From positions 6,448,001-6,512,000 of the forward strand of contig CM106586.1 in NCBI GenBank assembly GCA_048013815.1: a stretch of 64,000 nucleotides of DNA. Direction: 5' to 3'. The stretch comes from Setoptus koraiensis (lineage: Eukaryota; Animalia; Arthropoda). This document shows positions 1-64,000 of this stretch, one piece after another. The notes under the pieces are model-generated. The model was not told the origin of the DNA and ran no database searches. It saw only the letters and a program-made list of their open reading frames with translations. The number at the start of each line of letters is the position of its first letter. Positions within the stretch are counted from its first letter, which is position 1. A program made the position numbers and the translations under genes.

Positions 1-10
1 GAAATAGTAC

Positions 11-245
11 CTCTGTCATGTGCAAACGTTTTGTTTTTTCATTCAATGTAGATTGTGCAATCTTCAAGTCATGAGTTAACTTTTGATTCAGTTGCTCTAG
101 TCTATGTAGGCCCAGTCTAGCTTTATGGTACTTTTCCAATATTAATTTGGCATCTAACTTTACATGCTGACTAATTGTCTTGTAAGAGTTTAGTTCGAAC
201 GTTCTGCCAACTTCGCGCACCTTTCTAATGAGGTCCATCTCAAGT
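11..245 (-). CDS. CFAP157: CFAP157-like internal exon, absent from the supplied ORF track
   Basis: Acceptor ttctgtcAG|A CTT GAG ATG and donor ACA GAG|GTACTA; 235 nt = 1+78 codons with no stop; encodes (R)LEMDLIRKVREVGRTFELNSYKTISQHVKLDAK...KRLHMTE. Confidence 0.75.
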
Positions 246-3200
246 CTGACAGAAAAGGTCCCAGGGACACGTTTCAAATGGCGATAGTGATAGCATAGAC
301 ATATAGAGGATGGTAGTAGCGGATAGTGGAGACGATATAAATATATAATAGGTGTGTTATATTATCATTAATTAAGAACTCAATTCAAGGTATTGGCGGC
401 AATGGAGGGTGGCGATGGCGATTGCGCCGCTAGGGTTGCGGAAGTGATAGTGATTGTGTGCGGCGACGAGCTCATCTGACGTTGCCGGTGCTGCTTCGAC
501 TGCAAATTAATAGAATGCTTTTTGGTGGTGGTGGTGTGCAAATTAGAAAAGAACGTCTTTAGTTTGTTCAAATTAAGATTGGAGCTCGATCTAGAACGCG
601 ACGACGTCGATATACTTTGGCCACTTATGTTGGTCACGCCCGAGTCATTGCTGCTACTCGACGGGGCCTCGTGAATATCGAAACCCGACGGTGACCTACG
701 ATGATGATGCTGATGATGATCGGCATGGTGATGGTGATGATCATGATTATGGTAGTCGTCGGGCGACATGTTGTGTACACAACAAGTGTTTGTCTGTCCA
801 ATCGGAAGTGTCTGACCGTTACAATCAATTGTGTTGCATGCAAACTGTTGTTGTTGTCTGTGATGTTGATTGTTGTCATCAGAAATAGGTGATTGACTCC
901 TTGTTGATAGTGATGGCGATTTGCAACATTGTGCGGGCTTACCACCAGCCGTGGTCACCTGTTGTGCAATATTGTTGTTGTTGTCATTGTTGTTTATCGT
1001 TGCGCTGCCTTTGTCATTTTTAACATTACAATATCTACAAGTTGACGTAACACCGCTTGTTATAACTGTTGATGCGAAATTCTTTGAGGCCTTCCAAGCG
1101 CTTCGTGCAGTATCGTGCATTCTAGTTGACAATTTGGAGCCATACATGTCATCACTATCGGTTGATTTTGACTTGTTCAATCTGGCCGCATTGTAATTAT
1201 TGTTTTTGTTGTTATGGTCTTTGTTTGTTGCGCTGTTCATATCATCTTCACTACTGAAATCGCCAGAATTCGCCATTCGGTGCCTCATGGGACTGGGATT
1301 GTTTTCAACAACTATTATGGATGCATTCTCCAGGTTTGTACTGCTACTCAAATGCTTTCTAATAATCATCTCTTTTTCGTTGACGGTATTCATATCAACA
1401 ACAATATTACTGTTGTTGTTGTTATTTTGAGAGGATGCATCAGCCACGGTGTGAGAACTGTCCATACTGTTGTTCAGCACAATTCTATGAAAGATATCTT
1501 TTGAATCTTTTGGCGCCTCTCGGTGCTGATCTTTAAGCTTCGATTCGTACTCGTCAGCTCTAATGGAGGCAAATTATAAGTTGGGTCGTGTTGTCAGTGA
1601 CATTGTGAGCAAAATAATGATCCATTGATAAAAGCGACAAAAGCGAAATTAAATTCAAATAAAACAAAGGGCAAATGAGATGAAACGTTAACAACGGTGG
1701 TGCAAAATATAATAATAATAATAATTATAATTATAATTATAAATATAAATCAAAAACTATAATCGTGTGCAGTTATTGGCAAGCGAGCAAATCAGCAGCG
1801 CAACACTCACCTTTGTTTCTCTTTATCCACCATCTCATGCAAATGCTTCACCTGTTCCTCATATTTATCCTTTTCCTCTTTGATTTGTTCCTCTAACTGA
1901 CGCAATCTCTGAGCCATTTGCTCTTTATTTGCTATAAACTCTCTTACGTCACTCAATTGTGTCTCTGTTTAGTTTAACCACGAACCATACACACACCACA
2001 CATTTGGCCAGGCAACATGTTGTTAATTAGTGGTTGGTTAGACAAAAAAAGGATTGGTCATAAGTTTTAAATGGCGCAATTGTGGGATTAGCGATTCGCA
2101 GATAAAGATGAAAGATTATAGCTGATTTGTGGCTTCTGAATCTATTTTTATTTTGTCTAACCTGGCACTTAATGGTGCCAATTTGAGCCGTTCGGTCAGA
2201 TATAAAACTTGTCGGCTTTACTCACCTAACTCGTCCACTTTTTTTCTTGATTCATCGTCTCGTTGGCGAGCCTCGACAAGCGCATGATCGGCAGCCTTCC
2301 TACTCTGATCTGCCATTTCGTAAGCCTCGAGCAGTTTTTGATGATATTGTTCGCTTTGTTTTTCATGATCGCACAATTTCTCATGTAGTTCACTTTTCAA
2401 TTGATTAATTTGTTCTTCTTTATCTGAACTGATTCGCTCCAATTCATTAGTTAATCTCTCTTTTTCCGATTCTTGCCTGAGGTGACGGTGGTTGCCAGAT
2501 AAGCAGCGCGTTGTTGGTTTGATCGATTCGGCATAAATGATGATGTTGTTTGTGTGGCATTGTGCATGTCGTTTGTCAATGGTTGATTTGTAAAATAATA
2601 ATAATTTATAAGATGAAATTAAAAAGATAATTTCACCCACCGACACAGACACACACACACACACGGGGAAAGTGTAATAATAAAAATAATGCCAGTTCAA
2701 GGGAGAGAGATTAATGATCCGATTCGACACAATTTAATTTAATTTAATCTGATTTCAAATTCAAACCTAATGATCGATTTGGCTCAATCGAGTTGATTGG
2801 CTCAAATTGACACCGAGCCGCAATGGTGCCACTTAACTTGTCCTGTCCGGCGTGAGCTCGACAGTGTCAGCGCACGCCGAACAGGACAGGTCAAGCGGCA
2901 CTATTGCCGCAATAGTATTGCGGTGCAAGCTCGCCAAGACAAGATACTACGATGCAATAAATAATTGGCAAAAGTCTCACTCACCTGTCTATCTGTTCTT
3001 GCAGCGCTCTCAATTTGTTTATCATGGACGTGCGGTCAGTGGGCACACGAAAGGGCAGCTTGGTGCCGCCAGAGGCCGGGTGATGATTATTGTTTGTTGT
3101 ATTATGCAAAGTTGATAATGTTTGCGATTTTTGCTGATGATGCCCGTTAAGTGATGCGGTTGTTAGCTGTTGACTTTTTGGCGTAGGTATATGCGATAAA

Positions 3201-3745
3201 TTAGTCTTATGCGCTGTTCCGTTGCTTGTTGCCATTTTGTGGTGATGATTAATATTATTGTTGGTTGAATTTAAATTTGAATTTGAATTTTGTCTGGTGT
3301 GCACCATGTTTGTTGGAGTTCTTGATTTAGTTGCTGTTGCTCTAGTTAAAGTGGCATGAGATAAATTTGTCATGGAGGTAGACTTGCTTCTATTACCGCT
3401 GGCCGTTGTTGTTGTTGTTGTGGCTAAATTTAATCTTGAGGTCGATGATTTAAGATGACTATTTGATGTGGACATGAGCCCTGTTGACTTGCCAAGATGC
3501 GAATGTGCCGTTGTTGTTGTTGTTGCTTGGTTGCCAGCGGTCTTGCCATTATTGTTGGCGTTGTTATTAGCATTGGTGGCGCGCTTATAGTTGTTCGCCA
3601 TTAGCCTAGCGGAGGACATGATGATGGCTGTTGTTAATCGTTTTTGTTGGTGCCGTTGCTGTTGTTGCCGTTGTTGCCGTTGTTGGCGTTGCTGCCGATG
3701 CGGTTGTTGCTGCGGTTGAACCGTCAATCGCTGCGCTTCTGATAG
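11..3745 (-). CDS. CFAP157: CFAP157-like ciliary coiled-coil protein; multi-exon, 3' end continues beyond the left edge of the window
   Basis: Phase-consistent exons 3745-2985, 2476-2226, 1964-1811 and 245-11 (junction phases 2/1/2/0, all GT-AG). The joined protein reads ...NKLRALQEQIDRQESEKERLTNELERISSDKEEQINQLKSEL...LSDVREFIANKEQMAQRLRQLEEQIKEEKDKYEEQVKHLHEMVDKEKQRLEMDLIRKVREVGRTF. It aligns largely ungapped with human CFAP157 as recalled ([56 protein letters not shown]). Not database-verified. Confidence 0.72.
380..1559 (-). CDS. Alternative terminal exon of the CFAP157-like gene (or nested same-strand ORF); ~392 aa N/S/H/Q-rich disordered tail
   Basis: Acceptor ctccattAG|A GCT GAC GAG (phase 2) is compatible with the exon ending at 1811; 1180 nt open to TGA at 382-380; extends the 380..1480 ORF upstream. 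Confidence 0.55.
1811..1964 (-). CDS. CFAP157: CFAP157-like exon, absent from the ORF track
   Basis: ctaaacAG|AG ACA CAA ... AAA CAA AG|GTGAGT; 154 nt, phase 1 to phase 2; encodes ETQLSDVREFIANKEQMAQRLRQLEEQIKEEK... Confidence 0.8.
2226..2476 (-). CDS. CFAP157: CFAP157-like exon (coiled coil)
   Basis: cacctcAG|G CAA GAA TCG ... GAG TTA G|GTGAGT; lies within ORF 2218..2730; E/K/Q-rich heptads. Confidence 0.82.
2985..3745 (-). CDS. CFAP157: CFAP157-like 5' coding exon with a long low-complexity N-terminal extension; likely start ATG at 3619 (MSSARLMANN...)
   Basis: ORF 2981..3727; donor GAC AG|GTGAGT at 2985; candidate acceptor ctattttAG at 3746-47; ATG at 3619 in a gccatcatcATGt context. The 5' boundary is uncertain. 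Confidence 0.7.
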
Positions 3746-3988
3746 CTAAAATAGTAGCCACTGTTATGTAATGTGTGTGTGTGTGTGTGTGTGTGAGCGA
3801 TGGCTCAACTTCCACTACAACTGTATAATGTTACGTAATGGCTGCCGTGGTCTATAGAGGATTGGCCAAAGATAGCACGGCATCAAATCACTGCGCGCCA
3901 CCTGTTTGTTAATGCCGTTGCTGCTGTTGTTGTTGTTGCCTCTGTTGTTGTTGTTGTTGTTGTTGATGTTGCTGTTGCCTCTGTTGTT

Positions 3989-4020
<32 letters not shown>

Positions 4021-4941
4021 CTCTGTTGTTGTTGATGTTGTTGTTGTTGCTGCGGTCGGTGTGCCGGGCCGCGATGGCAAACAAGTCAAACAGTTTACAA
4101 TAATATATTATATCCAAACTCAACTAGCTTGCCAATAAATGCGGCCGTCGTCACTCATCGATGGCCATTGTGTGTGTCTCACAAATAATCAAGAGTGTGT
4201 GTTTATTCAGCTTGTTTGTTTGTCTCGTCTGCTTATTTGTGAGTGATGGTGGTGGTCGTTTAAAGCGTCGCTCGTCTCGACGGTCGCCGTCCGATCGGCA
4301 GTGATTAATTATCGCTGATTGAATTATGAATCGACTTGTCGCAATTGTGGCGCCGACTCGCAGTTTTCGGCAGCAACTACAAACGCAAAAACGGTCGCAA
4401 TATCGATCAATGTTTGCCGATCATTGCGCGCGATTGTCGACAATTGGCTCCGTTGGCCCCCAACCTGCTGACTGTCTGCTATTGACTAATTGACCGATTG
4501 TTAATTGCAACTGGCTAATTGCTAATTGTAAGTGGATGCCGCTAATTAATAGTATCAATTGGTCGAGTGTTGTAAGGCGACGCTCGCTGTTTGTCAATTG
4601 TGTCTCTATCTCACATCCTCTGTAACTATATCGTTTTGGTGGCGATGTGAGTCGCATTCGCATTTGTGTCGCGCATCAAGCTTGTGCAAACAATTTTGTT
4701 CGCTAATTCGCTGATTCACTTGTCGTTGCTGCACTTGTTGTTGCGCTGTAGTTGCTGCAGTGGTTGCAGTTGTTGCTGTTGATATTGCTGCAGTTGTTGT
4801 TGTTGTTGCGCTGTTGTTGCTGCAGTTGCTGCCGGTGCGGCCGTCGGAGCGGAAGACGCTGGCTCGCCGGAGAGAGTGCTCGCCAGAACTCAACTCGACG
4901 CTGTTTCTCAATGATTATGGCGAGGCCACAATTAACTTGCG

Positions 4942-4973
<32 letters not shown>

Positions 4974-7900
4974 GCTGCTGTAGTTGAGGCTGCTGTTGAT
5001 GCTGTTGTTGTTGGTGCGATTGTTGCTGCGTTCGCTGGCGAGACTGTTGTCGTTGTGCTGCGGTGGTTGGTGCGGCGGTTGGCGCGGCGGTTGCAGTGGT
5101 AACCGGCGGTGATATCTCATGAATACAAATTAACTGCTATTGGCTGTTGGCATATGCGCTCGCTTGTAATGTCTATATTGACCCTTGACGCGGCCACTTT
5201 AATCTCCCCACAATCTGGCCCTATCTCTATTTAAATCTCGGCTTGCTGCTAGCTATCGACGTTTTGTGTCTCTACAGTGTTTCTATCTGTTGTTGCTGTT
5301 GTTGCCGTTGTTGTTGTTGTTGCCGTTGTTGCCGTTGTTGTTGTTGTTGCCGTTGTTGCTGTTGTTGCTGTTGTTGAGTGTTGTTGCTAATGTTGCTGTT
5401 GTGTGTTGTTGTTGTGTGTTGTTGTTGCTGGTGTTGTTGTGCGTTGTCCACTTTGCGACTATTAATCTCTCTCACGTTGCCCACATTGATGATCTCTTAA
5501 AAGAATTGACGAATCTTGCTGTTATTTGTGTGCTGGTTATTGCAAGTTGCAACAACATAGAAACATAGACACAGAAAAGTTTAAACACTCGCTGCAACTA
5601 TCGTTGGCAAACAAATATGCCCATGATGTAACAAACAAATATGACGACGATGTAACAAACAAAGAGCCAGACTTTCTTCGGCCGCAATAACTCAAATGCT
5701 GACTCGCTATCGTCTGAACAAATCTATCCCTAAAATATATCCTAAAATGTGTGTGTGTGTGTGTGTGCCCACCAATGGGCTACTTGATGATTTATTGCGC
5801 TAACAAGTGGCAGCGCTCGCTTCTTCGCTGTGTCAAATGAGTATCGTCGGTTGGATATCGTCAGTTGGATGCCGTCGGTTGGATGGCGTCAGTCGGATAG
5901 CGTCAGTTGAACACTGTCAGCTCACTACTAGCATCGCTGGCAGCACAGGTGAGTGGTCGGCTGTTATATCTGGATATAACAGGTACACAGCAGATATAAA
6001 CAGTTGATATATGTTGTTGTTTACGCCACCTATGTGTTTGTTTTATGTCTTGTTTGTGTGTTGTGTGTGTGTTCTTGTGGCGCACACGATGTGATATGTG
6101 TATCTAGCCACTACAATGTCTAGCCGGCTCGGCGCTGCAATATCCAGCTAGCTTGATACTGGCCAGACGCTCGCCCGACAACCGGAGGGGCAGCGCTGTG
6201 CGCTGGCCAGTTGTCACCGCTGCTCCAGTTTCGAAGCTGTTCTCAGTGCTGCCGTCTGCGCTTGTTCCACTTGTTCTGTGCCGCTGTGCCGATATTCCGC
6301 TGAGCCACTGTGCCGATATGCCGCTGTGCAGCGGTCAAGCAGCAGCCCTGACATGTACAGTGTCGCCAAGTGCGCCCCCAAACGCAGACAGTGGCGCCAG
6401 CGCGGACAGGTACGCAACTGCCAGTGGACAGGTGAACAAGTGGACAGGTGAACAGGTGAGCGCGCTGCGCGCACAGCTTGCGCAACACAGTGAGAGTGGG
6501 CGGCGTCTCGGGGCGGCGCAGGCCATCGCATGCCCCCCAATAGAGTGTGTGTGTGTGCGTGTGTGTGTTTTCTAACAAGTGTGTGTGTGCGTGTGATACA
6601 GGCACAATTGTGTTAGCGGCAGCAAGCCTTGCGAATCAGCGATGGTCACGATAATTAACTGCCATTGGCCAGTTGACGTCGCTAATCGAGTTGCGCAACC
6701 GCCTGTGCGACAGGTAGCCCGGCGAGGTGTGCGCTGGCCGCTGCGAGCGCTGCTAGCGACCGTGTGATTTATCTCCTCTGTGAGTCCATTGTTTATGCCC
6801 GTAAAACCGTTAAACTTTCGCTGCTGGACAACACACAGTTTGGCTCACGCTGGCAAGCTTGTTGTGAGTCTAATTGGCCAAGCTAAATTGGCCAAATTGG
6901 CTAAATTTGGCCACCGAACGCCGAACACCGAGAGCGTCTCAAGCTCGCCTCACCTGTGCGCTGCGCAGTGTTGCATTTGGCGGGTATTAGTGCGCTCGCT
7001 GCGAGAGCCATAAAACAACTGACTGGCGTTGGCTGGCCAAAGTGCGTGATTTATGTCCGATTGGCCGGACAAAGTTTGACGCAACACGACACACGATAAT
7101 GATGTCAATAATGACGCGCAAACGGCCACTAGGTGGCTCGCGAGCGAATCGCTCGCCTAGAATTATTCTAGGCTAGAATGAGCCCGGCGAGTGTCTGGCC
7201 GGCAATGGTCGATCATCGACGCTCGATGGGCGCATATGTTGCTGCCACCGTGTTATTTTGTGTTATTTGTTGTTTGGTGTCGCCAGCGTCGATCACAAAT
7301 GATAAATTGTAGCCAATTTCGCGCACAATTTATGCAATTTATGCAGTTACATAACAACGAACTGGACGATGGACCAAGGTAGTTGCGCTCAACGCCCTCT
7401 TCTGGCGGCCACCGGCAGCACCGGGCACAGGTAGGTGTGTAGGTGGAGCACGATGACACGATAGATGACACAGTGGATGACAAAGTGGACGATACAGGCG
7501 ATGATACAGTGGTAATAACAATGATGATAATGTGATTTCGGCCAGTGTGTGTGTGAGCAGTTTGCAGCCGATGGCCGACAGGGCGTGCTCATTAGCCATT
7601 GTTGGCCCATTAACAGGCAACAAATGGGTGCGATATTGCACAACACTACCTGTACAACTGTATCAAACTGTATCAAATTGTATCACAGCGCACTGCTCAT
7701 GATGTAACATTATTTAGCATTATCCAACATTATTTAGCATTATTCAACATTATTTAGCATTGTGTGTAACATTATGTAACACTAACAATTGCAAGCAGCA
7801 TTATGTAACAACACGACGCCGACTGAACAACAATCAGTGTTGTCTGCAGTTGTAGTTGTAGTTGTAGTTGCTGTTGTCGTTGTCGTTGTTGTCGTTGTTG

Positions 7901-10900
7901 TCGTTATCGTTTTCGTTATAATGAATTCAGCTCATAATGATAATGTTACATAATGTGTGCACTATAAACTGTGTGTGAGTAGTATAAACTGTGAGCAGTA
8001 TAAACTGGCTAATTGTCACAAATATACGAGCGCACACATTGTGATATATGGCGACTGAGATCGTTCGTTGGTTGCTTGCAGTTGCTTGCATCAGCAACTG
8101 CCGACAGGCAAACAAACAAACAGATAAACAATGCTCATGATACACATCAAGCTTGTATCAAGCTTGTATCAAGCGAGCGGCGAGACCAACTGGCGAGATG
8201 GCAATGTCAGCCATGGCGAGCCGGTCGGTCTCAGCGAGCGAATCTCAGCCAGCGAATCGGAGCCGAGCGAAAACACAATGGCTCTCATGATGCCGGCCAG
8301 AGATAGTCTGAGATTTGGATTTGCGATTCTTTTCGCAATTGTCAGCCGGACCGTGAGCCCTGGCGCTGGCAACTTGTCAGTGTCTGGCCAACGATTCCGA
8401 CAATTTATTGCGACACTGCGTTTATCTGGCACCAGTGCGTGCGTGTGTGTGTTTTCCAACAAGAGTGTGTGTTTTCTGACAAGTGTGTGTGTGTGTGTGT
8501 GTGTGTGAGCAGGCGACGGATAAACAAACAAAGTTAATTGATGTCATACATGCTGCTGACTCTGCCAAACCGGCCGGCGAGCCGGACCAATTTCGGGCCG
8601 GCCCGGCCCGGCCGCTCATTGAATATGGAGCAGGCGGCAATCTGTGCCGGCATCGCTGGCCGCCGTTGCCGGGATCAGCCAGGCAGTCGCAGATCGCGCT
8701 GCTAATGATATTGTTTTATCCGATGCCGTCGCGGCCGGTATAGAGCATCGAGCTCGCCCGACGTTCGCTCATGCTTTAGCCTGGATAAATTATCCAGATA
8801 TTGCGCTCTGCAAATATTATAATAAAGCCACATATCTGGATAAGCAGATATCTGGTGCACCCAGCCGGCCAAGTGTGTGCAAGCAGCCAATGTAACAATA
8901 ATAAACATAATGTGGGCGAGCGAGCAACGAGACCGAGGCTGGCCAGTTGAACTGGCGCCGATCGCCGATAACTGGCGATAATAATAATAATTCCCCTTCA
9001 ATTGTTTGTTTGCATCGTGCTGCCACATAATGATGCGCGCCGCGCACAATTAACATTGTACAATTGTAAGCGTTACGTCATAGACGGTGAGCCGATACGT
9101 GAGTCATTACGTCATTTGATCAGCATCGTTGCGTCATCCGATCAGCATCACGGTGAGCGGCGGCGCTGAGCGATGAGCCGATTGTGATGGCCGGCCATCA
9201 TGCAACAGGTAGTCGTCATGTGGCGAGTTGGTGCAGCCGGCATCGAGCGGCGGCCGGCATCGATTGACGGGCAAACGCGATCAGCGGCCGCTCGTTAATT
9301 GCAACTGCTGATTTGTGATTCTAATTATTATCATCATTATTGTTGCTGTTACGTAACTAATCACCGCTAACAACGATCGCGCTGCAGTCGCCGGCGACTG
9401 TGCAACAATTTGTTAATTTGTAAATTGTCTCGCCGGCCACAGGCAAGTTCGCCAGCGCCGCCAGCGCTGCTGAGACAACCACCGAACAACAACCGAAGCA
9501 ACCACCGAACAACCGTCGAAACGACAACCGAGCAACAACCAATACAACAACAAAAACAACAACAAAAACAACAACAAAAACAACAACCGAAACAACCACC
9601 GAAACGACAACAACTCGAAACGGGGCGAGTCGAGGCGCGGCCAGAGCGCAGCGAGAGTGTCATGAGTGCGAGTGTATTATGTAACACCTCCGACAGCGGC
9701 CCATTTGATGAGCTAAACAGGCTGTCATTACACTTGCGCAAAGTTGATTCATTGTATCATCATTAGCAATCGTTGTGTCGGCCGGCTCGTATGCTCGAGT
9801 CAGCAGTCAGCTGACTGATACAGATTGTTTGGCGGGCGGTTGTTGGTTATTAGTTGTTGATTGCCGACGATGATCACAATCAGGTGATCAGACCACGATG
9901 CGCCGCCACCGGCCAATCTATCAATCATCCGATCTGAGCTCAGTCTGTGCGACCGGCCGACCGTGCCCGCCCGCTCCACTGTCCGCTACCCGGCCCGCCG
10001 AGCGACCGGCGCCTACCGACCGCGGCCAGGCCAGCCAGGGCAAGCGAGCGAGGCCACGCGAGCGAGGGCAAGTGACTGTTTGAGTGCAACAAGTTGTTGC
10101 AAAGTAGCTGCGGGTTGCTGCGAGCTGTCGGGGCACTTTCAAGTTGCAACTGTTTGCAATGACAGTGACGGGCAAGCGTCGATCACTCTCGCGTCGGGTT
10201 GCCGGGCAGCCGCAGCCGGCCACTGGTGGCGCGAGCGCTCCCAATTGGGCAATCGCTGACACCGCTGATATCGTCGACTCCGTTAATTCGTCGACTTCGT
10301 TGATTTTGTTGATCTCGTTGCGAGAGAGCGAGCGAGAGTTCGGTCGAGTTCGCCGAGACTCACAAGACTATTATGCAACTGCTGACCACTGGTGATGATC
10401 GTGACGACGATTGTGACGCCGATGCCGACGATTATGATGCTGACGGTGATGGCATCATTAGTGGCGCCACAATGGGTTAGCTAGTTGGATTATGCGAGTG
10501 TCAGTTGCATCGTCGGCAGTTGCGTAACACAGTTGCATACAGTTGCATACAGTTGCATAATGCAGTTACATGTTATGGGCTGTCATGTAAGGCTGTTGTG
10601 AGCCTGTTATGTAACTTACCTGTTATAATGTAAGGCACGTCAGCTGCTGATTGGCGGTCAGCTGATGATTGGCGCACGGCTAACGATGCCGGCTCTAAAT
10701 TACAACTGACACGAGCTGCAATTCATTCATTCAATTCACGCTGGCCGGCTTGTGAGTTTGGCCGTTGGTGATAACGGCGGCCAACAAGCTGCTGTTGCGT
10801 AACAAGCTGCTGTTGTTTGGTTTGTACAAGTGTGCAATTCGCGGCTTGTTGCTGCTGACCGTTACCTGTGTAATGATAGATGGCGAGCGCATCCAATGTG

Positions 10901-12424
10901 TGCGCCGATTGTTGACACTTTTGTGATGGGACCAGATTCAGTCAGCTGACACCGTCAAAAGTGAGTGACAAGTGTGACAGTCACTGTCAGCCAGTCACCG
11001 TGTGACAGTCACTGTCTGACAGTCGAGGTGCTGCAACTAAAACAGCGCCATTAATGTCCAGCTGGCATGACGTTAATGTGAGAGGCGGCATTGATGTCAG
11101 CGGCATTAATGTCAGACACCAATACACCAATGCACGCCATTGAATAGCCTACGTTACGTAAGTTACCTAAGTTACGTAAGCTACGTAAGTTACGTAAGGC
11201 CATTGATAAACCATTGAAACATGACACATGCAAATGGCGTCGCTCGTTCGGTTGTTTGTTTGTTTGTCTGCTCATTGTTTGTTCATTGTTTGTTGTTTGT
11301 CATTGTTGGCCAACGGGCCCGGCGTTGCGCTGACCGGCCCCGTTTATCTCCTTACTTAGATAACGAGATTGCAACAATGTGACTCTTTGGTGTCGGCGCC
11401 ATCATCAACGCCAACAGCACAGCCAACAGCGTCATCAACGGCATCATCAGCGGCAACGGCAACAGGTTGTTGGCGAGACGTGCGCTTGTCGGCCTGCGCT
11501 GGCGGCCTAGATGGTGTCACCCTATTTGGGCTGACAATTGCGCCACTGTCGCTGTTTTCAATCAGTCGCTTCAATCCAATAATAATTACGATGGCAACAA
11601 TAATAACAAGTTTCGCGCAACAACAACATCGACAACAACAACAACAACACCAGCAGCAACAACAACGACAACAACAACGACGACAACAACAACAACGACG
11701 ACGACAGCAACGGCAACAACAGTACAATAAAATGTCTTTGTAATGACAAGGCGACTTGCGCAACAACAAAGCAAGGTGTTATCATAATACAATATTATGC
11801 AATATTCGCGAATGGCCGCGCCGAGCAAACACCTAAACACCGTCGGCCGACACTGTCCGAATTGGACAGTCCGATATTTAGTGTGGACAGCGTTGCGCGC
11901 GCTGCCAGTGCGAGGTGGGCCGCCGCGCGCGAAAACAGTTGTCTCGCCCGGTGTCGTTGCATGGGAGTTGTCCGAACGCGACAGCGCTGTTTGCAACAAC
12001 AGCGACAACAACAACAGCAGCACTGTTTGTAACAGCGGCAACAACAACGGCAACAACTGCACTGTTTGTAACAGCAACAACAGACGGCCGAGAAGCCAAC
12101 GAAACGAAGACGATAAAACGAACAGCGTGTAACGAGAGAACGCACCACAATAACAGGGCACAGGGGATAATAACAATGCAAATAATGGTATGAGAAAGGC
12201 GTAAGAAAAGAAAAGAAACTCGATAAAAGTTCTCCCATGGCAGGGCCACTCTCCCATGGTGCCGGGCGGCTGTGCAAATTGTTGTTGGTCGTTGTCTGTT
12301 GCCGCTTGAATTGGAATTGGCCGCTCGAACGCGGCGGCGGAGCCTGTTGTGCAAACAGCGTCACTCTTCTTTTTCGGCTTGTTGGCGGCGCGCTGACCGC
12401 TCCAAGTTCGGACGGTGGCCGAAG

Positions 12425-12520
12425 CCGCCAATCGCCCGAGCTGCCAGTCGCCCGAGCCGCCAATCGCCCGAGCCGCCAATCGCCCGAGCCGCCAGTGGCC
12501 CGAGCCGCCAGTTGCCAGAG
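12425..12520 (+). repeat. 16-bp GC-rich minisatellite (CCGCCAATCGCCCGAG) x6
   Basis: Six tandem degenerate copies read directly from the sequence. Confidence 0.9.
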
Positions 12521-13506
12521 CGGGCAAAGTTGGCGTGGCGCAAAAACGGCGACCAGACAAAACGGACGAGAGGGGGCGCCCACTGCTAACGAGCCGGCCG
12601 GCCGACAGTGCTGTCGAGGGCGAGCTCGGCGGCGCACAACAACCATACGGCTGATACAGCCAGATCCAGCCAGACACGCACAGACGGATAATGAGATGAA
12701 TGGCGAATAAGCAAACAAAGATAATGAGCAGTTGAGCGCCTTCACTCAATTATCGTCCGCACCGGCCGACAGCGGGCGAAAGTGTCGTGCCTCGCCGTTA
12801 TTATCGCCGTTATTGTTGGCGGTCACTCTACGCCGATCGTGTCATCATCACCGGCTAGCGGTTGCGTCATCAGCATCGGCTAGCAGTTGCGTCATTATCG
12901 CCGGTCGCCGGCATCGCCGGTCGTCCGCGACGTTGCTGTCCGGCTGTTGGCTTGCGCAGTTGCTACGAGTTTCGAGCGCTGAGTTTCGAACCGCGATTCA
13001 AATTGAATCGCGAATTCGAACTTCGAACTTGGAGCCGCGAATCGCCGACTGCAAATTGGAAATCGCAAACCGCAAAGAAGCGAATAAGCGAACGAGTAAA
13101 CGAGCGAATGGGCGAACGTAAATCATGCAGAATCAATTCTCCGTTGCGGCTCGCATCGCGGCGCTCAAATGCGACCGAAACGACTTCCTGTTCGCCCATG
13201 GGCCGCGCTTGTGTTCGCCTGGCGGCCCGCTGGCTCGCCACTGTGCCCGCTGCTGGGCGCGCCAACGCCGACACCAGCGCCAACAACCGTCGACAACCAG
13301 ATCGGCGATATTCTGCAATTTTGTGTCTAGCGAGCGGCGAGCGTCAGTGGCGCCACTGGCGCCAAAACTCTCAAGTTGAGAGTCTCAACAGACGATTGTT
13401 CAACAATTGTTGCTGTCGCAAAGTGTGAAAACCCTCCGCTGAGACCCAAGTTGAGAGACAAACCGCAAAACTGGCCCGGCGAGCAGTTTAGTTCGGGCAA
13501 TGTCCA

Positions 13507-13840
13507 CTGTAGTGATGGTGGCGCAGGCTAGTGGGTGACCCATTTTGGGTCGCCCATCTGCCTTCCCACTGGCGCGACCCAGTGGGTAAATGTCTGCCCA
13601 TGGGTCGACCCACCCCGACCCACCCATCAAATTGACCCATGGGCGACCCGGGTAGCCCGTCTTAGCCCAATTCTACCCACTGGGCGACCCGGGCAGCCCA
13701 TTTTAACCCATTTTGACCCACTGGGTCACCCGGGTCAGCCATTCTAGCCCGATTTCGCCCATGGGCTGACCCGGGCAGCTCACTTCCACCCCTATCTGAC
13801 CCAACGGGTCACCCGGGACACCCGGGTTACCCGAATACAG
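13507..13840. mobile_element. Possible MITE or DNA-transposon end relic built from GGG-N3/4-CCC palindromes
   Basis: About 12 GGGTGACCC/GGGTCACCC/GGGCGACCC-type units. The ends are imperfect inverted copies (CTGTA-N21-GGGTGACCC at left; GGGTCACCC-N21-TACAG at right). No TSD or transposase seen. Confidence 0.35.
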
Positions 13841-16639
13841 TATGATTGCGGCGCGGATTCTGCAGTTGGAATTACATTGTCAGCACATTATATCAATGGG
13901 TGCTCATGGACGAAAGTGCTTTTGTTTTTAGTAGCTTGAAATATCAAGATGCACACGCCAATAGAAAGATATAATTTCACCGTGAAAACAATTGGCTTCA
14001 GTAAAGAAAACTCGTTACATCGACTCGTCGCTCACGAAGCTACCAGAATGTCAACGTTGTCCGTCCTCGAGATACAGCTCGCCTCAAAAGCCACCAACTA
14101 TACTGATAGTGTTGACTCGTGAAGGTCAAATGACAGATCGAAACATCATGACTTAAGACCGGGATAAATCTGTGCTGCGGCTGAGATTATGTAATACTAA
14201 TTTTCATTGACAGGCATTTAATATCTCTCCAGGCGATTTGTTCGAATGAAAATGTTCGCTAGAAGTAGTATTCTGTCAATGTAAAGAATGGAAGCCAATG
14301 TGACAACGTGTCTGACAATTGTCTGGGTGGCATGGATTTGACACTAGTGAGAGTTCGTTGGTGCTGTTTATTATAAATATGATATTTATGAGCTAAACAT
14401 GGTCTGCTGTTGGTGGTGGTGGTTGTTCTGTGATTGATGGTGGTTGTTGTTATGTTGGTGGTGGTTGTTGTTATGTTGGTGGTGGTTGTTGTTATGTTGG
14501 TGGTGGTTGTTGTTATGTGATTGGTGGTGGTGGTTGTTGGTCTGGTGCAGATGGTTTTGCAGGTGACTGTTATGATGGTCGCCGCCAAGCGGCCAATTCG
14601 TTCGAGCATACAACTTGTATGATACAAGGCGACCGGAGAGCCGACCGGAAACAAGCGTGCGGCTGTGCGGATAAGTAGCGCACATTGCAGGCTGTGCGGA
14701 TAAGTGGCGCACGGTGCCTGACGTGTGCGGTGCATGTCTGGCCGCTGCTCGATATCAGGCGGCGTGTCTCGGCCGGAGAAAGTGATTGACCGGGCCGCGG
14801 GCTTCAGCTGCGGCCCGACTGCGGCAGCCACCACGGCGACAACAACGACGACGACGACGCCGACAACAACAACGACGCCAACCTGTTGAATGAAACTACC
14901 TGTCCTGTGGAATGGAACTGGCAAAAGTTGCCCATTCCAACAGTGTGTTTGTGTGAGATGCGAGGGGCAAATTGCAAACGTCGCAAGCTATGCGAACACT
15001 GCAACAACTTGCGGCCAATATATGAAATATGATGATAACAATTTGAGCGAGACTCGCCCATCTAATTGGATCCGGCTGCCGCTGGCCGGCGATTGTTACG
15101 ACATGCGCTCGCTGTTACGTAACAACATAAATCAGGCATCGGCAGTGCGTCGGCCGCAACACATCACATTTATATACATACTTGTGTGTGTATATTGCTT
15201 GATATTCTAATTATTGTTACGCAACAGCGAATGGCCGCATCATCGTTGCAAGTCATGACCGGCGTCCACGGGTGAATATGAACAGTGTATATCAATGATA
15301 CGATATCATGTCCGCTGGTCATATCCAGTGGCTCGCCGGTGCGCTTGTTGTCGCTGGCCAGCGGCCGTCACAAAATAGATCGGCGTGGCTGTCGCTGTTG
15401 TGGCTTGTTGTTGTTGGCGCCACTGCCGGCGCAACAAGAACAACGGCGGGCCAACAATGGCCGCCATGACGTAACAATAACAACGCGGTCAGTCAAATTG
15501 AATCAGTCGGATCGGCATCGCATAAGTTTGATAAGTGACAGTGGCGTCTGTTTACGAGTTGCTGCTGCTGCCAACAACGCCAACAACAGCAACAGCGGCA
15601 ACAGCGGCAACAGCAACAACAACAGCAGCAACAGCGGCAACAACAACAGCAACAACGACAAGGCAATATCGCAACTATCGCAGCGACCGGCCGAAATTGC
15701 GCCATTTTTCATTTTTTCGCAAACTCTGGCCGATATCACAAGCACATACAATGTGTAATACAATTAGGGTTGGCCGTTGCACTCGACAGCAACCTATTCG
15801 ATGCAACGGTCCCAGCTACACCTGTCGGGCTGGACGGCCGCTCCAGTCACGCCTCCGCCCGGGGCTAGCGAGTGCGAGCGGATCCGCGGCGGACATACTT
15901 GAGCCGCTTGCCGGGCTCGATAATATAGAGTCTATATACGGTCAATGTATGCCATCTATGCTGACAACGCATATGCTATTATACGTATATGCTATTATAC
16001 GTATATGCTATGTAAGTATACGATTGTGTAGCGGCGAGACGCGTTGACTGTGCGCCGACGATTGCAAATTACATAACACGGCACGACGCTCGATGCTTGA
16101 TGGATGCAAATCGAGAGAGAGAGAGCGCGAGCGGAAGGGGGGCCGAAACGAGCCCGAAGGGGGCGACAGAAGCAGCGACAGAAGCAGCGACAAAAGTAGC
16201 GACAAAAAGAGGGCGACAAACGGAATGTGCAAACGGCGGCCGCAAATGGAAGCGACCAATAGAAGCGGCCGCACGGAGGCTCCCGGCGCTCGCCTTGGGT
16301 CTCCGGCAATCCGTTACACACTGTGTAATATACAGACTCAGTCACACAAGTTTGTGTTTGGCAAGTCACGTCGGAGCGGCCGAACGATTTCACTCTTTTC
16401 TCGCTGCTCGCTCGAACGGTCAATGTTGCCCGAACCGCCGAGCCGTCGGGCCGTCGATCCTTCGAATCGCTGAGCCACCGAGCCGCCGGGCCGCCGAGCC
16501 ACTGAGCCGGCCAGTGGCGAACAGTGTGCCGGGCAACCATCGTGACGCATGATGATGATGGAGATGATTAATCAAAAAATAAACGACTTTCATCAAACGC
16601 AACTGGCAGCTGTAACAAGCCGGCCACTTGTTCGCGCCC

Positions 16640-16752
<113 letters not shown>

Positions 16753-17529
16753 GACAATAACAGCAGTAGCAACAACAACAACGGCAACAACAACAGCAAG
16801 CCAGCGACCACGACAACTGCAAATTGAATTAACAGGTAAGTGTTGTGGTGCGCACAAACAGTGTGCATTGTTGTCGCTGTGATTACGCAACAACGCACAC
16901 AGTTGGGCCAGAACAGGTAGCCAACAACAGGGGCGACACTCGCGCTGGTGGCTAGTTGATCACGTTTGCCGGACGCCGGCTTTGTGTCGTAATTGAACTT
17001 GCTCCGCATTGGATGACATCGATCAATTGGCTGCGAGTGGCAACTTGCGACCAGCGAGCCGCTGCCAATATGCGCTCGAATCTGTGCCCGAATCTGTGGC
17101 GGTGACGTAGCGGTCACCTTCCGTTGCCGGTTCATGTGCCGGCCGGCTCGTCGACGGTCCCGTTCGGTGCCGCTCGGTCCGCGCCGCGCAGCGCTGTCGC
17201 CGGGCAGCGGCGAGCGGCGGCGGCGGCAACGGGCACGGGGCTTGCGGGAGTCACGATCGTTCATTATTACAGTTATTATGCTCACAAGTCAGTTTGTTAG
17301 TTTGTCAGTGCGGCGCTGATGCTCGGCAACAACGGGCAACAACGGGCAACAACGGGCAACGACGGGCAACAACCGGCCAGCCAGCAATGTGAGCAACATG
17401 GCGCTTGCAGCGCATTATTGCCGAGAGCGTGACATAACGTGTGTTATGTAATGATTGATGGATTGCGGACTGCAAGCTGCGGTAAGCGAGCACCGGATCG
17501 CCAATTGCAAAATGGCCAACAACAAATAG

Positions 17530-17565
<36 letters not shown>

Positions 17566-17901
17566 ACGGCTCGGCCGGCTACCGGCTGCCGGCCACATAA
17601 TTGGTGCGCACACCGCATGGCTGCCGGTTACGTAACGCAGCCAGTTGAGCGAGTTGCTGGTCAGTGACTTGATAGCTCGGGCTCAGTCATCACAACTGAG
17701 TTATGTAACGCGGCGGCACAGTTGCCGTTGTAACCGTTGCGTAACGCAGCAAGCCGTAAGTTGCCGGTTACAGGTCGCCTGTGTTTGCCTGTGTTTGCCT
17801 ATGTGCTGCCGGACTCTCTGGCGAGCTCAAATTGGCGAGCTCAAATTGGCGAGCTCAGTTTGGCGAGCTCGGCCTGGCGAGCGCGGCCTGGCGAGCAAAG
17901 T

Positions 17902-17936
<35 letters not shown>

Positions 17937-19804
17937 CGAAATATCACAATGTATAATTGGTGCGCTATAGTGATACGCGTGACATGCGCTGCCAAGATCG
18001 ATTAGTGTCCGCACTCGTTCGAGTTGCACCGGTCAGTTGTTGGTTTACCGTTTCATCCGCACAGTTTAATGCGGCTAATGGAAGCCATTACTGTTATGCT
18101 ACATAATGATACATTGCCAGGCGATGTTGCGCAACAGCACACTGGCTGCTAACTGGCCCGCTCACGGCGACAGTGTGGCCGACAGTACGGCACCGCCGCT
18201 TGCGTGCCATTGCGCAACATGCCCAAGCGGCCCTTGGTCTCACCTGTGCGCGATTACCTCACCTGTGCGCAGATACCTCACCTGTGCGCAGATACCTCAC
18301 AGGCTGTGAGGCGCAATGAGTGTGGCCCAGCGGCCAAACTCGACCACTCTTACTGGTCGTTAGAGGGAGCCCGAGCGGCCGCTCGACACACACAGATAGA
18401 GCGGCCCAGAGCGGCCACCGAGCGGACGGAGATTGGTCATCGGGCGGCCGCAGAGCGGACGGTGGGAGGTTCATGGCGGCGCTGTTGGCAGTGTTATGCG
18501 ATATGGGCAGCATAATGCGATACATCGCTCCATTGGCCGTCCGCTCCGGCCCGATAGACAATCGAGCATCTATCAGCAATATACTCACTACTGATAACAA
18601 CTTGTCCTCCAGTGTATCGGCCATCCGTCGGCCATCCGTCGGCCATCTACCGGCCAACAACAAGTGGCTTGCACCGGTGGACACAAAGCGCCACTTCCGC
18701 CACTTCGGACGCACAAATTGCGACGCAAGTTCCGACAACCAGTGCTTATATCGACAAGTGCAATATTGACACAGTATGGTCCCACTGACCACATGGCAGC
18801 GCTGCTCTGGCTGTGGGCCGCGCACAGGTGAGCTGTAGTTGGACAGGTGAGCTGCAGTTGGCGCGGCTATCACCGGCGGCCACTCTGAGGGAACGATCTT
18901 GGCAAAGAGCGAGCCGAGTGCAGAATTGGCCCGCTCTGTTGCTGTTTGGTCGCTCAATCATCTGGCAGCAGCAACAACAACAGCAACAACAACAACAACA
19001 ACAATAATAATGATAATAATAATAGACAGCAGCGTAATAAGCATAATAATAATAATGATAATGATAATAGCGCAGAGTCGCTACGGCACACAGTGTGTTG
19101 CGTAATGTGTGTGTTACGCAATGTGTGTGTGTTACGTAATGTGTGTGTTGTGTAATGAGCGGCCGCATGAAAGTAACGGGAATTAATTAGAATAGAGTGA
19201 GCACGAGAGCATCGCTAGATAGAAACTACCGCTGGCCGGTATCGCCGGCATGGCCGAATGGCTCGAATAGACAAAGATTTACTTAATTAGGTAAAGAAAG
19301 TTGGCTCTCTATCTATACACTCATCACTCATTGAGGCCATCAGTCATTCCATAATCTGTGCGTCATTATTATTAACATTATTATTATTACCGTTACTTTT
19401 ATTATTATCATTATTGTTATGGTCAATATGATGCTGCCTGTCGTTGTTGTTGCTGCTCAAAATTAAACCGGCTTGTGTCGACTTGTTTCAAACACACATA
19501 CTCTGCAGTGTTTTCAAACGACACAGCTCGCCGGCCAGCCGCTTTTGCCGTGTCCAGCCGCTTTTGCCGTGTCCAACTGGCCACAGCTAGACGACCAAAG
19601 ATTTGGTGCATTCGGGCCTGGCCAGATGGAGCTGGCCAGTTGATTGACGATGAAAAGTTGCCAGTGTTGCGCAACTTGTGACCGGCTCGACGGCGACAAC
19701 CGCCACGACGAGCCGCTCTAAACGAGCCAATCAACAACGGCAATCAATAGATATGATATGATTCACTGATGAATATCGGATGGTCAGTCAATGGGATATC
19801 GCAT

Positions 19805-19880
19805 ATTCAGTCGGTCAGATATTCGGTCGGATATTCGGTCGGATATTCAGTCGGATATTCGGTCGGTCGGATACTCAGTC
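19805..19880 (+). repeat. 12-bp tandem repeat (ATATTCRGTCGG-like)
   Basis: Repeated ATATTCGGTCGG/ATATTCAGTCGG units. Confidence 0.8.
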
Positions 19881-20640
19881 GGATGGCGAGTCGGATGTGC
19901 GGCGATGAACGATGAGCAGAGAGCCGATGAGACGACGGCCGTGATTGCGACCAGTTCATTAGCATGAGACACAATGTAACGGCACGGCGATAATAATAAT
20001 AATAATGATAATGCAGCAATGCAAACAATTGCAATTGCCGGCAATCATAATGAATGGCAATTGCAGTGATTGAATTGCGCGTTGCCTTAACCTACTCACA
20101 CCACATACTTATACTGTAGCACATGTATAAGTATGTTGCCTAGTGCCAGCTATTGCATAATACCTGGCACTGTATCCTGTATGCGCCGTATTACGCAATA
20201 ACTTGATTGATTTCGTCAATCACTGTCAGACTGGCTCACAGTGCGACTAGTTGCTGTAGTTACATTGCGTTGCACAATAACGCAAGCGAAATCGCAGCAG
20301 TAATGTGTTACTGTGATATTACCATTGCGCAACTCTCTTAATTGATCTCTCATTAACGGTTGTTGACTTTTGTCCCTCACATTGGCGTTGTTAGCTAGTT
20401 TTGCGCGATTGGCCAACAGCAGCATAATGCTCATGCAAAGTAGTCATGACGACCACCATTTTGCCCGTCGCCGCTATCATCGGCTTGTGTCGGCCAGGCT
20501 ACATTGTATCAGTGATTGGTTGCTTGTAATTGATGCGGCCATCACACACACACAAACTTGACACAAACAAACTAACAATGACGCAACAAACGCCGAGCAA
20601 TCGCATTAGCATAACAATTGGCCGGCCTGTCGCATCAACC

Positions 20641-20733
20641 GCCGATTGGCCGCCAAAATATAAAGAGTCAGTGGGGGTAAAATAAAAAGAGAGCCAACAA
20701 ATCAACAACAAGCGCACCGGAAGTGAGTAAACA
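20641..20733 (+). promoter_or_regulatory. Candidate core promoter and non-coding first exon of the TRPV gene
   Basis: Reverse CCAAT (ATTGG, 20645), TATAAAG at 20658, strong donor GAA|GTGAGT at 20722/23, forkhead-type GTAAACA at 20727. Matching acceptor cgcaacAG at 21385-86 with CTAAT upstream. Confidence 0.4.
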
Positions 20734-21491
20734 CACACACAATTAAAACACCGCAAGCACAATTAAAAAACAATCACCATCACAATCGACTGTTGTGACC
20801 GGCGCGTGACAACCAGTTTCCGTCGCTCAATGCGTCGCCCTCGTTGGCCGTAAATGCCATAAATCACAATTTCCAGCGATAAATCGCACAGGCAATAAAT
20901 CACCAGCTATGAATCGCAAGCGATGAATCACAAGCGACAACACGGGCCGACAGTGAAACGAAATTAGGCCGAGCTGGCCAAGATTGATTGTGATTGATTT
21001 GATCGGGCCCCACGCTGCCCTTCTCACGGCACCAGCCAGTCGCTGGCCGGCGGTCAGCTCGCGCACATGGCACAATGCGATTATCCGCGCGATCAGTTGC
21101 GTCATAATGGGTCATGATGGGTCGCGCTGTCATGACCTTTTCTGTCTGGCCGTTTGATGCATTCGCTCAATTTCCCAGTTGCCACAAATGCAGCCAGCCA
21201 ATTGTGAACTTCAATTTCAAAATATTATTTCTATTGAATTCCGTTTCGACGACAGCAGCCCATTGTGTGCATAATTTTTGCAACTTGAATGCCTTGATTG
21301 GCCTCCATTTGCTGGCAGCATTCACCTTTGCTGCAAACGTCTAATGTTTGCACTTGCTGCTGCTGCTGCTGCGTCTATCGCAACAGAGGAGCCCCACACC
21401 GGACACACACACACCCGTCGGCGGGCACCCCCACACGGTATTTTATCACACGGTATTTTATCACACGGACACAGTCGCAAAAACAAAAACA

Positions 21492-24400
21492 ATGGGCAAT
21501 TTCCAGAAACGAATAGCGCCCGCCAAGACGGACATCAAGCGACAGGTGGACAGTGACCATTTGAAGCAGCGGCCCATATATCAGCTGATAAATATGAAGA
21601 AGGGCGGCCAGCTCATTGACGTAATGCGCCAGGCCATCAGTGAGCATGATTTCAGCCATGTAATTAATTTAAAAAATAATAACAATTTAATTAGTAGCTT
21701 GAGTTAGATTTAATTGTTCGGACTTTCGCTTGCTCATAGTTTTGCTGCATGATGACGCTCACATACGCCCGCTAGCATGCGCTAATGAAGCTCACTGTTA
21801 TTGATGATGCAACTAATCGAAAGCTCAATGCTGATAATTATTTACCATTTGTTAATTATCCGTTTCCATTTATAATCGACAACAACGACAACAACGACAA
21901 CAACAACATTAACAACAACAACAACAACGCCCGCCATGACGCCCACAGGTGGACGATCACATACGGCAACTCGTGAAGCCGTATCTGTACAACGAGGGCG
22001 CCGGCAAGTGGTTTCCGTCGGGCTCCTCGTTGAATGCGGCATCGTTTGCCCCGGACAAAACGCACACAAAAACCTGGGGCCCGACGGAAGAGCAAGAGTT
22101 TTTAGCGGCCCAGGCGGCCAGCGACAAATCAAACGCAGACAAGTCAAACAATCAATCCAATGACGGCATCGACGCTCGATGGCCCGGCCGTCAGTTCGTT
22201 TGTTGGAGATTGGAGGAACGGGGCTTTGTGGGCGAAACAGCCCTGCATATATGCTTTCTTTTGTCCACATTCATACACATGATGCTGGCCAAAAGATTGT
22301 TGAGCATATTCCCAAATTTAGTTTACGACATTTACACTTGCGAGGAATTCTTTGGCGAATCGCCACTGGTGAGCTTGCCACTATGGCTTCCACTCGTTTT
22401 AGCTAGCCAAAATTAACCTTTCCACATAATCAACATTTTCGCAACTCTTTATTAATTAATTAATGATTAATTAATAATACTAATTAGTTAATAATAATTA
22501 CATAACAATAGCTATTCTTACTCTATGCATACCATTGTTGCGTTTATTGCGTGCATCTCATTATTATAATTCGCACTGGTAGCACATGGCCATAGTGAAT
22601 GAGGACACCGAAATGGTGAAATATCTACTGGATTGCGGCGCAAACGCGCATCAGCGCTGTCTGGGCAGATTCTTCTTGCCCGACGATCAAAAGGATTATC
22701 CCATCGATTTCGATAGCACCAACGGTATTGTCGACAACAGCAACAGAGGCGCCAAAGGTGACAATTTCACCGACTATCAATGGTAAACGAGAGAGGCCAT
22801 TTGTTGGCCATTTTATCTTACAACTGCAACACTGACACCAATGTCATGTTTTTGCTTTTACAAATATTTTCACAACAATGTTTTCACAATTCTTTTGCCT
22901 TTCATCATTTTTTTTTTCGCGCATCATGGCAAAAAGTCACGTTTACTGGGGCGAATATCCGCTCTCGTTCGCAACATGCCTGGGACTGGCCGATTGTTAC
23001 AGGTTGTTGCTGACAAGAGGCGCCGACCCAAACAGACAAGACTCCAATGGTAACACTTGCCTACACACTGCCGTCATATCAAACAGACAGGTTCGTTGGT
23101 GTCAGTAGACGAAATGTTGATATCATCAATAATATTAGCGCATAATTGATTAGTCCGCTCATCATAATAATTAATTAATTATCGCCATTCGCCCACCATT
23201 CATTATACCGACTGTGTTATCACCAATGCAGGATATGCTAGATCTGAGCTTCGAATTGGGTGCCAATATGTGTGTGAGAAATCATCAGGGTTACACTCCG
23301 TTGGGTTTGGCAGCAAAACTCAACAGAGTTGAGGTGAGACTTTTTTGAGTGATAAGCAGCAGTCTTGGCATATGCAGTCATGCATATTAATTGATTAATT
23401 AATGACCTAAGTCGATTAATTATCGATTGTTCCATTGTTTCGCATTGTTCGTAACCGGCACATGCATTATCGCTATTATATTATAGATTTTCTTTCACAT
23501 CATCGACATCAAGCGTCACATTAAATGGACCTTTTGTAATGTTGCCTTTGTAGAGCACTCATTAACAGAGATAGACAGCATCGATTGTTCAACCGGTCGC
23601 ATTAACGCCACCAATGCCCTATCGGTGGTCACTTTTGGGGTTAGTAGTGGCCAGTTGGCCTGCCAATCAATTGCTCAAAATTGTTGATCCAATTCCTTTG
23701 TATTCATTTCCTATGTGTATCTATGTATATGTTTATGCAATGTATGTGTGTATGCAATGGTTAGGATGATCTGAAACATTTGGACATGTTTGACGGCCTA
23801 TTGAGCGATATTCTAGACGCAAAATGGAACACTTTCCTCAAGAAGAAGTGAGTGCACCACCGGAAACCAGCCGTCTTGGCACGGCGCTCTGGTGGCCAAT
23901 TTATTTGTTAATAGTGATAGTAATTTGCAAATTAATTATAACCCCTCTATCCTGTCTTTAAATGATGCAGATTTCACATACTCCTGGGCAGATTTTGCGC
24001 CTATGCATTGATGGCGTTCGTTGCCTTTGCCAGCCGCACCTCTAGTGAGCTCAGATCAACTACAGAATCGGATAATCACAACCGCCATCACTATTATCAT
24101 AAATACGTCCAAACAATATCCGAGAGTCTTTTGTTGATTGGCGCACTCAATTACTGTTACATTTACCTGTGGCGACTTTACATGAATCTAAACCGAGCTT
24201 TGTTCTTGCAAACTATGGTGAGTTGCTCTGCAATGTCTCGCTAGTCTCACTATAAACGGATCAGTAATCATCAATTTATAATCAATTGAAAACTTTACTA
24301 AAACTTTACTGCCAACACTACAAACAATCAATAACAACAATGCCGGCTCAATCATCAACAAATCATCATCACGTTACCTAAAAGATGCGAGCGCCCGCTC

Positions 24401-25738
24401 TTACTCTGTTCCTCATATCGTGTATACTGGTGCTACTTTGTTTTCCATTGCGCCTAATATCTGGTCACGACAGCCTTGAGAATATTCTTATTGTTTTAAT
24501 AATATTCATCACTCCAATCAAGTTTTTATTCTTTTGTCGTGGATTCAAATCCGTTGGACCGTTTGTTGTCATGGTATACAAGATGCTCGCATCGGATCTA
24601 CTTTGTTTCGTCCTCATTTATAGCATTTTCGTTTTGGGTTTCGCTCAATGTAAGCTGCCTACCACTGTGCCCACAAACCAGCTTTTCCAAAATCCAGCCT
24701 CGTTAACAATTCACATTGACGACAACTTGTATCGACGATCAAACAATTCTAGCTTTTTTTGTCATATTTAGATCTTACAGGGCGCCAGCGGATAAAAGTT
24801 TGAATTATTTCGAAAACTTTTCCACATCTATGATGTCCATGTTTTTGATGGCGCTAAACGAGTTCGATTCGATCTACAATGAATTCAACAACACCGACTA
24901 CCCAATACTGGCAAAGGTATAAAAGCCTTGTATCAACTTAACTGCCGATAACTTTGCCACCCAAACTCATTGCATTGTCATAACTAACTAACTACTGTAA
25001 TTTCAATACTTCTATCAATAGGGTATGTTTCTTATTTACATGTTGCTAGTGTCCGTTCTCCTCATAAACATGTGAGTAGCTGTTTGGTTGGCTCGGTTTA
25101 ATCAATAGTTCAAACATATATAATATAATCTCTGATAATTTTCGTGACAAAAACAGGTTGATTGCCATGATGGGTAAAACATATCAAGATATAGCGTCTC
25201 AAGGCAATGAAAACTTACGTCAGTGGGCACGCATTTTACTCATAGTAGAAAGAACACTAACGGATAAAGAGAGACTTTATTTGTTGGAGGGATACACGTC
25301 TCTTACGCGATCGATCGGACCATCGAGCAAGTCAGCCCCGATTCTGCTGACCTCAACGAGTAAATGTTCACAATCTAGCGTTTGCACCAATGATTCAATT
25401 TTGCTCTCTTGCAAACACGATAGTAAAAATGATAACCAAGACAATATTGTTCAGCAGAGAGTTTTGCCAAGCACTTGGTCTATATCTGTGAGTATTGACC
25501 TCTTCTGAAACGTCCCATTTGCGACGTCCATCCTCCAACTATCTATTATTGATAATATGTTGTTGCAACTATCACCGATGAAAATATTAACAATTTGATG
25601 TCGTTCTTTTGTGAATAGAGCGCTGACCAACGAGAGGAGATAAATCGATTGTGGTTGCTCAAGGAGAACAACAGAAGAAACAAGGCAAAATTTTGTTCAA
25701 AGTGCCAACAGCAACGCCGCAATCCAGCCGATAATTAA
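21492..25738 (+). CDS. nan: TRPV channel, Nanchung-like (ankyrin repeats + 6 TM + TRP helix), ~818 aa, 13 exons
   Basis: Exons 21492-21659, 21949-22368, 22583-22782, 22937-23090, 23232-23333, 23487-23639, 23765-23847, 23971-24217, 24385-24649, 24753-24916, 25022-25071, 25157-25487, 25619-25738 (2457 nt, all phases consistent). Motifs MGN.., [64 protein letters not shown]-like S4-S5 linker ([18 protein letters not shown]), [11 protein letters not shown] and [12 protein letters not shown] match insect Nanchung as recalled. Confidence 0.88.
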
Positions 25739-25922
25739 CGAAAGCCTAGAAGGCCAAACACACAATGGGGGCAAAACGGTAGTGCTAAAAGTTGTGTATT
25801 CCGAACAATGGTTACAGTATTGATAGTGTATGGGACACATTATAATGAAGTAATTAATGTAAGTGTGCATTGGTGTTAGATCACAAGATTAATTCAAGAC
25901 AGACGAATCGGCTAGCAATGGT

Positions 25923-26570
25923 CTAGTCTGTGGGATCGGTATCCTCTAAATCGTTGGTATCATTAAATGCCTTGTATCCAAACAGTCCTCTTATGAGTAA
26001 CATTCCGAAGAAGTTAATGGGCAAAAAGGTGTGAAATTGAAGCCAAAATTCCAAGAATCCAATGAGTATACCGGCTACACAATCAAGCACATGATGTCTG
26101 CCCAACACAATTCGTGACATACTGACGCTGGTGGCCCAGACATTGGCAAAGAAACACAAAAATGGACTTGTGTGTCCAAAATAATGTGAAATAAAGCAGG
26201 CAACGTAAACAGATCTTGTGCAATGTCCTGACGGAAATGAGTGTTTGTCAACGCTGGCAACAATATATTGGTCTCGTTGATAGGCATAGTCTGGTCTGCG
26301 ACGACGAGCCAGAGCCTTGATAATGGCAACATAGAAGACGTCCATAATGAGTCCTATTAATAATTTTGGCAACATTGAGCTTTGTTGATTGTACACAAGC
26401 AATATAATATTGGCAGCTAACCATAATAGTCCGTGGCATGACCATTCCAGAGCCAATAGGATGGGTTTTGTTTGGGGCGAATACTTGTGACAACGTGAAA
26501 ATATAGCGTAAGATAAATGTTTGTCAAATTTCACCACGCTGGGCTGTATTAGGCCCTTGATGGCGTCCAT
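25923..26570 (-). CDS. PLPP6: PAP2-family lipid phosphate phosphatase, PLPP6/PPAPDC2 (polyisoprenoid diphosphate phosphatase)-like, 215 aa, intronless
   Basis: Intact catalytic motifs C1 KALARRRRP, C2 SFPSGH and C3 SRIVLGRHHVLD; N-terminal LEWSCHGLLW typical of the PLPP6/7 subfamily; TM segments. Confidence 0.82.
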   Translation of the reverse strand: MDAIKGLIQPSVVKFDKHLSYAIFSRCHKYSPQTKPILLALEWSCHGLLWLAANIILLVYNQQSSMLPKLLIGLIMDVFYVAIIKALARRRRPDYAYQRDQYIVASVDKHSFPSGHCTRSVYVACFISHYFGHTSPFLCFFANVWATSVSMSRIVLGRHHVLDCVAGILIGFLEFWLQFHTFLPINFFGMLLIRGLFGYKAFNDTNDLEDTDPTD

Positions 26571-28014
26571 GGTGTAGCGAAGCTTGTATGTCCTTTGTAT
26601 ATGATAAATTTACTGTTATGGTGTGAGTAGATATAAATGGTAACAATAATAACGATTGTGAGCCTCACAATCAGCTGTGATATATTTTTGTGTATTGAAT
26701 ATCTGTTATTTTAGTTTGTGATGAATGTTTTTTAGACGATACAACCACAATAATAACAACATGTGATGCATACGTAACGCAACAACACATCGATGACGAA
26801 TCCATAAGGTTACCATTGTGCGCGGCGCCCTCTCTCGCTGGTTGGGCGAGTTGCGTGTTCGCAGTGTGGACAGGGGCATGTGTGGGAGAAAGTGATTGTG
26901 CGTTGTTAACCAAAACAAACCAAACAAAGCGTCATGAGCGACACCTGTTTCTGGTGGCGAGCACTAAGAATGTAATCAAACGTGTGCTGCGCTGCAAGAA
27001 TATTGGGTGTTGCAGCATAATGGGTCCGGTGCGCCGATATTGTTGCGCCCAGCAGCGCGCAGTGCGGGCATGGCTGCTGGGCTGTCGCGTTTGGGCGTCC
27101 ACAGTGCGCATTTGGCGAGCGCGTTGGCACAAGTCGTGTGCGGGTGCGCCATTGCGCCATCGCGTCACGGTCTGGTCGTGACAGAGTGCGGGCGCACGCA
27201 GTAGCGTTGCCCGGGCGGCTTGGCAAGCGGCACACGCAACTCGGGGCGCGATCTGTGCCGCTTGGCGCGCAATTTTGCGAATAACTGTGGAATAATAATG
27301 CGGAATAATCCGGGCACCGCCGTCGCACGCACATCGCATTGCACTCTCACTCTTGCACTGTTTTTATTTTTTCTTTTTGGCTTTCGTGCGCGTCGTCGTG
27401 TGCAATGCGCGCTGTGTGCATAATGCATCGCCGCCGCCGCTGCTGTAAAGCTGCAACTGCATGGCTGCTGCTGCAGGCTGCAGCAGTGGTCGCAGCACTG
27501 GTGTAATTGGTGCAAGTGGTGCAAGCGGTGCAAGTGGTGCAGCGTGTCTGCGCGCACTCACAGCGAGAGGGTCGGGCCAAAAAGAACGCGCACAGAATAT
27601 ATCGAGCAGTTGCAGCAGCAGAGAATATCCACCAGCTCGCGAGAGTATTGTCAGTATTGTTGTCAGCCAGGCCGTGGATTGTGAGATATAAACATAACAC
27701 ACTATGTGCAGTAAATATATGGATTTATCCCCTGCCAGGCCAGCACCGTTGTTGATATTATTACGTAATTTTCTGCATCATATAAACATCGTGTGAGCAG
27801 CGACGGAGAGAGCGAGAGAGAGAGAGAGAGCGAGAGCAAACAAAAAGAATTATTGTTGTTGTTGTTGTTGTCGGTAACAACAATATGATTTTTACAAACG
27901 GCAGCAGTTTATTTGAAAAGACCGCTGAGTGAGTAAATACAGCACACATATACTACACATTCGCAAGTGGATATAACAGTGTGAGGACAAGTTGCGGCAG
28001 AACTCGAATATATC

Positions 28015-28092
28015 GCCAGCATCGCCACGAACCAGCGTCGCCACGAACCAGCATCGCCAAGAACCAGCATCGCCAAGAACCAGCATTAGCGT
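28015..28092 (+). repeat. 15-bp tandem repeat (CCAGCATCGCCAAGAA-like) in the probable tomosyn 5' region
   Basis: Four to five degenerate copies. Confidence 0.75.
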
Positions 28093-28591
28093 CGCCGAAA
28101 CATCCAGCCGACACCAGCGTGTTCAGACCAGCGAATAATCGAGACATTGCGACGGCGAATCATCGAATCATCGAAGCCGAGAGACGGCGAATCGTCGAAA
28201 ACGAGCGACAGCCAAATCGAGAAACCTCCGAATAGAGAGACGGCCCAATCGAGAGACGGCCCAATCAAGAAACGGACAAATAGAGAAACAGCGAATAAGC
28301 GAATAAGCGAAATTTCAAAGTTCTTCGAATTCACAGCCAGCGCAAAGAATCTGTCAACATTCAGAGTTCATTATTTATCACACAAGTGGCGCCCAGCGAA
28401 CAACAACAGTGCGTGCGTGTGTTGTGTTGTATAATAAAGTTACATAATAAAGTGTGGGCCGACAATCATTGGCCAGACCAGCAGCGACAGTGGGACCAAT
28501 CAAGAGTGGGACCGATCAAAATCCAGCGAGCCAGCAAGCAACGAAATCGAATTGAAATTAGCAGCACCACCACACGACAACAACAACAACC

Positions 28592-31242
28592 ATGAAGAAG
28601 GGCGGCTTTCTGCGTACCGTCTTCGACGGGCTCCGCTCGAACCAGCCCGGCGGCCAATCGGGCCAGGGCTACTCGTCGGGCTCGGGCCAAAATCGTAGCG
28701 TCATCGATCAGTATGAGGGCCTGCTAAAGTCAAACCATTTTGCCTTGTCCACAGTGGTTAGGCATGGCTTTCCCGCTCAACCCACTGCCATTGCCTTCGA
28801 TCCCGTTCAGCGCATTGTGGCCATAGGCACCAAATCTGGCCTATTGAGAATATTCGGTAGGCCATCTGTTGATGTTCACGGTCAACACAAGCCAGAATAT
28901 GCCGTTTTACATATTAAATTTGTTGTCAATCAAGGCGCTGTGATAACTGTTACTGCCGACGATAGTATACATTTGTGGAGCTTACGCGGGCCCAATTTAG
29001 TATTGCAACTATCAACAACATCCACCAATACGTCACCATTGCCACCATTGGCCGGCGTTGTGGGTTCCTCATCGAGTCAGCACCATCATCATCAGTCTAG
29101 TAGTAGTAGTGCCACAACGCCCGCTAATGATGCAACTTCGCAACAACAACAACAAACATCTAAATTGCCAGAGATATTGCATACGCTTAAATTTCAACGC
29201 GAACACATCACTTATGTTCATCTAACACTACAATCAAAATGGTTATACATTGGAACAGAACGAGGCAATGTGCACATTATGAACGTTGAAACATTTGAAT
29301 TGTCCGGATATGTCATCAATTGGAACAAGGCTATTGAATTGTCTAGAAAGACACATCCGGGCTCCATAAGGCACATTAGCGAATGTCCGCAGGACACCAA
29401 TAAGCTGCTCATTGGCTACGAAAGTGGCTACATTGTCTTGTGGGATCTTAAAACTAGAGCGGCCGAGGGACGTTACTATAATCTGGATCAGTTACATTGG
29501 CTGTGCTGGCATTACGAGGGCAAACAATTTATGGCCGCCCACGGAGACGGTTCTCTGGTCACTTGGAACATCAGATCCAACGCCCATCCGGCGCACAAAT
29601 CTCATCCGCACGCCAAGACCGCGGGCGCCCAATCGGGCAATCAATCTGGCGATGATGGCAGCGCTGGCGGACATCACCAGCAGCCGGCACAAATGGCCTC
29701 GTCGTTTCGTGCAATGCAAACAGAATTTTACGGGCCCATCAACAAGGTGGACTGGAAGACATCGAGAAACAACGAGCAAATAGTATTGTTCTCGGGCGGT
29801 TTACCCTACGACAATTATGCCAGCACCAGCCCCCCATCGGCCATGTCGGCCCAAACGCCGTCGCCCCAGCCCCCGGCAAGCCAATCGCAACAGCTTGCTG
29901 CGCCCACCTCTCTGGCCACTACAAGTCTGTCGCCCAGTAGTCCATCGCCGTCGCCCACATCCATGACGGACGCCAGATCTCCGGCGCGTACAAGTCAACA
30001 GCAGCAGCAGCCTCATGATAGAAACTCATCGACCTCATTAACAGTAATGTACGGGCGCTCATTAACCGTTTTAGAAATGGATGACACAATAGTAGACTTT
30101 ATAACAATATGCGACAATTCTCCCTATGAGAATGACGCCTCTGAACCATTTGCAGTGATAATTTTATTAGTTAACGATCTAATCCTCATAGATTTAAATA
30201 GTCCAGGTTATCCTAGTTTTCAATCGCCCAATCCTATTAACATAAACGCGTCGCCTGTTACAAGTATACACTATTTAGCTGATTGTCCATCAGATTTAAT
30301 ACCTTCCCTATATTCAACGTCAAATAATACTGTTATGACGGGCCAACAAAGAAATCGCAAAGGTTTTAGTGATAAAGAGTGGCCCATTGACGGCGGCGAA
30401 TGGGGTCAATCAATGCAAAGCTATCCAGAGCTAGTAATAACTGGCCACGCCGATGGCAGTGTTCAATTTTGGGATATGAGCTGCGTTAATTTTGATCCAA
30501 TATCTAAAATTAAAACTTCAAAATTGTTTGACAAACCAAACAGATTGCCCAGTGGACCAAATCTTGTAATTAGCGGTGGCGCCACAACATCAAGATCATC
30601 GCCTAGTCCGTTTGGTAACAAATCTCCCGTACAACAACTACCACCGTTATCATCTAGTTCACAGTCCAGTTTACAAATAGATGCAAATAGCTCAACAATG
30701 TTATCGCCACCAAACACTAGCAATACTACCACTACTACCGATAATGCTGCTAGCCAACAATCAACAACAACAACAACAAACAGTAACATCAACAACAATG
30801 AAGACTATTACGCAATTGAACAGATTGAGTTCTGTCCATCCACTAAGCATCTATTAGTAGCGGGTGCTTGCTCACAAGTAATACAATTTAAATTAAACAG
30901 AAAAGAGGTCCAATCTGAATTGACAACAGTGATAGTTGAGCCAACATCATCGTGGTCGTCGTCTTACAATTCCGACCACATGACCACCACAACGGGCTTT
31001 GGGGTGTCGTCATTGCTACCAAATCAACAGCAGCAACAACAACAACACAATCATAAGCAACACTTTATATTGAGGCCAAAAAGTGGACATCATCGTCGCT
31101 CGACAGGTTTTCAGCCAGAACTACTCTGTTTGAGCCCGTGGATTATATCCACAGCGGCGTGTGGCCCCGAGGGCCAATCATTGACCTACTGTCAGTCGCC
31201 CTATCGAGTGACCTCGTTGGCCCTGCACACGGGACACAACTT
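28592..31242 (+). CDS. STXBP5: Tomosyn coding exon 1 (2651 nt, most WD40 repeats)
   Basis: ORF 28592..31246; donor AAC TT|GTAAGT (phase 2). Confidence 0.95.
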
Positions 31243-33143
31243 GTAAGTTTTTAACCGACTCACTCTGATTTTATGTTGCAATCAACATGACGATTATATC
31301 TATCACTATCATTGAACTATCATTGAACTATCATTGAACTAACTATCGTTGATCTGCTTCGAAATTGTTGTCGATTATCAGGCTCGCCTATTCGCATGAT
31401 AACGGTATAGTGATAGTGGACATCATCCAAAAGTGCGTCGTTATCAATGCCAGCACTAGCGAGTTGCACGGCCCCAATCACCACATTGGCCAACGTGATA
31501 TAATTCAATCGAGCGGGCCTAAATCCTCTACTAGTGGTGGTCAGTCGATACTGGGCAAGTCGCCCAAGAGAATGAGCAGTACATCGTCGTCCGCGGCTAC
31601 TATCCAAGCGACAGATTCAAGCAATATTGTCAACAGCAGCTCTAGTCAGGACAATCACAATCAAATGGATTTATTTGGCCAACAACAACGAAAATCACCT
31701 CCATTCGAACAGGTAAGTGATAACATGCGATGCAATGATATTTTGCTCACGCTACTCCGCTCAGCTGCCTCGCTTAATACCACCACGCAAAATACGCAAG
31801 CAACAAAAATATCAGAAAGAATGTGAATGAAAAAAAAATATATATATATTTATTATTGTCGACACACATTCATTCAAATACCGATGATGGCATCATCAGA
31901 TCAATTGATAGTGATGGATCAGTTGATCGTTTAATCTGCACGACAAATCGACAAAAAGAAAATTGCTACAACAACGCCCCGTCACCCTACCGTAACCCCA
32001 TATCCTGCCCACAAAGGGTGCCTTGTCCCCGAAAACCCACAACAATCTTGCGCTTAACACGCAACAATCCTTTTAGCTGGCCAGTTGGTCTGTGAAAAAC
32101 TAGTCCAGCTGAGATACGATTTTCAATGGCACTGGCCATTGTTTAATGGGTGATTTCTCAATCTAGGCGCTTTTCGATCATGTCACAACACTCTATCTAG
32201 CTACATTGTTTATCCGGCCGACATAGATACTGACAATGATATCGAGGGCCGAATCACGTGTTATCAAGTAGCACGCTTTCGAACAATAAACTCAACAGCA
32301 GAGTATGACCATAGTTAATCCACCTATATCCTGACACTGCTACTATTTTCTGAATTCTCGCTTGTGCCAAAACGCCAAAAAGACAGAAAGTATCGTTGTA
32401 ATGGGTATGGCAGCGACATTTGCATATCAATGTGGCCATACGCGCCTATTCATGAGCAGTCATCTTGGATTTTTCTTATTTGTTTTGACACTGAACTGCA
32501 CTGGTGGGGCCTCTTTTTTACATCCTGATTGTGACCTGTGATCCACCATAATAGTAACAATAATAACAATAATGATAGCAGTAAAATTGTCGCCTGCGAG
32601 CAGCGCCCAACACTCGGGCCCCAAAATTGACCGCATCAGTTATTTAACACACACAATTGTATGATCAATGGGTATTCATTATGGCTCGCCGAGTGAAATG
32701 TCACCTTGGCACACACACTGGCACTGGCACTGGCACGATCGCGGTTCCGTGAGGTCGGATATTTGCGTCGGTGCGCGATAATTTCGTCGGGCGAGACACC
32801 TTTGCCCAGTGTGTGTTGTTGCGCAATATAGGTAAAGTAATCATTTCTCGGCGGCAAAGAAATGGATAAATGCACATATAAGAAGAGTGTGGTGCGGATA
32901 TTTATAGGGAGAGCGAGTGTGCTTAGCAGCGAGTGTGTTACGCAAGCCAAGGGCAGCGTGCTATAAAGTAGAGTGGCGCCAACAACGGCGCCAACAGCAA
33001 CAACAGCGCCAACAACAGCAACAACAACAGCAACAACACAACATATCGGATCGGAAAAGAAAGAGACACACACAAATATAATATCTAGAGCGTGATATCA
33101 GTCAGTTTGACCCAATTCACGTTCGCTCACCACCAACAGCAGC

Positions 33144-33198
<55 letters not shown>

Positions 33199-36100
33199 TT
33201 TATTTATTAACCAATACACAATACAATACAATATATCCTCTGGCCCGCTGGTACACACAGTGCGTACACGTATTGTGGGGCGCTCGCGATATCCCCAGCT
33301 CGGGCCAATATCGATAGTGTGCGCGCAGCGTTGATGACACTGATCGCAAATAGTAATCACCAGTCTATCTTGCCAAGCGGAGCCTCGCCGCGCCGCGCAA
33401 AGCTGCGCCAAACCGAGCCGCGCCAATCCAAGCCGAGCCGAGCCGATTCGAGCCTAGCCGATTCGAGCCGAGCCAAGCCGATTCGAGCCAAGTCGAGCCC
33501 GGCCAGCGCAGTTTAAGAGGCCGTAATTTCTGCACGCTTCGTAGAACTCGGCTGCCCTTTGCGCTGCCATGGCTGCCAATGCCGCCACAAGTGTATAACG
33601 GGACTTTTCAAGAATTGTCGCCCGGTTGTTGGGCGCCCGTCAGGCCCGCTGCGCCCACACATTGGCCCCAACAATTGGCGCACAATTCCGGCAGCTCTCA
33701 CTCGCTGTTTGTCGGCGCAACGATTCGCTGCACCAGATAAGGCAATGAGCAAGGCAATGAGCAAGGCAATGAGAGCGAGGGAGAGAGAGAGAGAGAAATC
33801 TGGAATGCGTTCCTCGGGGGCCCCAGACAGCGGGGGCATAAAGTATAAAATATTTCCTCGTTGTTGTTGTTGTTGGCCGGTTATTATTATTATTGCTGCC
33901 GCTGCCGCTGCTGCTGCTGCTGTATACATGACGAAACAACATGATGAGTGACATGTGTATAATATTATATTATATTTGTTTATCAAATGTCACACACACA
34001 CACACACACTAGGGCGAGTTTCATAGACTGCATTACATAACTGACTGCACCAATTGCAGTTATTCGTTTGGCAATGCGCGGACAAGTCGATGCACTTGTG
34101 CCCGCCAGTGTTGCCTTTAAACTCATCTGTGTATTTGAGTGTGTGTACCAACAACTCAAATTACATAACGATTTGTGTGTTTCATTGTGTGTGTGTGTGT
34201 GTTTGTGTCCGCAGAGAGTGTGATGGATTTAATGCCAACTACTTGTGTGTGCTGGCCAAACAACAAATCCACCGACCAACCGATTTGGGTGACGCCGGTT
34301 TAGCTTATTCACGTTTATTTGCCCACTTCCAGCGACCGCGACAGCACCGCCTGCATCAACAACGACAACAATGACAACAACGACGACAGCAACAGCGACA
34401 ACAACAACGACAGCAACAGCGACAACGACAACGACAACAACAACGACAACGACAACGACGACAACAACGACAACAACAACGACGACAAAGGCAACGTGAT
34501 GAACACGGCCAGCGCGAGCCATCACGACTCATTGGGTTCCGCTGTCGGTGGCGGCCGTTGTTGTTGTTGTCGCTGGTGCAATTTGACACTTGGTGCGCAA
34601 TTTCCGAGAACAATCCAATAGAGCGCACACACCAGAAGCCCATATATATCGCATTTCTATTGTGATGGCAGCATCAACATTCATCATATTTGCTTTAGTT
34701 ATTGTCACACTCACATACAATCTTTATTCTTTTTAGTTTTCACGTTGTGTCTATGCACCAATGGAGGCACTTGCACTTGCACTTGCACACCAACAGCAGT
34801 TAGCATGCAAACAAATATCAAATCATTTAGTTTTTCAAACTCTTATCTTTTACCTTTTTGTTGATATATCCTCTCATATGCTCACATGCCCATGCCGCAC
34901 GCCGCCCGTTAACCTGCCACCAATGCCACCACTGCCACTTGCCCGCTGGCCTCACCTGTCCAACTGCCACCAACAAACGAACCCTCGCCACCCACTTTCG
35001 TGTGTGTGTGTGTGTGTTTTCAATTGTTGTTGACGTCATTGTTGGATGGTGGACACAAATATTCGCGCACGATTATGCACATATCCGCCCTTCGAACCCG
35101 ATCACCTGGCATGCACACTCTCTCGCACCGTAATGAACGAACGAACGAACGAACCAATGAAACGAACGAACGATCCAATGAAACGAACCAACGATCGGGC
35201 CCCAAACAACCAACGATCCAACGAAACGAACCAACCCACTATTACACTCGCCCGCTCGCCACTGCTAACGGCTAACGGCTGTCGCCTGTCGTCGACGCAA
35301 CACGAAAAACTATCTGACATCACGAACGCGCACCATTAACCTAGAGAAATATTGACGCGATTAAAGAGGAGGAGATGCCGCGATCGCCAGCCAGCGGCTC
35401 GTCGTCCCACAACCAGCCAAACGATCACTTGGCGGTCGTACAACAGAAAGCGGCGGCGCCGGCGGCGGGACTGCCGCCGGAACCCGTCGCGCCCACCGCG
35501 GAGGCGCCGCCCGTTTCGGAGGGCCCCATTGCGCCGCCAAGACACAAGAGACGCTCAGTGCAGATCGATGAGCTGCCGCAGCAGCAGCAGCACGCTGACC
35601 AACAAGCGCGGCATCAATTAGATCAATTGGATTTGCTGCGCCAGCACAACAGCGCTGCCGACGCCGACACCGGCAACGCCGACGCCGACGACGTGGGCCC
35701 CGATTCGCAGCGGCCCGATTCCGCCGCGTCTAATTTGAGCCAGGCTGCAACAGCCAGCGTGAGGCACAAAACTGCCGCCAGCAGTAATTATCCGCCCGTG
35801 TGTTCTCAATCTGGCAAGCTGGACCAGCTGCTAGAAGAGCAGCCGTTGTCTAGCGAAATATTGATTGAAAAAAACCAAGAGCAGCAGCAGCTCAGGTGTC
35901 TAGGTTCCTATGACAACAGCGACGCGGACGGGTCCCCTTTTCGGGAGCCTATTAGCAGTGTCGGCGGCGGCGGCAATGGAGGCGCCGCAGCGAAACAAGT
36001 GCCAATAAATGCCCCAGCCGGTGCCGCTAATAAAGACAGAGGAGGGCGCCGCGCGGACACGCCAGATAAAGTAACGCACCTGCCCCCCAACCAGCAGCAA

Positions 36101-39100
36101 CAGCAGCAGCAGCAACAACAGCAACAACTGCAGCAACAAGACACAACAAACAAGCGGATAAAAGAGGAGCCTATAAAGATGACTCGTTGCCATTCTCTGC
36201 AGGGCCAATCAATGAGCAGCGCCAATGCCGGTGCCGGCAACAGTGGCAAGCTGGGCGCCGCCAGAGTGGCCAGCATTGATTCTTGCGTTAAGAGGCCCGT
36301 AAGCGGCCCCAATGACGACACTGCAAAGAACTGGCAACAGCAGCGACAAGAAAAAGAGGGAGCCCGAGCTGTTGTGTCACAAGCAGTAGCGGAGCCGCCG
36401 GCTTCCGGCTGTCAGGGCCAGCGCCAAGGATTGCCACAGCCCACCATTATGGGAAATATCTACACCATGTTCTTGAGTAAATTCTTTGGTGAGTTTTTGT
36501 TTTTTTTTTCAAAAATATCGGCCCAACTGCTATTTATCTGCTTGAATTTAACAAACAATTGTTGTTTGTTAAACGTTCAGGCAGGCAATTTATATATGAG
36601 GCCGCACTCAAGTTGCCACTGGCACACTTGCCAGCTCACAATTGGGCCTCAAAGAGTGAGCCGATTGCGTTCGGTTTCGCCAGCGCGGCGGCCACCTATG
36701 CGTGCCAGCGCGAGTTACAACATTGAAGAGAGCGACGGAACACGACTTAGACTTGCATACATTCGGACACGAGTATGAACAAGGCAAAATGATGATAGTT
36801 GCATCTTTGTGTATCTCTTTGTAGTATTTCTGATGCTGGCCGGATAGGTGCCGCCACTACACATGCCAGAGGCCGCGCAATAATAATAATGGCGCCAAAT
36901 TATAGCCTGCGCTCGTGTCTCGCGTCGACTCGCTATCTGGCCCTCTGGTGATTAATCAGTCACTTGCACTAATTAATGATGCAGCAGCCAAAACTGCCAG
37001 CCAGCCAGCCAGCCAGCCAATCTTGGCAGTACATTTATACAACTGCAATGTTTATAACTGTTGTGCTTATAACTATCGTGCTGCTGCCATAGCTTTTGTG
37101 CGCGTCGTCGTGTTGTTTATGGCCAGCTTGGCATTGTTGTGTAATCTGGCAAGCTTGTCAGACATACGTTACGTACAATGGCGTTGCCAGAGAATGTCGG
37201 CCTAGTGCCAGCGAGCGAGCGAGAGAGAGAGATTTTGATCAAAATAATGTCGAATGGACAACAACTGACAACAGAGATAGGGCGCTGCTCGTGCCACTGA
37301 TCTAGTTACGATTGCGCATGGCCGGCCAACGAGCCAGCTAGCCGAGTTAATCGTTGTTACGCAATCAATCATTGACTCATTCGGCTTCTCACAAAAAGCG
37401 GGGCGCGCACTCTTACGCAACAACTTACGATGGATTAGATTTTTGCTCGTCTTCGTCGTCGTCGTCGCGCTGGTTGTGGCGCTAGTTGTCGTGCTGGTTG
37501 TCGTGCTGGTTGTCGCGCGGGAACGTCATCATGCGCGCCGTGAGAGTAAGCGCACGGTCGCAAGCAATTTGAATTGTTGCCGCTGCTGTCGCCCCAGACG
37601 TCGCCAGTGTCTTGCCAGAGCCAGTGTCTTGCCAGAGCCAGTGTCTAGCCAGCAAAACAATGCGCGCGAGGGGCCCCCGTTTGTCTGGTCGCAGTCGATT
37701 CGTCGGGGCACAAGCGCAGCGCCGACACAGTGCAGTGTGCGCTGTAAGAAGCCCCACAAAGCATCCAATTATAACGGCATCGTCTCCCGAGCAAAGCCAC
37801 CTTCCCCCGGCGATTGGCCCCGCCAGTTGGCCGATTGGGGCCCCTTGCGCCCTTCGCGCCTCTTGCGCGATCCGCGCCTAGCCCACATCGAGACACGGCC
37901 GGCCCACATCGAGATACGGCCGGCCCCCGCGACGCACGCGACGGCCACTAGCCACTAGCCGCGGTCACAAGCCGCGGCCCGGCGCTTAGGTGACCGGCGC
38001 CGGCCAGATAAGGCCCCTTTTTGGGCCCTTGTTGTCGTTGCTTGTCGCCGTCGTCGCCGTTGTCGCCGTTGCGGGCCCATTATGCGCCCTTATATCAGAT
38101 ATATATTATATTACTATACACACAAACAACTGGTATATCTGATATAAACACATACACATCGGCGACACGAAGCAAGTATCAACTTTCAAGGAGGCCAGCG
38201 CTGATCTACATGCGAGATTGCGCCAATGGATGGGCCCCCACTGACTGACAAAATATCTTTATTAGCAGCGAGGCGCGCCCGTGTGTGTTTACCAACTTAA
38301 TAACAGGCACGTTGTCAACATTGAGTCGCCCCATTCATTGTTTTATCTTGTTTGGGGGGGGGGGCCAGTGCGCGGCGCTATCTCTGGGCGAGATCTCGCT
38401 CGCTCGCTTGCCCGCTCGCTCGTTGTGTCACGCGCAACAATGCACACTGTGTGGACACTCTAGATACCAAACATATATACAAATGTTATGTAATGTGTGC
38501 GTGTGTATTTGTGCACAAACAAACACACACCCTCGAACAACCCGTACCCGTCGCGCTGCGCCCGCTGGACCCCGGCACCCGTTACGATGCAACCGTTATG
38601 ATGCAACCGTTATGGTGCAACCGTTATGGTGCAACCGTGACGGAATAATGTAACGGAGCGCGCATGCAAACACGTACCACTAATGAATAGTCGCCGCCGC
38701 CGCTGCTGCCGCCAACCCAATGAATAGGGCACCAGCCAACTGTTTACAATCGTGCAGCTACAACAACGGCAAGGTGTTTGTTTGGGTATTTGAGTTGTTG
38801 TCTTGCCGTTGTTGTTGCCGTTGTTGTTGCCGTTGTTGTTGCCGTTGTTGTTGCCGTTGTCGTAGCTGTTGTTGTTGTCGTTGTTGTTGCTGTTGTTGTT
38901 GCTGTTGTTGTTTGCCGTTCAGCTGGCGCTGTTTCCGACACGAGCGATTATAATAGTTTGTTTATAGGTGCCAGCTCGCTGGCCAGCAATGTTTAATTAA
39001 GGCAACGGTTGCGCAACTGCTGTCGCACACATGAATCAATGATTAGCTACTTGTTCAAGTGGTTATTGTTGTTACACTGTATATATTGTTTGTATTAAAA

Positions 39101-42100
39101 CAAACGCAGCAACAGCAGCAGCAACAAACACGAAATTGCAATCAAGCTGCCATTACGGCCCGCACTCGGATATCTTGCTGCATGGCTCGCTGACCACTGG
39201 CTGACACCAGCGGCTCGGCGGGGCCCCAGCTTGTCGTTGTTCCAATGTAAAGTGTGTGTGTGTGTGCCGTCTGTGTCCTTTTGTAATAATGTTTCTATCT
39301 TGTTTGGCGATCGCGCGCCCCTCGTAATGGTGTCTTTTCTCACGCACGCGTTATTCTCTCAGAACGCGTGCAAATAGGAGCCCCCAAAACGAAGCCACGG
39401 ACAGCATGTAACAGCCAGCATATAACAGCCAACTTATAACAACACGACACACAACAGAGCCAAGAAAGAGGCCACCGGGCCCCAATTCCTGGCTGCCTTT
39501 TTCCGGCTGGCCAACGTTGTTTTATTTCTATTTTGATTATTGTTGTTGGCGCTGCCAGCGATTCAATTTTGAGCTGCCTGATTATTGCTGTTAGCAAGCG
39601 CGCAGCCAGACGACAACTATTGTGTTTGTGTGTCGTCATGTTGTTATTCTTTTTATCCATTAATGGCCTCTATCATTAACGAGCTGCTGCTGCTGCCGCC
39701 GCCGCTTGCCGGGCTCGCCGAGGGCCCGCAAGCAGCGCCGAGGTGACAAGCCCAGGGCACTTCTCTTGCGGGCCACAACTAGGGGCCCCAACAGAAGAAG
39801 CTCTCTCTCTCTCAGAAGCGTGTTGCCGGCAGCGCAACAGCCAGCCATCTTGTAATCTAAATTGGATTAATGAATCGGCTCCCGATGACACCATAATGAT
39901 ACTCATCTTTTGCCCCTTATCTCGCGCTGTGTTGTTGTGTGTGCTCTGCTGTGCAAGGCGACATTGGGGCGCCAACATTAGTTTCGACAACATGGCGCAC
40001 AGTGTGACAAGTGAATTAAACTATTCTCCACATCCAGCCACCATATCTAGCCACCAAATGCAGCCACCATATCCAGCAGAGAGATCCACACCGAACGCTG
40101 CACCAAACAAACGCTGTTTGCTTGTTAGCCTTGGATCGCGCGCGCCCCACAGCCCAGCAAGACAAAGAGAGCGAGAGCCAACAAAACGACGATAAGGCGA
40201 AGAGGGGCGACAAGGCGAGACGAGGCGAGGCGAGAGAGAGAGAGGCACCGAAAGAAGAGGGATAACCATTAAAAAACAAAATTGCAATCATTACTCTTGG
40301 CGACAAATCATCATTACTGCACAGCGCAGCGTTTGTTTTGTCACGTGTTTTAGTGGCAATCTTGACAAGTGCTAACTAGGCAACATTATGTGACAGCTTG
40401 AGCCATTTCTTCTGGCTTCGTCGGGCTTCTTCGGCTTCTTCGGCTTCTCGGGGCTTCTTCTGGCTCCCTTGAGCTCGTTGCACGGCTCGCTTGCTGTTGC
40501 CGGCGAAGCCATTGCTGGCCGTCATCGTCAGCCACTCTCTACTAGCTCTCTTCTAGCTAGCTTCTGGTTAGCTACTGGCTAGCCTCTGGCTGGCTACTGG
40601 CTGGCTACTCCGCTGGCTGGCTGGCTACTCTAGTCGCTAACGGGCTGCTAGTGGTAGCACGGGCCAGCATAACTGGATATGATACAATTGGCGCTTATTT
40701 CAGATATAAGCAGCATTATTTAAGCTGCATTATATAAGTAACGGTATAAAGGCGCGGAGCCGTGCCGAGGGGCCCCAGTGTGTGCTCAAACTGGCTTGAT
40801 TTGATTCAACCAATTGGTTAATTTCGTTTATTCTGACTTGTGAGTGATTCAGTGAGTCACTGTGCTCAATTGGCCAGCGCGTTGCAAGCGCCTCCAACGA
40901 TCGGCCGACTAACTGGCGATTTTATCCCAATTTGCCAGTCTGTCTTCTGTTACGCAACACACTCCTTTGATGAACAACCTTTGATGGCACCTTTCATGTT
41001 GCTGAAACGACCACAAAATATAAATGCAAATTTGACACTAGCCGGCTTGTCAGTTAGCTCGTCAGCCAGCCACCAACACTAACTAACTAACACCAACGGC
41101 AAGTTGGTCTGTTTGTGCAGCAACAAGCTGCTAATTAGCTTGATAATTGTGTGTTTTTGTTGTTTCCATTAGCAACACGAACAAGATTGTTGTGTGTTTT
41201 TGTTGTTTGTGCTGTGTCGGTCTGCTGCAGTGTGCCAGCTCGACACAAGCGCCCCAACAGCCACCCTCGAACCCTAAAATCGCTAAAAATTCACAATCAC
41301 AAAACCCAAAATCACAAAACCCAAAATCACAAAAACCCACAAAACCCAAAATCACAAAAACCCACAAAAAACCCAAAATCACAAAAAACCCACAAAAAAC
41401 CCTACCCGCAAAGACCTAAAAGCGCCGCTCACCAACGCTATATGCCGCTGTCCAACTGCCAATAGCTTGCCAACTGTGTCCAACTAAACTCACTCATCAG
41501 CTGTGTTAACCATTAAATCTCTCAAATCAATCTATGTGATTATCTAATCACGGCGTTATTATTACGTCACACACACAACGAATGTTAGATGCCCATAACG
41601 CCTTTTTCGTCTGCATCAACTCAAAATCAGCGTTTCAGTGTAAGTGACTATGGTAGCCAAAACGCAAACAACAACACTTTACAACAACAATCATCGGCTG
41701 ATTATTTGCTGCAAAATAGTGCAACGGCAACAACATCAACAACAACTACCACTGCTGCCATTGGCGAAATAGCTGCAATTAGAATAGTGCAATCGCCGAC
41801 GCCCCCATCAACACTGACTCTAAGAGACAACAACAACAACAACAACAACAACAATAACAACAATAGTAATTATAACGGGGCCACATCTCCGTCGACCAGT
41901 CAATTGAACAGACAATTCTTACACAATCTGACAAGTGCGTCATCGTCGGCCGCAACAAACATCATAAACAGTGTCACGAGTCATCATCATCATCACCATC
42001 ACTCCTTTTCTCACCATCATCAGCATGCTCACGCCAATCGCAGCTCCTTGGCCGGTCAGCTGTCCGGCTCACAGGAAGTGCTCGGCCAAACAGCAGCCAG

Positions 42101-42213
42101 TGGTAGTTGTAATCAGCAGGCCAGCGGCCAACAGCAATCGCCCGGCCAGCATCAGCAAGACAACATTAGATCATATGGTATGGGCCCACTCACCTGAGCA
42201 ACTTGACTAACAA

Positions 42214-42248
<35 letters not shown>

Positions 42249-45200
42249 ACGTCTATCCGCTGCTCGAATCTGCTTCATATCTGCCGCAAATCTGCCCCAT
42301 ATCTGCCGCGAATCTGCCGCGAATCTGCTTCATATCTGCCGCAAATCTGCCTCTCATCTGCCGCATATCTCATGCGGTTTGTAACCGCAAACGCAATCAC
42401 CGCGAAACCACTATCAATACTTACCCGTCGCTGCTATTCACCGCTGCTATTTACCCGCCGCCGCTATCTACCGCCGCTATGTACCGCCTCTATGTACCGC
42501 CGCTATACACGCTACCGTCGCAACGCAATACGCACTACGGGCCGCCCGTGTGCTCGCTCACCCACTGACCGCTCACCTGCGCCAACGCGCTCACCTGTCG
42601 GTCGCTCACATTTTATTCGCATTCATTCGCATACGTGGTGTCGTACGTCGTGTCCACGACGCAACCAACATTTACGGCCTGCGCGTTGCATAACACACAC
42701 ATACCGTTATGTCGCCGACACCGTTATGTAACTCACCTGTCTGCCCATACGCCCGCCTGCCTACCTGCAAACAAACCGCAAACCTGCTGCTTCGCTGCTT
42801 ACCATGACCTCCATGACCTTTACGGTAACTTTATTGGCTGTGTCAACTGTCTCTGCTCAACTGTTGCCTCAACTCATGACGCAATCTCTCTGTCACGCTG
42901 TGTGTCACGCTTTGGCACGCTAATCGCATCTCACGAATTGGTCGTCGACTTGATATGCCAAATTGCCTTATTCTAATCTACTTGACATTACTCGAACGGT
43001 GTGCTCGAACGCCGCGACCCCCCAACCAAAATTGATTATCTCGCGTAATTGAAATCCAAACCAAAAATTGAATCTGGCGCCACTGTACCACTCGCGGTTA
43101 CCTTGTGGTTACCTGGCGCTCACCTTGTGGCTACCTTGTGGCAAATGTCCACTTGCTGTGACTTAACTGTGTGTTTACCTGTTTACTGTTGTGTGACCCG
43201 TTTGTTTATTGTGTGTATCATGTCCGTTTATTATGCAATCTTTAACCTTTAGTCGAGTCCATTTCAAACTGTAAGCCAAGCCGTAGCCTCCCAACAACAA
43301 CAGCAACAACAACAACAACTGCTGCTGCAATCGTCGCTGTCCAACAGTTCGTCTGGTCAACTAAACGGAGCGGCCGTATCGTCGCCGTCTAAAAAAGCAA
43401 CAACAGCAACCAGCCAACGTCCACAATCGGCGGCAATGATGCAACGTCAGATGAGCACAACAACATTGGGTAGTGCAAAGTATAATTTCAACAGCAACAA
43501 CAACAACAACAGCGGCAGCACATTCTCTGGTGGCAGCAATAACAGTCGCAATCACCGCTTGTATCAGCGTCAAATGACCGCGTCACAATTAACAACAACC
43601 ACCTATGACAGACAACAACAACAACAACAACAAACATTCCAGGCACAACAGCTGACCGGAAGTAGCGCACAAATTAATGGAATGTCGTCTAGTTCACATT
43701 TGACCATGTCAACTAATTGCTTAAATTTGGCCATGTCGTCAACAACAACAACAGCGGCAGACAAACAGGTAATTAGTCGCCGTTCACCTGTCCAACAATC
43801 AGCCAATGCATCGGGCCAATCAACAGGTGTCAATGGTGGCGCTGCGGCATCATCTGGGTCGTCATCGTCATCATCAACGGCGGCGGCGGCAGCAGCAGCA
43901 GCCGGAACAACGTCAGCGGGCGGCCGCACGGGTTCGTCGGGTTCCGGCGCGTCAACATCGGGCTCGGGCACGGCCACTGGCTCGTCGGGACAAAGCACCA
44001 ATAAGCGCATAATAAGTAGGATGTTATCAATACACACAATAGGCAGTAGCAGCAGTAGTAACGACAAAAACAACAACACCAGCAGTAACAGCAGTGGTGG
44101 TGGTGGCGGCGCTGGCGCCGGTTCCAACGCTTGCGATTCTGGGCCCGATCACCGTCATCATCATCACCACCATCATCACAGTCAAGCATTTGCCTCAGGT
44201 AATTATCGCAAGTTTTTTGTTGTTGCATAATTGTGCATAATTGTGCATAATTGCGCAATTTTCAACTTTTGTCACTTTATGGCGGCGCCATTGCATGCAA
44301 ACGGTCATTGCATTGCTCTTTCGATGCAGTGACATGTCGATGTGGCGGCGTGTCGATGTGGCGGCGTGTCGATGTGGCGACATGTCGACGTGCAGTGGGC
44401 TGACGATGTCGATTTTTGGTGCCGACTCACGGCAAGCTCGCCGACTGGCCGTCGATGCGCCGTTAATGGTCGCAAGCCAACGGCCTCATGCGACAGTAAT
44501 GTGGCGCTAATGCCACACTATCGCCCCCGTCGTATTGCAACAGTAACAGATGAAGGGGCCCACAGCTCGTCGTGGAGAGGCCCGTGGTTAGGCCGCATTG
44601 GTAGCCTTTTACATTGCACTGTCGGTTGGGTGCGCTACGCAGCGCATGCCGTAATACGCCTAGCGTTGGCGGCCCAAATAGCTGGGCCCATTCACTTGGC
44701 TACAGGCCGTACTGTCGCCAGCGATCTTGGCCACACTGGCCAGCCGGCCGTTTCGTCTTGAAGGTCGGCCTATCAGCGGCAGAGTGAGTGTACAACTTGC
44801 AGTGACGTAATAGATGAGATGATGTCATTTGCAGCGCGCGCGCAATCACGTCGCACGAGAAACGGGTCGCCTCACCAATCATCGCTCGTTCTCGTTTACA
44901 AACGGAAACGGATGATCGATTCGAGTGCGGCCGTTGTGCCGCTGCACGGGCCGGGCCACTAAACCAGTCGGTTTTGGCTAGGCAATCGCGCGATAATAAT
45001 AATAATCGTCGTCGTCGTCGTGGCCGGATCCATTCGTCATCGTTGGCCGGCGCTGGCCGGCGCAAAGCTCAGCGCGCGGCCACTTCGGGCCGGCAAGTTG
45101 TCGCCTCGACTTACAACGGCAAGCAAGCGCCAGTATGGCACCAGTATTATGCAGTATCATGCAGTATCATGCAGTATCATGCAGTGTTATGGGGCCCCAA

Positions 45201-48200
45201 AAGCAGCGGGCTGGCCAGCGTGGCGAGCCCAGTTGCAAAATGAATTGGCGCCGTTCGCTCCACTGGCGGCCGTTTGTGTTGGCCACTAGCGCCAGTATAT
45301 TTAGCATAATTGCTATTGCAATTGTGATCCAGTTTCACTTTCTCTGCAGCCATGTTGCGCGTTGTGACATAATCATCATAAGACGACAACCAGTAATGAT
45401 GCTGGCCCTGTTATGCTAATGCAACGCGCGCCAGCCCACAAAACTGGCCAACAAACCGCTGCTTGTTATGCAATGTCAACTGGCACCATCATGAGCCCGT
45501 GCGCGACCATCAGTGTGGCGCGCCAACAAACGAGCGCCTAACGAGCTCTCTGCCGGCTCGTGCTGTTTGTTTTGCCAGACCAAAACGGGGGCCAGTTCAT
45601 TGTAGTCTGGTTGTTTTTGTTTTCATTTTTATTCTTGGCCCCCTCTCTCCGAACGTCGCTCTCTCTCCGAACGTCGCTCTCTCTCCGAATGTCGCTCTCT
45701 CTCCGAACGTCGCATTCTCTTCGAACATCCATCTCGCTCTGGCCGCGCACATACATCTTGACAAGCGGCCATGTGTGCTGGCTGCACGAGCTCATTTCGG
45801 TGCGCGCTCGGCCGGGCTCATTTCGATGTCGGGCTGCGGCCAGCTACAATATTGCATAATAATCCGACTGTAATAGCCTGATTATTATTATATTGCGCAA
45901 CACACACCCACCAACTCTGTGCCGCTGGCCCTCGTTGCGCTCAGCGAGAGCTTGGTGAGCACAGCGCGAGCTTGGCGAGCGCAACGCAACGAGCAGCACA
46001 CCGTGCGCTTCGCAGTGGACAGCTTGTGACAATGGCTCCCCCGTTCCGATATCCGCGCCACTCGAACAGAGCGGCACACACATTCGGAAACAGCGTCGTT
46101 TTGACCACCGGCCAAGATTGTTGTCGAGTTTGTGTCATGACGAAATTATGCAAATTTATCGTCTATCCAAACACGCGCCAGCGTCGCTTGTTGTTGTGCG
46201 TGTTTGCAAGACACGAGCACACTGGCAAGCGTGCACTTGAGCTCTCTCTCTGTCAGTGAGGGCCGAGCAGCGTCTCACTGATTTGTTGTTGTTGTCGTCG
46301 TCTGGCGATTGCCTCGACGACGGGCCCCTGATGACGAGCCAGTGACATTTGTTAAACAGCGAGCTAGTGCAAATGTCAGTGGCGTTTGTGTCGAGCTGAA
46401 CTTTCAAGTGTGCGTACTTGTGCGCCCGGCCCAATGAGCGCCCCGCTCACAATGCGGCGACCGGGCCCCGTCCCGCGCCCGCCGACATGCTGAGATGTGA
46501 TCGATATTCGTCGCTGGCGCTCGCAGCGCCGAAGCGACAGTTAAATTACTTTCCACTGTCTTGTTGTTATTAGTTGTCGGTCGTTGCTTGGCTGCCGGCT
46601 CTCGGCTCTCAATTCTCGGCTCTCAATCCTCGGCTCTCAATCCTCGGCTCTCAATCCTCGGCTGGCCGGCTGCGGGCCCGGGATCGCGAGCGACAAGCGG
46701 CGAGCGGCGAGCGACCAGCCGGCAGACGGAACAGCCTGCCAACAGGAAAGAATTGCCATTTGGCGCCGAATTGAATCGCATTGGCGCGCATTGGATCGGA
46801 TGCGCGAGCCAATCGAAGGGGCCCCAAATCGACATCGTAATGGCGCATTGTAATTCAATCGAAACGAAGCGACACGACGAAACGACTAAACTCAACGATG
46901 CACGCCGAGTCTCGCCGGCGAGCGAGCGTCAGTCATTAGCGAGCACAATGATCATTAGTGCTGTGCATCCATTGACTGTGTCCATATGCCACTCTGCGCG
47001 CACACACACACGCACGCACAACAGTTATCTAACATCGGTCTAGCCAGCCGAAATGCGAAATATACAGCTTATACGAAGCTTACATAAAGCTTATGTGCGC
47101 TTGGCGTGGTTAGACGCGGGCCGGCGCAGAGATATACTCAATTAGACAATTAGCGCCGGATGTTGCATTTTGTACAATGCGCGCAACATCAATCAGCAAT
47201 TGTGTTGTTACGGCCATTGTGTCGGCCATTCTGTTCACGCTAGCGCGCGCACACTGCGCGCCCAAATGACTTTATGAACGGAAACTAACTACTTCTGTTC
47301 CGTTTTGTCCCCCTCGCCTTAGTGTGTGTGTGTCACACACACACACACACACACACCAATTCATCTCATCATCATGGCAACTCGACATTCAACTGCTCGC
47401 TATCCACGCGTGAATACCGTTGATGCCGACGATCGTGTTGCGCAATGTTGTTGGCCTCATACCAAGCGTATATGTACCGTAGCGTATGGCTCGATATATG
47501 AAAGTCGCGCAGTAGTGAAAGTGGCACAGTTGCGAGCGGCACACGCACGACGCACGCACACGGGTGGCGTATGCGCGCGTTGTCCTATAAGTGCTGTCGA
47601 ACATGATTACTGCCGGCGTTGTTTATAAGTGAGTGCAATTTTTTAGTTGAAGGTGCCATACAGGCGAGGCGAGCTGCCTTGCTGGCTGGCCAGATCGCTG
47701 TTCAGACGAGCGCGCGCTCAGTGTGCACAGCACTGTTTGCCAGCGCTGTGCACACTGAGCGCGACTAGTCGCGCGAACCTAGCGCCGTTCGCGACTAGTC
47801 GCACAAACCTAGCGCCGCTCGCGACTAGTCTGGCCACCGTGTTGTTGACGGCCGCATTGTGGACACTGGCGCCCGCTGGCGCACACATACCCGCCACATA
47901 CCGGCCGCGCACCGGCCGCATGCCGGCCGCATACCGGCCGCATACAATGGCCGCCCGACGCAACCATACGGCGCCATATGGGGAGTGAGCCGAAGCGAGA
48001 GCGAGAGCTCGCCAGAACAGGAAACGAGCGATATGTGCGTGTGTGTGTGCGTGTGTGTGTGCGTAGTGTGCGTGCCTGTTGTGCCAATGCGGCATTAATA
48101 GCGACTAGCGCCTAGCTACCGGCCGCTGGCTGCTAGCGACCGGCAGCGTGGCAGATATCAGACCTGCGACAGCATGGCAAACATCGGGCCGCATAGCGAC

Positions 48201-51200
48201 TATCGGGCGCCAGCGCAGTGACTTTGGGGCGCCGGCGAGCAGCGGACGACGACGGATCCAGTTGGCTGAATCTCCGGCTTGCTGCTCGGCGGGGCCCCCG
48301 CTGGTGGCAGCCATCGGGCACTCCCATGGGCGAGCTAGCCGAGGAGCTGGCACGAGCGGCCGCCAGCTCAGCCGAACTCGACTCAAATGCATGTAAATCA
48401 GACACACAAGAGCGCACAAAATTAGCGACTTGTCCAACGGCAACAACAACGGCAGCAACAACAACAACAACAACAGCGCAACGACAACAACAACAACTAC
48501 TCAAACGGCTCGCTCGGGCCCGACGTCCAGGCCGCCCAAGCCACGCGGGCGACCTACGCAGCTCTATAAAGCTTTATGGGGCCCGTGGAGCTTCGCCAGG
48601 CCAACAATCCCTCATTTGAGTTAGCTCGGTTGTTCCCCTGTTGCCGGTTGTTTGGGCCCGTTGTCAGGCCGTTGCGTAACGCCTGTGCGCCAGTTACGTC
48701 GGGCCGGTGCCCGTCGTTACGCAACTGGCGAGTCGCGCCAGCCTGCCGCGTAACCCTTTGGCGCTACCAACGGCAACGGCAAACGGCGACTGCAAACAGC
48801 AACTAGTTCCTAGGTAACTATTAAGTTAGGCCGCTAATAGCCGGCTGGTCGGAGCAACGGCAAGGCCGACTAAGGGCGCGACGACAAGTGCAGGCCCATT
48901 ACCTGTCAGACAGACACGGGATAAGAAATATTCCGGCGCTGGCGGCTATAATTAAACGGAGCCGAGCACGCCATTGCTGCAACCAACTATTGCAACTCGT
49001 GCCAGTATTACGGTGCCACGGTCTCACTCGTGACACGTTGCGTTTTGTCTGATGAAATAAAAGCACACACAACAGTCGATAAATTGATGATTTAACGCAC
49101 GTCTGGCGCTTGCGAGATGCAAACAAGCGATCGCGGTCGTTTGCACCATTGCGAGCCACTGTTACACAGTGGCCCCAACAGCAACAGCCAACAGCAACAA
49201 CCAATGGCAACAACCAATGGCAACAACCAATGGCAACAACATTGCATAACGTCGGCCGGCCAGCGCGGCACAGGTAACTCTCGAGCCGCGACAGGTAACT
49301 CGCGACAGGTAACGCGGCACAGGTAACTCGCCAGTCGCGACAGGTAGCGCCGGCAACATTGCCCATTAATTTATCGGCAAACAATGTTGTCGTCTCAAGT
49401 CTGTTGCAATTTCTGTCCGTCAGTCGCCCTGTCTGTCTGACTGTCTGTCTGACTGTTTGTCCGTCTGACCGTTTGTTTGACCAACAGTAACTGTCGGGTG
49501 TTGGTGCAACGTCAAGCGCCAACACCGCCACCTATTGCACATACTCGACGGCTGACGGTGACAATGTTGACACTGGCTGGCTGGTCGGGCGGCCATTCGA
49601 GCCACTTTATAGATATTTGCGTTACATTACATACTTGCGTACCCTTACGCACGCTTGTGTACGCACGTTACGTAACAATGGCAACGGCGCCAATTTTGAC
49701 CATTGCAAAATAATGATAGCCATAATTGTTTGCGACGTGTGTGTGTGTCTTGCATTGAGATTACAACTTGCGTAACTTGCATTGACCAAACCTGGCAACC
49801 GTAATAGTGAGTGTGCCAACGAAAAGTTGCCCAACAAACCGTCGCAAGAAACCCTAGGTAACTCCAACCATAAATACTGTAAATATATAAATAGCATTTG
49901 TGACAGTTGTAATGTGCGGGCAAGCGACTGTTTATATTATTTTAATATTATGCCCATTGCCACACTGTAGACCCAGTAGACAATGCCGGACAATGGTGAC
50001 ATAATGTCACTTGTGTGCCCCTATAGGCCGTTGCTGTCCAGACCGACGCGCTGCCAAGTGACTGGCGAGCCAATCAAAAATACCTCACGCTCTCTGGCGC
50101 TGAAATACCCCGGCTAATGACACACTGATCAAATAGATTTAATAGATATCCTGTAATGCAAGCAAACAAACGCCGCCCAACTCGCCTGGCCCGCCCAACG
50201 CAATAACGCCTAACGGAGTGGGGCGCCCAACAAACTGGGCCGCCTAACGCAACTAGCTCAAATTGCTTGCAATGTTAGATGCCGTTAGGCGACTGCTGCC
50301 GGGCCCCTCTCACTTGTCAGTTGCATCATTGGCCATTGCACAGCATTACTTATCTAGACTTTACACATTTTGTGCATTTAGATATCTCGCACACACACAC
50401 ACACATTTGTATATATATATACCCGCCTACTTTGGGCCGGTCCACCTCTAGGCGGCCTAGATCCCCTAGGTGAGGCGAGTCTCGTTGCATTTGGTTAGTG
50501 TTTTCCCCAATGGCATATAACGGGATATATATATATATAAGTACATTTATACAGTTGTGTGCGATATCAAGTTCAGTTATTCAGTTGTGTGCCAACCAAC
50601 TTGATATTATATAACTGATGATGTTGTGTGTTTGTCTATTTGCAGTTGCAAATTTGCGAGCTTCTTTTGCTTGAGTCGCACACACCAGCCAGTGATTTAC
50701 ATATTGGCTGGCTAGCCAGCTCGTCAGGCCGCCCTAGCGTTGGGCCGCCCTTGCGTTGGGCCGCCCATTGCCACTGTCACTCGGTTGGCGCCACTACAAC
50801 TGACAACAATTGCCGCGCTAGCGGCACCAATGAGGCCCCGGCACCGATGGCCGGCCTAAAAGTTGTTGTTTATTTTTCTTTTTTTGGCAAATCTCGTCTC
50901 GTGAGCTCGTTTGTGTTGCCACTGTCTGACAGTGAGCGTCTCACCGTCAGAGTGACTGCCAGCGCCATTTTGCCCATTTTGCCCATTTCGCCCATTTTGC
51001 AGAATGTGCGCATTGTCTGCACCGGCGACGGGGGCGGCCCAACACTTTAGGCCGCCTCCAAATCATGGAATATGTATTTATTCCGTCAATTTATTCCCGC
51101 TCCTCGCCCGGCTCCGCCGCCGCCGCCGCCGCTAAATGGGAGCCCTCCCCACAGCCCACACACAGGCTGGCTGGCGAGTATGGGGACGAGTAGCAGCCAG

Positions 51201-52545
51201 TGACACATCGCCAGATAGATCTGATCCATATACATGACGAGCATGTCAGTTTACACTCTATAATCCGCGCTCGTATATAATGCTCGTATAATACTTGTAT
51301 ATCTGCGTGTATTTATACTTGTATTTATACTCGCATTTATACTTGTATTTATACTTGCACACATACACGCGGGCGGCCTTATCTGGCGGCTCGTGCCCGA
51401 GCCAGCCGGCCCGACTCGCCTCCGCTGGCCGCTAAGCTGCCGAGCCCCAGAAGCTGGCCCCCAGAAGCCGGGCCCCAAAAAAAGGAAATGAATTGTTTAC
51501 AATCGAATTTATTCCGTTTGATTCCACTGGTGCCAGTGGCGAGCCATTATTGCGCCAGCTTTATGTCTGACCAAGCTGCCTTATATCCGCTTGCAATGCA
51601 GCCTGTGTGATGCATCTATTCGCATAAAATTATATCGCCGGCGCTCGCTCATCATGCCGCCACGCCATGCACTGGGCCAGTGGCATGAAAATGGCAAGCT
51701 AGCTGACTGATGAGATAATACAACGGCAGCGCCAACAATGGCCAACGATATAATAATGTTGTTATCGTCTCTCCTATTATTATATCATCGCGTGTGCAAC
51801 GCGGAGACGTTGACTTTTGCACAAGTGCTGCAAAACTGGCCAAATCTCTGCAATGTTTCACTTATTCCACACTCTGCCGTCTAGACTCGGCGATCAACAG
51901 CCAGACTCGGCGATCCACAGCCAGACACCGCGATTCATCGCGGAATTCATCGTGCTGCCACCGGGCCGGCGAAAACTCAGGTGAGATGCCGAACTGGCGC
52001 GTCTGTGGCGGGCCTCTGCTGGCCTCGTTTGAACGGGGGCCTCTCGCCAGACAACCGGGGACCCTCGTCGAACGCGCCGAATGAATCGCTAATTTTTCCG
52101 ATCCGACGCAATTCCGTGCCGACGGATCGCATCGTGTCGGGTCGCGGCGGATCGCAGCCGGTCGCAACGGATCGGATTTGTAAGAGTCGGATTAGTGTTG
52201 CTGGCGGCTCAATGGCTGGCTCCGTTTGACTTTGCAGCCCGTTGGGCGACTGTCGCTGCAGCTCGTTTATCGCTGGCATCATGATGATGCCAGCCTCGTG
52301 ATAGCAGCATCTCAGATAAATCATTTCTCTAGATCATCTGGCAGGCATCTAGGTATCAACTCGCTACAAGCGCCAGCAACAACAATGGGGCCGAATATGG
52401 CTTACAGAGCCATTGTTGGCATTCGCAATTTAAAGCGCAATTTTATTGAATTTGCCAGCCATAACGGCGCGCTATAACTGGCCTTTCTTTTGCTATCGCT
52501 ACTGCGTTCGCCTCTGATTTTGGCTTCGATTTTGCTTTTGATTTG

Positions 52546-52576
<31 letters not shown>

Positions 52577-53587
52577 TTGCATCTAACAAGTATCACAGCA
52601 CAGCCAACACACAAGCTGCAACTAAAGCTCTATTGTGCGCCGCATCATCCTATATAAACAAACAACCAAACTAGCTTGGCAAACACAGACAAACAAACAG
52701 TTGGATATTTGCAGCCAGCGATGGCTACACTGAACGGTTTATGGTATGGCGAGCCCTTTCCAGCACACATATCGGCGCCGCAATCCGTTGACTGGCCGCC
52801 AGATAATCTGGCAAGCTAATGATTGGCTCGCTGGTTGCGCTGATTGGCCCATTGGCCCCCAATGTGACATGTTGCCAGCCGGGCTTGCACGGGCTCTTCG
52901 CTGGAGCTCGTTGCAGGGGCTCCCGTCGTGAAGGCTGGTCGTAAAGGGGCCTATATGATGTGTGTTTGCAGTGGCCTAGTGTTGTGCCGGCCCAGTGTTG
53001 TGCCGGCCCAGTGTTGTGCCGGCCCAGTGTTAGCCGGGCCCAGTGTTAGCCGGGCCTAGTGTGGCACAGCCGGGACCGGCCTAACTGGTGGCTGTGTGCC
53101 GCTGCACGAGTGGCCGCGCTTGCCGACATCCTTGGATGGACACAAACACATTATTAGATTATGAGAAACAAGTGATTCGCGATTGTTTGTCGCCAAACCG
53201 GCCTAACCAGCCGAGCCCGGCTGGTTAGGGCATCTTGCCGAGCGGCCCGTGAGTGGTTCGCTGCAAAGGCCGACTACACTTTAAGTTGGCCGACCCAATC
53301 GTGCCGGCCAGCGTGCTGCCAGCCCGTTAGGCCGCCTTAGCGGTTCCATCACATTGACTGATCTTGTTTGTGTGGAATGGGGCAACGGGCTGGCCTATGG
53401 CCAATTAGACAAGTGCGCCCGACAAGTGGCCGCGCCGACCAATCAATTCATGCCATCCAGTTGTGTGTGGAGCCCCGGCCGGTTACCTCGCCCGGCGATT
53501 CTTTCCCCGTTCGCTGGCGTCTCTTTGTGCCGGCTCGGGCTGGCGTGTTGCTGCAACTGGCTGCTGGCGAGCCAGCCAGAGCAGTCG

Positions 53588-53676
<89 letters not shown>

Positions 53677-56600
53677 GCTGTTGTTGTCGCTGTTGTTGCT
53701 GTTGTTGTTTTGGTATTTCGCCGCCGTGGCAGCACCAGCACATTAGCGGCGCCCCAGCCGGCAACGCAAGCTCAGCGAGAGATAAAAGTGCCAGCCAGCC
53801 AGGCGAGCAGTTAGAGGGCTAGCCGAGAAGCATCACTCAAGAAACACTCGTCTAATTTGAATTGAGACGTTTTGAGATGACGGCATCGCTCTGACATTGT
53901 TGTAAATGCCTCTGGACGAGCGCGCGGGCCCCCGCAACCGACAGCCTCGCTGCAGCCTAATAGACAAGTGACAGGGGGGGCGCCGTTTAACAGCGGGTTG
54001 TTGTTGCTGCTGCTGCAGCGCCGACAATGATTTGCGAATCGGTTGCTCGCCGTTGTTGCGTGTTAGCTGAAGCAAACGCGCCAGCGAACGCGCCAGAGAA
54101 GCCGAATCGGAATTCATTTCCATTCGAATCGGATCATTCTATTCAATGGTTCATTGCCGCTCGCTTGCCACACACACACGCACACACACACACTCGCACA
54201 CACGCTTGCTATTCATGCCACGTGAATTGGTCATTTCGTTTCATTGCGTCATTTTGTTGTTTGTTGGCATTTGTGTTTTGTTGGCGCCGTTGAACAATTG
54301 GAGTGCGTGTGTGTGTGTGTGTGTTCTGGTCAGCAGTTTGGCTTGCTTGACAGAACACACAAACACAAACAAGAGTTGAAGTAAGAGACAGACAGACGCA
54401 CGAGCAAGAAGAAGAAGAAGAAGAAGTTTGCGTAATCGCGACTTCTTAATGGCACCAGCGCTCGCCAAGACATTGGGGCCCCTCTTGTGGCCTCACTTTT
54501 ATCCCTCTTTGGCCTGTCGCAAAGGCGACCTAGAGGACGGGCGGCCCAGCGAGAGGCCCGCTTTGCTTGGCTTCTGGCCAGTCCAAGTTGGCCCTAACTG
54601 CTCCAAGTCGGCCCTAACTGGTCCGAGTTGTGCCTAACTGCTCCAAGTCGGCCCCAACTGCTGTCACACGCACACACTAGGCGGCCCGCTCGCTGCTCAC
54701 CTGTGTGCCATCATGGGCACACTTTGCGGCCTTTGGGCGCGTATAATATTGCGTAATATTGTCGCACTAACGGAGACAGACAGACAGAATATACTAAACA
54801 TTATGTAGCCAGTCTAAACTGCGCGCCACAGTGCGCAATCATCTTTGCCGGCCATATGGGTCGATTGAGCCGCTGCACGGGCCCGTCGCTGAGGCCCCAG
54901 CGACTCGGCAGCGGCGCTCGGGGGCCCGATGTTGGGGCCGCCAATAAAACTGGTCACTTTTAGTGCATTTATATCGAGTTATTAGAGTCAAGTGTTGTGT
55001 CAGGTTAAACGGCACAGCAAGCCAGCCGGCCGGCCGGCCAGCGCCAGAGAATATTTACCGTGCCAATCCAATTAAATGCGCAATCCACTTGTCACACACA
55101 CACACACACACACACTAACCAATGATGGCAATGTCAACCAACTCTTGCTTCGCTCGCTAACTGGCCCCCTTGCCATTAGCAGCGTTGGAAACATTTGAAA
55201 CTGTCGAAGCCTAGGCCGGCCTAACTTAGGCCGGCCTAGCAGAGAATGGCGGCAGCCACCGGGGCCCCTTTGGGCGCCGTCCGATCCAATTGCCTACTTC
55301 CTGTCAACTAAACAACTCAATGTTGATCGCTTGCTGTTGTTTAAATTGGAGCCACTCTGTGCCAATCAATTCCAATTGAGCTAACTTTGCCATTGGTGGT
55401 GCCACGAGCCGGCGGCGGGCCCGCCACTCAAGCGGCCAATCTCGAGTAATCGGCGGCGAGCGGCGGATTGCAGCATTTAAACAAATGCTGCAAATCCTGG
55501 CATGGCCGCCCCAAACACTGTTTATGGCCCATTTGGCTGTTTATTATTTGCGTCGCCATCTGGCGCACATTTTGCAACACTAGCAATTGCAAAGTTTATG
55601 CTTTGCACAAACTACTATTTATACTGTACACTGTCACAATATTACTGTGTACATATACACCGTCTACACAGCTACACACAGTGAGCTGGGCCCCATCCAG
55701 CTGAGGGGCCCCATCGAGCTGCGGGGCCCCATTGAGCCGTGCAGCACTCGAGCGTGTACAAAGCGTAATGCACACAATAACAATAATAGCAACAATAATA
55801 TATTATATTACCGGCCGTGGGCTGTGATGGTCGGCTAAATGGGCAAATCTATGAATATGTAAATAGATGATGTATACAAAAATAGATGATTAGATTATAG
55901 TTTGGCCCGGGTTGCATCGCTTGGATAATCGCTCATCTAATTTTCATTTTGTCTAGACTACCGACGAGAGCTAGAGAGCGAGAGCGAGAGAGAGAGAGAC
56001 GAAATGCAAATTGACTCCACCTATTTGGCCGCGTGTGAGCATGAATAATTGATCAAGCACCAACTAATACCAGCTCTCTATACTAATCTCATTTCGTCCC
56101 ATTTGGTCCCCTTTGGTCCCATTTGGTCCCATTTGGTGGCAACGTCACAATGGCCAAATTCATATTTATAAATACGCGCGCACGCGTTATATCCATAAAT
56201 CATGTCTTGGCCAATTGGCCATTGATTGAAACCAACACCACCGACCGTGACGGTGTGCTGCGATGGGGGGACAAATTGCCGCAAACAAACCATAAATAAC
56301 AGACAAAATTGATGCCTCGTTTACGCGTTCCAGGAGCTCCAGTTGTTCGAGCACCACCGATCAGGTGCAAAACAGCACCTCCATCGAGTCCATTCAGTGC
56401 ATTTGTTTTGTCGACAGTCACCAGCAGCAGGGCAAGTCAGGTAGGTTACGCGATACAAATCGTTGGTGTTGTTGCGTTGGGGCCCGCGGGCCCCAACGCA
56501 ACAACACCAACAACAATAATGCACTCTCGCACGCTCTCGCGCTGGCCGGACGCTAATTAATTATCTATCTACTGTTGCCATTCTTGCCGTTGCCATTCCC

Positions 56601-59600
56601 ACTGTCGCCACTGTCGCGCTCGCCGATGTTGCCTTTTCGCACTGATGCCGTTTCCAACGCCACCGCTACGGACACCGCTACGGACACCGCCACGGACACC
56701 GCCACGGACACCGCCACGGACACCGCCACGGACACCGCGCTGCACACAAACCGACCGGATGTCTTGCATTGGCCAACCCGCTATCTTGGGCCATCTTGGG
56801 CCATCTTGGCGCCGCTCGGTACGCCGTGCCGCGGCTATTTGTGACGCGACCGTTTGTAACGCGACCATTTGTGATGCAACTATTTGTATCGCGACTGTTT
56901 GCAACGCGACCAACATTACATGCCCAACATTACGTCACAACCAACGTGTGCAATGGCAACCGTGTGCCAATTGTGTGTCCGCGCCGGAATTTCGCAATTG
57001 TGCAGAGTCTAGCCAATTGTGGCTGGGCACCAGCCATGGCGCCGTTATATTGATCAGCATAACTATGCCGGATTCGGACGACAATCGCGTGTTGCAGCTA
57101 CAATCTGTTATTGCGATGCCGACGGGTGAGTTGTTTGAGATGACGTTGGCCTGCTCAGCTCGCGACCCGAGCAACTTAATGTCACTCAATATTGCATGTT
57201 ACATAATGTCGTGGCTGCAAACGGCAATTTCGCTCTCTTGTGCTCTTATTTGCGTGATGACACAATGCCCGCTACTCACTGACCCCAAACTTTCTCATAT
57301 TCCCGACAACGACAACAACAACAACAATTCATACGTTCATTCGTTTGTTGTTTGTCATTTCGTCATCGTTGGCCGCCGTCCATTCGCAACTCGTTATCTC
57401 TCGCTTGGCGCTGTTGTTGGCTCGCTCTCAAACGCTGCTCAAATGCCGCCCAAATGCCGCCCAAATGCCCGCCCGACGGCCCATTCTGAACGGATGTTAT
57501 TCTTGGCCGGGGACCCCTGGCCAATGTTATTGTGTTTTATACACTGCATACATACTGCATTACATAATATTAGCCACCAACATCAGGCTGTCCGGCTCCA
57601 TCCTGTGCCTGTGTCAGCTACAAATGGACTTGCACAACAACGCCAACAACTCTAACAACAACAACAACAACAATAGCGCCGCCAGCAACAACGGCTCACA
57701 CTTGCATCATCTGCCATCCAGCAGCTCCACAGAAGAGGCCAGCTCCGGCACTTCCGGTTCACAAAATCCATCCAGCAGTTTACAACAGCAGCAGCAGCAG
57801 ACTACGAGCCAGCGGGCGGCCAACAGTTTGGTCAATACAAGTGCTAATAGCTCGCTCAATAAACAAGATTCGTCGTCGTTTGATTCGCCTTCTACCACAA
57901 CTACTCACACAACAACACATGCCACGGCCAATGCCAATGCTGCTAACAGCTCCACCGCTACGGGCCCCACTGGCGGCAGCACCGGTAGTGCCGGTAGCGG
58001 CACAAGTGGCGCCTCTAGTGGCAACAACACTACAACACCTATTAAAGTCAATCAGGGCAATATTGTTAATGCTGCAAGCAAATCAATTATGGTTATTGTG
58101 TCAGAGAAACACGCCAGAGTTTATCAATTGCCATTAGATGCGTCATTGCTCAACGATACAAACAACTTGTCCGCCCCTCACACATCCGGCGGCGGCTGTG
58201 GTGCCGGTGGCGCGGGTGCTAGTGGCGGTTCCGGTTGCGGTGGTGGCTCTGGCGCCGGTGGCGCTAACAGCGGCGCCGCCGAGCAACAACAATTGAACAA
58301 AGACAAACACCATTGTTGTTTGGCAAAGATCAAATTGACAGAGACCTCGTTTGCATGCAAATCGTCAATAGTCCCAATGAAACAACCAGATGAATCGTGC
58401 CTTGTAACCTATTTAGCGACTGGCAATATCCTCATACACAGTTTGCCCAAATTGAAGCTATTACTAGATGTCGACTTTGTGCCTTTGTGCAACGTCAGGT
58501 GAGTAGCGTGTTACATAATCTAATAATCTAATTAGCTGACTCACTCACAGACACAATTGCCGCTGCCGATGCTAACTGTGCGCCTTTTCGCCCTCATTGG
58601 CCTCATTGGCCTCATTGGCCCGCTGGCCCCGTTGGCCATATTGACAATATATTGACAATATATTGACCATATTGATCGGACACAACACGTGACACGATTG
58701 TCGATGCGCGCAATGTTTGCATATTATTGCTATTATGTCACTGTGCATTATATCATTGATATTGCAACAACCCAACAACTGCAACAACGACGCAAACGAC
58801 GGCCACAACAACCACGACCCAATGACAACAACAACAACAACCCAATGACAACAACAACAACGACCCAATAACAACAACAGAATCGCTACCACATTGTGCT
58901 TTAGCAGAAACGGACACGGACTTTATTTGTCCTCGGCCAGCGAGCTCACCAAATTCACCATTAATGCCGCCTACAAAGCAATGGTCAACGACATGATTGG
59001 CTCCGTTTACGTGCCTAAGGACATGCCCGAGATGCCCAGGCCCAATTTCTTCAAGGCGCTGTCGTCCAGTTTGTTCTCCACGTCGGGAAAATCGTCGGAT
59101 CGCGACGAGCTATGTGAGTACCGCTGCTGCCACTGTGTGATCACTAATTACTTGTCACTAATCACGAGCAATTAGTGGTCGCTACCCCAATAATACCCTA
59201 ATACCTCGCCGAGTATTTAATAATAATGAATAATAATATTAATACGTATATTTTGTGTATTCACGCATATTGACCGCTGCTCTGCGCTGCGCTGCACTGC
59301 AACAAAACAAAACAAAACGAAACTAAACGAAACTAAACGAAACACAGTCTCGGAAAATTCCGCGGGCAAGGCGTCGCGCGGTGTCGCCCGACACATTCCG
59401 GGTGCCGGCATGGACAAGCTGAATCGGGCCGCCGCGGGCACCGTCGGCCACGAACTGCGAATGGCTCGCGAAGGCCTAGACGAGCGAGGAGAGAAACTGA
59501 GCGAACTGGAGGACAAGACACTGCAAATGATGAACCAGGCCGAGTCGTATGGTCAGTCGGCGTCGCAATTGGTGGCCAAATTCAAAGACAAAAAATGGTA

Positions 59601-59610
59601 CCAATTCTAG
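28592..59610 (+). CDS. STXBP5: Tomosyn / syntaxin-binding protein 5 (WD40 double propeller + C-terminal R-SNARE); isoforms of ~1934, 1749 or 1868 aa
   Basis: Constitutive exons 28592-31242, 31382-31712, 56303-56440, 57006-57125, 57574-58498, 58881-59113 and 59348-59610, plus one of three cassettes. Hallmarks VRHGFP, LQSKWLYIGTERGN, WNKAIELS, ITGHADGSVQFWD, SFTRSRSSS, LDERGEKL and KDKKWYQF*. Confidence 0.95.
31382..31712 (+). CDS. STXBP5: Tomosyn coding exon 2
   Basis: attatcAG|G CTC GCC TAT (LAYSHDNGIVIVDIIQK, cf. LVVFGNCNGIAMVDYLQK as recalled); donor GAA CAG|GTAAGT (phase 0). Confidence 0.92.
33134..33197 (+). repeat. (CAA/CAG)n microsatellite, ~21 units, intronic
   Basis: Read directly from the sequence. 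Confidence 0.95.
35345..36488 (+). CDS. STXBP5: Tomosyn alternative cassette exon A (381 codons +1 nt, disordered)
   Basis: attaacctAG|AGA AAT ATT (phase 0, in frame with ORF 35375..36778); donor TTC TTT G|GTGAGT (phase 1). Confidence 0.7.
41589..42177 (+). CDS. STXBP5: Tomosyn alternative cassette exon B (196 codons +1 nt), begins with ATG
   Basis: aatgttAG|ATG CCC ATA (phase 0); donor TCA TAT G|GTATGG (phase 1); ORF 41589..42197. Confidence 0.65.
43253..44198 (+). CDS. STXBP5: Tomosyn alternative cassette exon C (315 codons +1 nt)
   Basis: taacctttAG|TCG AGT CCA TTT CAA (phase 0; open and in frame with ORF 43436..44230); donor GCC TCA G|GTAATT (phase 1). Confidence 0.7.
45642..45730 (+). 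repeat. 18-bp tandem repeat (CTCTCTCTCCGAACGTCG) x4-5
   Basis: Read directly from the sequence. Confidence 0.88.
46609..46665 (+). repeat. 14-bp tandem repeat (CTCGGCTCTCAATY) x4
   Basis: Read directly from the sequence. Confidence 0.88.
47761..47830. repeat. 30-bp tandem repeat x2.3, each unit headed by the palindrome GCGACTAGTCGC
   Basis: Units start at 47761, 47791 and 47821. Confidence 0.9.
48806..48818. promoter_or_regulatory. RFX X-box-like element GTTCCTAGGTAAC (tomosyn intron)
   Basis: Matches the 13-bp GTTNC-N3-RNAAC X-box form; a single site, function unproven. Confidence 0.3.
52978..53057 (+). repeat. 16-bp tandem repeat (AGTGTTGTGCCGGCCC, drifting to AGTGTTAGCCGGGCCC) x5
   Basis: Read directly from the sequence. 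Confidence 0.88.
53587..53676 (+). repeat. (GTT)n microsatellite, ~30 units, intronic
   Basis: Perfect run. Confidence 0.97.
54594..54662 (+). repeat. 20-bp tandem repeat (GCCCTAACTGCTCCAAGTCG) x3.5
   Basis: Read directly from the sequence. Confidence 0.8.
56303..56440 (+). CDS. STXBP5: Tomosyn constitutive exon after the hypervariable region ((D)KIDASFTRSRSSSCSS...)
   Basis: aaataacAG|AC AAA ATT GAT (phase 1); donor TCA G|GTAGGT; matches the conserved DNSFSRSRSSS motif as recalled. Confidence 0.9.
56661..56738 (+). repeat. 12-bp tandem repeat (CACCGCYACGGA) x6.5, intronic
   Basis: Read directly from the sequence. Confidence 0.92.
57006..57125 (+). CDS. STXBP5: Tomosyn exon (ESSQLWLGTSHGAVILISI...)
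   Basis: ttgtgcAG|AG TCT AGC; ACG G|GTGAGT; cf. PCLWVGTTLGTVLVI as recalled. Confidence 0.9.
57574..58498 (+). CDS. STXBP5: Tomosyn exon (RLSGSIL...VSEKHARVYQLP...SLPKLKLLLDV)
   Basis: taatattAG|CC ACC AAC; GTC AG|GTGAGT; within ORF 57345..58502. Confidence 0.9.
58881..59113 (+). CDS. STXBP5: Tomosyn exon (IATTLCFSRNGHGLYL...DRDEL)
   Basis: acaacAG|A ATC GCT; CTA T|GTGAGT. Confidence 0.92.
59348..59610 (+). CDS. STXBP5: Tomosyn terminal exon encoding the R-SNARE domain
   Basis: aacacAG|TC TCG GAA; ...LDERGEKLSELEDKT...KDKKWYQF TAG; zero-layer Arg intact. Confidence 0.95.
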
Positions 59611-59768
59611 TGTGTGTGTTGTTGTCTACGACAATACGTCGTTACGTAATCAATGTTTTATAAGTAGTTTTGCACACACTCAACAACTAACGAACCCATC
59701 AACCCGATCAACCAATCGAGTGTTTATTTGGCCCCCTGAGCGTGCAACAATCGACTAAACGCTTGATT

Positions 59769-59770
<2 letters not shown>

Positions 59771-59816
<46 letters not shown>
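59771..59816 (+). repeat. (TG)23 microsatellite in the probable tomosyn 3' UTR
   Basis: Read directly from the sequence. Confidence 0.95.
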
Positions 59817-59818
<2 letters not shown>

Positions 59819-61068
59819 CAATAGAAATGCATAATCATGTTGCATAATTTGGCCGAATTTCGCTAACAAAGCCTAGCTTGCGGGTGCAAGTAAAAGCAGT
59901 CGCAGCACACACATGAGAAAGAATATAATTATCGCATTCTGAGAACATTCCGACATGCCAACACACACACACACACACTTACATTAGCAACAATTGCAAT
60001 TGCAATCAATCATCATCGTCACTAATTTAACAGCAACAGCAACAAATTAAAACTAATCAAAGTCAAACTATCAGATGAAACGGTGTGAGTGCGCGCGAAC
60101 GAATCAGCGCCGCATCAGCATCGTGGTCGTCGTCACAAATTGCCCCCCTTTAATCACCTGTAACATCAATGAATACAGTGTGTGTAATGTGTAGTGTGTT
60201 GTTGTTATGTAATCGCGCGCGCGTATAGTCATTGAATCGTATTATCATCATCAACTATCAATTGTATTGTAACGCTGTTGTAGTTTATTTGTTTCATTAT
60301 CAATTGTAGTAGCAGGCCGCACAAACGCAACAACAGCGACGCAATGTTGTTGCGTTGCACCCACACAAGTCACCTTGATTATTACTATTACTATTATCAT
60401 TATTATTGCTATTACATACGATTATTAAATTTGAATAGACTGTTATTATTAATATTAGAAAATAATAAAAGTAAAATAGAGTGTATATGTTGCAATGGTT
60501 GCGTTGTGTCGGACAGTCCGCACTCCGGACAATTTGTGTGTTTGTTGTGTTTGTTGTGTCTTTTGTGTTTTGTTGTGTTTTTTGCGTTGACCCACCGGCT
60601 AACCGAATTGCGTGCCGCTACATTCATTGCTAATGAATCATTAGATAGATGCCGTGCGTGATAATCGAGATTCATTGAGTGATTCTGATATGATAACATG
60701 ATTATATCTATTAATCAGCGCCAGTTGACGTTGCACGTTGTTTAGGCCGTTTAGTGTCAGTTTTACTCTGTTTGGGCTGCCGGCTGCTGTTGGCCCATTT
60801 CGACCGATAATGGCCGATAAACAAAAAGGTAACACCTTGCGGGCCGGTCTGGCCAGCGTTCGGGCCAGCTCTTGTTGCGCCTCTTGTGGCCGGCGATGGT
60901 CAGATCAGTCATCGGCTGGCACCGTTGGTTAATTGTGTTTGTGTCCATTATCATGTGTGTATTATTCATGTTAGCATTTTACGTAACACGGCGGAATGGC
61001 ACACACACGCACTAATTGAATCTCTACGTCTGTGTGTCCATTGTTATCGCTGTTGTTGTTGCTGTCGC

Positions 61069-61099
<31 letters not shown>

Positions 61100-62809
61100 G
61101 CTGCTGCTGCCGTTGCCGTAGCGAGCCAGGTGAGTGCGAGCATTCATTAGTCATCGGCTGGCTTCAGTCATGAGTCAGCGACTGACAAACAGCGACAACA
61201 GCAACAGATGAGAGGAGCAAGACAAGCGAGAGAGAGCGGGCAAAATATTCATTTGGTCACCGTTAACTTCCGAATATTAAAGCAGCAACGGAAACTTTCT
61301 CGTCTCATGACAGGCACAATTGAGCCGGTGACTGGCCAATTGTGGCCAGTCGACACAACGGGAAGTGGCATCATCATTACACTACTAACGTTATATGAAT
61401 ATTACAATATTCATGACGACGATGAATAACATTATTAGTCATATATGCCTGGCCCGGCAGTGTCTTACAAGGCGGTCAGTGTGTTGTGAGGCCAGTGTGT
61501 TGTGCGGTGGTAGTTCACACACTGACGGCACAACAACAATTAAATCATCATCTAAATCACAGATATGAACGCACACGGCAACAACAATGCGGCAGCCAGT
61601 GCTGCCGTTGGCCCGTTTGCTGTCGAGCTGCCGGCCAACTGCAGCAAACTGGCCAGCAAATGCAAATGAGTCCACACAAACCGCTGACCGTTTGTTGCCC
61701 CACTCACCTGTTGCTCGTTTTGTTTCTGGGGTGTGACTTGCAGCTTTCTCCCCTCTTTTTGCTCTTTCTTTGGCTTGTCTCTCTGGAAAACTTTCGCGCT
61801 CTCTCTCTACACAATCGCTCGCCCTAAACACTCGCTCGCCCTACACACTCGCTCGCCCTACACACTCGCTCGCCAGCGAACGAGAGAAAACGGCCAGCAG
61901 CCAGCAAAAGTAACGGCCACTTCGGGGGAGGTGGTGACAGAGCCAGTCTTGCCATTGTTGTTGTTTAGCCAGCAGATAACTTGTTTGGCTGTGTCGTGGT
62001 TGTCACAACGGCCACCGAGCTGCCAGCTAGCATCACATGATAGAGAGGAAAGTGCTTTCACTGATCATCTCGCTGACAAGGTGACTGACTTCATATAGTG
62101 CAGCAGCTTGACAGCAGTCTGTTGCAGCAACAGCAACAACAACAACAACAACCACTCGTCTCCACTGGTCGTCGTCTTAGCGTTTTAGCGCCGCTTAACC
62201 GTAATTTTTGCCGCTAAATCCATTTGCGTCGTTCATCACACCTCAGTCACGAAAAGTTGCCTCTGCGAAAGTTAACTCGGCGAGCATCGCACTCACTTGT
62301 TATGCATAACAATTTACAAGTGTTCACGAGCGTCCATCAATAATCGTAATCAGCAACAACAACAATTGATAATTGATAATTCAATCAAACACTTTCCGCT
62401 CATTGTATCCTCTGAGTACAACCACTCATACACCTTGCAACACGACGGACAGCGATCGTTCAATGCACCCTCATTATTGAGAAGCCAACAATGCCCAAAC
62501 AGCCAGCGCAGTCGCATTATTTTGTCAGCGCTGTAGTCGTCGCATCATTCTGGTTCAGGCTGGCAAGTTAGTCGCCACATCAATCGATCGAACGTCGCCA
62601 CTCAATTCATCCAGCGCCCAGCCAACAGCAACCAACATCAACCGCAACAACCAACAACAACCAACCAACTAACAACAATAACTCTCAATAACAAACAGAC
62701 TCACAAGTTGGCACCAGCATACAGAGGACACGGCTTTCTCTAACATAACTCTCTTCATAAGAGAACGTTCGCCAGTACGTGCAATTCGCAGCAATTAATT
62801 ATTGAGAAT

Positions 62810-62909
62810 ATGAGACAACGAAACAAACAAGAGCGAGCCAGCAAAACCGCTTGCCATCTAATTAACTTGATTTTTGTACTGCTCATCCAATTAGTGCATC
62901 TCCATCAGG
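62810..62909 (+). CDS. Possible first coding exon of a secreted protein (signal-peptide-like)
   Basis: ATG...MRQRNKQERASKTACHLINLIFVLLIQLVHLHQ G|GTAAGT: basic N-region, hydrophobic core and strong phase-1 donor; the downstream exon is not established. Confidence 0.22.
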
Positions 62910-64000
62910 GTAAGTCACACTTGCATCAACTTTCAACACAATTCGAGGTGTCGCACCAGCGTCACCAGTGTTCATGTCAGACGAGTCAGGCTTGCCTGAT
63001 GGTGCTGACTAGAGGCCAGGCGAGCCATGGCCTCCGACGAACGGATAAGTCACCGTTGAACGAGGACGATCTGGTTCAAAAGTTTGCTGCTGTAGTGTTG
63101 TTGCGATTCTTTCAGCCTATCGGCTGGGCACATTCGGCGCCAAAGAATTGACCAACATGGCACAAGTGTCTCAGAAAATGACCTTTTCTCACACTCAATT
63201 GTTGTCGTTGATTTGTTTCAGCTGATCATTATCATCGACGTCGCAGTTAGATAGACACGGAGTTCGATGACAACATTTCGCACTTTACTCTTGCCACTCC
63301 AGTATACGGCATCATTGCAACCATGCACAATGGCGCACAATGATGCACACGACGGTGGCAAAAATTATACACTTCTAGTCGAGATAATAGCCCCAAATCT
63401 ATCTATCCATCGACTCAATAATAGATATGTATATATGAGCACTTTATATAACACACATTATATAAGTGTGACAACGCCATGACAACCGTCATTAAGTAAT
63501 AATGATGATGATGATGATGATGAATAAAAGCTCCTGTTCTACACGGTCCATTGGAGCCAGTTAGACTAGCTAGACACAACTGTAACAAAAACAATCGAAC
63601 CGATCGAACCATTTCGTTTTATTTTATTATTTCTCATTTTATTATTTAGCTCTACACACACTCAACAGCGGCAGCATCAACAGCGACAACAACAACAGCG
63701 ACAGCGAAAACAACAGTGAAAATGCGAAGAAAATTCAATTATTTGAACTATTTGTCGGAGATTTGTTTTGTTGGCTGGCCAGTGAAAATGGTGCTGGCTT
63801 GACATTCAATTGTTTAGCGTCTCTTAAATTCAATTTCAGACAGACGCGGAGTGATGCGGAGAAAGAGATAAGGTGAGGTGATTCACTCACCATAGAGGCG
63901 ATCAAATGAAGACAACAACAACAATCGTCTTCATTTGATCATTCACATACTACTGAATCTTATCTGACTCACTCGAATAACTGGTCAACTCCAAAAATAA

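Follow-up and report, generated by a model that had tools for sequence, protein, structure and literature searches.

Tomosyn acts as a brake on nerve-signal release, and in the gene described here the reading frame is interrupted at the loop where alternative splicing would be expected to act. The exon that opens the variable loop ends in phase 0 and the next conserved exon begins in phase 1 (AG^AC AAA ATT GAT, where ^ marks a splice border here and below), so how is the loop filled in a productive message? A sequence-only reading of the window (the whole stretch of DNA analysed, 64,000 nucleotides in length) had recognised this mismatch of phases, which we bear out, and had proposed a three-way array of mutually exclusive giant exons as its solution. 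We consider it probable that the loop is indeed filled from an array of alternative cassettes, with one cassette in each productive mRNA and cassette 2 as the probable third member.

Judged by its domains and protein matches, the locus encodes tomosyn (STXBP5) and belongs to a mite of eriophyoid type; an LLGL/WD40 N-terminus and an R-SNARE C-terminus were both recovered by Pfam and tblastn. Exon 1 is intron-free; it matches the LLGL family (PF08366, E=1.4e-21) together with many WD40 propeller families, and it aligns at 40-50% identity with named mite and tick tomosyns and with 31 exon-1 ORFs of relatives, the best named matches being from acariform mites. A Drosophila origin was considered and rejected on account of these matches and of the lack of introns in exon 1. 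In tblastn the last exon aligns with tomosyn C-termini at 44-56% identity, and it supplies the synaptobrevin-like R-SNARE motif by which members of the tomosyn family are known, with a Pfam Synaptobrevin match (E=2.6e-5, 24.4 bits) that falls slightly under the cutoff of 26.4 bits. The sequence DKIDASFTRSRSSS at 56303 is the tomosyn block DK(I/L)DxSFxRSRSSS that comes directly after the variable loop and that is found also in mites, ticks, spiders and the horseshoe crab. The cassettes lie in the loop itself, between ...[D/E]Q^ and ^DKIDxSFxRSRSSS. The donor of exon 1 is TT^GTAAGT in phase 2 and that of exon 2 is RKSPPFEQ^GTAAGT in phase 0; from the DKID exon to the end of the gene a local frame count leaves one consistent set of splice sites only, and its exons are listed in Table 1.

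Table 1. Exons and loop cassettes of the mite tomosyn gene, in positions of the window.
Feature	Positions	Strand	Description
Tomosyn exon 1	28592..31242	+	ATG; ~884 aa WD40/LLGL double propeller in one exon
Exon 2	31382..31712	+	...IVDIIQKC... propeller strand and start of the variable loop
Cassette 1	35345..36488	+	1144 nt (381 aa + 1 nt), predicted disordered
Cassette 2 (candidate)	41589..42177	+	589 nt (196 aa + 1 nt), S/T/N/Q/H-rich
Cassette 3	43253..44198	+	946 nt (315 aa + 1 nt), predicted disordered
Conserved DKID exon, (D)KIDASFTRSRSSS...	56303..56440	+	Acceptor AACAG^AC, phase 1
Exon with ...QLWLGTSHGAVILISITMPDSDDNRVLQLQSV...	57006..57125	+	tblastn to mite tomosyns; sole frame-consistent model
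Exon with further disordered loop and last propeller blades	57574..58498	+	
Exon with ...LCFSRNGHGLY...	58881..59113	+	tblastn; frame count
Last exon	59348..59610	+	R-SNARE motif, ...KFKDKKWYQF, then stop codon

The arithmetic of the proposed array holds throughout. Each of the three segments has a length of 3n+1 nucleotides, is open in frame 0 only (with 9-17 stops in the other frames), is preceded by AG and is followed by GT after a terminal G, and the first base of the Asp codon in the DKID exon is supplied by the cassette. The predicted products of 1934, 1749 and 1868 aa for cassettes 1, 2 and 3 were reproduced, the first by local frame count, from which the others follow. All three cassettes lie in the same intron and share an entry in phase 0 and an exit in phase 1, which is the phase relation expected of an exclusive cluster. 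The entry phase has to be read with care, since each of the phase-0 acceptors is the AG within the in-frame TAG by which its ORF is bounded upstream and is therefore partly given by the way in which an ORF is defined.

The same phase logic is conserved among relatives. The upstream donor Q^GTAAG is in phase 0 in all eight species, and the phase-1 exit is kept by cassette 1 in seven species and by most of the 20 cassette-3 homologues. The DKID acceptor is in phase 1 both in the window and in the relative L001, which has the same caag^ACAAAATCGAT acceptor. The residue at this junction is N or D according to the cassette in insect and dust-mite isoforms, an alternation that shows the split codon to be ancient. 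In seven of the eight species a GT is missing from the ancestral bypass junction LY^G, the route taken in Tetranychus by an isoform that has no cassette. The use of no cassette or of two would thus be barred by frame incompatibility, by the loss of the bypass and, in the relatives L001 and L004, by the lack of a suitable acceptor in cassette 3 (see below).

Comparison with related genomes had been proposed as one check on the cassettes; it bears out cassettes 1 and 3 as exons, whereas cassette 2 has neither significant homology nor an ORF of more than chance length. Cassette 3 is, on this comparative evidence, a genuine conserved coding exon. Its ORF of 325 codons is beyond chance when compared with the shuffled intron, and its borders are a TTTAG^ acceptor behind a T-rich tract and a CAG^GTAATT donor in phase 1. 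When 1.84 billion proteins were searched with its profile, 20 homologues emerged at E<=1e-3, of which 15 reached E<=1e-10; all 20 are stand-alone genomic ORFs and most end in ..(P/A)-G-E.. ('..PGE..'), the read-through of a G^GTGAG donor. The short motifs MMQRQMSTTTLGS, RLYQRQMTASQL and NKRIISRMLSI are strong, being invariant across 23 sequences. We take cassette 3 to be specific to this mite clade, with FQRQLS, FQRQMT and KRIISRMLS as candidate RxxS/T-type motifs. Orthology with the short INGxC...KSQ cassette of other arthropods was considered and found to be unsupported (hhalign probability 0.08%).

Cassette 1 is likewise a genuine conserved coding exon on the evidence of its homologues. Its ORF extends for 477 codons, again beyond chance, and contains the motif GPIAPPRHKRRSV before a C-terminus ...YTMFLSKFF that ends at G^GTGAGT in phase 1. 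Homologous ORFs in L001, L004, L005, L006, L007 and L009 have in common a PPRxKR motif and an SSLFTKLx tail, and the donor xxG^GTAAGT is in phase 1 in seven of seven species. We propose that cassette 1 may be the mite form of the 'long' cassette of arthropods, which we defined as a disordered segment of at least 200 aa running from ...DQ^ to ^(D/N)K(I/L)D, with a P-x-x-P-P-R-basic motif and, where it meets the donor, a hydrophobic tail. The two agree in position, size, PPRxKR motif and hydrophobic tail (..LFTKLx^ in cassette 1 versus ..MVKMF^ and ..NLMRRLN^ in 'long' cassettes), and their best local match falls exactly on the PPR motif. Statistical orthology was not supported (hhalign probability 0.3%), so that the likeness is one of motifs and position only.

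The earlier descriptions of the cassettes as disordered and as unrelated to one another both stood. AlphaFold2 predicts disorder (mean pLDDT of 48.7 for cassette 3), and the three are not detectable duplicates of one another. Exclusive exons are typically, if not obligatorily, homologous duplicates; here cassette 1 is unrelated to the others. A MAFFT alignment in which cassette 2 looked collinear with cassette 3 raised the idea of a diverged copy, which was rejected because hhalign gave 0.4% against the cassette-3 family, and the Smith-Waterman z of 4.6 between the two arises from shared homopolymer runs. In strain X2/X3 cassette 3 has no variants inside the exon and three right after its donor; over cassettes 2 and 3 together there were none in 1389 nt, compared with 15 in 4061 nt of intron (p ~0.01, a binomial estimate). 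The three sequencing runs in which the locus was found are all of DNA type; over positions 38700-44600 (5901 letters) their contigs are genomic and show no spliced joints, the sole joints being repeat artefacts at CAA runs.

The main uncertainty concerns the number of options. It is possible, though we think it rather unlikely, that the switch is two-way only, with cassettes 1 and 3 real and cassette 2 a chance open frame with a fortuitous AG and GGT in a microsatellite-rich intron. The intron is full of tandem repeats, and on its tomosyn strand 0.46 ORFs of at least 196 codons are expected by chance; at 202 codons the cassette 2 ORF is within that expectation (the longest shuffled ORF has a 95th percentile of 252 codons), and an ORF of 225 codons at 37281-37955, close by, looks like junk. 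The cassette 2 donor, GTATGG, is the weakest of the gene. A significant homologue of cassette 2 was not found, and its positional counterparts in L001, L004 and L007 have no significant similarity to it (z<1.3) or to one another. These counterparts nevertheless count against a chance origin: they are plus-strand ORFs with phase-1 G^GTAA donors in the same relative place, between cassettes 1 and 3, and the one in L007 has 387 codons, which is beyond chance, while that in L004 is one of just four ORFs of at least 100 codons. The composition of cassette 2 (S/T/N/Q/H) resembles that of the other loops of the gene and not that of the Cys/Arg-rich junk ORFs nearby, and mixed synonymous codons make up its runs of Thr, His, Asn and Ser. 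There were also no strain variants in its 533 nt, a result that is not significant alone. Exclusivity between cassettes 1 and 3 is well supported by the genomes compared and the third way, via cassette 2, is plausible; the proposed three-way array stands to that extent, with cassette 2, bordered by TTAG^ATG and TATG^GTATGG in phase 1, as its probable third option.

Two further readings would undo exclusivity itself or remove the cassettes from tomosyn altogether. Some mRNAs might chain two cassettes (1+3 or 2+3) by means of a phase-1 acceptor that lies within the more downstream of the pair, as in ticks, where models string INGLC.. and GNPQ.. cassettes in series. Such chains are arithmetically possible in the window and in L007, since phase-1 AGs occur within the first 60 codons of cassette 3 (five in the window, one in L007), and cassettes 2 and 3 are just 220-1440 nt apart in all four species. 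We regard chaining as improbable: in L001 and L004 the stretch from the beginning of the cassette-3 ORF to its conserved block contains no phase-1 AG, which leaves cassette 3 unable to join a phase-1 donor in these two relatives; a pyrimidine-rich ..TAG^ acceptor marks the opening of the cassette-3 ORF in the window and in L004 and L007; and most of the internal acceptors would lose or frame-shift the conserved QSRF..FQRQLS block. That the open frames are separate nested transcripts, or alternative first or last exons, is less probable still. Cassette 2 does begin TAG^ATG, with an ATG straight after a stop, the cassette 1 ORF continues for 287 nt beyond its donor to a stop (from an ATG at 35375 to 36778 it would code for 467 aa), and gene callers have annotated homologues of the cassettes as stand-alone ORFs. 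Against this, it is the donor and its phase that are conserved and not the stop codon, the sequence 3' of the donors being unrelated between species. The conserved block of cassette 3 reaches upstream of the M chosen by gene callers, which is Ala in three species; the cassettes have the same order, on the tomosyn strand, in every relative; and the 'long' cassette is internal in mRNA-based models from other arthropods.

Searches for other content in the intron and for spliced products were negative. Comparing the whole intron with those of relatives by tblastx gave no additional conserved coding block, the ten longest other intronic ORFs gave nothing above cutoff in Pfam, and scans for Rfam families and tRNAs gave no matches. 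Looking for RNA pairing of the docking and selector kind produced nothing convincing beyond one AT-rich 9-mer (duplex z -0.7 to -2.6), and long complementary CAA/GTT microsatellites in the intron are not conserved. No spliced eriophyoid tomosyn protein was present among the cassette-3 profile matches, whatever their length, and a search with a 1023-aa exon-1 ORF through proteins of 563-1790 aa returned exon-1 ORFs only.

The principle of an exon choice enforced by the reading frame is familiar from FGFR2 IIIb/IIIc, where inclusion of both exons or of neither shifts the frame. As is predicted for the mite, only single-exon mRNAs are productive. Exon pairs of the FGFR2 type are homologous duplicates that code for a folded domain, whereas the options in the mite are unrelated disordered segments. 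In tomosyn itself, exons 13A and 13B of Drosophila are mutually exclusive in this same loop, and the expression and function of their isoforms have been tested in the fly (Sauvola et al. 2021, PMC8612732). Fly and mite have in common the gene, mutually exclusive exons (predicted ones in the mite) and a disordered loop that projects from a WD40 scaffold. A further likeness is the unequal conservation of the options: of the Drosophila pair, one is shared among insects at large and the other is poorly conserved. They differ in architecture: Drosophila has two options in an intron-rich gene with the loop at coding exon 13, while in the mite everything upstream is contained in two exons and there are two or three options of 196-381 aa, as read from sequence alone.

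NCBI gene models reveal alternative cassettes at this junction elsewhere in the arthropods, namely in Cryptotermes (X2/X3/X4), Tachypleus (X3/X6), Dermatophagoides (X1/X3) and ticks. These share with the mite an upstream ...RCRSPxxDQ^, a downstream ^(D/N)K(I/L)DxSFSRSRSSS and a split first codon, and they include a disordered 'long' cassette of 240-470 aa, with a PPRRK-type motif and a hydrophobic tail, which cassette 1 resembles. Long and short cassettes stand in for one another in the models of Tachypleus, Dermatophagoides and Cryptotermes, and the termite has three alternatives. The mite array would then be a larger form of a switch that the gene models of other arthropods already contain, and it is less novel than the phrase 'larger three-module switch' used earlier would suggest. 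The alternatives to the 'long' cassette are short in other arthropods (13-110 aa), whereas the mite has large clade-specific ones; it is without the INGVC...KSQ short cassette and the cassette-free LY^G route is gone. Ticks combine several small phase-1-to-phase-1 cassettes at this junction, so exclusivity is not universal. The comparison as a whole shows the split-Asp junction, with entry in phase 0 and exit in phase 1, to be in all appearance an old arthropod design, and this would explain why alternatives in the loop are exchanged for each other and not added together.

Mammalian tomosyn is described as having seven isoforms, with a PKA site at S724 and a SUMO site at K730 in the spliced region (PMC3948876). 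The b/m/s splice variants of tomosyn-1 and -2 are attributed there to Groffen et al. 2005, Williams et al. 2011 and Baba et al. 2005. As outlined in that account, splicing affects, as in the mite, only the variable linker that joins the propellers to the SNARE motif, and the spliced segment carries regulatory sites; small exons of tens of residues are included or skipped and an obligatory choice of large cassettes is not part of the description. A search for sequence similarity between the mite cassettes and the mammalian spliced segments found none.

These observations suggest the following mechanism. The upstream exon would always end in phase 0 (...Q^GTAAG) and the DKID exon always start in phase 1 (AG^AC AAA AT.), and each cassette would run from a phase-0 acceptor to a phase-1 donor, its final G completing the Asp codon. 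With entry and exit phases fixed in this way a productive mRNA must take a net 3n+1 nt from the array; given the sites observed, it can do so with one cassette and no other number. The frame arithmetic thus permits one cassette per message, drawn from two, and probably three, very long alternative exons. Comparative evidence establishes cassettes 1 and 3 as exons with conserved splice phases and a lost bypass junction. It is our inference that single transcripts carry a single cassette, that mis-joined forms would shift the frame and be cleared by nonsense-mediated decay, and that different docking sites for kinases or partners may be brought to the loop by the different cassettes, comparable to the PKA and SUMO sites in the mammalian spliced loop.

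The setting of this switch is a gene that has been stripped of most other introns. The first 994 codons of tomosyn lie in two exons, while the introns around the loop cassettes span 24.6 kb; nearly all ancestral introns of the N-terminal half appear to have been lost and those flanking the variable loop retained. In Aculops 84% of genes contain no intron and the median intron length is 170 bp, according to a study that also describes transcript data (PMC7738191). We suggest, as a tentative idea that may well prove wrong, that eriophyoid mites have kept and enlarged an ancient tomosyn switch into an obligatory three-way choice of unrelated disordered modules, that the cassette-3 family, with its invariant FQRQLS, FQRQMT and KNKRIISRMLSISAIHT, is an invention of the clade and a new phospho-regulated docking region, and that an intron of 7-25 kb has been kept because the choice is essential. 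If confirmed by RNA, the array would show cleanly how alternative splicing can protect introns, and would do so in an animal genome that ranks among the poorest in them. It would also define a clade-specific family of about 20 disordered cassettes that place invariant short motifs, candidate kinase or partner sites on tomosyn, upon a conserved regulator of synaptic release.

The gene that carries the cassette array is tomosyn/STXBP5, because exon 1 encodes LLGL and WD40 propeller domains (domain search) and the last exon encodes an R-SNARE (Synaptobrevin, E=2.6e-5) with 44-56% identity to tomosyn C-termini. A fly origin was rejected: among named relatives, acariform mites matched best (about 40% identity). 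The top matches overall to exon 1 were 31 exon-1 ORFs of 851-1023 aa in Logan, JGI and ENA contigs (about 50% identity). Identity of the exon-1 ORF to the other eriophyoid-type sequences found is about 50% throughout, against 50-74% among those sequences themselves, which is consistent with an early-branching lineage for S. koraiensis. Relatives keep the order CSN2 (PCI domain), PAP2 phosphatase, tomosyn upstream. Part of tomosyn exon 1 is present as an inverted copy about 3 kb upstream of tomosyn in L001, one of the relatives' loci compared (L001-L009), and is found also in L002 and L003. In L001 the copy spans approximately residues 528-647, shares 71% identity with the window protein and is called as an ORF of 103 aa; the window lacks one.

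Exon 2 ends in phase 0 (...RKSPPFEQ^GTAAGT; ^ marks the exon border) and the next conserved exon, the DKID exon, begins in phase 1 (AACAG^AC AAA ATT GAT), so G+AC restores the Asp of DKIDASFTRSRSSS. Between them, in the variable loop, each of the three cassettes has an AG before it and a GT after a final G, although the AG read as a 'phase-0 acceptor' belongs in every case to the in-frame TAG that delimits the ORF. Frame 0 alone is open in all three; the other frames have 9-17 stops. All AG/GT choices close to ORF borders were tried in a local frame count, the only step in which exons were joined (every search was run exon by exon). It gave a single consistent downstream model, with a predicted product of 1934 aa with cassette 1 and hence of 1749 aa with cassette 2 and 1868 aa with cassette 3. 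The cassette borders, lengths and 3n+1 sizes proposed in the sequence-only reading proved exact when the window was read again, and the frame count reproduced its three products.

Features of the tomosyn loop and its surroundings in the window and in loci of eriophyoid-type relatives
Locus	Feature	Coordinates	Remark
Window	Exon 1	28592-31242	
Window	Exon 2	31382-31712	
Window	Loop region	31713-56302	24.6 kb
Window	(CAACGA/CAA)n array	34357-34488	upstream of cassette 1
Window	Cassette 1	35345-36488	+ strand; 1144 nt, 3n+1
Window	(TTGCCGTTGTTG)n array	38803-38919	between cassettes 1 and 2
Window	Cassette 2 (candidate)	41589-42177	+ strand; 589 nt, 3n+1
Window	Cassette 3	43253-44198	+ strand; 946 nt, 3n+1
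Window	(GTT)41 array	53587-53709	downstream of cassette 3
Window	DKID exon	56303-56440	frame count
Window	Later exons	57006-57125, 57574-58498, 58881-59113, 59348-59610	frame count
L001	Loop region	13300-21322	
L004	Loop region	13530-20200	
L001	Inverted exon-1 copy	6608-6961	minus strand
L004	CSN2-PAP2-tomosyn	1-5837	
L005	CSN2-PAP2-tomosyn	1139-5076	
L007	CSN2-PAP2-tomosyn	2647-6901	
L009	CSN2-PAP2-tomosyn	1141-3479	
L001	Cassette-2 counterpart		ORF end ...QPSSSQN+G
L004	Cassette-2 counterpart		ORF end ...SPSHHQQN+G
L007	Cassette-2 counterpart		ORF end ...GGSASAN+G

The flanking phases are fixed: the upstream exon terminates in phase 0 at Q^GTAAG in 8/8 species, and the L001 DKID exon starts in phase 1 (caag^ACAAAATCGAT). 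Other arthropods have an exon junction at DLY^G, from which the Tetranychus model X2 joins straight to DKID without a cassette. In seven of eight species of the mite clade the Gly codon there is GGC, GGG or GGA and offers no GT; this bypass is therefore closed in them. Exclusivity might also fail by chaining of two cassettes. A phase-1 AG was sought in L001 and L004 from the opening of the cassette-3 ORF up to its conserved block, and none was found among plentiful phase-0 AGs; an in-frame join from the phase-1 donor of cassette 1 or 2 to cassette 3 is therefore impossible there. The window and L007 do have phase-1 AGs in that stretch, and in these two the sequence would permit chaining. Ticks, moreover, stack extra phase-1-to-phase-1 mini-cassettes, and exclusivity is therefore not universal. 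For the mite cassettes we infer exclusive use, on sound grounds of phase and splice site. Large conserved exons (two, plus one probable third) with phase-0 entry and phase-1 exit, set between fixed phases with no bypass, would place one cassette in each mRNA; messages with zero or two would be frameshifted and lost.

Cassettes 1 and 3 are well supported. Shuffled intron puts the 95th percentile for the longest ORF at 252 codons, and 0.46 ORFs of at least 196 codons are expected by chance; the ORFs of cassettes 1 (477 codons) and 3 (325 codons) are above chance, whereas that of cassette 2 (202 codons) is not. Homologues of cassette 1 are plus-strand ORFs after exon 2 in L001, L004, L005, L006, L007 and L009, sharing (G)P(I/V)APPRA(R)KR(Q/R)S and a tail, ..SSLFTKLx, right at which a phase-1 donor, xxG^GTAAGT, stands in 7/7 species (GTGAGT in the window). 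Cassette-3 homologues in L001, L004 and L007 have in common QSRF(T/A)xNS(M/A)FQRQLS, (L/P)FQRQxTASQL and KNKRIISRMLSISAIHT. When a profile of four cassette-3 sequences was run against a set of 1.84 billion representatives, 20 proteins matched at E<=1e-3 (15 at E<=1e-10), all of them short stand-alone ORFs and most ending ..DQ(V/M)(P/A)-G-E.., a G^GTGAG donor read through in phase 1. Eleven residues of the motifs are invariant in the 23-sequence alignment, with which AlphaFold2 returned a mean pLDDT of 48.7 and a pTM of 0.18; cassette 3 is therefore predicted to be disordered. Its ORF opens at ..(T)TAG^ behind a pyrimidine-/T-rich tract in the window, L004 and L007, as it would at a true acceptor.

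Cassette 2 is probably a real exon. L001, L004 and L007 each have a plus-strand ORF between their cassette-1 and cassette-3 homologues with a phase-1 G^GTAA donor, and that of L007, at 387 codons, is above chance. Cassette 2 and these counterparts show no significant mutual similarity (z<1.3), and loose motifs alone recur. Its composition resembles the gene's other loops and differs from adjacent junk ORFs, and its runs of Thr, His, Asn and Ser are encoded by mixtures of synonymous codons; both features are compatible with coding sequence. The anatomy proposed for a three-way array was right and holds up in relatives for cassettes 1 and 3; its three-way part depends on cassette 2 and is plausible rather than proven. 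An ATG at 41589 opens cassette 2 immediately behind the in-frame TAG, and an internal promoter there may yield an N-terminally truncated tomosyn comprising cassette 2 and the C-terminal half with the SNARE motif.

The mite array is a larger form of a switch that arthropod annotations already show. Public models of other arthropods have the junctions ...RCRSPxxDQ^ and ^(D/N)K(I/L)DxSFSRSRSSS with alternatives between. One is a long disordered cassette of 240-470 aa with RPPRRK, PPPRRK or RPQRRE and a hydrophobic tail (models Tachypleus X3, Dermatophagoides X1, Cryptotermes X2, Schistocerca X1 and Procambarus X2); another is a short INGxCxSPT...RRxKSQ cassette; and insects have a third, DSDGDxSCLKYLF, and thus Cryptotermes X2, X3 and X4 already form a three-way set. 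At the junction, the long cassette is followed by Asn and the other cassettes by Asp; the cassette therefore supplies the first base of the codon, and the phase-1 split is ancient. Cassette 1 and the long cassette agree in where they lie, in size, in a PPR-basic motif and in the tail; their profile-profile match was not significant and was best locally on the PPR motif. A link between cassette 3 and the INGxC cassette was looked for and not established. In Drosophila the tomosyn loop, at coding exon 13, holds the mutually exclusive pair 13A/13B (PMC8612732), and mammalian isoforms differ in a linker bearing PKA S724 and SUMO K730 (PMC3948876).

Three sequencing runs with the locus (X1-X3) gave genomic contigs and no spliced joints. 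The strain in runs X2 and X3 differed from the window at 15 sites in about 4061 nt of covered intron, three of them 21-264 nt past the cassette-3 donor, and at none in the 1389 nt of cassettes 2 and 3. A binomial estimate gave p of about 0.01 for both cassettes jointly and 0.16 for cassette 2 alone; because the events are clustered, this is only suggestive. Over the 6 kb of window positions 38700-44600, contig word depth varied between about 10 and about 222 in X2/X3 and was roughly even in X1; the unevenness is probably due to low-complexity words that recur, or to DNA amplification, rather than to expression.

Setoptus koraiensis is an eriophyoid with a 47-Mb, two-chromosome assembly, and no RNA-seq went into its annotation (PMC11920263). 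Of eriophyoid genes 84% have no intron, and introns have a median length of 170 bp (PMC7738191). The 994 codons upstream of the loop are packed into two exons. Tandem repeats fill the loop introns, in which Rfam, tRNA and Pfam-bearing ORF searches were all empty. The loop region is 7-9 kb in relatives; the additional sequence in the window is rich in tandem repeats (67 TRF rows) and lies largely in the 12 kb that separate cassette 3 from the DKID exon. The repeat array ahead of cassette 1 shows 80-84% complementarity with the two later arrays across 106-127 nt, and their pairing in pre-mRNA could loop out cassette 1 or all three cassettes; TTG-type arrays are absent from the L001 and L004 introns, so the complementarity is probably a microsatellite coincidence.

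Exclusive choice would exchange short linear motifs in the loop, PxxPxR then RKRxS in cassette 1 for three or four RxxS/T sites in cassette 3. By analogy with the mammalian phosphorylation and SUMO sites, such an exchange would alter the regulation or partners of a brake on release; that cassettes are used in a cell-type-specific manner is speculation. The wider interest is that this switch and its long introns persist in a genome from which almost all other introns have gone.
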